Shown piece by piece: positions 1 to 64,000 of a stretch of DNA of 64,000 bases. The stretch covers positions 26,507-90,506 of the forward strand of contig JAYPHU010000012.1 in assembly GCA_038127535.1 (NCBI GenBank), in the 5' to 3' direction. Source of the DNA: Rhodospirillaceae bacterium (lineage in GTDB: Bacteria > Pseudomonadota > Alphaproteobacteria > Rhodospirillales > UBA2165). The notes below the pieces were generated by a model that had not been told where the DNA came from, did no database searches, and worked only from the letters and a program-made list of their open reading frames with translations. Numbering within the stretch: position 1 is the first letter of the stretch; every line of letters begins with the position of its first letter. The position numbers and the translations under genes are program-made.

Positions 1-636
1 AGCGCCGGCAGTGCGACAGGCATCGAACTTGGCGGCATCAATCTCGACAGCGATCGTTCGGGCGTGCGCCCAACGGGCAAGCATCAACATATGAATGCCC
101 AAGCCGCCACCCGCGCCAAACACGGCAACCGTTTCACCAGGGGCGACGCGCGCCCGGCGGATCACCCTGTAGGGCGTGGTGATCGCATCGCAGACAACGG
201 CGGCTTCCGCCGGATGCGCCTTTACGTCGAGCGCCTCGGGGACTTTCACGAAACTGTTTTCGTCCAACTTCATGAATTCCGCATAGCCGCCGTCCACATG
301 ACGGCCGACGAAACCGGCCAAGTTGTCACACAGAGATTCCCGCCCGGTCCGGCACCAGCGACAATACCCACAGGTCAGATACATGTGCGGAGTAACAATG
401 TCGCCGATCTTGAACTGTTTCACGCCGCCGCCTATCGCCACGACCTCGCCGGCCACTTCGTGGCCAATGACCCGAGGGAACTCTACCGGGGCCTGGCCCA
501 TACGGGTGTGATGGATGGTTAATCCGGATCCGCAGGCCAGCACCTTGACCACGACATCAGTGGGGCTCGGCGCCGGATCAGGCAGATCCTCAAGGACACA
601 GGGTTTCCCTGTTTCTTTGAGGACCATAGCCTTCAT
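1..636 (-). CDS. Zn-dependent alcohol dehydrogenase (MDR family), N-terminal part; 3' end lies beyond the window start
   Basis: Absent from the ORF track because there is no stop in the window. Reverse-strand translation from ATG 636-634 gives MKAMVLKETGKPCVLEDLPDPAPSPTDVVVKVLACGSGLTIHH..GHEVAGEVVAIG..CGYCRWCRTGRESLC..GAGGGLG. It shows the GHE catalytic-Zn motif, the Cys-rich structural-Zn motif and a GxGxxG NAD fold. The start lies 1 nt after the stop of the upstream gene. Confidence 0.8.
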   Translation of the reverse strand, partial: MKAMVLKETGKPCVLEDLPDPAPSPTDVVVKVLACGSGLTIHHTRMGQAPVEFPRVIGHEVAGEVVAIGGGVKQFKIGDIVTPHMYLTCGYCRWCRTGRESLCDNLAGFVGRHVDGGYAEFMKLDENSFVKVPEALDVKAHPAEAAVVCDAITTPYRVIRRARVAPGETVAVFGAGGGLGIHMLMLARWAHARTIAVEIDAAKFDACRTAGA

Positions 637-637
637 G

Positions 638-2959
638 TCAGCTTCCTTTCGCGCCCTGGATCGCCTGCCAGACTTTCTCCGGGCTAAGGGGCATATCGAG
701 ATGCTGGACGCCCAATGGCGCGAGCGCATCCAAAATGGCGTTCGGGATGGCCGCCAGCGCGCCGACCGTGCCGCATTCGCCCGCGCCTTTCACCCCTAAG
801 GGGTTGGACTTAGTCGGCACCGGCCGGCCCTCGATATCGAACAGGCACAGGTCTTGGGCGCGCGGCATGGCGTAATCCATGAACGAGCCCGAGAGAAGTT
901 GGCCATTGTCATCATAGACCATTTCCTCCATCAGCGCCTGACCCGCGCCTTGCGCGACGCCGCCGTGGATTTGGCCTTTCACCAGAAGCGGGTTGAGCTC
1001 ATAGCCCACATCATCGACCACCGTATATTTCTCAATGGTCAGCGCGCCCGTGTCCGGATCGACCTCCACCTCGCAGATGTGACAGCCATAGGGGAAGGTC
1101 GCGGTCTTGGGGCTGAAGGTGGCGATCTCGTAAAGACCCGGCTCCATATCGTCCGGAATTTTCGCCGGCTGGAAGGCGGCCTGAGCGGCCCCCAAGAACG
1201 GCAGGCTTTTATCCGTGCCCGCAACGGTGAAAGCATGATCGGTGAACTCGATATCAGCTTGGGAGGCTTCCAGCACATGGGCGGCGACCTTGCGGGCTTT
1301 GTCGATCACCTTGCCGACGGCCATGTTGACCGCCGAGGTGCCGATGGCCGCTGTCCGCGACCCGCCGGTGCCGGTGCCGAAGGAAACCTTGTCAGTGTCA
1401 CCTTCGATCACGCGAATTTTATCAGGATCGATCCCCAGCTTTTCACAGATGAGTTGCTTATAGATCGTCTCGTGGCCCTGACCGTGGGGGGTCGAGCCGA
1501 CCAGAACGGTGAGCGTGCCCGACGGATCAAACCGCATCTCGGCAGTTTCCGGCTGAGCCGCGGCAGCCTGTTCAATGGTGCAGGAAATGCCCAGGCCGCG
1601 AAGTTTGCCTTTCTCCTCCGAGACGGCCTTTCGCGCGGGAAAGCCGGCATAGTCGGCTTTTTCCACGCAGCGGTTCACCAGCGCCTCGAACTCCCCGCAG
1701 TCATAGGTAAAGGTCAGCGGCGTCTTATACGGCAGGGCTTCCGGCGGGATGAAGTTCTTGCGCCGCAGTTCCAGCCGGTCCATGCCGAGCTCGCGCGCCG
1801 CCTTATCCACCATGCTTTCGATGATATAGGACGCTTCGGGCCGGCCTGCGCCCCGATAGGGCGAAATCGGGTTTTTGTTCATAAATACACCCGCCACTTC
1901 GACCCGCATGGCCGGTGTCTTATAAAGCCCCGCCATACCGCCGATATTGCCGGTGGACGGACCCATGCCGAGGAACGCCACATAGGCGCCGAGCGCGCCG
2001 TTGGTCCGCACGCGGAGGCCCAAGAACGTGCCGTCTTGGTCCAAAGCCAGTTCGGCCAGGGTGGAATTGTCCCGCGCATGGTCATCGGCGATATGCGCTT
2101 CGGAGCGTTCGCAGATCCATTTGACCGGCCGGCCGATACGCTTGGACGCCCAAGCGGTCAGCGGCATCTCCGGATAGATAGAGCCCTTCATGCCGAAGGA
2201 GCCGCCCATATCGCCGGTCACCAGGCTCAACTGGTTCTCGCCGATCTTAAACAGGTTCTTGGTCAGCGAGGTGCGGAACACATAGGGCCGCTGATGGCCC
2301 ACATAAATGGTGTAGCCGTCCCGGCCCGCGTCATAGTGGCCGAGCGCGCCTCTGGGCTCCATCGTGTTGGCCGTGATACGGGGGATTTCGAACTGCTGGG
2401 TGACAATGTGATCCGCTTTCTCGAACGCCGCATCGACCGCCTCCGCATCGCCGACCGTGTAGAAAAAGCTTTCGTTCTCCGGCACGTCATCCCAGATGGC
2501 GGGCGTGCCGTCCTGATTGGCATTCGCCGTCGACATGACCACCGGCAGGGGCGTGAAATCGACCACCACGGCTTCCACCGCGTCCTTGGCCTGATCCACG
2601 GTTTCGGCCATCACCATCACCACCGGCTGACCCACATAACGGACCCGGTCTTTGGTCAGTGCCGGGCGCGGCGGGCGGTACATGTTGGAGCCGTCCCGGC
2701 GCTGGCGCGGCGAGCCGCCAATGATCTCGCCCAGACCGTCATCGGCATAATCCTGGCCGGTCAACACGGCAGCCACACCGGGCATAGCGGCGGCGGCGGT
2801 AGTGTCGATCGAATTGATCTCCGCATGAGCGTGAGGCGAGCGGAGGAACACCGCATACACCTGATAGGGCAGGTTGAAATCGTCCGTGTACTTGCCCTTG
2901 CCGGTCAATAGGCGCGGGTCTTCGGTCCGGGGGACTGGCTGGCCGGTTTCGATTTGCAT
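638..2959 (-). CDS. Molybdopterin-binding large subunit of the xanthine dehydrogenase / CoxL form-II-like hydroxylase family
   Basis: 773-aa ORF. N-terminus is MQIETGQPVPRTEDPRLLTGKGKYTDD, with an internal PYRGAGRPEA motif typical of this family. A GGAGGAAAGC SD precedes ATG 2959. No FAD (CoxM) or 2Fe-2S (CoxS) partner gene is present inside the window. Confidence 0.9.
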   Translation of the reverse strand: MQIETGQPVPRTEDPRLLTGKGKYTDDFNLPYQVYAVFLRSPHAHAEINSIDTTAAAAMPGVAAVLTGQDYADDGLGEIIGGSPRQRRDGSNMYRPPRPALTKDRVRYVGQPVVMVMAETVDQAKDAVEAVVVDFTPLPVVMSTANANQDGTPAIWDDVPENESFFYTVGDAEAVDAAFEKADHIVTQQFEIPRITANTMEPRGALGHYDAGRDGYTIYVGHQRPYVFRTSLTKNLFKIGENQLSLVTGDMGGSFGMKGSIYPEMPLTAWASKRIGRPVKWICERSEAHIADDHARDNSTLAELALDQDGTFLGLRVRTNGALGAYVAFLGMGPSTGNIGGMAGLYKTPAMRVEVAGVFMNKNPISPYRGAGRPEASYIIESMVDKAARELGMDRLELRRKNFIPPEALPYKTPLTFTYDCGEFEALVNRCVEKADYAGFPARKAVSEEKGKLRGLGISCTIEQAAAAQPETAEMRFDPSGTLTVLVGSTPHGQGHETIYKQLICEKLGIDPDKIRVIEGDTDKVSFGTGTGGSRTAAIGTSAVNMAVGKVIDKARKVAAHVLEASQADIEFTDHAFTVAGTDKSLPFLGAAQAAFQPAKIPDDMEPGLYEIATFSPKTATFPYGCHICEVEVDPDTGALTIEKYTVVDDVGYELNPLLVKGQIHGGVAQGAGQALMEEMVYDDNGQLLSGSFMDYAMPRAQDLCLFDIEGRPVPTKSNPLGVKGAGECGTVGALAAIPNAILDALAPLGVQHLDMPLSPEKVWQAIQGAKGS

Positions 2960-2996
2960 GCTTTCCTCCGCTTAACCTAATTCACGCCCAAGAGGC

Positions 2997-3968
2997 TTAC
3001 ATGTTGAACAGCCGTTCGGCGTTGCCGTGCAGGATTTTCGCCTTGTCTTCACTGTTCAGCATCAGCCGCTCCATCCAGACCGGGCCCGGCTGGTTGGCGA
3101 CAAATGGATAGTCGATGGCGAATAGGATATGATCCGTGCCCATCTCCTGGATGCAGCAAAGAAGCGCCGGATCGGAGAAGAAGCCGCTGGTGGTGATGTA
3201 GAAATTGTTGGTGAAGATTTTGCGGAACTCGACACCGTCATTGCCGGGCCGGTTCAACACATGATCGATCCGCCAGACCAGGAACGGCAGGGTCTCGCCC
3301 AAATGGCCGAGCACCACCTTCAGGTTCGGATGCTTGTCGAACACGCCGGACAGCACCATGCGGATGGCGATGGTCGCCGTTTCCATGGTGAAGCCCCAGC
3401 CGGCGTTCATAAAGCCCGGATACTTCTCCACATAGTCCTTGATATAGATATCGGCGACCGTAGGGTGCGGGTTGGCCGGGTGGATATAGATGGGGACGTC
3501 CAAAGCCTCGGCCTGGGCATAGATCGGCCAGAACATTTCGTTGTCCGGGAACAGCCGGTCGGGGCCGATCAGCCCGTGGATCATGGTACCTTTGAATCCC
3601 AGTTCCTCGACACTGCGCTTGAGCTCGTCAGCCGACGCCTGCGGATCCATGGTCGGCAGGTTGGCGAACGCGGAATAGCGGTCCGGATGCGCCTTTACAA
3701 TTTCGGCCAGATGATCATTGGCCGCCTTGGCCACAGGTACAGCGGTTTCCGCGTCCATCCGCTGGGTCGACGGCGCGCCATGAGACAACAGCGCGACGTC
3801 GATGCCGCAGGCGTCCATGTCCTTCAGCCGTTCTTCACCGACCTCCAACAATTTATCCATGACCAGACCGCCCGTACGCGCATCTAAGCCGGTGTAATGC
3901 TTGATCATATCTTCATCGTAATAATGTTCTTCGATAGCGATGACTTTTTGACCTTCGAGAATGGCCAT
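2997..3968 (-). CDS. Amidohydrolase family 2 protein (ACMSD / aromatic-acid decarboxylase-like metal hydrolase)
   Basis: ORF 2997..4058 trimmed to ATG 3968 (MAILEGQKVIAIEEHYYDE..), which is preceded by a GGAGAGGAAAC SD. The IEEH, HP..HP and HLGE motifs fit amidohydrolase_2. Confidence 0.85.
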   Translation of the reverse strand: MAILEGQKVIAIEEHYYDEDMIKHYTGLDARTGGLVMDKLLEVGEERLKDMDACGIDVALLSHGAPSTQRMDAETAVPVAKAANDHLAEIVKAHPDRYSAFANLPTMDPQASADELKRSVEELGFKGTMIHGLIGPDRLFPDNEMFWPIYAQAEALDVPIYIHPANPHPTVADIYIKDYVEKYPGFMNAGWGFTMETATIAIRMVLSGVFDKHPNLKVVLGHLGETLPFLVWRIDHVLNRPGNDGVEFRKIFTNNFYITTSGFFSDPALLCCIQEMGTDHILFAIDYPFVANQPGPVWMERLMLNSEDKAKILHGNAERLFNM

Positions 3969-4244
3969 GTTCGTTTCCTCTCCTTGTGGCCCGGCCGGTG
4001 GCCGGATTTCGATGTTTTCTCCGTAGCGGAGTGTATTGCCCGGAAACGGCTCTGTCATGACATAGATGCACCCATCACGCGGAATCCCGCGCTAAGGGTC
4101 CGCCACAATTTGATTTATAGGGTTGGTATCCGATATGTTCGTGCTATCCTCCGGACTCATTGGCGACTGTGTGCCACGACACGGCCGGTGCCGATAACAA
4201 AACGATGTAATTCAATAACCTATCACCTTCTTAGGGAGAATATC

Positions 4245-5225
4245 ATGTCGAAGAAAATCCTTCTCACCTTGGGAGCGAGCGCTCTGGCTGTTGCGGCCGT
4301 CAGCGTCTCTCAGCCCGTGTCCGCCGAAACCACCCTGCGCGCGGCCAGCTGTTTCCCGGTCGGCAGCCCGCCGTCCCGTCCGTTTGAACAATTGGTCAAG
4401 GACATCAATGCGGCCGGTAAAGGCACGGTTCAGATTAATCTGGTTGGCGGCGCGCCGGCCATCGGCAACTTCCTGACCATCACCCAGAAAATGTCCCGCG
4501 GCGCCTATGACCTGGTGGGCTGCACCGAGGCCTATATCGGCAACGTCCTGCCGGAAGCGCCGGTTCTGCGTCTGACCCCGAAATCCATGGCCGAGCTGCG
4601 CAGCAACGGCGGCATGGACTACATTTCCAAGCTGCTGGCCGAAAAGAACATCTATTATCTCGCCCGCCACTGGGATTTTGGCCAGTTCCACCTGTGGCTG
4701 TCCAAGAAGATCGACAAGCCGGATCTGACCGGTCTGAACCTGCGGGTGGCCCCGGTCTACACCGCGTTCTTCAAGTCCTTGGGCGCCACGGTGCAAAATG
4801 CGCCGCTGCCGAAGATCTACACGCTTATGGAAAACAACACGGTGCAGGGCTATGGCTGGCCGGGCGCGGGCTGGGTGCCGCCGTGGGCCAAGGTCACCAA
4901 GTACCGGGTCGATCCGGGCTTCTACACCGCGCCGCTGCACACGCTGTTCAACCTGAAGAAATGGGAATCCCTGGATGACAAGTCCAGGGCCATTCTGACC
5001 AGCATCAGCGCCGAGGCCGAGAAAAGCGCCGAACCCGGCAACGCCAAGCTGAAGGCGATCCGGGCCAAGGAAGATGCATTCCGCGCCAAGGCCGGCATGG
5101 AAGTCATCACCTTCTCCGGCGCCGACCGCAAGAAGTGGCTGGATGCCGCTTACGGCGCGGCCTGGCAGGAAGTCTTCGACCGCAGCCCGAAACACGGCAA
5201 AGCGCTCGAAAAGCTGTTCCGTTAA
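4245..5225 (+). CDS. dctP: TRAP transporter substrate-binding protein (DctP family) with signal peptide
   Basis: ORF 3897..5225 trimmed to ATG 4245 (MSKKILLTLGASALAVAAVSVSQPVSAETT), preceded by an AGGGAGAA SD. Followed by the small and large TRAP permease genes. Confidence 0.85.
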   Translation: MSKKILLTLGASALAVAAVSVSQPVSAETTLRAASCFPVGSPPSRPFEQLVKDINAAGKGTVQINLVGGAPAIGNFLTITQKMSRGAYDLVGCTEAYIGNVLPEAPVLRLTPKSMAELRSNGGMDYISKLLAEKNIYYLARHWDFGQFHLWLSKKIDKPDLTGLNLRVAPVYTAFFKSLGATVQNAPLPKIYTLMENNTVQGYGWPGAGWVPPWAKVTKYRVDPGFYTAPLHTLFNLKKWESLDDKSRAILTSISAEAEKSAEPGNAKLKAIRAKEDAFRAKAGMEVITFSGADRKKWLDAAYGAAWQEVFDRSPKHGKALEKLFR

Positions 5226-5240
5226 GAAACGGCTATGATC

Positions 5241-5288
5241 AATTGACGCGGAAGCAGGGACATACCCGGTTTCCGCGTCAATTTTTTT
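5241..5288 (+). terminator. Intrinsic terminator/attenuator hairpin between dctP and dctQ
   Basis: 13-bp perfect stem AATTGACGCGGAA (5241-5253) / TTCCGCGTCAATT (5271-5283) with a 17-nt loop, running into a T7 tract (5282-5288). Confidence 0.6.
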
Positions 5289-5310
5289 CGCCTAAAGTTC
5301 AGACCTCGAT

Positions 5311-5841
5311 ATGAAAGCGCAACTGGACAGATTCGAGACCGGCTTTATTTTGCTGGCGCGGTTTTTCGCCGCCATGGTGGCGATCTCCATCGGCCTGATC
5401 GCCGTGCTGATCCCGTTCAACCTATTTATCGTCAAAGCGGGCATCGGCAGCATCTGGTGGCTCAACGAGGGCATCGAATACATTCTTTATTTCGGCGTCT
5501 TCACCGGCGCGACCTGGGTGCTGCAGCAAGGCGCTCACGTGCGGGTCGATGTGATGACCACGGCGCTGCCGGAAGAGGCGGCGCGCAAGCTTGATGTCCT
5601 GATCAACATTTTTGGTGTGGTGCTGTGTATTTTACTCTGCGTCTACGGCATCCGCGCCGGCTGGATTGAGTATCTCGACCAGACCCTGCCGGACAAGGAT
5701 GTCCGCATCCCCAACTGGATCGTCATTACCGTCTTCGCCTTTTCCTTCGCCATGCTGAGCATCGAGTTCCTGCTGCGTATGCGGAAAGAGCGGGTGCTCA
5801 CGTTGGAAGACGACGACCCGGCCTCGGACGGAGGGTTCTGA
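5311..5841 (+). CDS. dctQ: TRAP transporter small permease (DctQ family)
   Basis: 176-aa hydrophobic ORF with about 4 predicted TM helices, lying between the SBP and large-permease genes. It ends 2 nt before dctM. Confidence 0.85.
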   Translation: MKAQLDRFETGFILLARFFAAMVAISIGLIAVLIPFNLFIVKAGIGSIWWLNEGIEYILYFGVFTGATWVLQQGAHVRVDVMTTALPEEAARKLDVLINIFGVVLCILLCVYGIRAGWIEYLDQTLPDKDVRIPNWIVITVFAFSFAMLSIEFLLRMRKERVLTLEDDDPASDGGF

Positions 5842-5843
5842 GC

Positions 5844-7289
5844 ATGGAATGGTATTGGGCCCTGATCCTAATGCTCGGCACCGTGTGTTTTTTTATGTTT
5901 ATGGGCCTGCACGTGGCCTTCGCCTTTTTCGCCGCCAATGTTCTGGGCACGTTTTTGTTTATCGGCGGCGACGTGGGACTGGTCTTTATGCCGATCGAGT
6001 TCAACCGGTCCATCACCTTCGGCGTCGCGCCCATCGCCCTGTTCCTCCTGATGGGGGAAATCCTGCTGCACACGGGCGTCGCCTTTAAGGCCATCGGGGC
6101 CATCGATCGGCTGATCTCGAAGGTGCCGGGCCGGCTGTCTATTGTCTCCATTGTCGGTGGTACGGTGTTTTCGTCCCTGTCGGGCTCGACAATCGCCAAT
6201 ACGGCGATCCTGGGCTCGGTCCTGCTGCCGGAAATGATCCAGCGGGGCTACAAGCCCTCCATCGCCATGGGGCCAATCATGGCGGTCGGCGGCATCGCCA
6301 TGCTGATCCCCCCCTCGGCCTTGGCCGTTCTGCTCGCCAGCATCGCCGAGCAGTCGGTGGCGCAATTGCTGATCGCCGGCATTATTCCCGGCATATTGAT
6401 GGCGGTGCTGTTCTTCGCCTATGTGATCGGCCGCTGCTGGCTCGACCCGTCGCTAGCGCCCGGCTATGACCCGGATGAGAGCGGGCTGGAAAATCCAGTG
6501 ACCCTGTCGCTGAATCTCGGCAGCAAGACGGTCTTTACTGCCAGCTACGACGGTGCGCTCAAGCGACCGCTCAACCGCATCCTGCCGTTTATTCTCTATA
6601 TCCTGCCCTTGTTCGTGATTTTCATCGTGGTGGTCGGCAGCATCTTCTTTAAGCTGGCCGCACCCACCGACGCGGCGGCGCTAGGCTGCATTGCGTCCTT
6701 GGCGGCGTGTTATTTCTTCAAGCTCTTTAAGAACACCATCAAGATCAGCGGCATCGACGGCGCCGACTTTGGCTGGCGGCAGATTTGGAAATCCCTCATC
6801 GAGACCGCCAAGATCAACACCATGATCCTGTTCATTATTGCGGGCTCGCTGGTTTTTTCACAGGCGCTGTCCAATTCCGGCGCGACAGACGGATTGCTCA
6901 AGGCCGTCTCCGCCTGGGAGCTCTCCCAATTGCAGATCGTCATCATCATGGTGGCGGTGCTGTTGTTCCTGGGCGCGTTCATGGATCAGGTCAGCATGCT
7001 GCTCTTGACCATGCCGTTCTTCCTGCTGGGCAGCTCGTCCTTCCAAGCAGTGTTCCAGATCGACGTAATCTGGCTGATGGTGCTGATGCTGATCACTATG
7101 GAGATCAGCCTCCTCACCCCGCCCTTTGGACTCCTACTCTATGTAATGAAGGGGATCGCGCCGTTCCAGGTGACCCTGGGCGCCGTGGTGCGCTCCGCCC
7201 TGCCGTTTATCGCGATCGAGATGGCGGTGCTCGCGCTCCTGATCGCCGCCCCAGAAGTCGCCACTTGGCTGCCGAAACAGATTAATTAG
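5844..7289 (+). CDS. dctM: TRAP transporter large permease (DctM family)
   Basis: 481-aa polytopic membrane ORF. Its position and composition are typical of DctM. Confidence 0.9.
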   Translation: MEWYWALILMLGTVCFFMFMGLHVAFAFFAANVLGTFLFIGGDVGLVFMPIEFNRSITFGVAPIALFLLMGEILLHTGVAFKAIGAIDRLISKVPGRLSIVSIVGGTVFSSLSGSTIANTAILGSVLLPEMIQRGYKPSIAMGPIMAVGGIAMLIPPSALAVLLASIAEQSVAQLLIAGIIPGILMAVLFFAYVIGRCWLDPSLAPGYDPDESGLENPVTLSLNLGSKTVFTASYDGALKRPLNRILPFILYILPLFVIFIVVVGSIFFKLAAPTDAAALGCIASLAACYFFKLFKNTIKISGIDGADFGWRQIWKSLIETAKINTMILFIIAGSLVFSQALSNSGATDGLLKAVSAWELSQLQIVIIMVAVLLFLGAFMDQVSMLLLTMPFFLLGSSSFQAVFQIDVIWLMVLMLITMEISLLTPPFGLLLYVMKGIAPFQVTLGAVVRSALPFIAIEMAVLALLIAAPEVATWLPKQIN

Positions 7290-7307
7290 GTTCGCGAAAG
7301 CGGCGGC

Positions 7308-10300
7308 ATGACCACCACCCACGACACCCAATGGCAGTTCTGGATCGACCGGGGCGGCACGTTCACCGATATCGTGGCCCGGCGGCCCGACGGCGCTCTG
7401 GTGACCGAGAAGCTCTTGTCGGAGGACCCGGGCCGCTACACAGACGCCGCAATTGAAGGCATCCGCCGCTTACTTGAGCTTAACGACGGGGAGGCAATCC
7501 CGGCCGAGGCCATCCGCGCGGTAAAGATGGGGACCACCGTGGCCACCAATGCATTGCTGGAACGCAAGGGCGAGAAGACGCTGCTGGTCACAACCCGTGG
7601 GTTCCGCGATGCGTTGCGCATCGGCTACCAAAATCGCCCCGATCTGTTTGCGCTTGAGATCATCCTGCCGGAACAACTCTATTCGGATGTGCTTGAAGTG
7701 CACGAGCGGGTCGGTGCGGAGGGCGAAGTGCTGACGCCCTTGGACGATGCCCATGCTCGCGCCGGGCTGCAGGCGGCCTTTGATCAGGGCTATCGGGCGG
7801 CGGCCATCGTATTCATGCACGGCTACCGCTACACCGATCACGAGGCCCGCGTGGCGGCCATCGCGCGCGAGATCGGCTTTACCCAAATCTCCGTCTCCCA
7901 CGAGGCGAGCCCGCTGATGAAGTTGGTGAGCCGGGGCGACACCACGGTGGTGGACGCCTATCTCTCGCCGATCCTGCGCCGCTATGTGGATCAGGTGGCC
8001 GGCGAGCTGGGCGACGCGCCGCTGATGTTCATGCAGTCCAACGGCGGGCTGACCGATGCGCGGCTGTTTCGGGGCAAGGACAGTATCCTATCGGGCCCGG
8101 CCGGCGGCGTGGTCGGCGCCGTGGGCACCTCGGCAATTGCCGGGTATGACCGGATCATTGGGTTTGATATGGGCGGCACCTCGACGGATGTGTCTCACTA
8201 TGCTGGCACCTACGAACGCGCGTTCGAGACCCAAGTGGCCGGCGTGCGCCTGCGATCCCCGATCATGCAGATCCACACCGTAGCGGCGGGCGGCGGCTCC
8301 ATCCTGTTTTTCGACGGCGCACGCTTCAGGGTGGGCCCGGACTCCGCCGGCGCGGACCCCGGTCCTGCCTGTTATGGCAAGGGCGGGCCCCTGGCGGTGA
8401 CCGACGCCAATGTGCTACTGGGCCGCATTCAGCCGGAGCATTTCCCCAAAGTGTTCGGACCCGAGGGCAATGCGCCGTTGGATGTGGACATCGTCCGCCA
8501 AAAGTTCGCGGACCTGGCCAAAGAGGTCAGTCAGGCCACCGGGGAAGCCAAGACCCCGAAAGAAATCGCGGCCGGGTTCCTCACAATCGCGGTGGAAAAC
8601 ATGGCCAACGCGATCAAGAAAATCTCTGTGCAGCGGGGCTACGACGTGACCCGCTATGCGCTCACATGCTTCGGCGGCGCGGGCGGCCAGCATGCCTGTC
8701 AGATCGCCGATACGCTGGGGATGGAGACCATCTTGATCCACCCGCTAGCCGGTGTGCTGTCGGCTTATGGCATGGGTCTGGCCGAGGTTCGCGCTCTCCG
8801 GGAAGCGGCGGTGGAACTGGAGCTCAGCGCCGGCATCGCCAGTGAAATGAAGAGCGCCGTATCTGACTTGGAAGCCGCCGCCCAGGCCGAACTGGAAGAC
8901 CAGGCTATCGTCAGCGACAAGATCGCTATTTCGCGGCGCGCCCGCATTCGCCTCGCCGGCACCGACACGCCGCTGGAGATCGACTTTAACGATGTTTCCG
9001 AAATGGAAGCGACGTTCCACGAGGCACATCGCCGCCAGTTCGGTTTTGCCGACACAGGCCGGGGCCTGATTGTCGAATCCCTCGCCGTGGAGGCCGCCGG
9101 CACCATGGACGTGCCGCCGGCGGTTGAGCTGCCGGCATCAACGGGCGGCGATCCGGAACCCCTGAGTAAAGCCGAGGCCTATCTGGACGGCGCGCCCGCC
9201 GAGACGCCGGTGTTTGACCGGGCCGCCCTTCAACCGGGGAACGAGATCACAGGCCCGGCCATCATCATCGATCCCACCGGCACCACGGTGCTGGAACCGG
9301 GTTGGCAGGCGGAACTCAATACTTACGGCCATCTGGTCCTGACCCGCGCTGTCCCCCGGCCCAAGCGCCAGGCCATCGGCACGGATGCCGATCCAGTCAT
9401 GCTGGAGGTGTTCAACAACCTGTTCATGTCAGTGGCGGAGCAGATGGGGGCGGTACTGTCCAACACGGCGAGCTCGGTCAACATTAAAGAGCGGCTGGAT
9501 TTCTCCTGCGCCATTTTCGACACCGACGCCGGACTGATCGCCAACGCGCCGCACCTGCCGGTGCATCTGGGCTCCATGGGCGAGGCGGTGCGCGCCGTAA
9601 TCGACCAACGCCGCGCCACCATGAAGCCCGGCGACGTGTTCGCGCTCAATGCGCCCTATAACGGCGGCACCCACCTGCCGGATATCACGGTGATCACGCC
9701 GATCTTCGATGAGGCCGGGGAAGAGCTGTTGTTCTACGTGGCGTCCCGCGGCCACCACGCGGATGTGGGCGGCATCACGCCTGGCTCCATCCCGGCGTTC
9801 AGCCACACGGTCAAGGAAGAAGGCGTGCTGATCGACAATTTCCAACTGGTCAGCGAAGGCCGGCTGCTGGAGGACGATCTCCGCGTGCTGTTGGGCTCCG
9901 GCAAATATCCAGCCCGCAGCCCCGATCAGAACGTGGCGGATTTTAAAGCCCAAATCGCCGCCAACGAGAAAGGCATACAGGAACTCCGAAACATGGTGCA
10001 GATGTTTGGCCTCGACGTGGTCCGTGCCTATATGGGCCATGTGAAAGACAATGCTGCCGAAAGCGTGCGCCGGGTGCTGGATGCCCTGCCAAACGGGTCA
10101 TTTAACCTGCCCCTGGATCACGGCGGCCAAATCAACGTGCACATAAGTGTCGATAAGACCCAGCGCCGGGCCACGGTGGACTTCACCGGCACGTCCGCCC
10201 AGTCGGACACGAACTTCAATGCGCCCAGCGCCATCTGCCGGGCGGCGGTGTTGTATGTGTTCCGTGTGCTGGTGCGGGACGACATTCCGTTGAACGACGG

Positions 10301-10916
10301 CTGCTTGGAGCCCATCGATCTGGTGATCCCAGAGGGCTGTCTGTTGAGCCCCAAGTATCCGGCCGCCGTGGTTGCGGGCAATGTGGAGACCTCCCAGGCG
10401 GTTACGTCGGCCTTGTTCGGCGCGACCGGTGTACTGTCGGCGGGCCAGACCACCATGAACAACATCACCTTCGGCAACGCGCGGCATCAGTACTACGAGA
10501 CCGTCTGCGGCGGCTCCGGCGCGGGCGACGGCTTCAACGGCACCGATGCGGTGCACACCCATATGACAAACACGCGGCTGACCGATCCGGAGATACTGGA
10601 ATCGCGCTTCCCGATCCTGCTGGAAGATTTCCATATCAAGGCCGGCAGCGGCGGTGTGGGCAAATATCACGGCGGCAACGGCGCGATCCGGCGGCTCAGG
10701 TTCCTGGAAGCCATGACCGCCTCCATCGTCTCCTCAAGCCGGGAGAACGCGCCGTTTGGGCTGAACGGCGGCGGCGCGGCCGCGCCCGGCAAAAACTATG
10801 TGGACCGCGTGGACGGCAGCCGCACGGAGATGAAAGGCGCGGATCAGTCGGAGCTCAATCCGGGGGATGTGCTGGTGGTGGAAACGCCCGGCGGCGGCGG
10901 CTTCGGCCAAAGCTAG
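7308..10916 (+). CDS. Fused hydantoinase A/B - 5-oxoprolinase family protein (ATP-dependent)
   Basis: 1202-aa ORF. The N-terminus [21 protein letters not shown] is the HyuA/oxoprolinase signature. The C-terminal half matches HyuB ([19 protein letters not shown]). Confidence 0.92.
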
Positions 10917-10922
10917 GCGAAG

Positions 10923-12203
10923 TTACTTCGGCGGGTTTTCCAGCAGATCGGCCAGAAGCCGGCGGCGTGCGCTGACGTAAAGCAACACGGCAATGAACAC
11001 GGCGGTTACCATCAACAGCGCATCCTGAAAACCCGCCAGGCTGGACAAAGCCCCCAGGATCATCGCGCCGGTCGGCAAGCCGCCCCGCATGACAATGCCC
11101 CATAGCCCCATGACCCGGCCCCGCATCTCGCCGCGAATAGCGGTCTGGATCAGCACCTGACCGTTGATGCTGGGATAGGTAATGGCGAATCCCATAGCGG
11201 CGGCGAGGCCCACGGCAATCCAGAAATCCTTGTTGTAGGCGAACCAAATCTGCAGCAGCACATCCACCGCCAGGAGCAAGATCATGATCTTGATCGCGCC
11301 TTTCACCTTGGAAAAATTCGCCACCGCCAAGGAGCCCAAAACGGCCCCAATGCCGGTCGCCGTCGTCAGGATCGTGAGCCCGTCCACACCCCTGTTAAAG
11401 ATATCCTCGGAAATGCCGGCGAACAGCTCCCGGAACGGCCGCATGCAGAGCGCCGCCATCAGCATCAAAAACAGATAGGTCTGGAGCCCTTCGGTGTCGG
11501 CGATATAGCTGAGCCCCCGGCGGAAATCGTCAAAGAAACTGCCGCCCCTGGACCGGTTCTCCAGCGTCTCGTCGTTCAATTTGATCAAGGACAAGGCAAT
11601 CAGATAGCTGAGGAAGGTGAGGGAATTAAAGGCGATGGCGTAGCCGTATTTGTCATTGGGCAGAATAAACGCAGCAAAGATCAGGGCGGCTACCATCGGC
11701 CCGATAAACTGCGCCAGATTAAACAGAGTCGCACTGATGCCGAGGGCCGCCGACAGGTCTTCGCGTGGCACCAGATTGGGCGCCATGCCGAGGCGTACCG
11801 GCGTCCAGAAGCCTTCAACCACGCCGCTCAGCATCATCAGGGCAATCAAAATCGGCAGAGTGATCTGATCGGTCAGGATCAGCACCGCCAGCATCCCGGC
11901 CACAATCATCGAGCCGATCTGAGTCAGTTTCGCCAGCCAAAGACGTTCCACCCTGTCCGCATAAGTGCCGGCCAAAGGCATCACGAAGACGGTCACCAAT
12001 CCTTCGGCAAACGCCACCGCGCCCAGCCAGGCATAGGACTCGGTCAGCGACCAGGTCAGGCCCTGCACGGCTACCCGCTGCACCCACAGCCCGATATTGG
12101 AAAACCAGCCGAAGATGGCATAGAGCGTGTAGTCCCGGTGCCGTAGCGCGCGGCCCATGCCATGGGTCGATAGGAAACCGATAAGAGAATTCATGCGGCT
12201 CAT
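10923..12203 (-). CDS. MFS transporter (EntS/MFS_3-like), downstream copy of a tandem pair
   Basis: 426-aa, 12-TM-like ORF. Its ATG overlaps the upstream paralog's stop in ATGA (12200-12203). Confidence 0.85.
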   Translation of the reverse strand: MSRMNSLIGFLSTHGMGRALRHRDYTLYAIFGWFSNIGLWVQRVAVQGLTWSLTESYAWLGAVAFAEGLVTVFVMPLAGTYADRVERLWLAKLTQIGSMIVAGMLAVLILTDQITLPILIALMMLSGVVEGFWTPVRLGMAPNLVPREDLSAALGISATLFNLAQFIGPMVAALIFAAFILPNDKYGYAIAFNSLTFLSYLIALSLIKLNDETLENRSRGGSFFDDFRRGLSYIADTEGLQTYLFLMLMAALCMRPFRELFAGISEDIFNRGVDGLTILTTATGIGAVLGSLAVANFSKVKGAIKIMILLLAVDVLLQIWFAYNKDFWIAVGLAAAMGFAITYPSINGQVLIQTAIRGEMRGRVMGLWGIVMRGGLPTGAMILGALSSLAGFQDALLMVTAVFIAVLLYVSARRRLLADLLENPPK

Positions 12204-13474
12204 GCGGCACGGGGATTAGGGTCCCCCTCCAAATCAGCGATCAAAGACTTCAAGCGCGGCAGAACGACGACAATCGCCGCCAGGCTGATGCACGCACCCA
12301 GCACGATCGGCAACTTCAGCCCGGTCCAAATGGACAAGGTTCCCATCAACAGCGCGCCGACCGCGGGGCAGGCCCGATAGGTCAACGCATAGATGCTCAT
12401 CACCCGGCCTCGGATGGATTCATCCACGGCGTTTTGGATCAATATCTGCGAGCCGTTAGCGGTGATGGCCATGGTCACGCCGGCAACCGCCGCGCTGACC
12501 AGACCAACCCAAAAGATGCCGGTGCCGGCGAAAACGAACAGGGACAGGCACGTGATGGTCAGGGTGATCAACGAAATTTTGGTCAGGCCTTGAGCCCGGC
12601 CATGGTTGGTCAGCCAGAACGCCCCGATGATGCCGCCTACGCCGATGGCGGACACCAGCATGCCCAGCCTCTCGGCATCCCCGGAGAAAATCTCTTCGGT
12701 GATGCCGGGCATCAGTTCCATAAACGCCCGGGAGAACGTGGCGGTCACCATGATCAGCAAAATCATCGGTCCGATGCTGGCGTGACCGGCGGCATAGCGG
12801 AGCCCCTCTAAGATCTCCGCCACCAACCCGGACCGGCGATGAGAGCGGGGCTCCGTCGTGTTCAATTCAATATAGCTCAGGCCGACGGACAGGATCGCCA
12901 TCAGGAAAACGGCGATGGTGAATGAGATCGAGACACCAAGCCTGGCGAGAACAATACCCGCCAGGGCGGGACCGGCGAACCGGGTGACGTTGTAGAGCGC
13001 GGAGTTCAACCCCACCGCCGAGGTCAGGTCTTCCCGCGGCACCAGATTGGGCGCGATGGTCATGCGCACCGGTAAGTGGAAGGCCTGAATGATGCCTTGG
13101 ACCGTCGCCAGGATTACTAGCCACCAAATATTGATCAAACCGGTATAGGTCAAAATGGCCAGCAGCGCCGACACGGCGACCATCATCAACTGCAGGAATT
13201 TCAGTAGCTTCAGCCGATCGACCCGGTCCACTAACGCGCCGGCCAAGGCTACCAGAACGAACAGCGGGGCAGACTCGGCGAAAGCGATCGCGCCGACCCA
13301 AAAAGCCAGCTCGGTAAGTTGATAGGCCAGATACCCGACGGTCAGACGCTGAAACCAGATACCCATCATGGACCCGAAATTGGTCAGGCAGAAAATCCGG
13401 TAATCCCGGTGGCGCAGACCCCGGCCGATGCCGGATTCCATGAAACGCTCCGAAAATGTCTGTTTTTGCGTCAT
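12200..13474 (-). CDS. MFS transporter (EntS/MFS_3-like), upstream copy of a tandem pair
   Basis: 424-aa ORF, clearly paralogous to 10923..12203. The two share LRHRDY, a VDR..RL.L motif and the MAPNLVPREDL / IAPNLVPREDL motif. Confidence 0.85.
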   Translation of the reverse strand: MTQKQTFSERFMESGIGRGLRHRDYRIFCLTNFGSMMGIWFQRLTVGYLAYQLTELAFWVGAIAFAESAPLFVLVALAGALVDRVDRLKLLKFLQLMMVAVSALLAILTYTGLINIWWLVILATVQGIIQAFHLPVRMTIAPNLVPREDLTSAVGLNSALYNVTRFAGPALAGIVLARLGVSISFTIAVFLMAILSVGLSYIELNTTEPRSHRRSGLVAEILEGLRYAAGHASIGPMILLIMVTATFSRAFMELMPGITEEIFSGDAERLGMLVSAIGVGGIIGAFWLTNHGRAQGLTKISLITLTITCLSLFVFAGTGIFWVGLVSAAVAGVTMAITANGSQILIQNAVDESIRGRVMSIYALTYRACPAVGALLMGTLSIWTGLKLPIVLGACISLAAIVVVLPRLKSLIADLEGDPNPRAA

Positions 13475-13750
13475 TGGTTACTGCCGCCACAATCCTGACA
13501 CGATCCCGCGATAGGGTCACATTACTGTAAATCTGTCCCTGCCCTGAGAGGCGGTGCAAGAGCGGCCGAGGCCAAGTCATTTTCCAATAGGGAAAGCGGC
13601 GAACCGCCAGTGCAAACGATAGCCCTCCGTTGGTATCCGAACAACATTATTGTGATCACCACCACAGACAAACCGTAGGATTTGATCCAGCATGCCCCGC
13701 ACTCTAATATCGTCCGCGGCCTGCCCATTACCCCCGTTGAGGAAACATTT

Positions 13751-16700
13751 GTGAAGAAGCTTTTGATCTCGATCGTTTTGGTTCTTGTGGCGTTGGCCGG
13801 CGCCGTGATTGCCGCCCCCAACTTCGTCGACTGGAACAAATACCGGGATGAGATTACTAGCCGGGTCAAGGACGCGACCGGCCAGGATATTGAGATACGC
13901 GGCGACATCAAAATTGCCATCCTCCCGTCGCCGGCTGTGGTGGTCGAGGATGTTCATGTGGCGAATGTAGAGGGGGCCTCGGACGCGGATATCGTGTCTC
14001 TCGGTTCTCTTGAGGTCCATGTCGCACTCGCGCCGCTGGTCAACAAGAACCTGCAGGTCATCCGCATCAAATTGGTGAAGCCGGTGGTCAATCTGGAAAT
14101 TTTCACCAAGGACCGGGCCAACTTTGACATTTTCACAAACCCGCCGGCTAAACCTGCGGCAGGCGGGGTGACGCCGCCGGCCAACCCCGCACCTTCAGGC
14201 AATACGTCCGCCACAGGTCTGCCCGCCGATGTGGGCGGCTTTGCGCTCAGGGTTGATAGTTTCGTCGTCGAAAACGGGTCCCTGAACTACCGGGACCGCA
14301 CGTCGGGCCAGGTTGAACAGGTCAAAAGCCTGAACGGCCGGTTCCGCATGGTCTCTTTGAACGGCCCCATGGATGCAGAAGGCAGCGTCGTGGTGCGCGG
14401 CATCCCCCTTAGTTTCTCCGCCGATATAGGCGAGATCGTGGAAAAGCGGACCCTGCCGTTCCGCCTTGCCGTCACGGTCATCCCCGGCGATGTCAAAACC
14501 CGATTTAACGGCGCGGTCAGCGGCATCGATAAACAGCCGCGGCTGAAGGGCCAACTGGCCATCGACGGGGCCAACTTACGGGAATTTGCCGCCGGCGTGG
14601 CCGATGGCGCAGCCCTGCCGGACATGCTGGCCAAACCGTTCAGCCTGCTGGCCAACGTCGCCGCCACGGAAAAACTGGCTGAGATGAGCGGGCTGGGTTT
14701 CGAGCTCAACGGCTCCAAGGGCACGGGCCGGGTCAGTTTGGAGATGGGTAAAACCATCGACCTGGATGTCGGCCTGACGCTCAACAAATTTGATCTGGAC
14801 CGGCTGCTCGCACCCGCCCCCGCCGCGCCCAAGACCGGCAAACAAGACGCCGCTGCGACGGCTACGGATCAGGGGCAGGCATCGTTGAGCCTGGGCGCCC
14901 GGCCGTCAGCGGTGAAACCCGCCTCAGGATCGACAGGTTTGGCGGCGCTGCCGGCCAATCTGAACGCCACCGTCAATCTCGGCATTGAGGCCCTGACCTA
15001 TAACCGGCAAGCCATCCGTCAGGCCAAGTTCAACGCGGACCTGTCGAACCGGGAACTGACGCTCAACCAGGTTTCGGCGCTCTTGCCCGGCAATTCGGAC
15101 GTGGCTTTGTTCGGCTTTGTCTCACAGGACGGCGATAAGGCGCAGTTCGACGGGTCGGTTGATTTCTCCACCAACGACCTGCGCTCACTCCTGGACTGGG
15201 CGGGCGTGAAGGTAGACGGCATTGCTCAGGATCATCTCCGCAAGCTTTCCATCGCGGCCAAAGTCTCCGGCAATCCGGACAGTGTCTCCCTCACCGAAAT
15301 TCAGACCCAGGCCGACAATACGAAACTGACTGGCGCGGCGACGGTCGCGCTCCGCGCCCGGCCATCCATCGGCGCCAACATCGCCATTGACCGGGTCAAT
15401 CTGGACGCTTATCTGCCGAAAGCCGCCGCCCCGGCAGCGGTATCAAGTTCGAAACCGTCCCCCTCGGCCTCCGGCGCACAGCCCGCCAAGCCGGCCGCTG
15501 CGGCTCCTGCCGCCAATCCGCTGGCCGTCCTCGGCGCTTTGGGCGGGGTCGACTTCAATCTCAAGGCCAAGCTGGGCAGCCTGACTTTCCAGGATCAGCG
15601 GGTCAGCGGCATTAGTGTCGATTCAATCCTGGTCAACGGCGACCTGACTTTCAAGGACTGCTCGGTCCGCAACTTCGCCGGGGTGAGCGCCAAGGTCAAA
15701 GGCGGCATCACCGGACTACGGTCTACCGGTGGCGCGCCCGATCCGGCCTTCAAGGATTTCAATGTTTCCCTCTTCGGCAAGTCTCTGGCGCGACTGTTCA
15801 AGATCAGTGGCATCACCCCGCCGGTGTCGCCGGCCAAACTGGGTCCGGTTTCGGTTTCCACCACCCTGAACGGAAAGCCCGCCGAGCTGCGTCTGGCCTC
15901 TTTGGTGAACGCCACCGGTGGACAGTTTTCCATGAACGGGACGGCGAGCGGGCTGACCGGACTGCCCACCTTCAACGGCCAAATTCGGCTCACCCACAAG
16001 GACTTCGACCGGGTACTGTCTCTGCTGAACGTAGTTTACCGTCCGGCCTCGGGCAAGTTCGGTCCGATCGATGTGGCCGGTAAAATTTCCGCCAATCCGG
16101 GCGGCGTCGCCATGACCAGCCTGGCCGGTGAAGCGGCCGGGGTGAAGTTCGCGGGCGACGCCGGCGTACAGTGGCTGGGTCCCCGTCCGGCCATCACCGC
16201 CGATCTGAAGACCGGCACCCTGAATATCAATAACCTGCTACCGAAGACCAATACGGCTAAACGATCAAGCGGAACCCGCGTCGCGGCATCCTCGAATTCA
16301 CGAAGCAGCCGCCGCGCCTCGGCTCCAAGGGAAGGTGGACGCTGGTCGACGGAGCCCATTGATCTCTCCGCGCTGATCACGTTTGACGCCAATGTGGGCC
16401 TCTCCTCGCCCAAGGTCATCTATGACAAGGCGAGCGTGGAAAACCTCATCCTGGCCGGCGTATTGAAGAACGGCATCCTGGATGTGCGCCGGCTTACCGG
16501 CAACATGTTAGGCGGCGACGTAAAAATGGACGCCAAGGTCATCGCCTCCCAAGGCAGCGGTCAGTATCAGACCCGGTTCTCCGTCTCCCGGCTGAGCGTA
16601 CCGGCGGCGCTCACCGTCTACGGCAACCGTTCCTTGAAATCCGGCACCATGGAGCTGGTGGGCGATTTCCGCACCAGCGGGCGCTCCGAAGCGGATATGA

Positions 16701-17359
16701 TCGCGGCGCTCAACGGCAACGGCTCCCTGGCCCTCACTAATATTGATGTTAGTTCCGGCGCCGCCAAAGGTTCCTCCTTCTCCGGCGTCACGGGTCTCTT
16801 GGGCTCCCTCTACGGATTTGCCAGGAAGCTCGGCGGCAAGACCGGCCGGGATGTGGCTGATCTTCGCGGCAATTTCCGGATGGACAAGGGCATCGCCAGC
16901 TTCGACGATTTGACCCTGGTCTCCGGCATCGGCAACGGCTCCGCCAAGGGCGTCGTCGATCTGGCCAATTGGCAAACCAACACCTCGGGCCAGCTTCAGC
17001 TCTCTGACAATCTGGTACTCCAATTGCTGACGAAGTCGTCGGGCCCCCGGCTGATCCCGTTCCAGGTCTCGGGCCGCATGGATGCCCCGAACGTCAAACT
17101 GGACACCAGCGCGTTCACCAGCGGCATCCGGGTGCCGGGTGTGCTGGACAAGAAGATCGAGAAGCTCAAACAGAAGAAAGGCGTGGGCCAGGTTCTGAAC
17201 AAGATTTTCCCCGGCGCTCAACCCGCACCGGCGGCCACCCAAAGCGGTTCCTCAACCGGCGCGCCGCCACCTCAGCAACCGCCACAACAAGAACCGACCC
17301 AGCAAAAGATCAAGCCGGAAGATGTTCTGAAAGGAATACTCCGGGGGCTTACTCGCTGA
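13751..17359 (+). CDS. AsmA family envelope-biogenesis protein
   Basis: ORF 13682..17359. Preferred start is GTG 13751 (VKKLLISIVLVLVALAGAVIAAPNFVDWNKYRDEI), preceded by a GAGGAAACA SD. It has an N-terminal anchor followed by a long repetitive beta-rich body typical of AsmA/TamB-like proteins, and a Pro/Gln-rich C-terminus. Confidence 0.85.
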   Translation: MKKLLISIVLVLVALAGAVIAAPNFVDWNKYRDEITSRVKDATGQDIEIRGDIKIAILPSPAVVVEDVHVANVEGASDADIVSLGSLEVHVALAPLVNKNLQVIRIKLVKPVVNLEIFTKDRANFDIFTNPPAKPAAGGVTPPANPAPSGNTSATGLPADVGGFALRVDSFVVENGSLNYRDRTSGQVEQVKSLNGRFRMVSLNGPMDAEGSVVVRGIPLSFSADIGEIVEKRTLPFRLAVTVIPGDVKTRFNGAVSGIDKQPRLKGQLAIDGANLREFAAGVADGAALPDMLAKPFSLLANVAATEKLAEMSGLGFELNGSKGTGRVSLEMGKTIDLDVGLTLNKFDLDRLLAPAPAAPKTGKQDAAATATDQGQASLSLGARPSAVKPASGSTGLAALPANLNATVNLGIEALTYNRQAIRQAKFNADLSNRELTLNQVSALLPGNSDVALFGFVSQDGDKAQFDGSVDFSTNDLRSLLDWAGVKVDGIAQDHLRKLSIAAKVSGNPDSVSLTEIQTQADNTKLTGAATVALRARPSIGANIAIDRVNLDAYLPKAAAPAAVSSSKPSPSASGAQPAKPAAAAPAANPLAVLGALGGVDFNLKAKLGSLTFQDQRVSGISVDSILVNGDLTFKDCSVRNFAGVSAKVKGGITGLRSTGGAPDPAFKDFNVSLFGKSLARLFKISGITPPVSPAKLGPVSVSTTLNGKPAELRLASLVNATGGQFSMNGTASGLTGLPTFNGQIRLTHKDFDRVLSLLNVVYRPASGKFGPIDVAGKISANPGGVAMTSLAGEAAGVKFAGDAGVQWLGPRPAITADLKTGTLNINNLLPKTNTAKRSSGTRVAASSNSRSSRRASAPREGGRWSTEPIDLSALITFDANVGLSSPKVIYDKASVENLILAGVLKNGILDVRRLTGNMLGGDVKMDAKVIASQGSGQYQTRFSVSRLSVPAALTVYGNRSLKSGTMELVGDFRTSGRSEADMIAALNGNGSLALTNIDVSSGAAKGSSFSGVTGLLGSLYGFARKLGGKTGRDVADLRGNFRMDKGIASFDDLTLVSGIGNGSAKGVVDLANWQTNTSGQLQLSDNLVLQLLTKSSGPRLIPFQVSGRMDAPNVKLDTSAFTSGIRVPGVLDKKIEKLKQKKGVGQVLNKIFPGAQPAPAATQSGSSTGAPPPQQPPQQEPTQQKIKPEDVLKGILRGLTR

Positions 17360-18063
17360 CGTCTTGCCCCTGGGCCCATTTGGCGACCCGGTCGATCCAA
17401 AAAGCTTGCGGCGTATAAAAAAGCCCGTGGCCCTCACCGGTTTTCAAAACGATTTCCCGAAATTCGGTATGACTGGCCTGGGATATCGCCGCATCATAGG
17501 AACCGGAAATCTCGTCTTCGGCATCATACATGCTTAAAAAAAAACCGCCCCTGAATTTGTGGGCCAATCCGCTGAGCAACCCGCCGAAACCGCCGGCCGA
17601 ATTGTGGACCCACCCCGCAGCCGGCCAAATTGACGAAATTCACTTTGGGGTTCTGAATTTGGGATGAGGCAATCAGCGTCATCATGCCGCCCTTCGAATG
17701 CCCGCCCACGGTAATTTGAGTTGCGGGCACCCCGGCGCTGAAAAGCTGTTTGACGAGCTGAGCCACGCCCGCGGTATATGCCGGCGGACGCACTCGGTCC
17801 TCCCGCACTTCGCCGATGACTTACAGCCCCTTGGCTCGAAAGGCATCGAGAATTTCGTCAAATTCGTGGCGCTTTCCGTATTTAGGATGTTCCCTGCTCT
17901 GGCCGTGCATTTCCGGCCATCCCCCATGCAAATAAATCAGATAGCGTTTCGCCGGATCAATTTTGGCGGGCAATTGACCCTGGGCGGAAACAGGCGCCGA
18001 TCCGGACAGGATCCAAGCGACGGCAAACAGGTTCAGCAAAACAACGCGTGTTAAAACATGCAT
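17349..18063 (-). pseudogene. Secreted alpha/beta hydrolase, disrupted by one in-frame TAA and one frameshift
   Basis: Three ORF fragments: 17821..18063, 17524..17808 and 17349..17579. The first two share a frame and are separated only by TAA 17821-17823 (..AFRAKGL*VIGEVRED..). It has a signal peptide and the nucleophile elbow GGHSKGG. The frame switches around 17600-17640 and continues ..SAGGFGGLLSGLAHKFRG... Confidence 0.7.
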
Positions 18064-18075
18064 GTTCTCCTCCTC

Positions 18076-18309
18076 CTATTTTAAAGGTGGGGACTCTTTA
18101 AGCGCGGTCAAGACGTAAACCCGTAAGGCGCTCGACAGATTGCCGGAGCGGGCGTCATCGATCTCCGCCACCAGCTTGCCCAGGGAAAGTCCACGCCGGG
18201 CGGCGATCAGCTTTAACTCGCGCCAAAACGCGTCTTCCAGGGAAACGCTGGTCCGGTGACCGGAAATCAAAACCGAATGCTTTCGGATCGTGCTGGGATC
18301 ATCCGCCAT
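18076..18309 (-). CDS. Ribbon-helix-helix domain protein (RHH_4-like)
   Basis: 77-aa ORF. RKHSVLISGHRTSVSLEDAFWRELKLIAARRGLSLGKLVAEID resembles the small RHH proteins common in Alphaproteobacteria. Confidence 0.75.
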   Translation of the reverse strand: MADDPSTIRKHSVLISGHRTSVSLEDAFWRELKLIAARRGLSLGKLVAEIDDARSGNLSSALRVYVLTALKESPPLK

Positions 18310-18328
18310 CGGACACGCGTCGTCGGCC

Positions 18329-19387
18329 TTACGTCAGCCGCCAGGCGGTCAGCGCGCCGACAAGCGCGCCGTTGAGCAGGCAGGCGACACCAAACAGGTA
18401 CAGCCCCCGGCCGACATCCCGGGGCGTCGCCATGGCGGTGCCGTCGCCGATCCAGGATTCATGGACGTTTTCCTGGGCAAACCTTCGCGGCCCGGCCAAG
18501 GTCAGGCCCAAGGCCCCGGCCATCGCCGCCAACGGCCAGCCGATATTGCGGGACCGGTGCTTGCCCGCATCCCGGAACATGATCACCAGTGATTTTGCCG
18601 GGCTGACCGTGGGCACAAACAATGACGCGACCAACACGAACAGGCCGGACAGCAGCGCCGGTACAAATAGCAAAATATCGTTAAGCCGCGCCGCGGTGAA
18701 TCCGAACGCCCGGTACTTCACCGTCTTTCGGCCGATCCGGCTATCGAGAATGGAATTCGCCTTGAAAATCAAAAGGCCGGGAAAGCCGAAGAGCACATAC
18801 CAGAACACCGGGCCCAACACGCCGGCGGCCAGAGTCTCCGCGCAGGCTTCGATCCCGGTACGCGCCACATTGTGGGCGTCCATTTTTTCCACCGACTCGC
18901 TGGTCAGCGGCGCCAGGGATTGCCGCGCTGTTTCCACCCCGTCGTCCCGGAGCGCCTTACCGATCTTCCTGACCTGGGCGTAGGTGCCCCGCTGGTCGAT
19001 CAACATCATGATCAACAGCGCTTCGAAGGCCCAGAACATGGGGATCGTCTGAGACAGAAACGCCACCGTCCAGCCGAATACCACGCAGACCAGCACTAGC
19101 AGGAGAGTAAAAACCGCACCGCGCACCGCCCGGTCGGTCTGTGACCGGGTTTCCCGGTTCAGTTTGCGATCGCACCAGTCGGCGTAAGCAGTCAGCAGCC
19201 GCATCGGATGCACGCTCAAGTCCTTCAGCGCGTTCCATTGACCCGCATAGGCCTCGACCACCATCGCCAGCAACAGCAAAATCAGCGGATCGAAGCCGCC
19301 CGGCCGGTCCATAATGCCGAACAGTCCCATGGCGGCAGAATGAGCGGGATACGGCCCGCCGTCAATCTTCTGGCTGGTCTTGATCAC
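18329..19387 (-). CDS. cobD: CobD/CbiB family adenosylcobinamide-phosphate synthase
   Basis: 352-aa membrane ORF with CobD-like architecture. The start is ambiguous; an alternative ATG lies at 19330 (MGLFGIM..). Confidence 0.85.
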   Translation of the reverse strand: MIKTSQKIDGGPYPAHSAAMGLFGIMDRPGGFDPLILLLLAMVVEAYAGQWNALKDLSVHPMRLLTAYADWCDRKLNRETRSQTDRAVRGAVFTLLLVLVCVVFGWTVAFLSQTIPMFWAFEALLIMMLIDQRGTYAQVRKIGKALRDDGVETARQSLAPLTSESVEKMDAHNVARTGIEACAETLAAGVLGPVFWYVLFGFPGLLIFKANSILDSRIGRKTVKYRAFGFTAARLNDILLFVPALLSGLFVLVASLFVPTVSPAKSLVIMFRDAGKHRSRNIGWPLAAMAGALGLTLAGPRRFAQENVHESWIGDGTAMATPRDVGRGLYLFGVACLLNGALVGALTAWRLT

Positions 19388-19435
19388 CCCGGCAGAGCAA
19401 CGTAAGAGTGGGCGCGATTGGAGAGACGTTTCATC

Positions 19436-20083
19436 ATGCCGATCCGCAAAGCTATTCTCGTTCTAGGGCTGGTGATCCTGTTGGTCGCCGGCGGCCTGTC
19501 GACCGTGTTGTGGCTCGGCGGCGGTAATATGGCCGGCAACGATCAGATCATGGTGGTCAACAAGGGCAGCCGGCCGAACGAGAATGCTTCCTCTGCGCCG
19601 CCCGTGGGCGGGCCCTTCAATCTGATCAATGGCGACGGAAAGCTTGTATCCAACGAGGACTTCGCCGGTCAAAACATGCTGATCTTCTTCGGCTTTACCC
19701 ATTGTCCGGACGTCTGCCCGCAAACCCTGTCCACATTGACCCGCGCGTTGGAGCTAATCGGCGATGATATCGACAAAGTGCAGCCGGTCTTCGTCACGGT
19801 CGATCCGTTGCGCGACACGCCGGACGTGGTGAAAGCCTATGTAGCCGATTTTCATCCCAAGCTGATCGGGCTGACCGGCACTTCCCGGCAAGTGAGCGCC
19901 GCCATGCGCGCCTACCGAATCTATGCCGCGAAAATGGGCGATGAGCTTCACATCAAATCCGATTACCAGGTGGACCACACATCCATCACCTACCTGATGG
20001 GACCCGACGGGGCGTTCAAGACCTTCTTTTCCTTGGGCGATTCCCCGGACTCCATCGCCACGAAGCTTCGTTTAAATCTTTAA
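19436..20083 (+). CDS. SCO1/SenC family copper chaperone / thiol-disulfide oxidoreductase
   Basis: Carries the FGFTHCPDVCP motif and an N-terminal membrane anchor. ORF 19418..20083 trimmed to ATG 19436. Confidence 0.9.
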   Translation: MPIRKAILVLGLVILLVAGGLSTVLWLGGGNMAGNDQIMVVNKGSRPNENASSAPPVGGPFNLINGDGKLVSNEDFAGQNMLIFFGFTHCPDVCPQTLSTLTRALELIGDDIDKVQPVFVTVDPLRDTPDVVKAYVADFHPKLIGLTGTSRQVSAAMRAYRIYAAKMGDELHIKSDYQVDHTSITYLMGPDGAFKTFFSLGDSPDSIATKLRLNL

Positions 20084-20120
20084 CTGGGCAAGTCCCGACC
20101 GGCCGGTGTAAACAGGACCC

Positions 20121-20627
20121 ATGTCTTCGGGCCCCTCACAACCGTCTGCCGCCAGCGATGCGGACGACGTTCCTTTCTGGAAACGGAAGTCCCTTAAGGA
20201 CATGTCCCTGGACGAGTGGGAATCCCTTTGCGACGGCTGCGCGCGCTGCTGCCTGCACAAGCTGGAAGAAGAAGACACCGGCGAGGTCTATTACACCGAG
20301 GTGGCGTGTTCGCTCCTGGATATCGGAAGCTGTCACTGCAAGGATTATGTAAACCGCACGCTGCTGATCAGCGATTGCGTGGAACTGACGGCCACCAATC
20401 TCAGCGGGCTCAAATGGCTGCCGCCCAGTTGCGCTTACCGGCTGCTCTACGAGGGCAAGGATTTGTACTGGTGGCATCCGCTGGTTTCCGGCGATCCTGA
20501 CACCGTGCATCAGGCCGGTATATCCGTGCGCGGGCGCGCTATTGCGGAGGAAGACACAAACGATATCGAGGACCATATCGTCGACTGGCCCGACCAGATC
20601 CCGAACAGTCCGAAACCGGAGGAATGA
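20121..20627 (+). CDS. ycgN: YcgN family cysteine-cluster protein (UPF0260)
   Basis: The sequence [44 protein letters not shown] is the characteristic YcgN pattern. Confidence 0.85.
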
Positions 20628-20634
20628 ACGTCCG

Positions 20635-21336
20635 GTGACCGAACAGATCATACGGATGGATATCAAGGGCCGGGTCATCCCGGTCCGGCTGCGCCGCAAC
20701 AATAAGGCGCGGCGGATCATCCTGCGGGTGGATCAGGACATCGACGGCGCGGTGCTGACCCTGCCCCGCCGGGCGGCGGAAGCCGAAGCCCTCGCGCTAT
20801 TGAAAGCGCAGTCATCGTGGCTGCTCGACCGGCTCGACGGGATGCCGCCTCGGGTGCCGTTCGCCGACGGCGCCGTCATTCCCATTCTAGGCGACGGTCA
20901 TTTGATCCGGCACGTGCCCGATCTCCGCGGCGGCGTGATTCGCGAGGCTGGCGACATTAAAGTCTCCGGCCGGATCGAACATCTCCCCCGCCGGGTCCGG
21001 GATTGGGTGCGCAAGGAAGCGCGGGCCGCTATCGAGCCCGTCGCCGACGAATTTGCCCGCCGGCTTGATCTTAGGTTCGCGAAGATTTCCGTGCGCGACA
21101 CCAAGTCCCGCTGGGGAAGCTGCGCTGCGTCTGGCAACCTGTCCTTCAGCTGGCGGCTGATCATGGCGCCCCAACGGGTGCTGGACTATGTGGTGGCTCA
21201 TGAAGTGTCCCATCTGGCGCACATGAACCACGGCCCAGCCTTTTGGCGCACGGTAGCGAGCCTCGATGTGGAGACGGACCGGGCCCGCGAATGGCTCAAC
21301 CGGGAAAGCGCCCGGCTCCATCGGATCGGCTCTTAA
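20635..21336 (+). CDS. YgjP-like M48/DUF45 zinc metallohydrolase
   Basis: HEVSHLAHMNHGPAFW carries the HExxH motif. ORF 20542..21336 trimmed to GTG 20635; an alternative ATG lies at 20656. Confidence 0.8.
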   Translation: MTEQIIRMDIKGRVIPVRLRRNNKARRIILRVDQDIDGAVLTLPRRAAEAEALALLKAQSSWLLDRLDGMPPRVPFADGAVIPILGDGHLIRHVPDLRGGVIREAGDIKVSGRIEHLPRRVRDWVRKEARAAIEPVADEFARRLDLRFAKISVRDTKSRWGSCAASGNLSFSWRLIMAPQRVLDYVVAHEVSHLAHMNHGPAFWRTVASLDVETDRAREWLNRESARLHRIGS

Positions 21337-21386
21337 TCAGGTGGCGCAAGCTTCGGATAGCGCGCTCAATATGGGATGACTAAAGT

Positions 21387-22250
21387 ATGCCCATGAACAA
21401 GATCAGCACCCCACGCCAATCCCCGCACGCCGACACGGTTCGCCGCGTTTGCGAGATCATCAATGCGGCGGAAGACGGCGCGCCCACCCTGGCCGAGCTT
21501 GGCCGGGCGGTGGACCTCAGCCCCTATCATCTGCAACACATTTTCAAGAAAGCGACCGGCATGTCGCCCTGGGACTATGCGGACTCCCGGCGGGAAACCC
21601 GGCTGAAGGAAGAGCTCCGCAAAGGATCGAACGTCACCGACGCCATGTATGAGGCCGGTTTCAGCGGCCCTAGCCGGCTCTGCGAAAACGCCAAGTCCCG
21701 CCTGGGCATGACGCCGGCCAGTTTCGGCAAAGGCGGCAAGGGCGCGGTCATTTCCTACGGGTTCGGTCAGTGTAGTATCGGCCACGTCATCGTCGCCGCT
21801 ACCGAGCACGGAATTTGCTTCGTCGGATTCGGTGACTCGGAGCCGGATCTGATCGGCGAGTTGGCGGCCGACTATCCGGCGGCGGAGCTGCGGGAAGACG
21901 CGGACGCGGTTTCGGCACTGATCGATGTCGTTGCGGCGCTAACCGATCACGGCGCCGCGCCGGCCATCGACGTCGCCATAGACGTTCAGGCCACGGCGTT
22001 TCAGCGGCTGGTCTGGGATACGCTCCAATCCATCCCCGCCGGCCAGACCATGACCTACGGCAAAATCGCCGAAGCCATCGGCAAGCCCAAGGCAGCCCGC
22101 GCCGTCGGCTGGGCCTGCGCCACCAATCCGGTCTCCATGGTCATCCCATGTCACCGGGCAGTAGGCTCGACCGGCGCGCTGACCGGTTATCGTTGGGGCA
22201 CGGCACGAAAAAGTGCCCTGCTCCGCTCGGAGCAAGGGCGCTCTCCGTAA
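21387..22250 (+). CDS. AraC-type HTH fused to methylated-DNA-protein-cysteine methyltransferase (Ada/Ogt-like)
   Basis: The N-terminal half is an AraC HTH (LAELGRAVDLSPYHLQHIFKK). The C-terminal half is an MGMT domain with the active site PCHRAV. Confidence 0.88.
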   Translation: MPMNKISTPRQSPHADTVRRVCEIINAAEDGAPTLAELGRAVDLSPYHLQHIFKKATGMSPWDYADSRRETRLKEELRKGSNVTDAMYEAGFSGPSRLCENAKSRLGMTPASFGKGGKGAVISYGFGQCSIGHVIVAATEHGICFVGFGDSEPDLIGELAADYPAAELREDADAVSALIDVVAALTDHGAAPAIDVAIDVQATAFQRLVWDTLQSIPAGQTMTYGKIAEAIGKPKAARAVGWACATNPVSMVIPCHRAVGSTGALTGYRWGTARKSALLRSEQGRSP

Positions 22251-22263
22251 AGAAGATTACGGG

Positions 22264-22539
22264 TTACTTGTCTTTGGAAACTTGATCCACACCCGCGCCG
22301 GCGGCAATCGCGCCACCGCAGACCAGCAGAGCCGGCGGGAAGAAGGCAATGGCGACGCCGCACGCGGCAACACCGGTGCTCACACCAGGATTTTCCTTCA
22401 CCGTCTCAACGGATTTATCCACGGCATTTTCGACCATGCCTTTATCGTTCATTTCCTTTTTGGCGTGGCTCGCCGCGAAACCCTGGGAAACGAAGCTAAT
22501 CATCGCAAGGGCGGCAACCGTCATCGTAAGAAAGCGCAT
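22264..22539 (-). CDS. Small secreted/membrane hypothetical protein
   Basis: ORF 22264..22632 trimmed to ATG 22539 (MRFLTMTVAALAMISFVSQGFAAS..), with a GGAGAG SD 6 nt upstream. It has a signal peptide and a Gly/Ala-rich hydrophobic C-terminus. Confidence 0.5.
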   Translation of the reverse strand: MRFLTMTVAALAMISFVSQGFAASHAKKEMNDKGMVENAVDKSVETVKENPGVSTGVAACGVAIAFFPPALLVCGGAIAAGAGVDQVSKDK

Positions 22540-22628
22540 ATTCATCTCTCCGAAGTCACTAAAAATGTTTAACCTAGAACGCCTGCGACCAGTATAGCCG
22601 AAAACATCCCGTTTGGGCCAACACCTAT

Positions 22629-23090
22629 TCAAATCTGCAGGTCTAATGTCCGGTGCAGCCGGTCAGCGGCGGTTTTGGCGAACCGCACATGCTGGGTCTT
22701 CCTACGGGCGGCATTCATGGATACGACCGGCGCCTCCCGCAAGACCGCGGCATTGTAGGCATCCGCGATGATAATCCCGCAGTCCTCCGGCAGAATTTCC
22801 ACCGGGAACCCGTTGGCCACGGCGAAATAGAGTTGATCGCCAAAGGGCTGATACTCCGGCCATTTGTTATCGGCCTTAAAATCCGGCACCGAGGATTTCA
22901 CCTCGACAATGACGAATCGCCCGCCCTTGTCCAAACCGATTACATCCACCCGCCGGTTGGTTTTCAGTTTAAACTCGGTCAGCGGACTGTAGCCCAGATT
23001 GCGGAGATACCGGCAAACTCCGCGCACGATGTCATCGGCGGCGAACGGTCCCAGGACCGGCAAATCCTCCTCATATTCGAATTTGTTCAT
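22629..23090 (-). CDS. mmcB: MmcB family DNA-repair protein (PD-(D/E)xK nuclease-like)
   Basis: 153-aa ORF. RRVDVIGLDKGGRFVIVEVKSS fits a restriction-endonuclease-like core and resembles Caulobacter MmcB family proteins. An SOS box lies upstream. Confidence 0.75.
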   Translation of the reverse strand: MNKFEYEEDLPVLGPFAADDIVRGVCRYLRNLGYSPLTEFKLKTNRRVDVIGLDKGGRFVIVEVKSSVPDFKADNKWPEYQPFGDQLYFAVANGFPVEILPEDCGIIIADAYNAAVLREAPVVSMNAARRKTQHVRFAKTAADRLHRTLDLQI

Positions 23091-23124
23091 GAAAAGTTCT
23101 CCCCTAACCCTTAGCTATACGATA

Positions 23125-23139
23125 GAACAAGCCGCGAAC
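23125..23139 (-). promoter_or_regulatory. Alphaproteobacterial SOS (LexA) box GAAC-N7-GAAC upstream of mmcB
   Basis: GAACAAGCCGCGAAC at 23125-23139, 35-49 nt upstream of the mmcB start. It is an exact match to the direct-repeat consensus GTTC-N7-GTTC on the gene strand. Confidence 0.5.
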
Positions 23140-23184
23140 GCAAGTTTCCTGGAAACACCGGCGGCCTTGGCCTACTCTACCGCC

Positions 23185-23619
23185 ATGACCGAGGCCATCC
23201 TCCAACAATCGCAGCAGACCCTAAGCCGCACCACGGACGGCCAGGGGCTCTACGAGATGACGCGGGAGATCAGCGATTGGACTGAAGGTCAGGACATCGA
23301 GACCGGTCTGCTGACCCTCTATTGCCGGCATACGTCCGCATCTTTGGTAATCCAGGAAAACGCCGATCCTGACGTGATGCGGGACCTGCAATCCTTCTTC
23401 AAGGCCCTGGTGCCCGAAGATACGTCCCTCTACCGCCATTTGGCGGAAGGGGCTGATGATATGCCGGCCCACATCAAAGGCGCGCTGACCGCCACCTCCC
23501 TCGGTATCCCTGTAACCGATGGCCGGCTGGCACTCGGCACCTGGCAGGGCATTTACCTGTTCGAACACCGGTTCCGGCCTCATCGGCGGGATATCGTCCT
23601 GCACCTCCAGGGAACCTGA
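23185..23619 (+). CDS. yjbQ: YjbQ family (UPF0047) secondary thiamine-phosphate synthase-like protein
   Basis: ORF 22999..23619 trimmed to ATG 23185. LTLYCRHTSASLVIQENADPDV..DDMPAHIK..GTWQGIYLFEHR is typical of YjbQ. Confidence 0.85.
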   Translation: MTEAILQQSQQTLSRTTDGQGLYEMTREISDWTEGQDIETGLLTLYCRHTSASLVIQENADPDVMRDLQSFFKALVPEDTSLYRHLAEGADDMPAHIKGALTATSLGIPVTDGRLALGTWQGIYLFEHRFRPHRRDIVLHLQGT

Positions 23620-23623
23620 CCCG

Positions 23624-25591
23624 GTGGCCGATCCTCTGCGCGAAAAGTTGGAGGCCGGGTTGCACCGTCATCAGTCGGGCGACCTGGCCGGTGCTGAAGA
23701 CATCTACCGCGAGGTGCTTTCCGCCGATCCCGATCATCGCGACGCGACCCATTTCCTGGGGCTCATCGCCTTGCAGCAAGGTGCGGTGGATCTGGCGATC
23801 GACCTCATCGAGCGGGCGATTGCCTTGGCCCCGGACCGGCCCACTTTTCACACCAACTTGGGCGCGGCGCTTCTCGCCGCCGGAAATGATGCGGGCGCCC
23901 TGGCCGCTTACCGGGAGACTGTCCGCCTGGAACCAGATAATCCCGACGCGCTACAAAACTTGGGCAGCCTGTTGGGCAAGACCCGACAATTTAAGGAAGC
24001 GGAGACGGTGTTGCGCCAGGCGCTGACCCACCGGCCCGACTTTCCCGAAGCCCTCTGCACCCTGGCGGCCGCGCTGAACGGGCTCAACCGGGCGAATGAA
24101 GCGGCGGAAGCGGCACGCCGCGCCACCAAGCTGTCACCCGGTCTTGCCGACGCCTGGACCAATTTGGGCAACGCGTTGGAAAGGCTGAAACAGCCGGCGG
24201 ACGCCGAAGCCGCCCACCGTCGGGCGATTGAGGCTGATCCGGCCGTCGCTCTGCCCCACTACAATCTGGGGAACCTGCTGAACGATAGCTGGCGCACGGA
24301 GGACGGGATCAAGGAACTCCGCACCGCCCTGGAGATTGATCCGGACTATACGCCGGCACAGGGCAATCTCTTGCTCAATCTGTTGTACGTGCCGGACCAG
24401 ACCGAAGAGACCCTGTTCTGGGAACATACCCGCTGGATGTCCAGACAGCCTGCGACCGGAGGAACAAACCACGCGAACGATCCGGACCCCAATAAACGGC
24501 TCCGCATCGGTTATGTCTCACCGGATTTCCGCACCCATTCCTGTGCCTACTTTCTTGAACCCCTGCTTACAGCGCACGACAAGGAAGCCGTCGAGATATT
24601 CGCCTACGCCAATGTGGAACACAAAGATGAGATGACCCGTCGGTTGCGGTCCCATACCCACCATTGGCGGGATATTTGGGGATTATCTAATGAGGCAGCC
24701 GCCGATCTGATCCGGGAGGACGGGATCGATATCCTGGTGGACCTGGCCGGACACAGCGCCAACAACCGCTTGGGCCTGTTTGCCCTAAAACCCGCGCCGG
24801 TACAGGTGGCTTGGCTCGGCTATCCGGCCACCACGGGATTGGACGGGATCGGCTACCGGCTTACGGATGACATCGCCGATCCGCCGGGCGAGGCGGATCA
24901 ATGGCACTCGGAAGAGCTGATCCGGCTGGAGGGCGGCTTTCACTGCTATGAGGGGCCCGTTGACGCGCCCGAGATCGCGCCCCTGCTGAATCGGGGCGCC
25001 GGCGGAATCACCTTTGGGTCGTTCAATAATATTTCCAAAATCACACCGGCGACGGTCTCCGTCTGGGCGAAGATTCTGACGGGCGTCCAAGGATCAAGAC
25101 TGATGCTGAAAGGCCGGATGCTGGATCACGAGATCGCGCGTGACCGGCTGCGCGCCGCCTTCGAAGATTGCGGTGTTTCAGCGGACCGGCTGGACCTGCG
25201 CCAGTGGATCCCCCGTGATCAGTCGCCCTTGTCCCTCTATGACGAGGTGGATATTGCGCTAGATACCTTTCCCTACAACGGCACCACGACGACCTTCGAA
25301 GCCCTCTGGATGGGGGTGCCCGTGGTCTCCATGACGGGTAGCCGCCATGCGGCGCGGGTCGGGGCGTCAATTCTTCAGAATATCGGCCTGCCGGAGCTGA
25401 TCACAGAAACCGAAGAACAGTACGTGGCGACAGCGATCAATCTCGCCGGCAAGGCAGACCAGCGGGAAACGATGCGGCTGGTGTTGCGGGACCGCCTGAA
25501 AACCTCGTCTTTAGGCGACGCGGCGAGCTTTGCCGCCAAGATGGAGGTCGCGTACCAGAACATATGGCAATCATGGTGCCGAAAAGCATAG
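23624..25591 (+). CDS. TPR-repeat protein with C-terminal GT41 (SPINDLY/O-GlcNAc-transferase-like) glycosyltransferase domain
   Basis: The N-terminus carries TPR repeats (AEDIYREVLSADPDHRDATHFLGLIALQQG ..). The C-terminus (RIGYVSPDFRTHS..GYPATTG..FGSFNN) matches GT41. Start taken as GTG 23624, just after the yjbQ stop. Confidence 0.85.
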   Translation: MADPLREKLEAGLHRHQSGDLAGAEDIYREVLSADPDHRDATHFLGLIALQQGAVDLAIDLIERAIALAPDRPTFHTNLGAALLAAGNDAGALAAYRETVRLEPDNPDALQNLGSLLGKTRQFKEAETVLRQALTHRPDFPEALCTLAAALNGLNRANEAAEAARRATKLSPGLADAWTNLGNALERLKQPADAEAAHRRAIEADPAVALPHYNLGNLLNDSWRTEDGIKELRTALEIDPDYTPAQGNLLLNLLYVPDQTEETLFWEHTRWMSRQPATGGTNHANDPDPNKRLRIGYVSPDFRTHSCAYFLEPLLTAHDKEAVEIFAYANVEHKDEMTRRLRSHTHHWRDIWGLSNEAAADLIREDGIDILVDLAGHSANNRLGLFALKPAPVQVAWLGYPATTGLDGIGYRLTDDIADPPGEADQWHSEELIRLEGGFHCYEGPVDAPEIAPLLNRGAGGITFGSFNNISKITPATVSVWAKILTGVQGSRLMLKGRMLDHEIARDRLRAAFEDCGVSADRLDLRQWIPRDQSPLSLYDEVDIALDTFPYNGTTTTFEALWMGVPVVSMTGSRHAARVGASILQNIGLPELITETEEQYVATAINLAGKADQRETMRLVLRDRLKTSSLGDAASFAAKMEVAYQNIWQSWCRKA

Positions 25592-25762
25592 GGTGGCTCC
25601 CGGATCGCTGAATTTTTGCCCATATTTTGGTAATTCCCCGTGATTACGCGCGGGATCACGAAATTTCAAGGGAGAGTAATCCTCTTGCCGGCCCTATTTT
25701 TTGACGAATGGTTATGAGCACATCCGCCGCCGCCCCTGATCAAAGCACCGGCGCCCACGCCG

Positions 25763-26116
25763 ATGACAAATGTCTGGCGGGTGCTGGTCATCGACGAAGA
25801 TATGGGCGTGCATGCGGAAGTTGGGAGGGCGCTTCGTGCACTGAAAGTCACTGACATTCAAAGCGCCACCTCGACCCAGCAGGCGCTTTCCATGCTCAGC
25901 CAATTCCGGGCCAATCTTATCATTCTGGATATCCAGATCAGGGTTGCGGCCGGGCTGAACTTCCTGCGCATGCTGCCCGCCGGTCAGACTGAAGCCGACA
26001 GGCACATGCCGGTGGTAGTTATCGCTCGCAACATGGATCAGGAGCTAGGGCAGAAGTCCTGTGACTCGGGCATTCACAATTTTATTCGTAAGCCGCTCGT
26101 GGCGGAAAATCTATAG
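25763..26116 (+). CDS. Response-regulator receiver domain, ending abruptly inside helix alpha-5
   Basis: VLVIDED .. LIILDIQI .. IRKPLVAENL then TAG. The acidic pocket, the phospho-acceptor Asp and the conserved Lys-Pro are all present. Only 6 residues follow KP. The next gene lies in the same frame (see findings). Confidence 0.75.
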   Translation: MTNVWRVLVIDEDMGVHAEVGRALRALKVTDIQSATSTQQALSMLSQFRANLIILDIQIRVAAGLNFLRMLPAGQTEADRHMPVVVIARNMDQELGQKSCDSGIHNFIRKPLVAENL

Positions 26117-26173
26117 AAACGCCTGGCGTCCACGCTAAAGAAGCCAACACGGCTGATCGCCGCCGCCAAACCG

Positions 26174-26788
26174 ATGTCGGCCACGGTGGAATCCCCGACG
26201 GCCAAGCCACAGGCGAAGGCCAAAACCGGCGGCGGCATTGAGGCGGCAGCCCCGGCCAAGACAAAGAACGACAAGGACAGTTGGCAAGACGCGCTGGGCG
26301 ATGCCCAGAAGAAAGCGAAAGCCAACGAGGACCTCGGCATTGATGTGGCGGCGGTTGTTTCCGGTCACGAAGCCTGGCTGGCCAGCAAGGGCGCTCAGGG
26401 TGAGAAAGCGAGTTTGAACAAAGCGGAACTGGCCGGGGCCGATCTGTCGGGGGCCAATCTGGCCAGTGCCAATATGCGGGACGCCGACCTGGAAGGGGCG
26501 AACTTGTCGGCGGCCAACTTGTTGGATGTGGATTTACGCAGCGCCAACATTTGCGCCGCTCAGTTGAAGGAAACAACCCTCGATAACGCCAAACTACGCC
26601 ATGCGGAAATGAAGGGCGCGATTCTGCTGGAAGCCGGGCTGAAGGGCGCGGATTTCAAGGGCGCGAACCTGCTCAGCACCGATATCCGGGGCGCCAAGCT
26701 GATGGGCGCGAACTTGACGCAGAAACAGATTGATCAAGCGCGGGGCGATGAGACCACGGAACTGCCCCCCGGTCTTTTCATCAAATAA
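26174..26788 (+). CDS. Pentapeptide-repeat protein
   Basis: It has a Lys/Ala-rich N-terminal linker. This is followed by tandem A(D/N)LxX pentapeptides (AELAGADLSGANLASANMRDADLEGANLSAANLLDVDLRSANI...). Confidence 0.8.
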   Translation: MSATVESPTAKPQAKAKTGGGIEAAAPAKTKNDKDSWQDALGDAQKKAKANEDLGIDVAAVVSGHEAWLASKGAQGEKASLNKAELAGADLSGANLASANMRDADLEGANLSAANLLDVDLRSANICAAQLKETTLDNAKLRHAEMKGAILLEAGLKGADFKGANLLSTDIRGAKLMGANLTQKQIDQARGDETTELPPGLFIK

Positions 26789-26805
26789 GAAATATAGCTG
26801 GCCGA

Positions 26806-27345
26806 CTACTCGGCCGCCGAGTTGCTCTCATGCACCCAGGAAGCGTGGTGCTGGACGGTCTTGGTCCGTTGCCATTCCTCGAGCATGTCCGGCGCGGTGG
26901 AGCGCAATTTTTCCATCATCTCCGGCGTTTCCGTGCGCAGCGTCAATTCCAGCCGGTGGCCGCTCGGGTCATGGAAATAGATCGACCGGCAGAAGCCATG
27001 ATCGGTCGGACCGATGACATCCACGCCAGCATCAATCAATGCCTGCTTGCGTTCCAGCAACTCCTCTTCGCTTTCCACCACCAGGGCCAGATGCTGAACC
27101 CAGGCCGGCGTGTTGGTGTCTACCATGGCGGGCGGGGATTCCGGCACCTCGAAGAAGGCGACGCACCCACCATCCTTCATGGCGAAGAAAATGTGCATGT
27201 AGGGGCATTTCTCGCCCGTAGACGGCACCGTGTCCTCGGACACGGCCGCATAGTATTCGAGCCCCAAAATATCGGTATAAAATTTCGCCGTCTCGCCCGC
27301 GTCGGTGCAGCGGTAAGCGACGTGATGCAGCATTTGAACAGCCAT
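26806..27345 (-). CDS. VOC family protein (glyoxalase / extradiol dioxygenase fold)
   Basis: 179-aa ORF. The N-terminus LHHVAYRCTDAGETAKFYTDILGLEY is typical of VOC modules. Confidence 0.85.
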   Translation of the reverse strand: MAVQMLHHVAYRCTDAGETAKFYTDILGLEYYAAVSEDTVPSTGEKCPYMHIFFAMKDGGCVAFFEVPESPPAMVDTNTPAWVQHLALVVESEEELLERKQALIDAGVDVIGPTDHGFCRSIYFHDPSGHRLELTLRTETPEMMEKLRSTAPDMLEEWQRTKTVQHHASWVHESNSAAE

Positions 27346-27464
27346 GAGAGCCTCCTTCCCGCTATCGGTCGTGGCCCAATCCTACGCCTTTCCCCCACCT
27401 TCACGCAAGAAAGCGCTGCGAAGGCCTTGAGTCCAACGCTTACCCCTTCTACCAATAGGTCCCC

Positions 27465-28178
27465 ATGACCGACCGTATCGAAATTTCCCGCGAACTCGTT
27501 CAATCGGGCGAGTTGGAGCGTATCGTTAAGGAATACGAGCGCGAGGGAAACTTTACCCTGATGGACCCGGACGAGCGGGACGCCACCCGCCATCGGCTTT
27601 TGGCCGACCTGACGGAAGACGAAGATGTCTGGCTGTTCGCTTACGGCTCACTCATCTGGAATCCGACCATCGAGTTTCTTGAGAAACGCGCAGGCACGTT
27701 GCACGGATTTCACCGGCAATTCTGTTTGAAGACCCTGATGGGCCGGGGCACGCCGGACAATCCGGGCCTCACCCTGGCGCTGGAACCGGGCGGGGAATGC
27801 TGCGGCATTCTGTTCCGGGTCGCCGCCGCCGAGCGGGAGCAGGAGCTAAAAATCGTCTGGGGGCGGGAGATGCTGTCCGGCGCCTACCGGCCCCAGTGGG
27901 TCGAGGTCGAGACGGAGCAGGAAACAGTGCGCGCCATCGCCTTCACCATGAACCACGACTATCCAAACTACACCGGCCCCTTGCCGGAAGAGCACATCGT
28001 CAACACCATGGCGACGGCCATAGGACCCTTGGGCGGCTGTTGGGAGTATTTGTTTCAAACCTGCGAGCATTTGGCCGATAATGATCTGGACGACAGCCAC
28101 CTGACCCGGCTCAGGGAACTGACCTTGGCTCATCCGGGGTTCATCGGCCGGGACCAAGTGGATCGAGACGGAATATAG
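27465..28178 (+). CDS. chaC: ChaC family gamma-glutamylcyclotransferase
   Basis: Carries the WLFAYGSLIWNP motif and a ChaC-like length of 237 aa. Confidence 0.85.
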   Translation: MTDRIEISRELVQSGELERIVKEYEREGNFTLMDPDERDATRHRLLADLTEDEDVWLFAYGSLIWNPTIEFLEKRAGTLHGFHRQFCLKTLMGRGTPDNPGLTLALEPGGECCGILFRVAAAEREQELKIVWGREMLSGAYRPQWVEVETEQETVRAIAFTMNHDYPNYTGPLPEEHIVNTMATAIGPLGGCWEYLFQTCEHLADNDLDDSHLTRLRELTLAHPGFIGRDQVDRDGI

Positions 28179-28191
28179 TTCGGGGGACAAA

Positions 28192-29217
28192 ATGGCAGGC
28201 GCAAATCCCATTGACGGCTTTCAGGTCGATCCGGCGGAGATCAAGTATCTCGGCGAGGACCTGCAGCGCCCGGAATGCATCCTGGCCAAACCGGACGGCA
28301 CGCTCTGGGCCGCCGATGCCAGAGGCGGCGTGGTGAAGCTCAGCGCCGACGGCAGCCAGGAAATCATCACCCAGAATCACGGCGGCGCCTTTTCCGGCGC
28401 ATCGGACGAGGAATCCCGCTTTACCGAGGGCACCTTGCCCAACGGTCTCGCCTTCGGCAAAGAGGGCCAAATCTATATCTCCAACTTCGGCACGGATGTG
28501 CTGGAAGTCATGGAACCCGACGGCAAGACCAGCCTGATGTTTGATACGATCGACGGGCAGCCCATCGGTAAAGTGAACTTCGTCCTCCGGGATTCAAAGG
28601 ACCGCCTGTGGCTGACCATCTCGACGCGGATCAAAAACTGGATGGAAGCGGTCAGCCCCAACGTGGCGGACGGCTATATCGCACTGGCGGACGAGAACGG
28701 GCTCCATGTAGTGACAGACGGGTTGGCATTTACCAACGAAGTGCGCCTCGACGCGAATGAGGAGTATCTCTACATCGTCGAGACCTGCGGCCAGCGCATT
28801 TCCCGGATGAAGGTGACGGCGGACGGGTCCCTCTCCAACCGGGAGACCTATGGCCCGTCGAAGCTGGGCCACGGCGGCTTCCCGGACGGCATCGCCTTCG
28901 ACGCCTTTGGCAATCTTTGGGGCACGCTGATATTCTCCGATCAGATTTTTGCCATTACCCCGGATGGGGACTATCGCACTATCCTGGATGATGACAATTT
29001 GGCGGCGACCGAAGCCCTGGAAGCGGCGTTCGTGGCGGACGAGGTCACGCCGGAATTGATGCTGGCCACCGGCGGGACCATCGCCAATTGGTTCGCCAGC
29101 GTCACCTTCGGCGGGGCGGATTTGAAGACCTGCTGCATCGGCAGTCTGCGCGGCAGGCGCATCCCCTATTTCCCGTCGCCGGTCGCCGGGCTCCCCATGG
29201 CGCACTGGAACGACTAG
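28192..29217 (+). CDS. SMP-30 / gluconolactonase / LRE family protein
   Basis: 341-aa beta-propeller-like ORF with PECILAKPDGTLWAAD, PNGLAF and PDGIAFD repeats. Confidence 0.85.
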   Translation: MAGANPIDGFQVDPAEIKYLGEDLQRPECILAKPDGTLWAADARGGVVKLSADGSQEIITQNHGGAFSGASDEESRFTEGTLPNGLAFGKEGQIYISNFGTDVLEVMEPDGKTSLMFDTIDGQPIGKVNFVLRDSKDRLWLTISTRIKNWMEAVSPNVADGYIALADENGLHVVTDGLAFTNEVRLDANEEYLYIVETCGQRISRMKVTADGSLSNRETYGPSKLGHGGFPDGIAFDAFGNLWGTLIFSDQIFAITPDGDYRTILDDDNLAATEALEAAFVADEVTPELMLATGGTIANWFASVTFGGADLKTCCIGSLRGRRIPYFPSPVAGLPMAHWND

Positions 29218-29226
29218 GATGAACCG

Positions 29227-29766
29227 GTGACTGACGCGCTCTATCAGATGACGGCCGAATACAATCCGGTGCACGACAGGATTCTCTTCCGCGTCAGCAC
29301 CCAGAAACGGTTCGAGTACCGGGTCTGGCTGACCCGGCGCATCGTCAAAACCCTCTGGGGCGTGGCGGTCAAATCCTTCGAAGCGGAAGCCGTCGCCGAA
29401 GTGCCGGCCCCGGCCGCCCAGGAAAAACCCCGGGTCAAACAGGCGGTCATGTCCATGAAGCACCGGGAAGCCGTCCAATCCAGCGACTTCACCAAGAAAC
29501 ACGACACCAAGACCAAGCCGCCCCCCGATGTGGAGCGGCCCTTGCTGGCCGTCGCGGCGGAGATCGGCAAAACCCCGGAAGGCGTGACCCGCCTGATTTT
29601 CCACACCACCGAGCGCAAGGATATAAACCTCAATTTGAATGAGAAAATGCTCCACGCGGTATGTCATATTCTGCAGCAGGCGGCGGACAAGGCCGGCTGG
29701 GACCTGCAATTAAAGGTCGGCGACGCCGGCGGGGTCATGACCGGAAACACGGCCACGCTGAATTAA
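29227..29766 (+). CDS. Hypothetical protein
   Basis: 179-aa ORF with a GTG start. Its coding-like composition matches the neighbouring genes. No recognisable motif. Confidence 0.55.
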   Translation: MTDALYQMTAEYNPVHDRILFRVSTQKRFEYRVWLTRRIVKTLWGVAVKSFEAEAVAEVPAPAAQEKPRVKQAVMSMKHREAVQSSDFTKKHDTKTKPPPDVERPLLAVAAEIGKTPEGVTRLIFHTTERKDINLNLNEKMLHAVCHILQQAADKAGWDLQLKVGDAGGVMTGNTATLN

Positions 29767-29811
29767 ATTTTCACCAGGGACGGGACCCTGGACAAAGATA
29801 TCGAGAAAAAT

Positions 29812-30381
29812 ATGGAAGCCGCAAGCGCCCTCATCGACGCGGTCATGGACTTCGCCGTGGACTATGGGTTCCAGATTTTGGGCGCTCTGGTGTTTCTGCT
29901 CATCGGCCTCAAAGTCTCCGGCGTGGTGCAGGATATTACCCTGGCAGCCACCCAACTGGTCGGCGAAGACTGGGAGGTGATCACCATCCCCAACAAGGAA
30001 ATAGTCGGCCAGGTGATCGTCAATTTCCAGGAGAAGCGCATCGTTGAAACCCTCATCGCCATCGGCTATGAGAAAGATACGGACAAAGCCATCGCCACTC
30101 TTCGGTACGCCGTCACCGCCATCCCCGGCCTGGCCGGAGAGCCCGCGCCGCAGATCGGCGTGCATGATTTCACCTATGGCGGTGTGATCATCGGACTTCG
30201 TTTTTGGGTGCCGACCAGCAATTATTTCCATCAGCGCTATCGGATCAAAGGCGCGTTGCTGGCTGCCCTCAGGCAAGCCAGTATCGCCTTGATGCCGGCC
30301 GCAGGCGTTTCCGTCGCCGCGCCGGCGCTGACCGCCGATCATGAGGACAATGCCCCGCCGCCACCGGTCGCGACCAGCTGA
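29812..30381 (+). CDS. MscS-family fragment: N-terminal TM helix fused directly to the C-terminal beta/alpha-beta domains, with the pore helix absent
   Basis: After one TM helix (FQILGALVFLLIGLKVSG), ..EVITIPNKEIVGQVIVNFQ.. and the following domain match the MscS cytoplasmic part. The Gly/Ala-rich TM3 pore helix is missing. At 189 aa it is short against my recollection of roughly 270 aa or more for typical members. Confidence 0.6.
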   Translation: MEAASALIDAVMDFAVDYGFQILGALVFLLIGLKVSGVVQDITLAATQLVGEDWEVITIPNKEIVGQVIVNFQEKRIVETLIAIGYEKDTDKAIATLRYAVTAIPGLAGEPAPQIGVHDFTYGGVIIGLRFWVPTSNYFHQRYRIKGALLAALRQASIALMPAAGVSVAAPALTADHEDNAPPPPVATS

Positions 30382-30750
30382 TTATTTCTTCCGGGACTCC
30401 GCGACCGCCGAGAGCTGTTCCTTCGGCGGCACGATATCGGTGACCAGATCGCGGATCAGCCGCTTGTTGCTCAAGGGCTCGATGGTCATGGGCTCGGACG
30501 TGAGCCGCGCGGTGCAGGCATAGTCGACTTTGTCGTTTACCCGCACCATGCATTCCTTGCACGCATTGGCGTTGACGCAGGCATAGCGTATGGCCAGGCT
30601 CGGATCGACCTCCTGACAAATCCAGACCAAGGCGTCCAGGACCGATGCGCCCGGCTCATAGGGCACCTCGAAAGCATCAATGCGCGGTGGCTCCTCAGGC
30701 CCGCCGCGCTGCACCCGCAAGGTCATGATCTGTTTTTCGATGGCGCTCAT
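30382..30750 (-). CDS. Small 2Fe-2S protein resembling the N-terminal domain of the SdhB/FrdB iron-sulfur subunit
   Basis: 122-aa ORF with the Cys pattern ..RYACVNANACKECMVRVND..YACT... Its ATG overlaps the stop of the upstream flavoprotein gene (ATGA at 30747-30750). Confidence 0.75.
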   Translation of the reverse strand: MSAIEKQIMTLRVQRGGPEEPPRIDAFEVPYEPGASVLDALVWICQEVDPSLAIRYACVNANACKECMVRVNDKVDYACTARLTSEPMTIEPLSNKRLIRDLVTDIVPPKEQLSAVAESRKK

Positions 30751-32444
30751 TGCCGCACCAACGGCGCAAACGCCGCCTCGACTTTATATCCGCTCAGGCC
30801 CACCACCTGGGTTTGTTCCAGCGCCGGATCGGTGTGCGGGAAATCCTCCCGCCACTGGGCGCCCCGGCTTTCTTCCCGGTTGAGCGCCGCCACAGTGACC
30901 GTTTCCGCCGTAAGAAGAGAGGAGCGGAGGTCATACCAGCCGCGTAAACTCATATCGTAACCGCCGGCGGCGCCGATCGTCAGCCCGTCCAACTCAGACC
31001 GCATGGACTTGATCCGCGTCAGCGCCTTTTCCAAGCTTTCTTTAGTGCGGATCAAACCCACCTGATCCCACATCAACTCCCGCAGCTCTTTCGCCATGCC
31101 ATGAAATTCAGGACCGGACTCTGTATCTCCGCTATTGCCGCCCCGCGCCGCCAGTTGATCCAGCGCGTCTTTGGCCTCCGCGCCGTCCCAGGCCCGCGTC
31201 TCGCCGGCCACGGCGTTCGCCGCGAACCGCCCGGCCCGTTCGCCGAACACGAAGGCTTCCGGGATGGCGTTGCCCGATAGTCTGTTGGCCCCGTTGGCCC
31301 CACCCACCGCTTCGCCGGCGGCATAGAGGCCGGGCACGCCGGTAGCCATGGTCCCGTCCACCCGGATGCCGCCCATGTGATAGTGGGCGATTGGGGAGAC
31401 TTCGACCGACTGCTTTGTAAGATCGATGCCGTTGTTCAACAGCTTGTCGATGACCGGGCCGAAGGCGTCCCGCAACTCGTTCTCCGGCACATGAGCGAAT
31501 GACAGCCATGCCCCGCCATGGGGGGTGCCCCGCCCGGCGGCGGCTTCCTGCACGATGGCAAAGGATGTGATATCCCGGGGCGCGGTGTATGTGCCGGAAT
31601 CCTCCGCCCCGTAATTATGGATGAACTCTTCCATCTCGCCGTTCAGCAATCTGCCGCCGAGCTTGTAGCGGAACGGGTCCCACATAATCGGGTCCATGCC
31701 GACCATCCGGGGGGCCAGGTGCCCGATGGGGAAGAACTGCACGAATTCCATATCCACCAGCTCGGCCCCGGCGCGCAAGGCCAAGGCGTAAGAGTCCCCG
31801 CCCATATTCGCCGACGCGCTGTTGCGCCGGTAAATGCCGGTGAGTCCGCCGCCCGCCAGAATGACCGCGCCTGCGGCGATGGTAACCGCCGCGCCGTCTT
31901 CCTGGTTATAGCCGACCGCGCCGGTGACCACGCCGTCCTGGACCACCAGATCGACAATGCCGACGCCGCTGATCCGGGCGATGTTATCCCCGTGCGCCAC
32001 CTCGCCCCGGAGACAACGGGCCACCGACGGGCCTGTGTTGAGAATATCAACATAAACGCAGCGGGGCACGGAATGGCCGGGCGCGGTGACCTGTTTCAGA
32101 TGCCCATCTTCCCGGGCCCAGCCCACTTTCCAGCCGTCCATCTCCCAGATGCGCTCGACAGCTTCCTCGCACAGTATGGCGGCCAGTTGTTCATTGCAGA
32201 GGCCCCGGCCCGCCGTCAGCGTATCGGCGTAATGATCTTCCCACGTGTCGGGGGATTGTTCACCGACGGCCGCCGCCACCGTCATCTGCGCCATGATGGT
32301 CGCGCCCCCCCGGCCCACCAGGTTCTTGTCCACCAGGATCACATCCGCGCCATTGCGGGCCGCCGCGATGGCGGCATACATGCCCGCCGCGCCGGCGCCC
32401 ACGACAAGTACATCGGTTTCGAGATGGATAGGCGCGGACGACAT
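30747..32444 (-). CDS. FAD-binding oxidoreductase of the succinate dehydrogenase / fumarate reductase / L-aspartate oxidase flavoprotein family
   Basis: ORF 30747..32576 trimmed to ATG 32444 (MSSAPIHLETDVLVVGAGAAGMYAAIAAARNGADVILVDK). It carries the HYHMGG and YAAGE motifs. Its start overlaps the TauD-like gene's stop (ATGA). Confidence 0.88.
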   Translation of the reverse strand: MSSAPIHLETDVLVVGAGAAGMYAAIAAARNGADVILVDKNLVGRGGATIMAQMTVAAAVGEQSPDTWEDHYADTLTAGRGLCNEQLAAILCEEAVERIWEMDGWKVGWAREDGHLKQVTAPGHSVPRCVYVDILNTGPSVARCLRGEVAHGDNIARISGVGIVDLVVQDGVVTGAVGYNQEDGAAVTIAAGAVILAGGGLTGIYRRNSASANMGGDSYALALRAGAELVDMEFVQFFPIGHLAPRMVGMDPIMWDPFRYKLGGRLLNGEMEEFIHNYGAEDSGTYTAPRDITSFAIVQEAAAGRGTPHGGAWLSFAHVPENELRDAFGPVIDKLLNNGIDLTKQSVEVSPIAHYHMGGIRVDGTMATGVPGLYAAGEAVGGANGANRLSGNAIPEAFVFGERAGRFAANAVAGETRAWDGAEAKDALDQLAARGGNSGDTESGPEFHGMAKELRELMWDQVGLIRTKESLEKALTRIKSMRSELDGLTIGAAGGYDMSLRGWYDLRSSLLTAETVTVAALNREESRGAQWREDFPHTDPALEQTQVVGLSGYKVEAAFAPLVRQ

Positions 32445-33292
32445 CAGACCGGCTTCGGTCCCTCGGTGCCCTTGATCTGGATGCGATAGCCAGACCGTGT
32501 GTGGGGATGATAGTCCCAGATCGCCTGATGCTGGCTCGCCCGGTTGTCCCAAAAGGCGATGGAATGGGCCTGCCACTTGAACCGGAGCTGAAAGTCCGGC
32601 CGGGCGATATGCTCGAACAAAAAGCCCAGCAGCGCATCGCTCTCGGCCCGGGACAGTTCGTCGATGTGGGTGGTGAAGCCGGGGTTCACGTAGATCAGCT
32701 TTCGGCCCGTGCCGGGATGGGTGGTAATCACCGGATGCACGGCCCTGGGATATTCCACACCGGGCCGGGGATCGAACATGATCGCCCCGTCATGGTTGGC
32801 GGTGAGGGGTTCAAGAAAAGACTGCATAGTCGGCGAGAGCGCGTCATAGGCCGCGTACATACTGGCGAACAGCGTGTCGCCGCCGCCGTCCGGCGGAACG
32901 ATGTGCTGATGTAGGATGCTGCCCATGGGCGGAACCTCCGCGCAGCTTTGATCCGTGTGCCAGGTTTCCCCGGACACCCGCTTGGAGTTTTCGTCGAAAT
33001 GCTGCCAGCGGATTTCCGGATGGCCCTCGACCATGCCCGATGCCGTGCCCTTGCCGCCCACATGCACATGCAATTCGCCAAAATAGGCGGCGAAACGGGA
33101 ATGGGCGTCGAAATCTATGTCTTGCTCGCGGAAGAACAGTACCAGGTGTTGGAGCAACGCCTGATACACTTCTTCAATCTGGCGGTTGGTCAGCGGCTCG
33201 CGCAAATCAATGCCACCCACCTCCGCCCCGATATGGGGCGAGACCGGGGTGACGGTGATCGTGTCGTAGTCCGGGTTAGTCAGCTTATCCAT
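32444..33292 (-). CDS. TauD/TfdA family Fe(II)/2-oxoglutarate-dependent dioxygenase
   Basis: 282-aa ORF. ITVTPVSPHIGAEVGGIDL, WHTDQS and a typical C-terminus (WDNRASQH) are present. Confidence 0.9.
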   Translation of the reverse strand: MDKLTNPDYDTITVTPVSPHIGAEVGGIDLREPLTNRQIEEVYQALLQHLVLFFREQDIDFDAHSRFAAYFGELHVHVGGKGTASGMVEGHPEIRWQHFDENSKRVSGETWHTDQSCAEVPPMGSILHQHIVPPDGGGDTLFASMYAAYDALSPTMQSFLEPLTANHDGAIMFDPRPGVEYPRAVHPVITTHPGTGRKLIYVNPGFTTHIDELSRAESDALLGFLFEHIARPDFQLRFKWQAHSIAFWDNRASQHQAIWDYHPHTRSGYRIQIKGTEGPKPV

Positions 33293-33470
33293 CCGCCGAT
33301 ATTAGCCAAATTGGGCGGGAGGAGGAAAGACCGGAAGGCAAATCGCACGCGTCTAAGGCCCAGTCAAAAAATTGTCCCAATTCGCCGGTTTGATGCGGCC
33401 GTGAATTGCGCTACCCTAACTTGCTCGGCAATTGACCAAGGTCGGCAAACGGGAGACTTGAAAGACCGGT

Positions 33471-34115
33471 ATGGAGACACGCCTCCGACATCTTATCCTG
33501 ACAGCGGGTCTCGCCGCAGCGATGATTGTATCCGCCCTGGCCACCGCCCAGGAGTCCGCCCCGCCGGAAATTCAGCAGGAAGTGCTGAAAGAGCTGGAGA
33601 ACGATCCGGAATATCAGGAAACCCGGAAATTCCTGGACGATACACAGAGCCAGGTCGCCAAAGTCCGCGCCGAAAACGACGCGCGCGCCAAGGAGATCGA
33701 GGCCTTGGCGATTCGGGTCGGCGATATCATTTCCAACATTGGCGCCACCAGCGAGGACAACACCAATCTCCGCTCGGAGATTTCCGTGCTCTCCGATTTA
33801 TTGAAACTGGAGCGTCAGACCACCGGGGAGCTGCGCGAAGACCTCAAAAAGCTCAACACCCGGTTCGATGACGCCAGGCTGGAGCGGTTGAAATCCGACC
33901 GCAAGAAAGACCAGCAGATCGAAGAGTTGCGCCGGGAAAACACCAAGGCGCTGAAGCGGCTCAACGAGGCGGTGGAAACCATCGCCGATCAGGCCAAAAC
34001 CAATCAGGTGCTGGCCTCCGACCTGGAAGAAGCGAAGCAGGAGATGGAGCGCCAGGACAAGGAAATCGAGCTGTTGAAGAATAGCCGCTACCTCCCGCGC
34101 CGCCGCACCCGCTAA
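33471..34115 (+). CDS. Secreted coiled-coil protein (hypothetical)
   Basis: Signal peptide (LILTAGLAAAMIVSALATAQE) followed by a long heptad-like, charged Glu/Lys/Arg-rich sequence. Confidence 0.65.
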   Translation: METRLRHLILTAGLAAAMIVSALATAQESAPPEIQQEVLKELENDPEYQETRKFLDDTQSQVAKVRAENDARAKEIEALAIRVGDIISNIGATSEDNTNLRSEISVLSDLLKLERQTTGELREDLKKLNTRFDDARLERLKSDRKKDQQIEELRRENTKALKRLNEAVETIADQAKTNQVLASDLEEAKQEMERQDKEIELLKNSRYLPRRRTR

Positions 34116-34406
34116 CCTCGCCTAAAACCCTCAATTCTTTTTGTTGTTTACGACCGGGAACGGCGCTACCTGGATACTTGGAGCTTAATTCTATATCAAA
34201 ACTGACCGGCCGAGTCGGAGAAACTCCATGACGCATTCCTCGCACAACAAACGCCCACACCCCCGATCCAAGCCTGTTTCCTCAGTGCGTGAGCGGGAAC
34301 GCCACGCCCGCGCAAAGTTGTGAAAATCGCGATAACGGCTGTGTCTAAATGGCGCGAGCGCTACTTAACCGACGATGACCAATACGGCATCACCGCCACC
34401 CCCGTC

Positions 34407-34784
34407 TCACCCCATGCGCTTGGCTTCCTCGACGGCGTCCTTGAGGCGGGTGGGTTGTTTCAGCACGTCCATCCATTCTTCGAGGGAATTTTCAAGGACC
34501 AGAATCGTCTCTAACTCGCCGGTGGCGGCGTTGAGTTTTTCCAGAGCGGCGGCGAATTACTTAAGCACGCTTGCGGTCCTTCGATCGTCTTAGCTTCCCG
34601 TTGAGGCGGCGTCGTTAATCGCGCCGCTGGGAAAAAAGTATATCGGCTCGGTCACGAATGAAAAGAGGTGAATCGGCAAAATTCGGCACTTACGCATAAC
34701 CACATACGGTTCGATGCCCGGCGCGCGCCACCGTACCCGGCTTACCCGATTTATGAGGCAAGCACGATTGCAGGCGGGACGCAA
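34407..34784 (-). pseudogene. Possible gene remnant carrying two in-frame TAA codons
   Basis: A single frame reads ..FFPSGAINDAASTGS*DDRRTASVLK*FAAALEKLNAATGELETILVLENSLEEWMDVLKQPTRLKDAVEEAKRMG*. The 3' 49 codons look protein-like. The N-terminal part and the start are unconvincing, and no family was recognised. Confidence 0.2.
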
Positions 34785-34831
34785 ATCTGGTTCACTTGGC
34801 TCATCTACACTTCAATCATTAGGAACCAATC

Positions 34832-35314
34832 ATGGTAGAAAAATTAGGACCCGGAGACGCCTTCCCCGCGATGAGCCTCAATGTCGTGGGCGGCGGTTCC
34901 ATTAATCTGCCCGGCGATATGGACGGCCGGTACAACCTCGTCCTGTTTTACCGTGGACATTGGTGACCTTATTGCCGGCGGCAGTTGGCCGCCTTCGAAG
35001 CGCATAAGGAAACGTTCGCCGATCTTGGCGTAAAGATCTTTGCCGCCAGTGTGGACACCGGCGACGATTCCAAAGCGGTCGCGGACGAGGTTTCGTTTGC
35101 GGTCGGTGAGGGTGTGACCCGCGATCAGGCCGGACAGATCGGCGCCTGGTACGGCGATGCCCGCCACCCGGAGATGATCCAACCGTCCGAATTCTTGATG
35201 AAGCCGGACGGCAGCGTGATGATGTCGTCCTATAGTTCCGGTCCGCTGGCGCGGATGGACGCGGAAGACGTGATCAAGGTGGTGAACTTTTTGGACAATT
35301 TAGCCAAAGGCTAG
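34832..35314 (+). CDS. Peroxiredoxin-like / redoxin (AhpC-TSA) protein with in-frame TGA at the first Cys of CxxC; candidate selenoprotein (UPYC)
   Basis: ATG 34832 has an AGGAA SD 7 nt upstream. The frame stays open to TAG 35312-35314 apart from TGA 34964-34966. The context is YNLVLFYRGHW[TGA]PYCRRQLAAFEAH, which is the FYRGxWCPxC redoxin motif. A SECIS-like hairpin follows directly. The ORF track shows only the 3' part (34985..35314). Confidence 0.7.
34967..35009 (+). promoter_or_regulatory. Putative bacterial SECIS element
   Basis: The hairpin starts at the first nt after UGA. Lower stem: CCUUAU (34967-34972) / AUAAGG (35004-35009). Upper stem: GGCGGC (34977-34982) / GCCGCC (34988-34993). 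The apical loop AGUUG begins 16 nt after UGA. Confidence 0.55.
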
Positions 35315-35337
35315 TCCCAAACCATCACTGACATGCA

Positions 35338-35367
35338 ACAAGGCCCAGACGATTGTCCGGGCCTTGT
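35338..35367. terminator. Hairpin in the convergent gap between the redoxin gene and hsp20 (likely bidirectional terminator)
   Basis: 9-bp stem ACAAGGCCC (35338-35346) / GGGCCTTGT (35359-35367), GC-rich, flanked by T-rich sequence. Confidence 0.5.
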
Positions 35368-35397
35368 GTCGTTTAACAGGGAGAGGTCGCTTAAAGT

Positions 35398-35886
35398 TTA
35401 GGCGGCCTTTTTGTCGTCCGCGCCCAAAAGCGTATTTGCGCGGTCGGCAAAGCTCTTGGCCGGGCCTTTCTTGACCTCGATGGTGCGGGGTTTCAGGGCT
35501 TCCGGAATCTCCCGCTCCAGATCGACGACCAACAGGCCGTTTTCCAGATTGGCGCTGACCACTTTCACATGGTCGGCGAGTTCGAACTTGCGCTCGAACG
35601 CGCGGTTGGCGATGCCCCGGTGCAAGTATGTCACCTCGCCTGAGTTCTCGCCGGACTTGCCGGTGATCACGAGGGAGTTCTGGGACTGCACGATTTCCAG
35701 ATCGGCTTCACCGAAGCCGGCGACGGCCATGGAAATACGGTAGGCGTTTTCACCAATGGCTTCAATGTTGTAGGGCGGATAGCCGTTGGACTGTTCGACG
35801 CGATTGCTCACGGCGTGCAAAAGCTCTTCGAGCCGGTCAAAGCCGACGGAATGACGGAAAAGTGGGGAAAAATCATACGTACGCAT
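35398..35886 (-). CDS. Hsp20/alpha-crystallin family small heat-shock protein (IbpA-like)
   Basis: ORF 35398..35988 trimmed to ATG 35886 (MRTYDFSPLFRHSVGFDRL..), preceded by a TAGGAGGA SD. YPPYNIE..YRISMAVAGF..GLLVVDLERE matches the IbpA/HspA pattern. Confidence 0.9.
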   Translation of the reverse strand: MRTYDFSPLFRHSVGFDRLEELLHAVSNRVEQSNGYPPYNIEAIGENAYRISMAVAGFGEADLEIVQSQNSLVITGKSGENSGEVTYLHRGIANRAFERKFELADHVKVVSANLENGLLVVDLEREIPEALKPRTIEVKKGPAKSFADRANTLLGADDKKAA

Positions 35887-36083
35887 AGCATATCCTCCTA
35901 AAAGCGATATGAAGTTAACGGAACCTGCCACCATGGCCAGGCCCTTTGAAGTCCTTGCCCCGAACCCTCTACAGGCGTCTGGGTACAAGGATGATTTGGT
36001 CCGCTAAATCTCCGTTGCAAGCCCACGCATGAAATTTTTTTGAGGTAGAAAAACTCAGTTTTCACGCAGTTTTCCAGCGATTT

Positions 36084-36173
36084 TTAAGGTTGGGTGTGTT
36101 CGCTTTCGTCCAGCACATAAGCCACGGCCGTCAAGCCGGCAAAAAACACGAACGTCACAAGTACAGCAGACAT
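36084..36173 (-). CDS. Possible 29-aa hydrophobic micro-protein
   Basis: MSAVLVTFVFFAGLTAVAYVLDESEHTQP. ATG 36173 is preceded by a GGAGGA SD with a 10-nt spacer. It has one TM-like helix and lies below the ORF-track length cut-off. Confidence 0.3.
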   Translation of the reverse strand: MSAVLVTFVFFAGLTAVAYVLDESEHTQP

Positions 36174-36345
36174 TTTGTCCAATCCTCCGTTTCTTTTGCC
36201 GGTCATCGTGATCCCTGATCTTTGAAGGTTTCTTAATACACTGCTTGCGGGAGGCGGCGTTTACAAAGCCGGTTGCCGGTCAAGGTTTGGCTGGTCAGCG
36301 CGGCGCGAATGCCTACAATCGGCCTAAAATCGTGATCGGACTCCT

Positions 36346-37227
36346 ATGAACCCCAACTCATCCCTTCCCGGTATTTTGCTGATGACCGCGTCGGTGTTTT
36401 TTTTCGCCGCCAAAGACGTGCTGGCAAAGATGGCCGGCGATGCCTATGCGCCGGTGCAGATCATCTGGACACAGTTCGCCTTCATGACGGCGGTCTATCT
36501 GCCGATCCTGGTGGTCAAGTTCGGCTGGGGCATCCTGATCCCCCGGCCCTTAGGCTGGCAGATCGTCCGGGGGCTGTGCATCGTCACGGCCATGGGCCTG
36601 TTGTACTGGTCGCTGATCCTGATCCCGCTGGCCGACGCCACGGCGATGGCCTTTACCGCGCCGTTGATCGTCACCGCGCTGTCGCCGCTTTTATTGGGCG
36701 AGAAGGTGGGCTGGCAACGCTGGGCAATGGTGATCCTGGGCTTTTCCGGCGCGTTGATTCTGCTTCGCCCGGCCTTTACCGGCGACGGAATCGGCTACAT
36801 CGTCGGTTTCTTTGCCGGCGTCTTCATGGGAGTCTTCTATGCGCTGAACCGGAAGCTGGCGACCGCCGCGCCGCCCATCGCCTCAATCGCCTATGCCGGC
36901 TACATCGGCGTGATCGCGGCGACCCCGTTCACCGTGTTCAACTGGACCCCGCCCCAGGAAGGGGACGGCTGGATCATCTTCGGCTTTGTCGTCCTGGCGG
37001 CCATCGGCCAGACGCTGCTGATCTCCGCCTTCCGCTATGGCCAGGCCAGCCTGGTCGCACCGTTTCACTATGTGCAGATACTTGCCGCCACGTCGTTCGG
37101 CTGGATGTTCTTTGAACAACTGCCGGACGGCTACACCTGGCTTGGCGTGGCCATCGTAGTCGGCTCCGGGCTCTACATTGCGCTCCGGGAAGCTCAACAA
37201 TCCTTGGACGCCGCGAGGGCCGGCTAG
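36346..37227 (+). CDS. DMT superfamily transporter (two EamA domains)
   Basis: 293-aa, 10-TM-like ORF with EamA-type composition. Confidence 0.88.
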   Translation: MNPNSSLPGILLMTASVFFFAAKDVLAKMAGDAYAPVQIIWTQFAFMTAVYLPILVVKFGWGILIPRPLGWQIVRGLCIVTAMGLLYWSLILIPLADATAMAFTAPLIVTALSPLLLGEKVGWQRWAMVILGFSGALILLRPAFTGDGIGYIVGFFAGVFMGVFYALNRKLATAAPPIASIAYAGYIGVIAATPFTVFNWTPPQEGDGWIIFGFVVLAAIGQTLLISAFRYGQASLVAPFHYVQILAATSFGWMFFEQLPDGYTWLGVAIVVGSGLYIALREAQQSLDAARAG

Positions 37228-37757
37228 GATTTATCCAGCACACTCTGGGTTAGCTGCACCAGCAGCTTGGGTAAGAACGGGTCTGACTGCTCCACGTGCT
37301 TGATCGAACCGAACGCATTGAACAGCCGCTAGTCATCCAGACAGAGGGCGCTCAAAACGGTGATTCGGCTTTCGGAATTGCTCAGGTTCATTGACCCGCC
37401 CTTGCACAAGTCTTCCCCGTCATCGCCCTCGGCAGCAACAAAGGCAATATGATAAACGAAGTTGGAGACGCCAGTCTCCGCCGGGTTCTGGGTGAACCGC
37501 AAGACCGGCGCCTGAGCGGAACCGGCGATATGCTTCACCACTTCGTCGGCAAACGCGCCGCCGGCATTGCCTTAGGGGCTGCCCTGGACCTTGACCAGAA
37601 TGGGACCCTTGGATTGAACATAGGTGATGGTCTAGGCGACAATCGGTCCGGCGCTGTGGCCTTCGACGATGGTCGGCGCCTCATCGCAGCCTACAAGCGC
37701 CAGAAGGCCGACCAAAAGACCGCCCCGGCTGAAAAACTTCTTTCCGAATGTGCTCAT
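37224..37757 (-). pseudogene. Lipoprotein gene interrupted by three in-frame stops (TAG, TAA, TAG), with no frameshift
   Basis: ATG 37757 gives MSTFGKKFFSRGGLLVGLLALVGC, with a lipobox. The same frame then continues through TAG 37632-37634, TAA 37572-37574 and TAG 37329-37331 to the terminal TAG 37224-37226. The sequence looks protein-like throughout (..GNAGGAFADEVVKHIAGSAQAPVLRFTQNP.. ..RLFNAFGSIKHVEQSDPFLPKLLVQLTQSVLDKS). Confidence 0.65.
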
Positions 37758-38241
37758 GAATTCCTCAAACGGTTCGATGGGTTTGGCTCTCTTTACCCGG
37801 CCACCGCCGGAGTTCAATCGTGCAGGCAGCTTGGTCAGACAAAAGCGCTCCCGTGCGGCTAAATTGAGGCAAAATGCCGTCTTCTTGGGTCGATATTTAC
37901 CGGATTCCCGGATGACTCAAAGAAAATTCAATTTTTGTTTCGCGCTAAGTCATTGATTCCAAGCGGACTCCGAAAAAAATTGGCGATTTTTCGCAATGAG
38001 TGAGCTTCGTCACTGAACAGGACCAGGGTTTGTGAGAAACTACAAATTTAGGACCCCTTGAACACCTCTTAAAAATTCCTCCCCCCCGGGAAACGTAAGG
38101 GCTCAGGACTGATCATCCGGGGCCAATTTTTTTGTCTGAAGCCTCTCCGCGCCAAGTGCTTTCCTTACCGCCACGGATCACCTATCGTCTCGCATCTTTC
38201 AGCCTCGCCGTTTCCGGTGTACCAAATAAGGACAGACCCGC

Positions 38242-39162
38242 TTGGCCGATCCCGCCCCAATGCCAGCCACCACCGAACTAAGAAGCCGCCAAGGCATGTT
38301 GGCCGTTCTCTACGCCATGGGTTTTTCTTTCTTCTTGGGATGGGGCTGGGTGCTGGTCAAACACGTGTCCACGGAGATGCACGCCCTGGAGGTCACCTTC
38401 TGGGGTGCATTCTTCGGTTTCATGGCGTTTATCCCGACCATCCTGAAGAACGGTATGAAGGTGCTGGGTACCAAGCGCCTGGGCACGCATTTCATCAGGG
38501 CCTGCGCCAATAGTTGCGCGATATTAGCCTGGTTTTGGGGCCTGACCATGGTGGACCTGGCGGATGCTGCGGCGCTGAATATGCTGGCGCCCCTGTTCAT
38601 CACCATCGGCGCCATGTTCTTTTTCGGCGAACAAGTTGGGCCCAAGCGCTGGGCCGCGCTCATCGTCGGCGGTCTGGGCGCCATCGTTGTCGTCCGGCCC
38701 GGCTTTCAGGAAATGAATATCGGCATCGCCATGGTTACCACCACGGCCATTTTCAGCGCCATCCAACGGTTGATCTCCAAATCCCTGTCCGGGACCGAAT
38801 CGTCGACCACCAGCGTGATCTATCTGATGTTCTTCATGATCCCGGTGACCCTGCTGGCGGCGTCCTTCGTCTGGACTTGGCCGACCTGGGAACAGCTAGG
38901 CATCTTGGCCGTGCTGGGCATGCTGTTGAGCGCCGGGCACTTTTCCTGGATGAAAGCGCTGACCTATGCGGATATCAGCGCGGTCGAGCCAGTGAACTTT
39001 ACCCGCATCCTGTTTGCGGCGGTCTTAGGGTTCTATTTCTTCAACGAGGTGCCGACCATCTTCACCTGGATCGGCGGGATTATGATCGTCGGCTCCACCA
39101 CCTATATCGCACGCCGCGAGGCCGCCATCCGGTCGGGACGTATCCCGCCCGAGGCTGGTTAA
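38242..39162 (+). CDS. DMT superfamily transporter (two EamA domains)
   Basis: 306-aa polytopic ORF. Start is either TTG 38242 or ATG 38260. Confidence 0.88.
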   Translation: MADPAPMPATTELRSRQGMLAVLYAMGFSFFLGWGWVLVKHVSTEMHALEVTFWGAFFGFMAFIPTILKNGMKVLGTKRLGTHFIRACANSCAILAWFWGLTMVDLADAAALNMLAPLFITIGAMFFFGEQVGPKRWAALIVGGLGAIVVVRPGFQEMNIGIAMVTTTAIFSAIQRLISKSLSGTESSTTSVIYLMFFMIPVTLLAASFVWTWPTWEQLGILAVLGMLLSAGHFSWMKALTYADISAVEPVNFTRILFAAVLGFYFFNEVPTIFTWIGGIMIVGSTTYIARREAAIRSGRIPPEAG

Positions 39163-39165
39163 CCG

Positions 39166-40101
39166 CTACACCCTATTCTTCATCTCGTCGAACCGTCCCT
39201 CGAGGAACGCCGCGAGATTGTGCTCAATCGTGGGCAGGGCGAGATCCGCGTAAGCCGTGGTCATGCCGCCCATGTGCGGCGTGAGGATCACATTGGGCAA
39301 CTCCCAAAGAGCTGAGTCCCGGGGCAAGGGCTCTTCATCAAAGACATCCAGGGCCGCGCCGGCGATGCCGCCGGATGTCAGCGCGTCGATGATCGCCTGA
39401 TCGTCCGCCACCTTGCCCCGCGCAAGATTGATCAGGATCGATGACGGCTTCATGGCCGCCAGCACCTCGGCGTTCACCATATAATGGTTTTCGGGCGTGT
39501 ACGGCGCCAGCAGCAGCAGGTAATCCACATCAGCGACGGCGTCCAGAACCTCCGCCCGCGCATATATCCGATCAAAGTTAAGGATGTCGCGGGGCGTGTT
39601 GGAAATACCGATGACGTTCATATCGAACGCCTTGGCCCGCGCCGCCACCGTCTCGGCGATCAGGCCGACTCCCCAGATGCCCAGGGTTCGGCCGCCCAGG
39701 ATCGGGCCGGGCCAGCGTTCCCATTTCTTGGCTTTTTGGTTATCTAGGATGCGCGGCAGGCCCCGGTTGAAGGCCAGCATCATCATGATGGTCATTTCCG
39801 CCATTTGCGGCCCATGCATCCCTCGCATGGATGACAGCAGCAGGTCCTTCGACAGCCCGTCCCGGTCGGCGAACCCGTCCACCCCGGTGCCCAGCGCCTG
39901 GATGAATTTCAGGTTGGTGTTTTTCTCGTAGGGCTCCTCGAACAAGATGGGCCCGAAGCCGATCAGCACATCGCACTCATAAAGTCCCTCACCCAGATTG
40001 CTTTTGTCGACGCCTGTGGTGAAGGTGACATTCGGGAATTGGGGTACAAGCCGATCCCGGTACTGATCTGCGTTAAACGCCAAAATGTGCACGTGTGTCA
40101 T
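39166..40101 (-). CDS. D-isomer-specific 2-hydroxyacid dehydrogenase family protein
   Basis: ORF 39166..40179 trimmed to ATG 40101 (MTHVHILAFN..). It has the NAD fold GIWGVGLIAETVA, and the LINLARG and TPHMGG motifs. Confidence 0.88.
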   Translation of the reverse strand: MTHVHILAFNADQYRDRLVPQFPNVTFTTGVDKSNLGEGLYECDVLIGFGPILFEEPYEKNTNLKFIQALGTGVDGFADRDGLSKDLLLSSMRGMHGPQMAEMTIMMMLAFNRGLPRILDNQKAKKWERWPGPILGGRTLGIWGVGLIAETVAARAKAFDMNVIGISNTPRDILNFDRIYARAEVLDAVADVDYLLLLAPYTPENHYMVNAEVLAAMKPSSILINLARGKVADDQAIIDALTSGGIAGAALDVFDEEPLPRDSALWELPNVILTPHMGGMTTAYADLALPTIEHNLAAFLEGRFDEMKNRV

Positions 40102-40194
40102 GGGCTCCCCGATCAGGCGGTGATTGCCGCCTCCGTATTTCTCGGCATAATCACCCTGGCGCATCCGCCAATCAAACATAAAGGGGAGGAAAGC

Positions 40195-40488
40195 ATGACA
40201 GCCTATCTGATCGCTAATGTGTCCGTGAACGACCCGGACGGGTTCGCCGCCTACCGGGAAAAGGTCAGCCCGCTAATCGAACAATATGGCGGACGTTATA
40301 TTGTGCGCGGCGGCGAGATCGAACATGTCGAGGGAGAGATGGACGTGGCCCGCCTGGTGATCGTGGAATTCGAGGACATGGACGCGCTCAGAAAGTTCTA
40401 TTTCAGCGACGACTATAAACCGATAAAAGCCATGCGGTTCGCGTCGGCAGACTCGACGGCCATGCTAGTTGAAGGCTACGCAGGCTAG
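40195..40488 (+). CDS. DUF1330 domain protein
   Basis: MTAYLIANVSVNDPDGFAAYREKVSPLIEQYGGRYIVRGG..VIVEFEDMDALRKFYFSDDY is typical of DUF1330. A GGGGAGGAAAGC SD precedes ATG 40195. Confidence 0.8.
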   Translation: MTAYLIANVSVNDPDGFAAYREKVSPLIEQYGGRYIVRGGEIEHVEGEMDVARLVIVEFEDMDALRKFYFSDDYKPIKAMRFASADSTAMLVEGYAG

Positions 40489-40499
40489 AGTTAAAACAC

Positions 40500-41681
40500 A
40501 TGCCGGAACGTCGATTACCCGCTGGCCGGGCCAACGTGTTTCAGGTGGTCCGGCAGAAACGCCAAGAAGCCCAAGCCCAAGGCATGACTCTGTTGGACCT
40601 CTCCATCGGGGAGCCCAAGGGCCCAGCCCTCAAAAGCGCGCGCGAAGCGGCGGCGGCCGCCGTCATGAGCGAGGCCGAGGCCATGCACGCCTATCAGTAC
40701 AATCTGGATACGGCCGTGCCGGATTTCTCCAAGCGCTTTGTCACCGCCCATTTGGGACGGGAGGTCGCCGGTAATGATATCGCCTACCTGCCCATCGCCG
40801 GGATCAAGCCGATCCTGGGATTGTTGCCGCTGGCCTGCGGCTGCGCCACGGACCGGGTCGGCGTGGCGACGATGACCGCGCCGGGCTATCCCATTCCGGC
40901 GGACTGGTGCGCCTATCATCCCCACGCGGAACACCAGCCCCTGCCCTTGAACGTGGAGAACCAGTTCCTGTTCGCACCAAACGAAATCCCCGCGGGCACG
41001 GACCTGATCATGACAAACTACCCGCACAACCCATCGGGTCAGGTGGCGAACGAGGCTTGGATGCGGGCGCTGTGTGAACATTGTCAAGCGAACGGCATCC
41101 GGCTGGTTAACGACGCGGCCTATATCTGCCTCAGCCATACCGGCGACAACACCAGCCTCGCGGAAGTGGCGGGCGATTACCCCGATCTCTCCTGGGCGGA
41201 GGCGTTCACGGCGGCCAAGCTGATCGGCAACGGTACCGGCTGGCATGTGGGCGCGATGGTCGGCAGCGCCGATTTTATTGCCGATCTGGGCGAGGTGAAG
41301 GGCAAGACCGACGCCGGCTATGTGCCGGCCATGGCGGCCGGCGTGATCGAGGCTCTAGAAAATGACCAGGACGGCATCGACCTATACCGCAAAATGTATG
41401 ATGAGCGCCTAACCATCCTGATTGATCTCTTAGCCGGCCACGGCATGCGCCTGGCGCTCGAGCCTCGGGCTGGGTTTTATACCTTGTGGCAATCGCCGCC
41501 CCGGGCCTTCGGCCGGAAGATGGAGACAGCCATGGACTTTAACATGACGATGATCGAGGAAACCGGCGTGGTCGGCGTGCATTTCGGCGCCTATCTACGC
41601 TACGCGGTCTGCGCCGACGTCTACAAAATGATCGACGGGCTCAACGCCGCTTTCGAAAAGGCCGCCGTCGGGTATGACTAA
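40500..41681 (+). CDS. Class I/II PLP-dependent aminotransferase (LL-DAP-aminotransferase-like)
   Basis: 393-aa ORF with LDLSIGEP, NYPHNPSG, ND AAY, and a Lys in the ..FTAAKLIGNGTGWHVG context. Confidence 0.85.
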   Translation: MPERRLPAGRANVFQVVRQKRQEAQAQGMTLLDLSIGEPKGPALKSAREAAAAAVMSEAEAMHAYQYNLDTAVPDFSKRFVTAHLGREVAGNDIAYLPIAGIKPILGLLPLACGCATDRVGVATMTAPGYPIPADWCAYHPHAEHQPLPLNVENQFLFAPNEIPAGTDLIMTNYPHNPSGQVANEAWMRALCEHCQANGIRLVNDAAYICLSHTGDNTSLAEVAGDYPDLSWAEAFTAAKLIGNGTGWHVGAMVGSADFIADLGEVKGKTDAGYVPAMAAGVIEALENDQDGIDLYRKMYDERLTILIDLLAGHGMRLALEPRAGFYTLWQSPPRAFGRKMETAMDFNMTMIEETGVVGVHFGAYLRYAVCADVYKMIDGLNAAFEKAAVGYD

Positions 41682-41692
41682 GAAAAAACTCT

Positions 41693-42025
41693 CTAGATCG
41701 CGTTGATCTTGGCGGCGAGAATGAAGTCGTTCTCGTGCAGGCCGTTGATCTTGTGGGTGTAGATGGTAATCCCCGCATAGCCCCAGCCGAATTCGATATC
41801 CGGATGGTGTCCCTCTTCCTCGGCGATCGCACCGGCCTTGTTCACGAAATCCAACGACGCCTGAAAATCATCGAACTCGAACCGGCGGTGCAGATGGTGG
41901 GCGCCGTCCTGAAGTTCCCAGCCCGGCGTCTGGGCGAGGAAAGCGCCAGCCTCATCTTCGGTTAGGGGCGGAATGCCCCCTTGGCAAGGCACACAGGTCT
42001 TGGCCGTCAGCGCATCAGTCATCAT
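41693..42025 (-). CDS. 4a-hydroxytetrahydrobiopterin dehydratase (PCD/DCoH)
   Basis: 110-aa ORF with the EEEGHHPDIEFGWGYAGITIYTH motif. Confidence 0.9.
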   Translation of the reverse strand: MMTDALTAKTCVPCQGGIPPLTEDEAGAFLAQTPGWELQDGAHHLHRRFEFDDFQASLDFVNKAGAIAEEEGHHPDIEFGWGYAGITIYTHKINGLHENDFILAAKINAI

Positions 42026-42167
42026 CTTCTCCTCTCTTCGGCCACTCCACTATCAATACCCTCTCCAGTCAAGGGGCCAAAACGGGGCGTGAACAGCGCG
42101 GCCAGATTGATTAAGCTGGCCCGACAAACGACAACAACCAGGGACGGGATGCATTCCCGAGAAACAT

Positions 42168-43373
42168 ATGAGCGACGCTTTTATCTGTGATGCCATCCGC
42201 ACGCCCATCGGCCGCTACGGCGGGGCTTTATCGAAAGTCCGGGCCGATGACCTAGCCGCCATCCCCATGGTCAGCCTGAAGGAGCGCAACCCAGACGTGG
42301 ACTGGGATCAGACCGACGACGTGATCTACGGCTGCGTCAATCAGGCCGGCGAAGACAACCGCAACGTGGCGCGCATGGCGCTATTGCTGGCGGGCCTGCC
42401 GGAAAGCGCGCCCGGCGTCACGGTGAACCGGCTCTGCGCCTCGGGCATGCATGCGGTGGGCAGCGCCGCCCAGGCGATCCGCACCGGCGAGGCCGATCTG
42501 ATGATCGCCGGCGGCGTGGAAAGCATGTCACGCTCTCCTTTCGTGATGCCGAAGGCCGATGCGGCCTTTTCCCGTAACGCGGAGATCTATGACACCACCA
42601 TCGGCTGGCGCTTCCCCAACGCCAAAATGAAGCAGCTCTACGGCACCGACTCGATGGGCGAAACGGCGGAGAACGTGGCCGAGGATCACAAGATCAACCG
42701 AGAAGACCAGGACGCCTTTGCCGTCCGCAGCCAGGCGAAGACCGAGGCTGCGCAAGCCGACGGCCGTCTGGCCGAGGAAATTGTGTCCGTCAGCATTCCA
42801 CAACGTAAGGGCGACGACATCGTGGTGGACACGGACGAACACCCGCGCACCGGCACTAGCCTGGCAGATCTGGCCAAGCTGCGCGCCGCCTTCCGGGACG
42901 GGGGCACGGTGACCGCCGGCAATTCCTCCGGCGTCAATGACGGGGCCTGCGCGCTGATCCTGGCCTCCGAGGACGGCGTGAAGCGCCATGGTCTCACTCC
43001 GCAGGCGAGGGTTCTGGGCATGGCCAGCGCTGGGGTGCCGCCACGGGTCATGGGCATCGGCCCGGTGCCGGCGGCGGAAAAACTGTTCGGACGACTGAGT
43101 CTCACCACGGACGATCTGGATATCATCGAGCTCAATGAGGCTTTTGCCTCTCAGTCCCTCGCTGTTCTGCGCGGCCTCAACATCGCCGATGATGATGAGC
43201 GGGTGAACCCGCAAGGGGGCGCGATTGCGCTCGGCCATCCGCTGGGCGCCAGCGGTGCGCGGCTGATCGCCACGGCCCTGTATCAGTTGCAGCGGGGCGG
43301 CGGGACTAAAGCGCTCTGCACCATGTGCGTCGGCGTCGGCCAGGGTGCGGCGGTGGTGATCGAGAAAGTCTGA
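42168..43373 (+). CDS. Thiolase: acetyl-CoA C-acyltransferase / 3-oxoadipyl-CoA thiolase-like
   Basis: The AFICDAIRTPIGRYGG N-terminus, the VNRLCASG active-site Cys and the C-terminal CVGVGQG are all present. Confidence 0.92.
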   Translation: MSDAFICDAIRTPIGRYGGALSKVRADDLAAIPMVSLKERNPDVDWDQTDDVIYGCVNQAGEDNRNVARMALLLAGLPESAPGVTVNRLCASGMHAVGSAAQAIRTGEADLMIAGGVESMSRSPFVMPKADAAFSRNAEIYDTTIGWRFPNAKMKQLYGTDSMGETAENVAEDHKINREDQDAFAVRSQAKTEAAQADGRLAEEIVSVSIPQRKGDDIVVDTDEHPRTGTSLADLAKLRAAFRDGGTVTAGNSSGVNDGACALILASEDGVKRHGLTPQARVLGMASAGVPPRVMGIGPVPAAEKLFGRLSLTTDDLDIIELNEAFASQSLAVLRGLNIADDDERVNPQGGAIALGHPLGASGARLIATALYQLQRGGGTKALCTMCVGVGQGAAVVIEKV

Positions 43374-43386
43374 GCCGGGTCCGGAG

Positions 43387-44328
43387 ATGGCCAAACCCCA
43401 CGTCCTTATCAACGCGCCGATCACCGACGAGAACCGGCAACGGCTGAGCCCAGACTATGAACTGCACTTCATCGAAGAGGCCCCGGACCGGGATGCCTTT
43501 CTGTGTGAGGTCGGCGGCGATATTCAGGCTATCATCACCGACGGGCCCAGAGATATCGACAAGGCGTTGATGGACCGACTGCCGAAACTGGCGCTGATTG
43601 CCGGCATGGCCGTCGGCGTCAACCGGTTTGATCTGGCCGAGGCGGAAAAGCGCGGCATCACCATCACCAATGCCAGCGGCACCAACGCTGCGAGCTGCGC
43701 AGACCTAGCCATGGGGCTGCTACTCTCCGTCGTCCGCAAGATTCTGCCTAATGACAAACTGATGCGCTATGCGGGCGGGGACGAGAACGGGCCCAAGATT
43801 TTCTCCGACACCATCACCGGTAAATGCGTCGGCATCCTGGGTCTGGGGGCCATCGGCGGCGCGTTTGCCACGCGGGCGGCGGCCTTTGATATGGAGATCG
43901 CCTATCACAACCGCCGGCAAAAAAATGTGCCTTACGCTTATTACCCGGATGTTCCGTCCCTGGCGGCCAATGTCCGCCATCTGATGGTGAGCTGCCCCGG
44001 CGGCGAGGAAACCCATCATCTGGTCAACGCCGAAGTCTTGGACGCCCTGGGACCCGACGGCGTACTGATCAACATCGCCCGGGGCTCCGTCGTCGATACG
44101 GCGGCGCTGGTGACCGCGTTGGAAGCGGGAACCATCGCCGGCGCGGGTCTGGATGTGGTGGAAGGCGACGAGGCCGATCTACAGGCACTCTGCAGGATGG
44201 ACAGTGTGGTCATGACGCCGCATCTGGCGGGCAACACGTTTGAGGCGGAGCAGGCCCGAAATGAGCTGGTCGCCGATATCCTGGACGATTTTTTCTCCGG
44301 CCGGCCGGTGGCCAACAAAATTCTGTGA
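43387..44328 (+). CDS. 2-hydroxyacid dehydrogenase (glyoxylate/hydroxypyruvate reductase-like)
   Basis: 313-aa ORF with GILGLGAIGGAFA, LINIARG and TPHLAG. Confidence 0.88.
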   Translation: MAKPHVLINAPITDENRQRLSPDYELHFIEEAPDRDAFLCEVGGDIQAIITDGPRDIDKALMDRLPKLALIAGMAVGVNRFDLAEAEKRGITITNASGTNAASCADLAMGLLLSVVRKILPNDKLMRYAGGDENGPKIFSDTITGKCVGILGLGAIGGAFATRAAAFDMEIAYHNRRQKNVPYAYYPDVPSLAANVRHLMVSCPGGEETHHLVNAEVLDALGPDGVLINIARGSVVDTAALVTALEAGTIAGAGLDVVEGDEADLQALCRMDSVVMTPHLAGNTFEAEQARNELVADILDDFFSGRPVANKIL

Positions 44329-44517
44329 CCCGCTAAATTTGTCCCCGCCGACGGCTTGACCCTCCGTGGCTTTTATCCCACTCTCCCTCCAATCGCCGGC
44401 CGCTAGAATGCTGGCCAAATGGGAGACGCAAGAGACAGATCAGGGACCGTATGACCATCGATCCGGGGCATCACCGCGCTAACTTCAATAACACCTTATG
44501 TATGGGAGGCACGCTCG

Positions 44518-45814
44518 CATGAGCGCCAAATTCGCTATTGTCGGAGCAGGACCGGCCGGCATGTACGCCGCCGACGCCCTGTTGAAAGGCTTCGAGGACT
44601 GCAACATCGACGTGTTCGAGAAGTACCCCGCGCCCTTTGGCCTGATCCGCTACGGCGTCGCTCCGGACCACTACAAAACCCGCAACACGTCGCGCCAATT
44701 CGCCCGCACCTTGGACGAGGATCAAGTCGGCTATTACGGCAATGTGGATATCGGCACGGACATCACCATGGACGAGCTGAAAGCCAATTATGACGGCGTG
44801 GTGCTGGCCATGGGCGCCTACAACGACCGCAAGCTGGGCATCCCCGGCGAAGACCTGCCGGGCGTCTATGGCGCCTGCGCCTTCGTCGGCTGGTACAACG
44901 GCCATCCGGAATTCCGCGATCTCGACCCGCTCTTGGATCGTGGCGGCGTGTCGGTGATCGGCATCGGCAACGTAGCCTTGGATGTCTGCCGGGTGCTGGC
45001 CAAGACCCGCGCCGAGATGGTGAGCTCCGACATTTGCGCCCATGCGCTGGATGCCATCGAGGCCGCGCCCATTACCGATCTGCATATGTTCGGCCGTCGC
45101 GGCCCGATTGAGGCCGGTTTTACGCCGAAGGAGCTAGGCGAGATTCGCGATCTGGAACGCTGCGCCGCCATCGTCGATCCCGCACAGTTGCCGGACGAGG
45201 TGACCAGCGACTTCGAAGGCCGCACCGCCGGCATCAAGGAAAAGAACCTGAGCCACCTGCATGAATTGGCCGGCCAGAGCAAGCCGGAGAAGCCGGTAAA
45301 GATGAACCTCACCTTCTTTGCCTCCCCCGTGGAAATCCTGGGCGGCGACCGAGTCGAAGCCCTGCGGTTGGAGAAGACCGAGGTCGTGGACGGTCGCGCC
45401 ATGGCCACCGGGGAAACCTTCGATGTGGACTGCGGCGCCGTGGTCACCGCCATCGGCTATCACACACTACCGCCGGAAGGCGTGCCGCTAAACGGCGGTA
45501 CCGTCGCCAACACCAACGGCCATGTGGAAGACAATGTCTATGTGGTCGGCTGGGCCAAGCGCGGCCCTAGCGGCACCATCCCCACCAACGGACCCGATTC
45601 ACGGGACGTGGTCGATGTGATGATCAAGGATGTCTCCGACGGCGGAAAAGCCGGCGGGGAAGCCATCGACGCCCTTATTGCCGAGCGCAACGTGCGCCGG
45701 ATCAATTTCGACGAATGGAAAATCATCGGCGATGCGGAAACCGACCGCGCACCGGAAGGTCATCCCCGCGAACGCTTCACCCGAGTCGATGAGATGCTGG
45801 CGTTGCTGGGGTAG
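44518..45814 (+). CDS. FprA / adrenodoxin-reductase-type NADPH-ferredoxin reductase
   Basis: ORF 44498..45814 trimmed to ATG 44518 (a GGGAGG SD lies upstream). FAIVGAGPAGMYAAD..FGLIRYGVAPDH..GWAKRGPSG are present. Confidence 0.88.
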
Positions 45815-45856
45815 GGTTTTTTCCAAAAATACCAATATGCACCCGTAATGCGCGAG

Positions 45857-45979
45857 CCTGCCTGCGCGAAGCAGTAGCTTCGCTTCGGCGGAGGCAGGTT
45901 GGGTCCAATGCTAATTGGACCCAATTCTCGGGTATCTCGTTGCGGCAGATCCCCGATAACCGCCTCGCGAGTCGGGGAT
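45857..45979. repeat. Three consecutive stable hairpins in the convergent fprA-like / prmA intergenic region
   Basis: (1) 45857-45898: outer stem CCTGCC/GGCAGG enclosing GCGAAGC-AGTA-GCTTCGC. (2) 45901-45922: GGGTCCAAT-GCTA-ATTGGACCC. (3) 45949-45979: ATCCCCGA-N15-TCGGGGAT. Confidence 0.4.
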
Positions 45980-46022
45980 GATGCAATAACGGCAAAATAA
46001 GTGATACGACGAAGATTGCACC

Positions 46023-46901
46023 CTAACACCGTTTGCCGATCATCAAAGTGGTCCAGCCGTCCACTCGGATGCGCTGCTTAAGGTGCAGGCCCTGCACCCG
46101 GTGCGCCGAAAAAACCCGCATCTCATCCTGCTGTAACAGCCCGGCCAGGATCGCCGTGCCGCCGGGGGCCAAATGCCGCACCAGGTCCTTGGCCATGCGG
46201 GTCAGCGGCCGGGCCAGGATGTTGGCCATGATCAGATCGAACTGGCGGGCATAGACCAGCGAGTGCCGGTAACCGCGACCCGTTCCGCAAAAGACAAGCC
46301 CGCCCTCCCCGTTCACCCGGACGTTATCCTTGGCTGTCGCCACCGCTTTGGCGTCGATATCCACGGCGGCCACCGGGATGCGCCAGCGCTTGGCAATTGC
46401 GAGCGCCAGGATGCCCGAACCGCAGCCCATGTCCAGCGCATGACGGGGCCGGGCATTATTCAAGCTATCCAACGCAAGCAGACATCCCATGGTGGAGCCG
46501 TGCTGGCCGGACCCGAAGGCCGCACCGGCCGGCACTTCCATGGAAATGCGCCCATGGGGGATATCTTCTTCGAACTCAGCCCCATGAATAAAAAACCGGC
46601 CCGCGTCCAACGGCGGAAACTGCCTCAGGTTCTCGACCACCCAGTCGACCACGGGGATGCGCGCATGATCAATGTCCGGGACTTGGGTGTCCGTCGCCTC
46701 GGCCGTGGCCTTGACCGCGATCTCCACCCGTTCACGGTCGGGCGGGCCTTCGGCAAAGCCGGTGACCTGCACAAAGGGCGTCTCCGGCCGGGCCGACCAG
46801 GAAACCGAATCGCAATGAGGCTCGATCACGGTGGCGAACACGTCCGCCTGATCTCTCGGCACGGAAAGGGTGATGCGGTAGAGATGCTCGGTGGCGGGCA
46901 T
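46023..46901 (-). CDS. prmA: Ribosomal protein L11 methyltransferase
   Basis: 292-aa ORF with the SAM motif LDMGCGSGILALAIAK and PrmA-like architecture. Confidence 0.88.
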   Translation of the reverse strand: MPATEHLYRITLSVPRDQADVFATVIEPHCDSVSWSARPETPFVQVTGFAEGPPDRERVEIAVKATAEATDTQVPDIDHARIPVVDWVVENLRQFPPLDAGRFFIHGAEFEEDIPHGRISMEVPAGAAFGSGQHGSTMGCLLALDSLNNARPRHALDMGCGSGILALAIAKRWRIPVAAVDIDAKAVATAKDNVRVNGEGGLVFCGTGRGYRHSLVYARQFDLIMANILARPLTRMAKDLVRHLAPGGTAILAGLLQQDEMRVFSAHRVQGLHLKQRIRVDGWTTLMIGKRC

Positions 46902-46917
46902 ACTTGTCAGCCAACGA

Positions 46918-49203
46918 TCACGCCGGCTCGACGAAACTGTCGATGACCTTCTTGGTGCCGGCCTTGTCGAACGCCACTTCCAGCTTGTTGCCGTCAGCGG
47001 CGATCACCTGGCCGTAGCCGAACTTCTGATGAAACACCCGCGTGCCCTCGGAGAACTTGGCCTCTTCCCCGCCCGAAGCGACCAGCCAGGCATCGCCTTC
47101 GACCACCATGCCGTCGCGGGTGTGGCCGGCGCGCTTGGGCGCGTGGGTGCCAGGCTCGAACGTAAAGCCGCTGTCCTGGCGGAACCCGCCGCCGCCCCTG
47201 AGATTGCCGTAGAGCCCGGCTTCGGCGATCTGTTCGACATTGTCGTCCGGCAATTCGTCGATGAAGCGCGAGGGTAGCGCGTTCTGCCACTGGTTATAGA
47301 TGCGCCGGTTGGCGGCGAAACTGATCCGCGCCTCTTTCTTAGCCCGCGTGATGCCCACATAGGCGAGGCGGCGCTCTTCCTCCAGGCCGCGCAGGCCCTC
47401 TTCGTCCAGGCTACGCTGATGGGGGAACAGGCCTTCCTCCCAGCCGGGCAGGAACACCGTGTCGAACTCGAGCCCCTTCGCCGCGTGCAGAGTCATCAGG
47501 CTGACCTTTTCCTCGGCGTCATTCTCGTCGTTCTCCATCACCAGGCTGACATGCTCCAAAAAACCCTGTAGGTTTTGGAACTCATCCAAGCCGGCCACCA
47601 GCTCCTTCAAGTTTTCCAGCCGGCCCGGCGCTTCGGGTGATTTGTCCCGCTGCCACATTTCCGTATAGCCGGACTCGTCCAGAATGATCGCCGTCAGCTC
47701 GTCATGGGGCAGCACGTCCATGTTCAGCCGCCAGCGTTCAAAATCCTGGATCAGGCTTTTCAGCGCGTTACGCGCCTTGGGTTTCAGCTCGTCCGTATCG
47801 ACGATCATGCGCGCTGCCTCATATAACGGCATGCCTTGGCCCCGCGCCAGATAGTGAATGGCCTGCAGGCTGGCCTGGCCCAGGCCGCGCTTGGGCACAT
47901 TGACGATCCGCTCGAACGCCAGATCATCATCGGGGCTGATCAACACCCTTAGATAAGCAATGGCGTCGCGGGTTTCCTGACGCTCATAGAAACGCGGGCC
48001 GCCGATCACCCGATACGGGATCCCCAGCGTGATCAGCCGCTCTTCGAATTCGCGCGCCTGGAAGCCGGCGCGGAACAGCACCGCCATTTCCTCCAGGGAA
48101 TGACCTTTGGATTGGCGAGCCTCGATCTCATCACCGATAACGCGGGCTTCCTCCTCCCCGTCCCAAACCCCTTGGACGGCGACCTTCTCCCCGGTCTCCA
48201 TACCCGTCCAAAGCGTCTTGCCGAGCCGGCCATCGTTGTGGGCGATAAGACCCGAAGCGGCAGCCAGGATATGGGGCGTGGAGCGGTAGTTTTGTTCCAG
48301 CCGGACCACCTGCGCGCCATCGAAGTCTCTCTCGAATTTAAGTATGTTGCCGACCTCGGCGCCCCGCCAGGAGTAGATCGACTGATCGTCATCGCCGACG
48401 CAGCAGATGTTCCGATGCTCCTGCGCCAACAGCCGGAGCCACAGATACTGGGACACATTGGTGTCCTGATATTCGTCCACCAGGAGATAGCGGAACTTCT
48501 GCTGATACTGATACAGCACGTCCGGGTTCTCGGTAAACAGCGTTAAACAGTGCAGCAGCAAGTCACCAAAGTCGGCGGCGTTGAGGGTCGCAAGCCGCGC
48601 CTGATACTCTTCATACAGTTTGGTGATGATGCCGTCGGCAAATTCGGCGCCTTCTTCAGCGGTGACTTTCACCGGTGTCAGACCCCGGTCCTTCCACCGT
48701 TGGATGACGCCCAGGAGCACCCGCGCCGGCCATTTCTTGTCATCGATCTGATGGCCTTCCATCACCTGCTTCAACAGCCTGATCTGATCATCCGTATCCA
48801 GAATGGTGAAGTTGGGTTTCAGCCCGATCAACTCCGAATGCGAGCGGAGAATTCGTGCGCCCAGGGCATGAAACGTGCCGAGCCACCAGCCCTCAACCGG
48901 CCCGCCGATCAGGCTGGCCACCCGCTCCCGCATTTCACGGGCGGCCTTGTTGGTAAAGGTGACAGCGATGATTTCCCACGGCCGGGCTTTTTGGTTCACC
49001 AGCAGGTGCGCTAGCCTTGTGGTCAACACCCGCGTCTTGCCGGTGCCTGCGCCGGCCAGAACCAAAACCGGGCCGTCCAATGCCTCAACCGCTTCCCGCT
49101 GGGCCTCGTTCAAGGTCTCCAGATAAGGTGGTGGCATCGCGGGATCGCGCCGGGCGGGCGGCGGCGGCGCGGGCTTGTCGCTGAGTTCAAATGGATCGGG
49201 CAT
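46918..49203 (-). CDS. uvrD: UvrD/Rep/PcrA family ATP-dependent DNA helicase
   Basis: 761-aa ORF with AGAGTGKT (Walker A), VDEYQDTN, TLHAAKGLEF and VGITRA helicase motifs. Confidence 0.93.
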   Translation of the reverse strand: MPDPFELSDKPAPPPPARRDPAMPPPYLETLNEAQREAVEALDGPVLVLAGAGTGKTRVLTTRLAHLLVNQKARPWEIIAVTFTNKAAREMRERVASLIGGPVEGWWLGTFHALGARILRSHSELIGLKPNFTILDTDDQIRLLKQVMEGHQIDDKKWPARVLLGVIQRWKDRGLTPVKVTAEEGAEFADGIITKLYEEYQARLATLNAADFGDLLLHCLTLFTENPDVLYQYQQKFRYLLVDEYQDTNVSQYLWLRLLAQEHRNICCVGDDDQSIYSWRGAEVGNILKFERDFDGAQVVRLEQNYRSTPHILAAASGLIAHNDGRLGKTLWTGMETGEKVAVQGVWDGEEEARVIGDEIEARQSKGHSLEEMAVLFRAGFQAREFEERLITLGIPYRVIGGPRFYERQETRDAIAYLRVLISPDDDLAFERIVNVPKRGLGQASLQAIHYLARGQGMPLYEAARMIVDTDELKPKARNALKSLIQDFERWRLNMDVLPHDELTAIILDESGYTEMWQRDKSPEAPGRLENLKELVAGLDEFQNLQGFLEHVSLVMENDENDAEEKVSLMTLHAAKGLEFDTVFLPGWEEGLFPHQRSLDEEGLRGLEEERRLAYVGITRAKKEARISFAANRRIYNQWQNALPSRFIDELPDDNVEQIAEAGLYGNLRGGGGFRQDSGFTFEPGTHAPKRAGHTRDGMVVEGDAWLVASGGEEAKFSEGTRVFHQKFGYGQVIAADGNKLEVAFDKAGTKKVIDSFVEPA

Positions 49204-49377
49204 GGGCAGATCTTACCACGCCGCCTTGGGCGGTCTAAAGACAAAGGACCAAAAGCGCGACAATCCTGGGCGTTTTTGAAGCCCCCTTCACGCTTTCGTG
49301 GCCGGGCCACATTCCCTTTGACTCGAATCGCGGATAGGCCCACTCTTTCTGATCGATTTTTTGCGGAGGATTGTGCC

Positions 49378-50400
49378 ATGACCGTTCATCCCGCCCTTCG
49401 GCCGGTCCTTATCACGCTTGCCGCCCTCATTCCGCTTATCCTGATGTCCATCGCCATCCCCGCCGCCGCCCAATCCACCGACAAGGACGTGCTGCAGGCC
49501 GTCGTCGGCGTGAAGACACAGATTCCCCAGGACGCGCGCACCGCCAGTTTCCTGGGCCGGGAACGGGAAGGCAGCGGCATCGTCATCGACGATCAGGGCC
49601 TGGTGCTAACCATCGGCTATCTGATCCTGGAGGCCGACAGCGCGGTCATCACCGGGCCAGACGGCAAACAAGTTCCCGCCTCCATCGTGGCTTATGACCA
49701 TGAAAGTGGTCTGGGTCTGTTGCGCCTGTCCGGAAAACTCGCCATCAAGCCCATGAGGCTTGGCAGTTCTACCGCCGTTAACCTGCAGGACAAAGTCCTG
49801 GTCGCCAGCCGGGGCGGCGACCGTCCGGTGATCATCACCGAAGTCGTGTCCCGCCGGGTGTTCACCGGCGGCTGGGAGTATCTTCTGGAGAACGCGATTT
49901 TCACCTCCCCGCCCCATCGGTTCCATAGCGGCGCGGCCCTGGTCGGCGAGGATGGACGGCTGCTGGGCGTAGGCTCGCTGTTTGTCGGCAATGCCGTCGC
50001 CGCGAACGTCATGTCGCAGGGCAATATGTTTGTGCCGGTGGATGTGCTGAAACCGGTGCTGGCCGATCTGCTGCAAACAGGACGCCGCAGCGGCAAAAAA
50101 CGTCCCTGGCTGGGGGCGAACACGTCGGAGCACCGGGGCCGGGTGTTCGTCGACCGGGTCAGTCCCGGCGGCCCGGCAGCCGAGGCCGGCATCTCCGCCA
50201 ACGACTTGATCATGGGCGTCAACGGCACGCCCACCAACGGTCAGGCGGATTTTTACCGGAAGCTCTGGGCGGCGGGGGAAGCCGGCGGCACGGTCAAACT
50301 GAACGTTCTGCCCGAGGCCGGCGCGGATTTTAAAGTGAAGGAAATTCCGGTGACCACCGGTGATCGCTACGAATGGTTGAAGCTGGGCCGATCGTTCTAG
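49378..50400 (+). CDS. Secreted S1C (trypsin-like) serine protease with C-terminal PDZ domain
   Basis: ORF 49276..50400 trimmed to ATG 49378 (a GGAGGA SD lies upstream). It has a signal peptide, GSGIVIDDQGLVLT, HSGAALV, and PDZ-like PAAEAGISANDLIMGVNG. Confidence 0.85.
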   Translation: MTVHPALRPVLITLAALIPLILMSIAIPAAAQSTDKDVLQAVVGVKTQIPQDARTASFLGREREGSGIVIDDQGLVLTIGYLILEADSAVITGPDGKQVPASIVAYDHESGLGLLRLSGKLAIKPMRLGSSTAVNLQDKVLVASRGGDRPVIITEVVSRRVFTGGWEYLLENAIFTSPPHRFHSGAALVGEDGRLLGVGSLFVGNAVAANVMSQGNMFVPVDVLKPVLADLLQTGRRSGKKRPWLGANTSEHRGRVFVDRVSPGGPAAEAGISANDLIMGVNGTPTNGQADFYRKLWAAGEAGGTVKLNVLPEAGADFKVKEIPVTTGDRYEWLKLGRSF

Positions 50401-50402
50401 GC

Positions 50403-52184
50403 CTACAAATGCCCCTCATGCTCCTCGCGGCGGGTTTCCACCAGCGCCCGGTTGTAGGCCGCCAGAACATCCGCTTCATAGAGCGTGCCCACATACGTCA
50501 TGTTCTCATGATTTTCGACCACGGCGATGTAGTGTTCCCCTGACTCGCGGAACACCCGGTTGGCGATCTCCAGATTATCCGTCGCGTCCAGCACCGGCGG
50601 ATGGGTCCGCGCCACGTCGCCGGCATTGATAAGGTTGTCCACGTCGTGATCGAAAGCGATGTCGCTGAGATCGGCCAAGGTAATGGTCCCCACAAGTTCC
50701 GAGCCGTTGCGCACCACAAACAGTTCCCCGATCTCGGAATGTTGGAGTTTTTGGCGGACGTCTTGTAGGCCGGTGCCGACGTCAATGGTTTCTCCGGATT
50801 TCTTCATGACTTGACGGACCAAAATGCTCCGTAGCAGGGCTGTCTCGAAGCCGTGCTTTAGGTCCAGGCCGGCGCGCTCCAGCTGCCAGTTAAAGAACGA
50901 GCCCCTGGCAAACTGATTGGAAATCAAGGATGCGAGGACCACCGCGACCATCACGGCGATGGTGAGCGAGTAGTCATCCGTCATCTCGAAGATAATTAAT
51001 ACGGTGGAAATGGGGGCGCCCATAACCGCCGCCGCCACGCCGCCCATGCCGACAATGGTATAGGCGCTGGGTCCCGACGACAGATGGGGAAACACATCGG
51101 TCGCAATGATCCCATATGCGCCGCCGAGCATTGCGCCGAGCATCAACGCCGGCGTGAACACGCCGCCGCCAAATCCGCCGCCGACGGAAATTGCCGTCGC
51201 CGCCGTCTTGGCCATCACTAGCAAAATCAGCAGCGCCAGGGAATATTCCACCTTGAGCGCCAGGTCGGTAGCGTCGTAGCCGACGCCCATGACCTGCGGG
51301 AACACCAATGCGATCAGTCCCACTAAAAAGCCGGCGATGCCAGGTCGCACCCATTGCGGGCCGGGCATCTTTTTGAATTGATCCTCGGTGAACATGGTGG
51401 CCCGCATCAAGATCACCGCCACCGCGCCGCACAAGAGGCCGAGCCCGACCACAGCGGGAAACTCGAGATACGAGACCAGGGGATTTTCCAGAATCTCGAA
51501 CGCCGGGAAGTTGCCGAAGAAGATCCGGGAGATTATGGTGCCGACTACGCTGGCGATGACGATGGGGGCAAAGGCGCTGAGCGCGAAATGACCGATCACC
51601 ACCTCATGGGCGAACAGCGCACCCGCGATAGGCGCATTAAACGACGCGGCCACCGCCGCCGCCACGCCGCAGCCTAAAAGACAGCGGGACATGGAACGGG
51701 TGAGATGAAGCCGCCGCGCAATCACCGAACCGATGGTCGCGCCCAAGTGAACAGCCGGGCCTTCACGGCCGACCGACGTGCCGACGCCGATGGAGCCGAT
51801 ACTGGCAACGGCGGCGCCGAGCCCCGCCCGGAACGACATGCGGCCGCCCCGTAGCGCGCTGGCCTCAATCACGGACGCCACACCTTGGTGCCGTCGGTCG
51901 GGCATTATGTAATAGATGAACAACCCGATGACCAGGCCGCCAAAGCTGGGCACGATCAGGACCTGCCACCACGGCGCCTCGGCCACAGCGGCAATCAAGC
52001 TGCCGCCATCGGTTCCAAAAAAAGTATCATGAAGCTCGGTAATGATCAGACGCATTAAGACGGTGCCGAAGGCCGCTGCGGCGCCGACGATCACCGCCAG
52101 GACCGAGAGGATCAGCTGATCGTTGCGGATAAACCGGCGGAAGTGGATCAACCAGCGTAAAGGTGTGCGACGACGGGGGGCCAT
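50403..52184 (-). CDS. ClC family voltage-gated chloride channel with C-terminal CBS pair
   Basis: 593-aa ORF with the GREGP, GVAAAFNAPIAG and GGVFTP selectivity motifs. The CBS-like C-terminus shows HSEIGELFVV. Confidence 0.9.
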   Translation of the reverse strand: MAPRRRTPLRWLIHFRRFIRNDQLILSVLAVIVGAAAAFGTVLMRLIITELHDTFFGTDGGSLIAAVAEAPWWQVLIVPSFGGLVIGLFIYYIMPDRRHQGVASVIEASALRGGRMSFRAGLGAAVASIGSIGVGTSVGREGPAVHLGATIGSVIARRLHLTRSMSRCLLGCGVAAAVAASFNAPIAGALFAHEVVIGHFALSAFAPIVIASVVGTIISRIFFGNFPAFEILENPLVSYLEFPAVVGLGLLCGAVAVILMRATMFTEDQFKKMPGPQWVRPGIAGFLVGLIALVFPQVMGVGYDATDLALKVEYSLALLILLVMAKTAATAISVGGGFGGGVFTPALMLGAMLGGAYGIIATDVFPHLSSGPSAYTIVGMGGVAAAVMGAPISTVLIIFEMTDDYSLTIAVMVAVVLASLISNQFARGSFFNWQLERAGLDLKHGFETALLRSILVRQVMKKSGETIDVGTGLQDVRQKLQHSEIGELFVVRNGSELVGTITLADLSDIAFDHDVDNLINAGDVARTHPPVLDATDNLEIANRVFRESGEHYIAVVENHENMTYVGTLYEADVLAAYNRALVETRREEHEGHL

Positions 52185-52278
52185 AGTTGCCTTTTTATAT
52201 CAGCAGACTCTTATCAAAGTCTAATGCGCTAAACCCGGTCGGGTCGGCCCGATTTCCTAAATCAAAACCGGGGCGCGG

Positions 52279-53328
52279 CTAACTGCTCGCCGCCTTGGCC
52301 AAGGATTCCAAATCGGCCTCGGTTAGAACCTTGTTCCGGCCACTTTTCTTGGCGGCATAGAGGGACATGTTGGCGCGTTCGTTAAATTCGTCGGCCTGCT
52401 CCGCGGGCCGAAACCGGGACACGCCGACCGACAGGGTGATTTTGCCCAAGTCCTGCCCGGTGGACCGGTTCACCACTTTCTTCTTCGGGAGTTGTTCGCG
52501 AATGCCCTCCGCCACCTCATCGGCGTTCTGCAAGTTGGTCTGCGGGAGCAATACCCCGAACCCTTCCCCGCCATAGCGCGCCGCCAAATCTTTGCCCTTT
52601 AGGCCCGTCCGCAGAATGGTGGCCAGCAGTTTCAGAACATGATCTCCGATGAGGAGGCCGAAGCTATCGTTAAACTTTTTGAAGTGATCGATATCTAACA
52701 CCAACAGGCATAAATCCTCATCAGTATCGGCAGCCCGGCTCATATTTTTGCGAACGCGTAGGTCAAACAGCCGGTGGTTGGCCAGAACGGTCAGACCGTC
52801 GGTGGTCGCTTCCCGACGAGTTTCCTCCACCTCTTCGCGCAGCCGGCCGATCTCTCCCGAGGATTGGATCAATTTATTTTCCATGGATTTCTGCCGCGAC
52901 TGCATATCCCGGGTAGCTTACAACACGTCGCGCAGGATTGCCGTCGCATCGGGCTCGGTACCGGACAGATCCTAGGACGCGCCGGCCAAAGTTTCTCCGA
53001 ACTCAGCGGCCTCTGCGCCGGCTTCGTCCAGATAACGCACGGCCTGATCCATAACCTCGTCCAGTAGGACGAAAAAATCCTCCATCTTTGCGGATTCCAC
53101 TTGGGTGGTGAAAAAATTCACGAACAGATCGGTGCACTATTCGTTCGACATGCCGCCGCCGTCCAGAATCTGGTCTACCGTTTTTGTCAGATCAGGGAAG
53201 GCATCCCCGAAATAGCGGTACCAAACCGTAAAGTGACTGGGATAGGGGCGCAACCGAAGCGTAACCATCTTGGCCAAAGCGGCCTCGGCGATAGCCTCGG
53301 GATCAGTTAATTTTTCGGTCTATGCCAA
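52279..53328 (-). pseudogene. Diguanylate cyclase (GGDEF) gene with four in-frame stops, no frameshift, and a degenerate GGEGF site
   Basis: TTG 53328 has a GGAGG SD 9 nt upstream. The frame reads M-A-TAG(53320-53322)-TEKLTDPEAIAEAALAKMVTLRLRPYPSHFTVWYRYFG..MSNE-TAG(53137-53139)-CTDLFVNFF..LAGAS-TAG(52972-52974)-DLSG..RDVL-TAA(52918-52920)-ATRDMQSRQ... It then continues into the GGDEF domain (TDGLTVLANHRLFD..LDIDHFKKFND..RYGGEGFGVLLP). The ORF track shows only 52279..52905. Confidence 0.75.
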
Positions 53329-53549
53329 CCGGTCGCACCTCCAGCGTGGCGTCCCATTCGGCTCCTATGATACTCAATGGAACCCGCCTAATAAATATCT
53401 AAAGACTTGTGGATACCCCCAACACGGGCATTATTTTATTTGGCGAGGCACGAAGTCTGGGGCATGCTAGGCACGACGCTCAATCAGATTAAAGAGAACC
53501 AGACGGCGGATTTCCGCTTGAACCGGGCGCGCCCTAGGGAGTACGCACA

Positions 53550-55199
53550 ATGACCCAGCAAGCCTGGACGATTGTCGTTGTGGCCGGCGTGGTGATGGCC
53601 GGGATCGCCGCCTTTGCCTTGCGAGGTCCCGCGCCCGAACAAGCCGCACCCTCGGCGCAGCGCGTCGCTGAGAAAACCGAACCGGCGACCGAGCCGAAAG
53701 CGCCTCCTCCACCCGCGCCGGCAGACCTGACGGCCGATGAGGCCCGGATCCTTGCGGGAAAATTAACAATCATCGAGAAAGTGACATCCTCCGGGGTGGT
53801 CGCCTGGACGCCGCAGGCGTCCTATGGCGCTGTATCGGTCCGTTGGCAGGAGACGGACGGCCTGGTCCGATGGGCGCGGCAACTTTATAGAAAACCCGCC
53901 AAAACTATCGTTATATCCTTGGACTGGGCCGGCTTTGACGGACCGGAGATTCCCGGCATTCCGATTTTGGTGATTGACGGGGGAGACGACGGGAACACGG
54001 CAGATCAGGTGATATTCAAGGCCGATGGCCGCACCACGCCTTTCACTAAGTTAAAAGAGGGGGCCGGATTTACCGCCAATCTCTCCCTCACCTTCCACGA
54101 CCGGGAATTGGACCGCCAGACGTTGCGGTCCCTGGCCGCCCTTACCCGACTACAGGCTCCTTGGTCCAAGGGCAGCGCCGCCACCCTGCTGCGGATGTTG
54201 GAACTGTCCTTCAAAAAACTCTCACGGGGGATTGTAAAATCTTATCCGAGATTGCTGCAGTTGAACCTCGGGCCCGCACAGGACGGGATCGAAGGCGTCA
54301 AACTGACCATCCCTCAGGCAGAGAGTGGAGACGCCGCTACCCTCCAACTGGAGCCCGCCCTCCGACCCTCCTACCTGGCGAGCGTTGACAGGTTCGCCAG
54401 AGCCGAAGAATTGACCAGCGGTCAAATGACCCGAACCCATGGGGATGTGTTGACCGGGTTCTGGCGGGCCCGCAACGATAATCTGCCGAATACCTGTGGG
54501 CGTTTGGAAAAGGCGCTTAGCGAAGACTACGGATTTCACCTTTACGATACGGCTTTGGTTTTTGCCTCGCTCCTTCGGGATCACGCGCTTCTGGCGCCGG
54601 GCATGGATTACACTGGCAAATGCCTGTCACCGGCCATCGCGGCAGCGTTCCAACGGCTGGGCTTGCCGTCCTCCGGTTCGGAGCGCGCAGACGCCAAACC
54701 GCTGAGCGCCGCCGTCATGAACAACCGGTTGGATGCCCTGGCGCGGGTTCTTCGCAGCAATACGCCGGAGACCAAACTCGCCGAACTTCGTGCCATGCTG
54801 GCGGAGCGCGTCACCTTGTCCGACAAGGCCAACATCTGGCTTTTCGGCGACGGGATAGTCGGCGACGACAGGGAACGGCTGCTCCCCGGTGCGGAAAAGG
54901 AACTGGCGTCGGAACAAATCCTCGCCCTGCCGGTGACCCGGTTCGGCTGTTATTCTACCCGCGACGGCGGGGCCGGCCGCCGCGCGACCTTGGGGCAACT
55001 GGCCGGGCTGAGCTCCATTTGGGAATTGGAGTTTTCGTTTAACGCCCAGGGCAAGATCAATGCAGTGTCCCTGGAAGAGGCCAACCGGCAAACTATTTGC
55101 CGGGCGGTCGGCAACCGCCCCGATAATGCCAACGCCTGCTATTTTGCCCGCAACCGCGCCCAGTTCCCCGCCGTCCGGAAAGCCGGCTGCGGCGGCTAG
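53550..55199 (+). CDS. Hypothetical membrane-anchored protein (549 aa), no recognisable domain
   Basis: ATG 53550 has a GGGAG SD upstream. It has an N-terminal TM helix (WTIVVVAGVVMAGIAAFAL), then a Pro/Ala-rich linker, then about 450 aa of globular-looking sequence with several Cys. The next gene begins 14 nt after it ends. Confidence 0.7.
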   Translation: MTQQAWTIVVVAGVVMAGIAAFALRGPAPEQAAPSAQRVAEKTEPATEPKAPPPPAPADLTADEARILAGKLTIIEKVTSSGVVAWTPQASYGAVSVRWQETDGLVRWARQLYRKPAKTIVISLDWAGFDGPEIPGIPILVIDGGDDGNTADQVIFKADGRTTPFTKLKEGAGFTANLSLTFHDRELDRQTLRSLAALTRLQAPWSKGSAATLLRMLELSFKKLSRGIVKSYPRLLQLNLGPAQDGIEGVKLTIPQAESGDAATLQLEPALRPSYLASVDRFARAEELTSGQMTRTHGDVLTGFWRARNDNLPNTCGRLEKALSEDYGFHLYDTALVFASLLRDHALLAPGMDYTGKCLSPAIAAAFQRLGLPSSGSERADAKPLSAAVMNNRLDALARVLRSNTPETKLAELRAMLAERVTLSDKANIWLFGDGIVGDDRERLLPGAEKELASEQILALPVTRFGCYSTRDGGAGRRATLGQLAGLSSIWELEFSFNAQGKINAVSLEEANRQTICRAVGNRPDNANACYFARNRAQFPAVRKAGCGG

Positions 55200-55213
55200 C
55201 GCCGAGGTCGACC

Positions 55214-55765
55214 ATGAACAATACCCCCCGAATTTACCTCTCTGGTCCGGACCTGTTTCATCCCGACGGGTGGGACATCGCGGAGAAAAAGAAAGAAGTC
55301 TGTCACCGCTACGGGCTGGAAGGGGTGTCCCCTTTTGACCTGCCCGACGGCCGACCCTTTGACGGAACGGCGGAGCGGGCTCGAACCGTCTACGCCGACT
55401 GTGTGGAATTGATGAAAAACTGCGACGGTTTGATTGCCAATGTCAGCCCGTTCCGGGGTCCCAGTCTGGATGGCGCAACCGCCTATGAAATGGGTTTCAT
55501 GCATGGGCTCGGCAAACCTGTGGCGAGCTATACCCTCGACCGGCAGGGCTATGCCGCGCGCATGATCAAACTGCATACCGCCTTCGATGTGCCGTTGGAG
55601 CCGGTTCAAGATCATTTCCGCGCGCCGGACGGACTGCTGGTGGAGAATTTCGGCTTGGGCGACAGTTTGATGCCAGCCGGCGCTTCTAGCGCGTCCGGTG
55701 TGGTGCAATCTCAGGACTTTGAGGGGGCGGTCCGCTGGATTCGCCGACTGGTCCTCGACGACTAG
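55214..55765 (+). CDS. Nucleoside 2-deoxyribosyltransferase family protein
   Basis: 183-aa ORF with RIYLSGPDLF at the N-terminus and DGATAYEMGF (candidate catalytic Glu), as in NDT/Rcl-like enzymes. Confidence 0.8.
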   Translation: MNNTPRIYLSGPDLFHPDGWDIAEKKKEVCHRYGLEGVSPFDLPDGRPFDGTAERARTVYADCVELMKNCDGLIANVSPFRGPSLDGATAYEMGFMHGLGKPVASYTLDRQGYAARMIKLHTAFDVPLEPVQDHFRAPDGLLVENFGLGDSLMPAGASSASGVVQSQDFEGAVRWIRRLVLDD

Positions 55766-56169
55766 GCCGGCAGGACACGAACGTGACCGGCGGTCCCGTA
55801 ATCGAGAATCCGCCGGTCACGTGTGGCGACCTGGCCGTTAACCTGTCTCGCCGTGGCGACAATGATCCGGTCGATAGGATCGCGGTGAAAATCACCTGGC
55901 AAGTTCGCACCCTCGACGGCGATCTGAGGGGAGAATTCAGCAACTGAGAGCCCCGGTGCGATCAGCGCCCGGTTGACCCATTCGGCGCAGGGCATTCTCA
56001 ACACGACCTGACCCGATTTCTCCCACGACGCCAATTCCCAGACCGCCACAACGGGCAAAAACAACGACCCGTCCAAAGCAGCTTCTTCTAAACTCTCCCG
56101 CGTGGACGACGAAATTTCCGACGAGCCGTCCATCAAGAGCACCCATACCTCCGTATCAAGGATGATCAT
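55762..56169 (-). CDS. vapC: Type II toxin VapC (PIN domain ribonuclease)
   Basis: 135-aa ORF with MIILDT (Asp), WELAS (Glu), DPIDRIIVATA (Asp) and TRDRRILDY, matching the PIN acidic quartet. It lies downstream of a Phd/YefM gene. Confidence 0.85.
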   Translation of the reverse strand: MIILDTEVWVLLMDGSSEISSSTRESLEEAALDGSLFLPVVAVWELASWEKSGQVVLRMPCAEWVNRALIAPGLSVAEFSPQIAVEGANLPGDFHRDPIDRIIVATARQVNGQVATRDRRILDYGTAGHVRVLPA

Positions 56170-56198
56170 TGGCCTGACATGATGTTGAAAAACAAGTG

Positions 56199-56414
56199 TT
56201 AGGAGGGTTTGACCGCCATATCCCTGAAACTAACCGTTCCCTTGAGCCAGCCGAAAGGCGAACCCGGCTCTTCCTTGATCGGAATCAGTTGGGCGACCGG
56301 ACGGCCATGCTTGGTAATCTGCACCGGCCGGTGGTCTTGGGCGACCTCGTCCATAATCTTCAGGCAACGGGCCTTAAACTCCCCGGCCGGAACATCCCTC
56401 TGTACAAGACCCAT
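56199..56414 (-). CDS. Type II antitoxin, Phd/YefM family
   Basis: 71-aa ORF. AGEFKARCLKIMDEVAQDHRPVQITKHGRPVAQLIPI is the Phd/YefM N-terminal fold. Confidence 0.8.
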   Translation of the reverse strand: MGLVQRDVPAGEFKARCLKIMDEVAQDHRPVQITKHGRPVAQLIPIKEEPGSPFGWLKGTVSFRDMAVKPS

Positions 56415-56425
56415 TTCATATTACC

Positions 56426-56447
56426 ATAGTCATTTATCTATGACTAT
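56426..56447. promoter_or_regulatory. Palindromic candidate operator of the phd-vapC promoter
   Basis: ATAGTCAT-TTATCT-ATGACTAT is a perfect 8-bp inverted repeat. It lies 12-33 nt upstream of the antitoxin start, in an AT-rich context. Confidence 0.4.
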
Positions 56448-56905
56448 TTTATAATAAGGTTCGCCGATGATGACAACCCTCTTCGCGCCTCTTTCGGCGG
56501 GTGCCCCGCACCTAAAAAATGACCCCGATTCGGAAATCCTTTGTTTAAAAAATTTTAAACATCGCCATATACTCTAAGGCGAACAAACACTGGCTCTTCC
56601 GGCTAGCGCCAGCGGTGGCAGTAGAACGAACAATGGTGGTCAGACAGCGTGGACTCTCACGATTTTCCGGTATACGTTGCGCAAATGTCACACACGCCGG
56701 ATGTCTTGTGCAAAGCGACTCAGATCACTGGTTTTTCTACGGCTCCACGCTATAGTCAAAAGCTAGATTTGCTGTCTATGTTTAGGTTTCAGGGGATAGG
56801 TAAGCCCTACAGAGGCTGATCACCAAATCTAGATATTGAGTGTGTGACGAAACTTTTGTACTAGATGGCGTGCCCTTTACGCAACGGGGCCAACAAGAAT
56901 AGGGA

Positions 56906-57733
56906 ATGACTAAGGTGGTGAGACAATTATCCCGATCTTTCAGCCGATTTGCGGTGATGTTCCTCTGCCTATTCGTATTGGCGAATTGCGCCTCTGCGCC
57001 CGAGGGCGATCCGGAAGCACTGGCCGAATACCACAAAATAAATGACCCCGCGGAGCCTACCAACCGCGCCATCTATAAATTCAACGACGTCCTCGACAAG
57101 GCGGTGATTAAGCCGGTGACCGGAGTCTACCGGGCGATTTTCCCCGATCCGATTCGCGAAGCCATCCACAACTTCCTTCAGAATTTACGCACGCCAGTCA
57201 TTCTAGCCAATGACCTGCTGCAAGGGGAAATGGCGCACGCCGGCGACACAATCGCCAGGTTCGTCATTAACACCACTTTCGGCATCTTCGGCTTTATCGA
57301 TCAGGCGGAAGCCATCGGCTTTGAACCCCACGATGAAGACTTCGGCCAAACTTTGGCGGTTTGGGGCGTGGGTGAAGGCCCCTATCTCATGGTACCACTG
57401 TTCGGTCCGTCCAATCCCCGTGATCTGGTCGGAAAAGTGGTCGACTGGTTCTTCGACCCCATCAATTGGTGGGCCGCCAATACCGACAATGATTGGGTGC
57501 CGCTGACCCGTACCATCATCAGCGGCATCGATACCCGCGACCAGTTGTGGGACGCGCTGGAAGACATTGAGAAATCCTCCATTGATCCATATGCCTCGAT
57601 CCGCAGCCTGTACCGTCAACGGCGCGCCGATGAAATTCGAAACGGTGAAAGAAGTGATGCGCCCGCAGCGCCTGATCTTGGCGAAGACATGGACATGGAC
57701 GATCCCGAAGAGAACGCAGAAAAAGGTCGATAA
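56906..57733 (+). CDS. mlaA: MlaA/VacJ family outer-membrane lipoprotein
   Basis: It has a lipobox (LFVLANC), and NDPAEPTNRAIYKFNDVLDKAVIKPV..Y is the VacJ signature. Confidence 0.88.
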   Translation: MTKVVRQLSRSFSRFAVMFLCLFVLANCASAPEGDPEALAEYHKINDPAEPTNRAIYKFNDVLDKAVIKPVTGVYRAIFPDPIREAIHNFLQNLRTPVILANDLLQGEMAHAGDTIARFVINTTFGIFGFIDQAEAIGFEPHDEDFGQTLAVWGVGEGPYLMVPLFGPSNPRDLVGKVVDWFFDPINWWAANTDNDWVPLTRTIISGIDTRDQLWDALEDIEKSSIDPYASIRSLYRQRRADEIRNGERSDAPAAPDLGEDMDMDDPEENAEKGR

Positions 57734-57741
57734 GAAGTTAA

Positions 57742-58368
57742 ATGATCCCGTCTAGACGCGGCCTTCTCGCCGCATTTCTTGGACTGGCCGTCGCCGTTCT
57801 GGCCCCCGCCCAGATTAGTGCCGCCAGCGAGTATAAAGAGGGCGCCAACAATTTTGTCAGGGCGTTGGCCGCTGAGGCTGTGTCCTCCCTAACCGGTAAC
57901 AGCATCGGCGAAAACCAGCGGGAAGAGAACCTTCGGGAGATTCTCCGCAACTATTTTGACGTGAAATCGATCGCCCGGCTGGCGCTTGGCCGTTACTGGA
58001 AACGAGCGTCCAAGTCCCAACGCGCACAGTACATGACCCTGTTCGAGGACCTTATCGTTGTCACCTATTCGAACCGGTTCAAAGATTACTCCAACGAAAA
58101 GCTTCTGATCGAAAACACCATCGCCAATGAAAAATATGTCCTGGTGAAGTCTCTCGTCGACCGCGGCGCGCAACAGCCGATCCGGGTCGATTGGCGGGTC
58201 ACTTTTACGGATGGCCGCTACAAGATCATCGATGTCGTGGTCGAGGGTGTGAGCATGGTGCAGACACAGCGCTCCGAATTCAGCTCGGTGATTCGCCGCA
58301 GCGGCGGAAAGGTCGAGGGCCTGCTGACGGCGCTTCGCGACAAGACCATCAACGTCTCCCAGAACTAG
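57742..58368 (+). CDS. mlaC: MlaC / Ttg2D family periplasmic phospholipid-binding protein
   Basis: Signal peptide present. FDVKSIARLALGRYWKRAS..Q..F..LIVVTYS matches the MlaC family. Confidence 0.85.
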   Translation: MIPSRRGLLAAFLGLAVAVLAPAQISAASEYKEGANNFVRALAAEAVSSLTGNSIGENQREENLREILRNYFDVKSIARLALGRYWKRASKSQRAQYMTLFEDLIVVTYSNRFKDYSNEKLLIENTIANEKYVLVKSLVDRGAQQPIRVDWRVTFTDGRYKIIDVVVEGVSMVQTQRSEFSSVIRRSGGKVEGLLTALRDKTINVSQN

Positions 58369-58386
58369 TTTTAACTTAAAAGCTAA

Positions 58387-60069
58387 TTACCGCGTCAAAG
58401 GCTTGTACTTGATGCGGTGAGGCTGATCCGCGTCCGCGCCGCCCAGCCGGCGCTTCCGATCTTCCTCATAGTCCCCATAATTGCCCTCGAACCAGACCAC
58501 CTGGCTGTCCCCTTCAAAGGCCAGAATATGGGTGGCGATCCGGTCTAGGAACCAGCGGTCGTGGCTGACGATCACGGCGCAGCCGGGAAAGTCCAACAGG
58601 GCGATTTCCAACGCCCGCAAGGTGTCCACGTCCAAATCATTGGTCGGTTCGTCCAACAGGATGACATTGGCGCCGGATTTCATCACCTTGGCCAGATGCA
58701 CCCGGTTGCGCTCACCACCTGAAAGCTGGCCGACTTTCTTTTGCTGATCGGCGCCCCGGAAATTGAACTGGGAGACATAAGCCCGGCTTTGCATGTTGCG
58801 GTAGCCGAGATCGACCTCGTCGAGGCCCTCGGAAATTTCCTCCCACACGGACTTGTCGTCCGCCAGATCAGCGCGGGACTGATCCACATAGCCCAGCGTG
58901 ACCGTATCGCCTAGCCGGATCGACCCGCCGTCAGGAGATTCCTGGCCGTCAATCATTTTGAACAGGGTCGTCTTACCGGCACCGTTGGGACCGATAACGC
59001 CAACGATACCGCCGGGCGGCAGTTTGAAGCTGAGATTATCGATCAGCAGTTTGTCGCCGAAGGACTTAAAAAGCCCCTCTGCCTCAATCACCAGATCACC
59101 AAGCCTCGGGCCGATCGGCACCAAAATCTGTGCCGTATCGGGCGTCTTCTCCTTGGCCTGGGCCAACAATTCCTCAAACGCCGAGATCCGAGCCTTGCTC
59201 TTGGCTTGGCGCGCCCGGGGCGACTGTCGGATCCATTCGAGCTCGTCTGAGAGCGTCCGCTGGCGGGCAGCTTCCTGCTTTTCTTCCTGCGCCAGGCGTT
59301 TCTGCTTCTGTTCGAGCCAGGACGAATAATTCCCCTCGTAGGGGATGCCCCGGCCGCGATCCAGTTCCAGAATCCAGCCGGCAACATTGTCGAGGAAATA
59401 CCGGTCGTGGGTAATCGCCACGACGGTGCCTTCATAATCGTGCAGGAACCGTTCCAGCCAGGCCACCGACTCGGCATCCAGGTGGTTGGTAGGTTCGTCC
59501 AGCAGCAGCAGATCGGGCTTCTGCAGCAGCAAGCGGCAGAGCGCCACCCGGCGGCGTTCACCACCCGAGAGTTTGGTGACATCAGCGTCGCCGGGCGGAC
59601 ACCGGAGCGCATCCATGGCGATCCCGATGGTGCGTTCCAACTCCCAGCCGTTGACCGCGTCTATCTTTTCCTGCAACTCGCCCTGTTCTTCCAACAGCGC
59701 ATTCATCTCGTCGTCTTCCATGGGTTCGGCAAACTTGGCGCTGACCTCGTTGAACCGGTCGAGCAAATCCTTGATCTCGCCGACGCCCTCCATGACGTTG
59801 CCTTCGACGTCCTTCGACGGATCAAGCTCCGGCTCCTGGGGCAGATAACCTACGCTAGCGCCCTCCGCGGACCAGGCCTCGCCGTTATACTCGGTCTCGA
59901 TCCCGGCCATGATTTTCAACAGGGTCGACTTACCCGCACCGTTGACGCCCAGTACGCCGATCTTGGCGCCGGGGAGAAAGGACAGAGAGATATTCTTCAG
60001 CAGCTCACGCCCGCCCTGGAACGTTTTGTTGAGCTGCTTTATCACGTAAATGTATTGATAGGATGCCAT
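58387..60069 (-). CDS. ettA: Energy-dependent translational throttle protein EttA (ABC-F)
   Basis: 560-aa ORF starting [17 protein letters not shown], with two ABC cassettes ([18 protein letters not shown]; [18 protein letters not shown]). Confidence 0.95.
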
Positions 60070-60147
60070 CGGGAAACCGTTTGCCGTCTCTGAAAATGTT
60101 TCGCGCGTTCTTAGCCCAGGGGGCGGTCCGATGCAATGCGCCTCGGC

Positions 60148-61278
60148 CTATTTGGCGGAGGGCGGGCCGAACGCCGGGTTGGTCAGGAACGTCTCGTCGG
60201 TCAGGCTGTTCAGAGAGACAGTCAGCGCCCGCTTCTCGACAGGCGTGAGTTTAAGCTCTCTTACATAGAGGCTCTTGTGCGGGTTTCGGCGGCCATCCCC
60301 GGCAAGAGGTCCGGTCGCAATGTTCCGTCCACCGGCGGCATAAATCTCAATCACCTGGTACAGGGTCGCAGCGGAACCGCCATGGAAATAGGGCGCGGTC
60401 ACCGCTACATTGCTCAAGGACGGGGTGCGGAACCGGCCCATGTCGCCCGCTTTACCTTTCACATCATGCAATCCGGTATCTTCGGCGGGATACGCCCCGG
60501 CGGCATCCAGGTGGAAGAGCCCGATATTGTGAAACGCGACGTCCTCGAAGGGGAGGTCCGCCCGTTTGCCGCTATCGCTGAACAACGGCCACTGATGGCA
60601 TTGGAAACAATTCAGCCGCTCGCTGAAGAACAGTGCCTCCCCCTGTTTGGCCTCGGCGGTGATGGCATCGGGCTGATTGCCCTCCCGATAGCGATCATAG
60701 GCCGAATTAAACGACACCAGGGTGCGCTCGAACGCGGCGATGGCGGCTCTCATATTCTCCAATGAGACCGGCGAACTCCCGGCCGGAAACGCCGCCCGGA
60801 ACTGTGCCGGATATGCCTCGTCGGCCTGGAACATCTTTAGGATCGCGGCTTCCTTGCCGGCCAGGCCAAGCTCGACCGGATGACGGTTGAACAGCGGCGT
60901 CCGCATCTGTGTCTCCAGCCGGTCGAGGCCGGGATCGGCCCAGGTGAGCCTCGGCATGTACGCCACATTGGCCAGGGACGGCGTGTTCCGCCGGAGCGCC
61001 TCGCCAGTCGCCCCGGCCGCTCGCGCGCGCCCATCGGTGAAGGCCTTGGCTTGCTGGTGGCAGGACGCGCAGGCGTAGTCCCCGGTGGACGACAGCCGCT
61101 TTTCGTAAAACAGCCGCCGGCCCAGAGCGACTTTTGCCACGTCCATCGGATTGTCCGCGGGGACGACAGGTTTCGGCGCCCAGGCGGGCAGCGTCCATTT
61201 GTAGTCCGCAGCCGCAGGAGCCGGCACACTGAACGCGCCCAGCAGCAACGGTACTATCGCGACGAAAAACCTGATCAT
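60148..61278 (-). CDS. Di-haem cytochrome c peroxidase (CCP/MauG family)
   Basis: ORF 60148..61419 trimmed to ATG 61278 (signal peptide MIRFFVAIVPLLLGAFSVPAPAAA). It has two CxxCH motifs (CASCH, CFQCH). Confidence 0.88.
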   Translation of the reverse strand: MIRFFVAIVPLLLGAFSVPAPAAADYKWTLPAWAPKPVVPADNPMDVAKVALGRRLFYEKRLSSTGDYACASCHQQAKAFTDGRARAAGATGEALRRNTPSLANVAYMPRLTWADPGLDRLETQMRTPLFNRHPVELGLAGKEAAILKMFQADEAYPAQFRAAFPAGSSPVSLENMRAAIAAFERTLVSFNSAYDRYREGNQPDAITAEAKQGEALFFSERLNCFQCHQWPLFSDSGKRADLPFEDVAFHNIGLFHLDAAGAYPAEDTGLHDVKGKAGDMGRFRTPSLSNVAVTAPYFHGGSAATLYQVIEIYAAGGRNIATGPLAGDGRRNPHKSLYVRELKLTPVEKRALTVSLNSLTDETFLTNPAFGPPSAK

Positions 61279-61351
61279 ACACAGCGCTCCGCACAGCCCT
61301 GTCTCGGGCTGCCGGATCAGACTAACCGGCTCGTAGGAAAAAGGAAAAGCC

Positions 61352-62044
61352 TCAGGCAGCGTCCTGATCAATGGCGTAGCCGCCGCGCCGGACCGTGCGG
61401 ATGACATCCGGCTCGTCATTTTCGTTCAGCGCCTTGCGCAGCCGGCGGATGTGGACATCCACCGTGCGTTCCTCGACATAAATATCCCGGCCCCAGACCC
61501 GGTCGAGAAGCTGTTCGCGGGAGAACACCCGTGTTGGCCGTTCCATCAGCACCTGCAGCAGCCGGTACTCGGTGGGGCCCAAATGAATACTGCGGCCGTT
61601 GCGAGTCACCTTGTGTGCCGACAGGTCCATTTCAATGCCGGCATAGGAAAGGCTGGAGAGGTCAAAATTAGGCGTGGCGCGCCTGAGGATCGCCCGCGAC
61701 CGGGCAATCAATTCATTGGGCGAGAACGGCTTCACCAGATAGTCATCCGCGCCTGTATCAAGACCCAAAATACGGTCGCTTTCCTCCCCCCGGGCGGTGA
61801 GCATGAGGATCGGCGTCTGGGCGCCCTGCTCTCGCTGGCGCAGGCGGCGGCAGACTTCGATACCGGACAGTTGCGGCAGCATCCAATCCAGAATAATCAG
61901 GTCGGGCTCAATCTCTTCCGCCTGAAGCAACGCCTCTTCCCCATCCACGGCGATGGAGGTCCGGAAGCCGGCGCTTTCGAAATTGTACCGCAACACCTCG
62001 ATCAGCGGCGGTTCGTCTTCGACAATGAGAACCAGTGGCTCCAC
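61352..62044 (-). CDS. phoB: Phosphate regulon response regulator PhoB
   Basis: Receiver domain (LIVEDE..LDWMLP) plus OmpR-type winged helix (VDVHIRRLRKAL). It lies directly downstream of phoU. Confidence 0.93.
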   Translation of the reverse strand: MEPLVLIVEDEPPLIEVLRYNFESAGFRTSIAVDGEEALLQAEEIEPDLIILDWMLPQLSGIEVCRRLRQREQGAQTPILMLTARGEESDRILGLDTGADDYLVKPFSPNELIARSRAILRRATPNFDLSSLSYAGIEMDLSAHKVTRNGRSIHLGPTEYRLLQVLMERPTRVFSREQLLDRVWGRDIYVEERTVDVHIRRLRKALNENDEPDVIRTVRRGGYAIDQDAA

Positions 62045-62053
62045 GTCCGGCCC

Positions 62054-62785
62054 CTAGTCCGAGGCCGCCGGTTTGGCCGGCTCGATCGTCATGAAACTGC
62101 TACTGTCCCCCTTAGGTCGCTCTTCCTCCGGCGCCACGCCACTAACCCGGAAGATGGTTTGCTCGGCAACCGACGTAATATGGTCGCCGATGCGTTCCAC
62201 ATTCTTGGCGATGAACAGCAGATGGGTGCAGGTGGTGATGTTGCGCGGGTCTTCCATCATGTAGGTCAGAAGCTCCCGGAACAGGCTGGAGTGAAGCTGG
62301 TCCACTTCTTCGTCCCTCAACCGGACATCATGGGCCAGCTCCGCGTCCCGGGCCACATAAGCATCCAGGACGTTCTTGATCATCCCCTGGACGATCCGGG
62401 CCATGCGGGCGATGGTGCTGTCACCGCTGCCGATCCGCTCGCCTTGGGAGATGGTGATGGCCCGCTTGGCCACGTTTTTGGCGTAGTCGCCGACCCGTTC
62501 CAGATTACCGGACACTTTCAAGGCGGCAATGACCATGCGCAGATCCTCCGCCACGGGCTGACGCAAGGCCAGCAGCCTCACGGCAAAGGCATCAATATCC
62601 TGTTCCAGCGCGTCGATCTTCTTGTCGCCGGCCACCACCTTCTCGGCCAGCTCCGGGTCCCGGCGCACCAGGGCGTCGACGGCCTCCGACAGTTGGGTCT
62701 CACACAATCCGCCCATTTCAGCGATCATGTGATCAAGCTGTTCCAGGTCTTCATCGAAGGATTTGACGATATGTTCCGAGTCCAT
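62054..62785 (-). CDS. phoU: Phosphate signalling complex protein PhoU
   Basis: 243-aa ORF with duplicated PhoU repeats (ERVGDYAKNV, ERIGDHITSV). Confidence 0.93.
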   Translation of the reverse strand: MDSEHIVKSFDEDLEQLDHMIAEMGGLCETQLSEAVDALVRRDPELAEKVVAGDKKIDALEQDIDAFAVRLLALRQPVAEDLRMVIAALKVSGNLERVGDYAKNVAKRAITISQGERIGSGDSTIARMARIVQGMIKNVLDAYVARDAELAHDVRLRDEEVDQLHSSLFRELLTYMMEDPRNITTCTHLLFIAKNVERIGDHITSVAEQTIFRVSGVAPEEERPKGDSSSFMTIEPAKPAASD

Positions 62786-62827
62786 GTTCGGGGTCTCCTA
62801 AGTTAAAACGCCAGTCTAGTGTATGCG

Positions 62828-63646
62828 TTAACCAATACGCCCGGTGATATACGCTTCGGTTCGTTCGTCCTTCGGGGTCGTGAATATCTGATCCGTTTCC
62901 CCTTCTTCGACCAGGATACCCAGATGGAAGAACGCGGTCTTTTGCGACACCCGAGCCGCCTGCTGCATGGAGTGCGTGACGATGATGATGGTGAAGTTCT
63001 GCTTTAACGCGTCAATCAATTCCTCGATCTTCGCGGTGGCGATGGGATCGAGGGCAGAGCACGGCTCGTCCATCAGCACCACCTCGGGATTGACGGCGAT
63101 GGCCCGCGCGATGCAGAGACGTTGCTGCTGACCGCCGGAAAGGCCGGTTCCCGGATCGTCCAGCCGGTCCTTCACTTCCTCCCACAGGCCGGCTGACTCC
63201 AGGCTCCATTGCACCACCTCGTCCATTTCCGCTTTGGTGGACGCCATGCCATGGATCTTCGGCCCGTAGGCGATGTTCTCGTAAATGGATTTCGGGAACG
63301 GGTTGGGTTTCTGAAACACCATGCCGACGCGGGCGCGCAGTTCCACCGGGTCCACCTCCCGGTCGTAAACATCCTGGCCGTCCAGGGTGATGGTTCCTTC
63401 GACCCGGCAGCCGTCAATCGTGTCGTTCATCCGGTTGAGACAACGCAGAAACGTTGACTTGCCGCAGCCCGACGGCCCGATCAAGGAGATCACCTGATTA
63501 CCGCCGAAATCCAGATTGACGCCGTCCAAAGCCATTTTGTCGCCATAGTAGACGCTGACATCGCGCGTCGTGATCTTGGGTCCGTCGGCCATGGTGGACA
63601 ATTCTTCCCGGGAGAGTGTGTTTTGGACGTCGAGGGTATCTTTCAT
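62828..63646 (-). CDS. pstB: Phosphate ABC transporter ATP-binding protein PstB
   Basis: [33 protein letters not shown] and [13 protein letters not shown] are present. ATG 63646 overlaps the pstA stop. Confidence 0.93.
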
Positions 63647-63647
63647 A

Positions 63648-64000
63648 TTACCAGCGCCTTTCAAAGCGTGTTCTTAGAATGATCGCGATCAGGTTCATCA
63701 GAATCAGGAACACCAACAGCACGACAATGGCGGCGGACGTTTTTTCGACAAAGGCCCGCTCCGGCGCATCCGCCCACAGATAAATCTGCACCGGCAGCAC
63801 AGTTGCGGCGTCGGTGAAGGTCTTCGGCACGTCAACAATGAAGGCCACCATGCCGATCATCAGCAGCGGCGCCGATTCACCCAGGGCCCGCGCCATGCCA
63901 ATGATGGTGCCGGTCAGCATGCCGGGCATGGCCAGGGGCAGCACGTGATGAGCGACCGTCTGCATGTGACTGGCGCCGACGCCCAGCGCCGCTTCCCGGA
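63648..64000 (-). CDS. pstA: Phosphate ABC transporter permease PstA, C-terminal part (5' end beyond the window)
   Basis: ..[20 protein letters not shown].. is the EAA-loop-like permease motif. The frame continues open to the window edge. Confidence 0.85.

Follow-up and report, generated by a model that had tools for sequence, protein, structure and literature searches.

The 11 in-frame TAG and TAA codons that interrupt open reading frames in the window (the whole 64,000-nt stretch of DNA analyzed here) are very probably genuine nonsense substitutions in five dispensable, dead and neutrally drifting genes of an apparently marine Rhodospirillaceae species. The stops are real, species-wide (some of those in a GGDEF gene are polymorphic) and sequential, the interrupted frames evolve neutrally, and frameshifts are part of the genome-wide spectrum. 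The pattern is of an already known kind, ordinary nonsense-rich pseudogene decay. We infer, rather than observe, the lesion that first killed each gene.

Five interrupted genes and their ancestral codons

A check of the sequence confirmed all 11 stops listed by the initial annotation of the window, together with their coordinates, frames and presence on both strands, and none of the five interrupted genes has an internal TGA in this genome (G000). The interrupted genes are the following:

17349..18063, minus strand: secreted alpha/beta-hydrolase pseudogene (Abhydrolase_2 / dienelactone-hydrolase-like; Pfam match)
25763..26788, plus strand: broken signalling gene combining a CheY-like receiver and pentapeptide repeats (extent from the single frame of relatives and from alignments)
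34411..34640, minus strand: remnant of a small coiled-coil-like ORF (open frame in the congener G001, L080)
37224..37757, minus strand: lipoprotein pseudogene with an LLALVGC lipobox (three stops, no indel; intact orthologues in G001 and G002)
52279..53328, minus strand: GGDEF diguanylate-cyclase pseudogene (Pfam GGDEF match)

The initial annotation had counted only one indel alongside the stops, which is incomplete, as the receiver-pentapeptide gene carries two in-frame deletions as well: a net 294 nt of its linker (near 26162-26183) and a repeat unit of 15 nt (near 26644). A twelfth stop, TAA 26786-26788, ends the same gene three codons early, where congeners encode Lys. The original observation stands for the stops, their frames and strands, and falls for the single indel, the excess over frameshifts and any significance of the absence of TGA. 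Overlapping ORF pairs, considered as hidden frameshifted genes within the window, all proved to be distinct intact genes.

The ancestral codons had been left to alignment with orthologues, which recovered them for 10 of the 11 stops, all standing where orthologues have a sense codon (Gln, Glu, Ser or Tyr); the hydrolase stop is the exception. The same ten have an assignable mutational route, and each route includes a G:C>A:T or G:C>T:A step; three of the ten stops are two bases away from the congener codon. Transversions (G>T, C>A) account for about half of the changes that created stops. Intact orthologues or homologues exist in relatives for the lipoprotein, receiver-pentapeptide, GGDEF and hydrolase genes.

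The hydrolase pseudogene carries a TAA at 17821-17823, found as well in two conspecific contigs (L076, L079), and a +1 frameshift confined to G000, where an A run at about 17528-17536 has nine letters (A9) and that of conspecifics eight (A8). Its intact homologues, of 220-250 aa, have Val or Glu at the stop position, with no codon available from which to assign a route, and no orthologue was found among 20 relatives. The receiver-pentapeptide gene is one open frame of 447-477 aa in G001, G002, G003 and G004, which rules out two separate genes sharing a frame by chance and therefore makes TAG 26114-26116 a genuine stop; relatives have CAG or CAA (Gln) there. A subgroup of JGI assemblies has an additional, frame-breaking 178-nt deletion at 26149-26326. 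In the small remnant, TAA 34590-34592 derives from CAA (Gln) and TAA 34557-34559 from GAA (Glu), as read in G001. Both codons are stops in the conspecifics L077 and L079, the first being TGA in L077, which also shows a 1-nt homopolymer indel difference at about 34632. The remnant could be assigned neither a Pfam family nor a start codon, and its open frame is seen in G001 only.

The lipoprotein stops trace to TCA (Ser; TAG 37632-37634), TAC (Tyr; TAA 37572-37574) and CAG (Gln; TAG 37329-37331, the codon being CAG or CGG in relatives). G001 and G002 have intact frames of 187 aa, with 81-85% identity to the query of 177 aa. The three stops are fixed, each being present in four independent assemblies of the species (L062, L063, L072, L074). 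Only about one third of the changes on the G000 branch fall at codon positions 1-2, yet three stops arose; by our estimate, stops are slightly over-represented here relative to missense changes (p about 0.02-0.09).

The GGDEF pseudogene contains TAG 53320-53322, TAG 53137-53139, TAG 52972-52974 and TAA 52918-52920. Its ancestral codons are CAG at 53320 and 53137 and GAA at 52972, and position 52918 is TCC in G002. Conspecifics differ at these positions in a nested way: every one of them has a stop at 52972, 52918 is TAG or TAA, 53137 is CAG in L072/73 and 53320 is CAG in L072/73/63. The catalytic motif has decayed from GGEEF to GGEGF (about 52561-52563). The gene is intact in many family members and wholly missing from a sister species (L066-L071); the G002 orthologue is 84% identical, with a gene body free of indels and an independent TGA of its own. 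The 208-aa GGDEF fragment had no match in an exact-protein look-up, whereas neighbouring intact proteins did.

Selection and the genome-wide spectrum of lesions

Within the species, purifying selection on the interrupted frames has been lost and they drift neutrally. Their SNPs are spread over codon positions 1, 2 and 3 as 24/23/18, with 46 non-synonymous and 19 synonymous changes (71% non-synonymous), against 68/32/169 in the intact neighbours, where 99 are non-synonymous and 170 synonymous (37%; Fisher OR 4.2, p=1.3e-6). In parallel, dN/dS in stop-bearing genes is 0.09-0.11 compared with 0.05, about a two-fold rise (p=3e-8). Three of the 65 neutral SNPs touch a stop (4.6%), and codon usage predicts 3-4%. 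The yield of stops per neutral SNP is therefore what ordinary neutral decay would give, and such decay suffices, contrary to the original view that it could not explain a pattern of this kind; frameshifts, too, are found genome-wide.

The balance of lesions was assessed by a strict census covering a 20% sample of the genome, made with a home-made gene caller and with one congener (G001, dS about 0.7) as comparator, which gave 21 interior stops in 15 genes and 8 frameshifts in 8 genes. A more lenient count had reached 35 stops and 17 frameshifts, but these totals were too high, since ORF N-termini were over-extended and two of the ORFs were spurious. Stops thus exceed frameshifts by about 2-2.6:1 in the sample, a ratio more stop-rich than that of many annotated genomes. 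The 11:1 ratio of the window does not extend to the genome, where frameshifts have a substantial share; under the genome-wide ratio, 11 of 12 lesions being stops has P of about 0.05-0.1, a value that treats events as independent, which they are not. The excess claimed for the window probably reflects a chance cluster, amplified because the eye picks out in-frame stops more readily than frameshifts. Stops do cluster within genes: five genes in the G000 sample carry two or more, against 0.44 expected (P<5e-5).

The lack of TGA, also remarked on originally, is not significant. TGA makes up 3 of 35 interior stops in the lenient sample, with an expected share from codon usage of just 15-20%, which rules out the deficit as a sign of UAR-specific tolerance. 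Stops derived from Trp codons (1 of the same 35) fall below the prediction of a strand-symmetric model.

The same census in G001 found 3 stops and 2 frameshifts, so that disrupted genes are about four times more numerous in G000, and coding density is 85.5% in G000 and 89.2% in G001. These differences, along with the G:C-losing step in every assignable stop, would fit an earlier mutator phase, or a burst of relaxed selection, in which a substitution-dominated GC>AT episode gave many simultaneous nonsense hits across the genome. Such an episode, already suggested by the initial annotation, is nevertheless unlikely. Some strains retain CAG at two of the GGDEF stop positions, and the hits therefore came one after another; frameshifts are raised relative to G001 about as much as stops, and the excess is therefore one of pseudogenes generally, not of stops; and the yield of stops per neutral SNP is as expected. 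Repair genes had been named as a place to look for mutations: mutY is intact, as are fpg, mutS and mutL, all with full-length matches above cut-off and no internal stops, and no mutator genotype was found among these four. The proposal holds in so far as the local mutational input is substitution-dominated, and fails as a single episode. Deaminase-driven or RIP-like hypermutation resembles the pattern in producing multiple stops without indels, many by C>T at CAR codons; here, however, about half the changes are transversions, the hits were sequential, and the four GGDEF stop contexts that were read show no context bias.

Unlikely readings: functional fragments, artefacts and read-through

The interrupted genes might instead have yielded functional fission or truncation products (a stand-alone 117-aa receiver, a pentapeptide protein and a C-terminal GGDEF domain), with the stops retained. 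Receiver products of 117 aa are called in every conspecific assembly examined, several of them independent, ending at the TAG as the G000 product does, and an ATG lies after this stop, ahead of the pentapeptide part. However, within-species SNPs number 7 non-synonymous and 0 synonymous in the receiver part, and 5 and 1 in the pentapeptide part, which the 178-nt deletion disrupts in one subgroup; the decayed GGDEF motif and the deletion of that gene in the sister species add to the case against, and functional fragments are very improbable.

Errors of consensus or base calling, raised at the outset as a possible source of the stops, hardly come into question. Assembly and base-calling errors are known to create spurious stops in genomes (Cooley and Wright 2024, PMC11017572), and raised internal-stop counts can signal assembly error. 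G000 resembles a scaffolded draft or metagenome-assembled genome (89 contigs, 100-N gaps) and has more internal stops than the neighbouring genome; the hydrolase frameshift, a homopolymer length difference confined to G000, is the only lesion here that could belong to this class. By contrast, all 11 window stops recur in contigs from other samples among independent same-species metagenome assemblies (JGI, Logan, NCBI MAG; 99.5-99.9% identical), as do seven outside the window, in states that are congruent or phylogenetically nested. These seven stops lie in three genes, together with one frameshift likewise common to conspecific assemblies. The same stops in independent assemblies and their nested states therefore show that they are not artefacts; assembly errors would also be at odds with neutrally evolving frames, with recurrence across assemblers and with the concentration of stops in certain genes, which far exceeds what random placement would give. 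Insertions of roughly 150 nt in three genes, considered as MITEs, are actually scaffold N-gaps with duplicated flanks.

Partial read-through of TAG and TAA, by a suppressor tRNA, weakened termination or recoding, with nonsense tolerated and frameshifts purged, has an equally negligible probability, despite the frame being kept after several stops and TGA being nearly missing among them. None of the 42 tRNAs identified by ARAGORN in all 89 contigs of this incomplete draft has a CUA or UUA anticodon, and the only stop-reading tRNA is tRNA-Sec (UCA); a hidden copy is formally conceivable, since certain tRNA genes are missing from the draft and its assembly is broken at tRNAs. TAA and TAG are the commonest terminators (TAA 1183, TAG 1152, TGA 860), together ending 73% of called genes, in the same proportions as in G001 and with no depletion, which excludes a change of genetic code. 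A release-factor defect is excluded as well, since prfA (RF1) is intact and prfB (RF2) is normal, its sole TGA being the programmed one. Known cases of nonsense suppression or reassignment (amber and ochre suppressor tRNAs, pyrrolysine, TAG-recoded phages) likewise show in-frame TAG and TAA with the downstream frame kept, but here there is no cognate tRNA, and the interrupted genes are accessory or signalling genes, none of them core, free of purifying selection. Codon usage accounts for the TGA deficit, dN/dS is raised, and frameshifts and deletions are also present; the neutral SNP pattern essentially rules out even low-level read-through. Among the readings first offered for these stops, the one that survives is a substitution-dominated input, in place of a single episode, an artefact or suppression.

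Probable pseudogene decay and its possible meaning

Under neutral decay, each gene would have been inactivated first, with later substitutions accumulating singly. The genome, of roughly 60% GC, has many codons for Gln (CAR), Glu (GAR), Ser (TCR) and Tyr (TAC), which common G:C>A:T and G:C>T:A changes convert into TAG and TAA. TGA is rare because few codons in the genome are its one-step precursors. In this lineage only about one small indel arises for every 20-30 neutral substitutions, so short dead genes can gather between two and four stops ahead of any frameshift.

Classical unitary pseudogenes, born by nonsense or frameshift mutation and decaying neutrally, are known from host-restricted enterobacteria. 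The genes described here share with them intact orthologues in relatives, one or more disabling lesions, relaxed selection, a prevalence of GC>AT-directed substitutions, a bias towards accessory and signalling genes, and eventual deletion, as of the GGDEF gene in the sister species. Indel patterns in bacterial unitary pseudogenes have been analyzed (Danneels et al. 2018, PMC6054270). The present genes differ in the predominance of stops over frameshifts, in that several dead genes remain in frame over 0.5-1 kb, and in their host, apparently a free-living marine Rhodospirillaceae bacterium, not a host-restricted pathogen or symbiont.

The outcome is mostly a clean negative: neutral decay in a GC-rich genome accounts fully for a recoding-like pattern (many in-frame TAG and TAA codons, frames kept, no TGA). 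It also provides a recipe that works without reads: the congruence of lesions across independent metagenome assemblies, combined with the codon-position spectrum of within-species SNPs, distinguishes genuine nonsense pseudogenes from both artefacts and read-through.

The signalling genes that the species may be shedding are those for the GGDEF protein, the receiver-pentapeptide protein, an adenylate-cyclase-like protein and a DUF2336 protein, as well as a CheY-like receiver and two broken genes that neighbour it. The roughly fourfold pseudogene load relative to the congener, concentrated in signalling genes, may reflect a recent ecological narrowing. A tentative extension, which we consider possible without favoring it, is that the species is in early genome erosion, where the shedding of signalling genes coincides with an unusually indel-poor mutational regime, and dead genes stay in frame and gather serial nonsense. 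If so, the many co-occurring metagenomic strains would constitute a natural time series in which to follow how pseudogenes decay.

The interrupted loci and the origin of their stops

Translation of five loci confirmed every TAG and TAA codon reported by the initial annotation, on both strands:

17349–18063, minus strand: hydrolase (Abhydrolase_2); TAA 17821–17823
25763–26788, plus strand: receiver-pentapeptide gene (receiver domain, pentapeptide repeats); TAG 26114–26116
34411–34640, minus strand: remnant small ORF; TAA 34557–34559, 34590–34592
37224–37757, minus strand: lipoprotein; TAG 37329–37331, TAA 37572–37574, TAG 37632–37634
52279–53328, minus strand: GGDEF gene (GGDEF domain); TAA 52918–52920, TAG 52972–52974, 53137–53139, 53320–53322

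The Abhydrolase_2, receiver, pentapeptide-repeat and GGDEF assignments come from Pfam. The genome (G000) is a 3.53-Mb scaffolded draft of 89 contigs with ~58–60% GC, and its tmRNA is of the two-piece alphaproteobacterial type; the window corresponds to G000:C12:26507–90506. Orthologue alignment recovered sense codons for the lipoprotein, GGDEF, receiver-pentapeptide and remnant stops. In the congeners G001 and G002 the lipoprotein frame is intact (187 aa) and indel-free, with TCA (Ser) facing the stop at 37632, TAC (Tyr) that at 37572 and CAG/CGG that at 37329; in a sister species (88% identity) the call is uninterrupted over 177 aa and extends beyond the fetched stretch. The locus is odd in having three stops though missense change is limited. 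The remnant's TAAs at 34590 and 34557 align to CAA and GAA respectively, in a frame open in G001. No hydrolase orthologue was found among 20 relatives; in intact homologues of 220–250 aa, the stop aligns to Val or Glu.

Receiver and pentapeptide repeats as two separate genes were ruled out: they form one frame of 447–477 aa in G001, G002 and two further relatives (G003, G004), and TAG 26114, derived from CAG/CAA (Gln), is therefore a true interior stop. The gene stops three codons short at a twelfth stop, TAA 26786, which aligns to Lys in the congeners. Two in-frame losses add to this, one removing 294 nt net from the linker and the other a repeat unit of 15 nt, so the claim of a single indel is incomplete.

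A G:C>A:T or G:C>T:A step is present in each of the 10 of 11 stops with an assignable route, the hydrolase stop being the exception; three of these (37632, 52918, 52972) differ from the congener codon at a second base as well. The direction of change fits the proposed GC-to-AT substitution episode, but stops and frameshifts show comparable increases over G001, and no defect was found in mutY, fpg, mutS or mutL, all full-length.

Near-identical proteins in other assemblies were found by cluster look-ups, and contigs 99.5–99.9% identical to the window were fetched from Logan assemblies (SRR26337524, SRR26337526, SRR26337528), an NCBI MAG (GCA_038108735.1, ‘Rhodospirillaceae bacterium’) and five JGI metagenomes. 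The three stops of the lipoprotein are fixed across the four conspecific contigs that span it, all of which carry them. Conspecifics also share the stops of the remnant, the hydrolase and the receiver, and in the GGDEF gene the stop states are nested. Among the lesions compared, only the hydrolase frameshift (homopolymer A9 vs A8 in conspecifics) is G000-specific.

States of the GGDEF gene in conspecifics and relatives
52972, minus strand: stop in every conspecific contig
52918, minus strand: TAG or TAA among conspecific contigs
53137, minus strand: CAG retained in one conspecific subgroup
53320, minus strand: CAG retained in two conspecific subgroups
L002 (G002:C48) ~1199–2236: G002 copy, own TGA where G000 has CGG
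L066–L071 (sister species) ~6630–7012: deletion site

The G002 orthologue (84% identity, gene body indel-free) has CAC, CAG, GAA and TCC facing the G000 stops at 53320, 53137, 52972 and 52918 respectively, and its TGA is independent; in the sister species, at 88% identity, the gene is wholly gone. With the TAG/TAA stops of G000, this makes three independent losses within the genus. The catalytic GGEEF of G002 is GGEGF in G000 (52561–52563, minus strand), an extra inactivating missense in an already interrupted gene.

Census and stop yield

For a genome-wide census, 796 kb of G001 were fetched, filtered gene sets were built and ~570 genes were compared with G000 by reciprocal tblastn. Events within the N-terminal 60 residues were left out, as belonging to over-extended ORF heads, along with two spurious ORFs and three N-gaps of the scaffolds. 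Apparent ~150-nt insertions or frameshifts were rejected as gene lesions, being mimicked in homology-based calls by scaffold gaps (100 N) with duplicated flanks:

G000 C17 ~11800–11900: scaffold gap inside a gene
G000 C5 ~92934–93036: scaffold gap inside a gene
G000 C4 ~127508–127610: scaffold gap inside a gene

The genomes differ by dS ~0.7, with a median dN/dS of 0.05, rising to 0.09–0.11 in stop-bearing genes (p=3e-8). In G000 this leaves 21 interior stops, spread over 15 genes, and 8 frameshifts, each in a different gene, while G001 has 3 and 2; the pseudogene load is ~four times the congener's. Five genes carry two or more stops against 0.44 expected (P<5e-5), a clustering that argues against random error and fits dead genes. 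The genes hit are signalling or accessory. At G000 C21:35062–36210 three adjoining genes are disrupted: a TAA interrupts a CheY-like receiver, and of its two uncharacterised neighbours one has a TAA and the other a frameshift. This hints that an entire signalling module, possibly one for chemotaxis, is decaying.

The supposed excess of stops does not exceed ordinary decay. The between-species census gives a stop:frameshift ratio of ~2.6:1, and against this background 11 of 12 window events being stops has P ~0.05–0.1 even under independence, which does not hold because seven of them lie in two genes. Within the species, the dead frames hold 65 SNPs against 2 small indels and one 178-nt deletion, and the input is therefore ~1–1.5 stops per frameshift. 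That frame-breaking deletion (26149–26326, 8-nt microhomology) lies in the dead receiver-pentapeptide linker of a JGI subgroup (L076–L078). From G000 codon usage, 3–4% of random substitutions should create stops, consistent with the 3 of 65 neutral SNPs that touch them, and 15–20% of new stops should be TGA, consistent with 3 of 35 interior stops; the missing TGA is thus no special signal. Trp-derived stops are scarce in G000. In-frame stops are far more visible than frameshifts when a sequence is read without tools.

Read-through and assembly error

Tolerated read-through or suppression was tested directly by comparing within-species SNPs of the interrupted frames with those of intact neighbouring genes. 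The former fall at codon positions 24/23/18 (46 non-synonymous, of which 3 touch stops; 19 synonymous) and the latter, 269 in all, at 68/32/169 (99 and 170; Fisher OR 4.2, p=1.3e-6). The interrupted frames are therefore unconstrained, and this holds also for the receiver, although it looks like a stand-alone product (7 non-synonymous SNPs and 0 synonymous). Read-through is further contradicted by the lack of a CUA or UUA anticodon among the 42 tRNAs found in the draft, by an intact prfA and a prfB with its programmed TGA only, and by terminator proportions among called genes (TAA 1183, TAG 1152, TGA 860) equal to those of G001. In both genomes TAG is nearly as frequent a terminator as TAA (36% vs 37%), a high share for bacteria. 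The tRNA genes of G000 are often at contig ends, and the draft lacks several expected ones (Tyr, Ile, Ala-UGC, Gly-UCC); it does contain tRNA-Sec, in agreement with the selenoprotein candidate in the window.

Consensus or base-calling artefact is dismissed, and the warning about internal stops produced by faulty assembly (Cooley and Wright, PMC11017572) is inapplicable to these sites, because the stops recur across, or are nested among, the Logan, MAG and JGI contigs. Outside the window, all seven stops and a frameshift of three multi-stop genes (adenylate-cyclase-like, DUF2336 and Sel1-like) are likewise present in independent conspecific assemblies. In the MAG (L063), a 2-nt indel at ~44037 splits an otherwise intact 2-hydroxyacid dehydrogenase (43387–44328) into 93 + 217 aa; this is either a pseudogene newly arisen in that strain or a mistake in the assembly of that MAG.

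The leftover oddities (the ~2–2.6:1 ratio, the scarce Trp-derived stops, the triply stopped lipoprotein and the pseudogene load) are modest. The interrupted genes are ordinary, genuine, species-wide pseudogenes in neutral decay, subject to the usual GC>AT-directed substitution pressure and to a low indel input.
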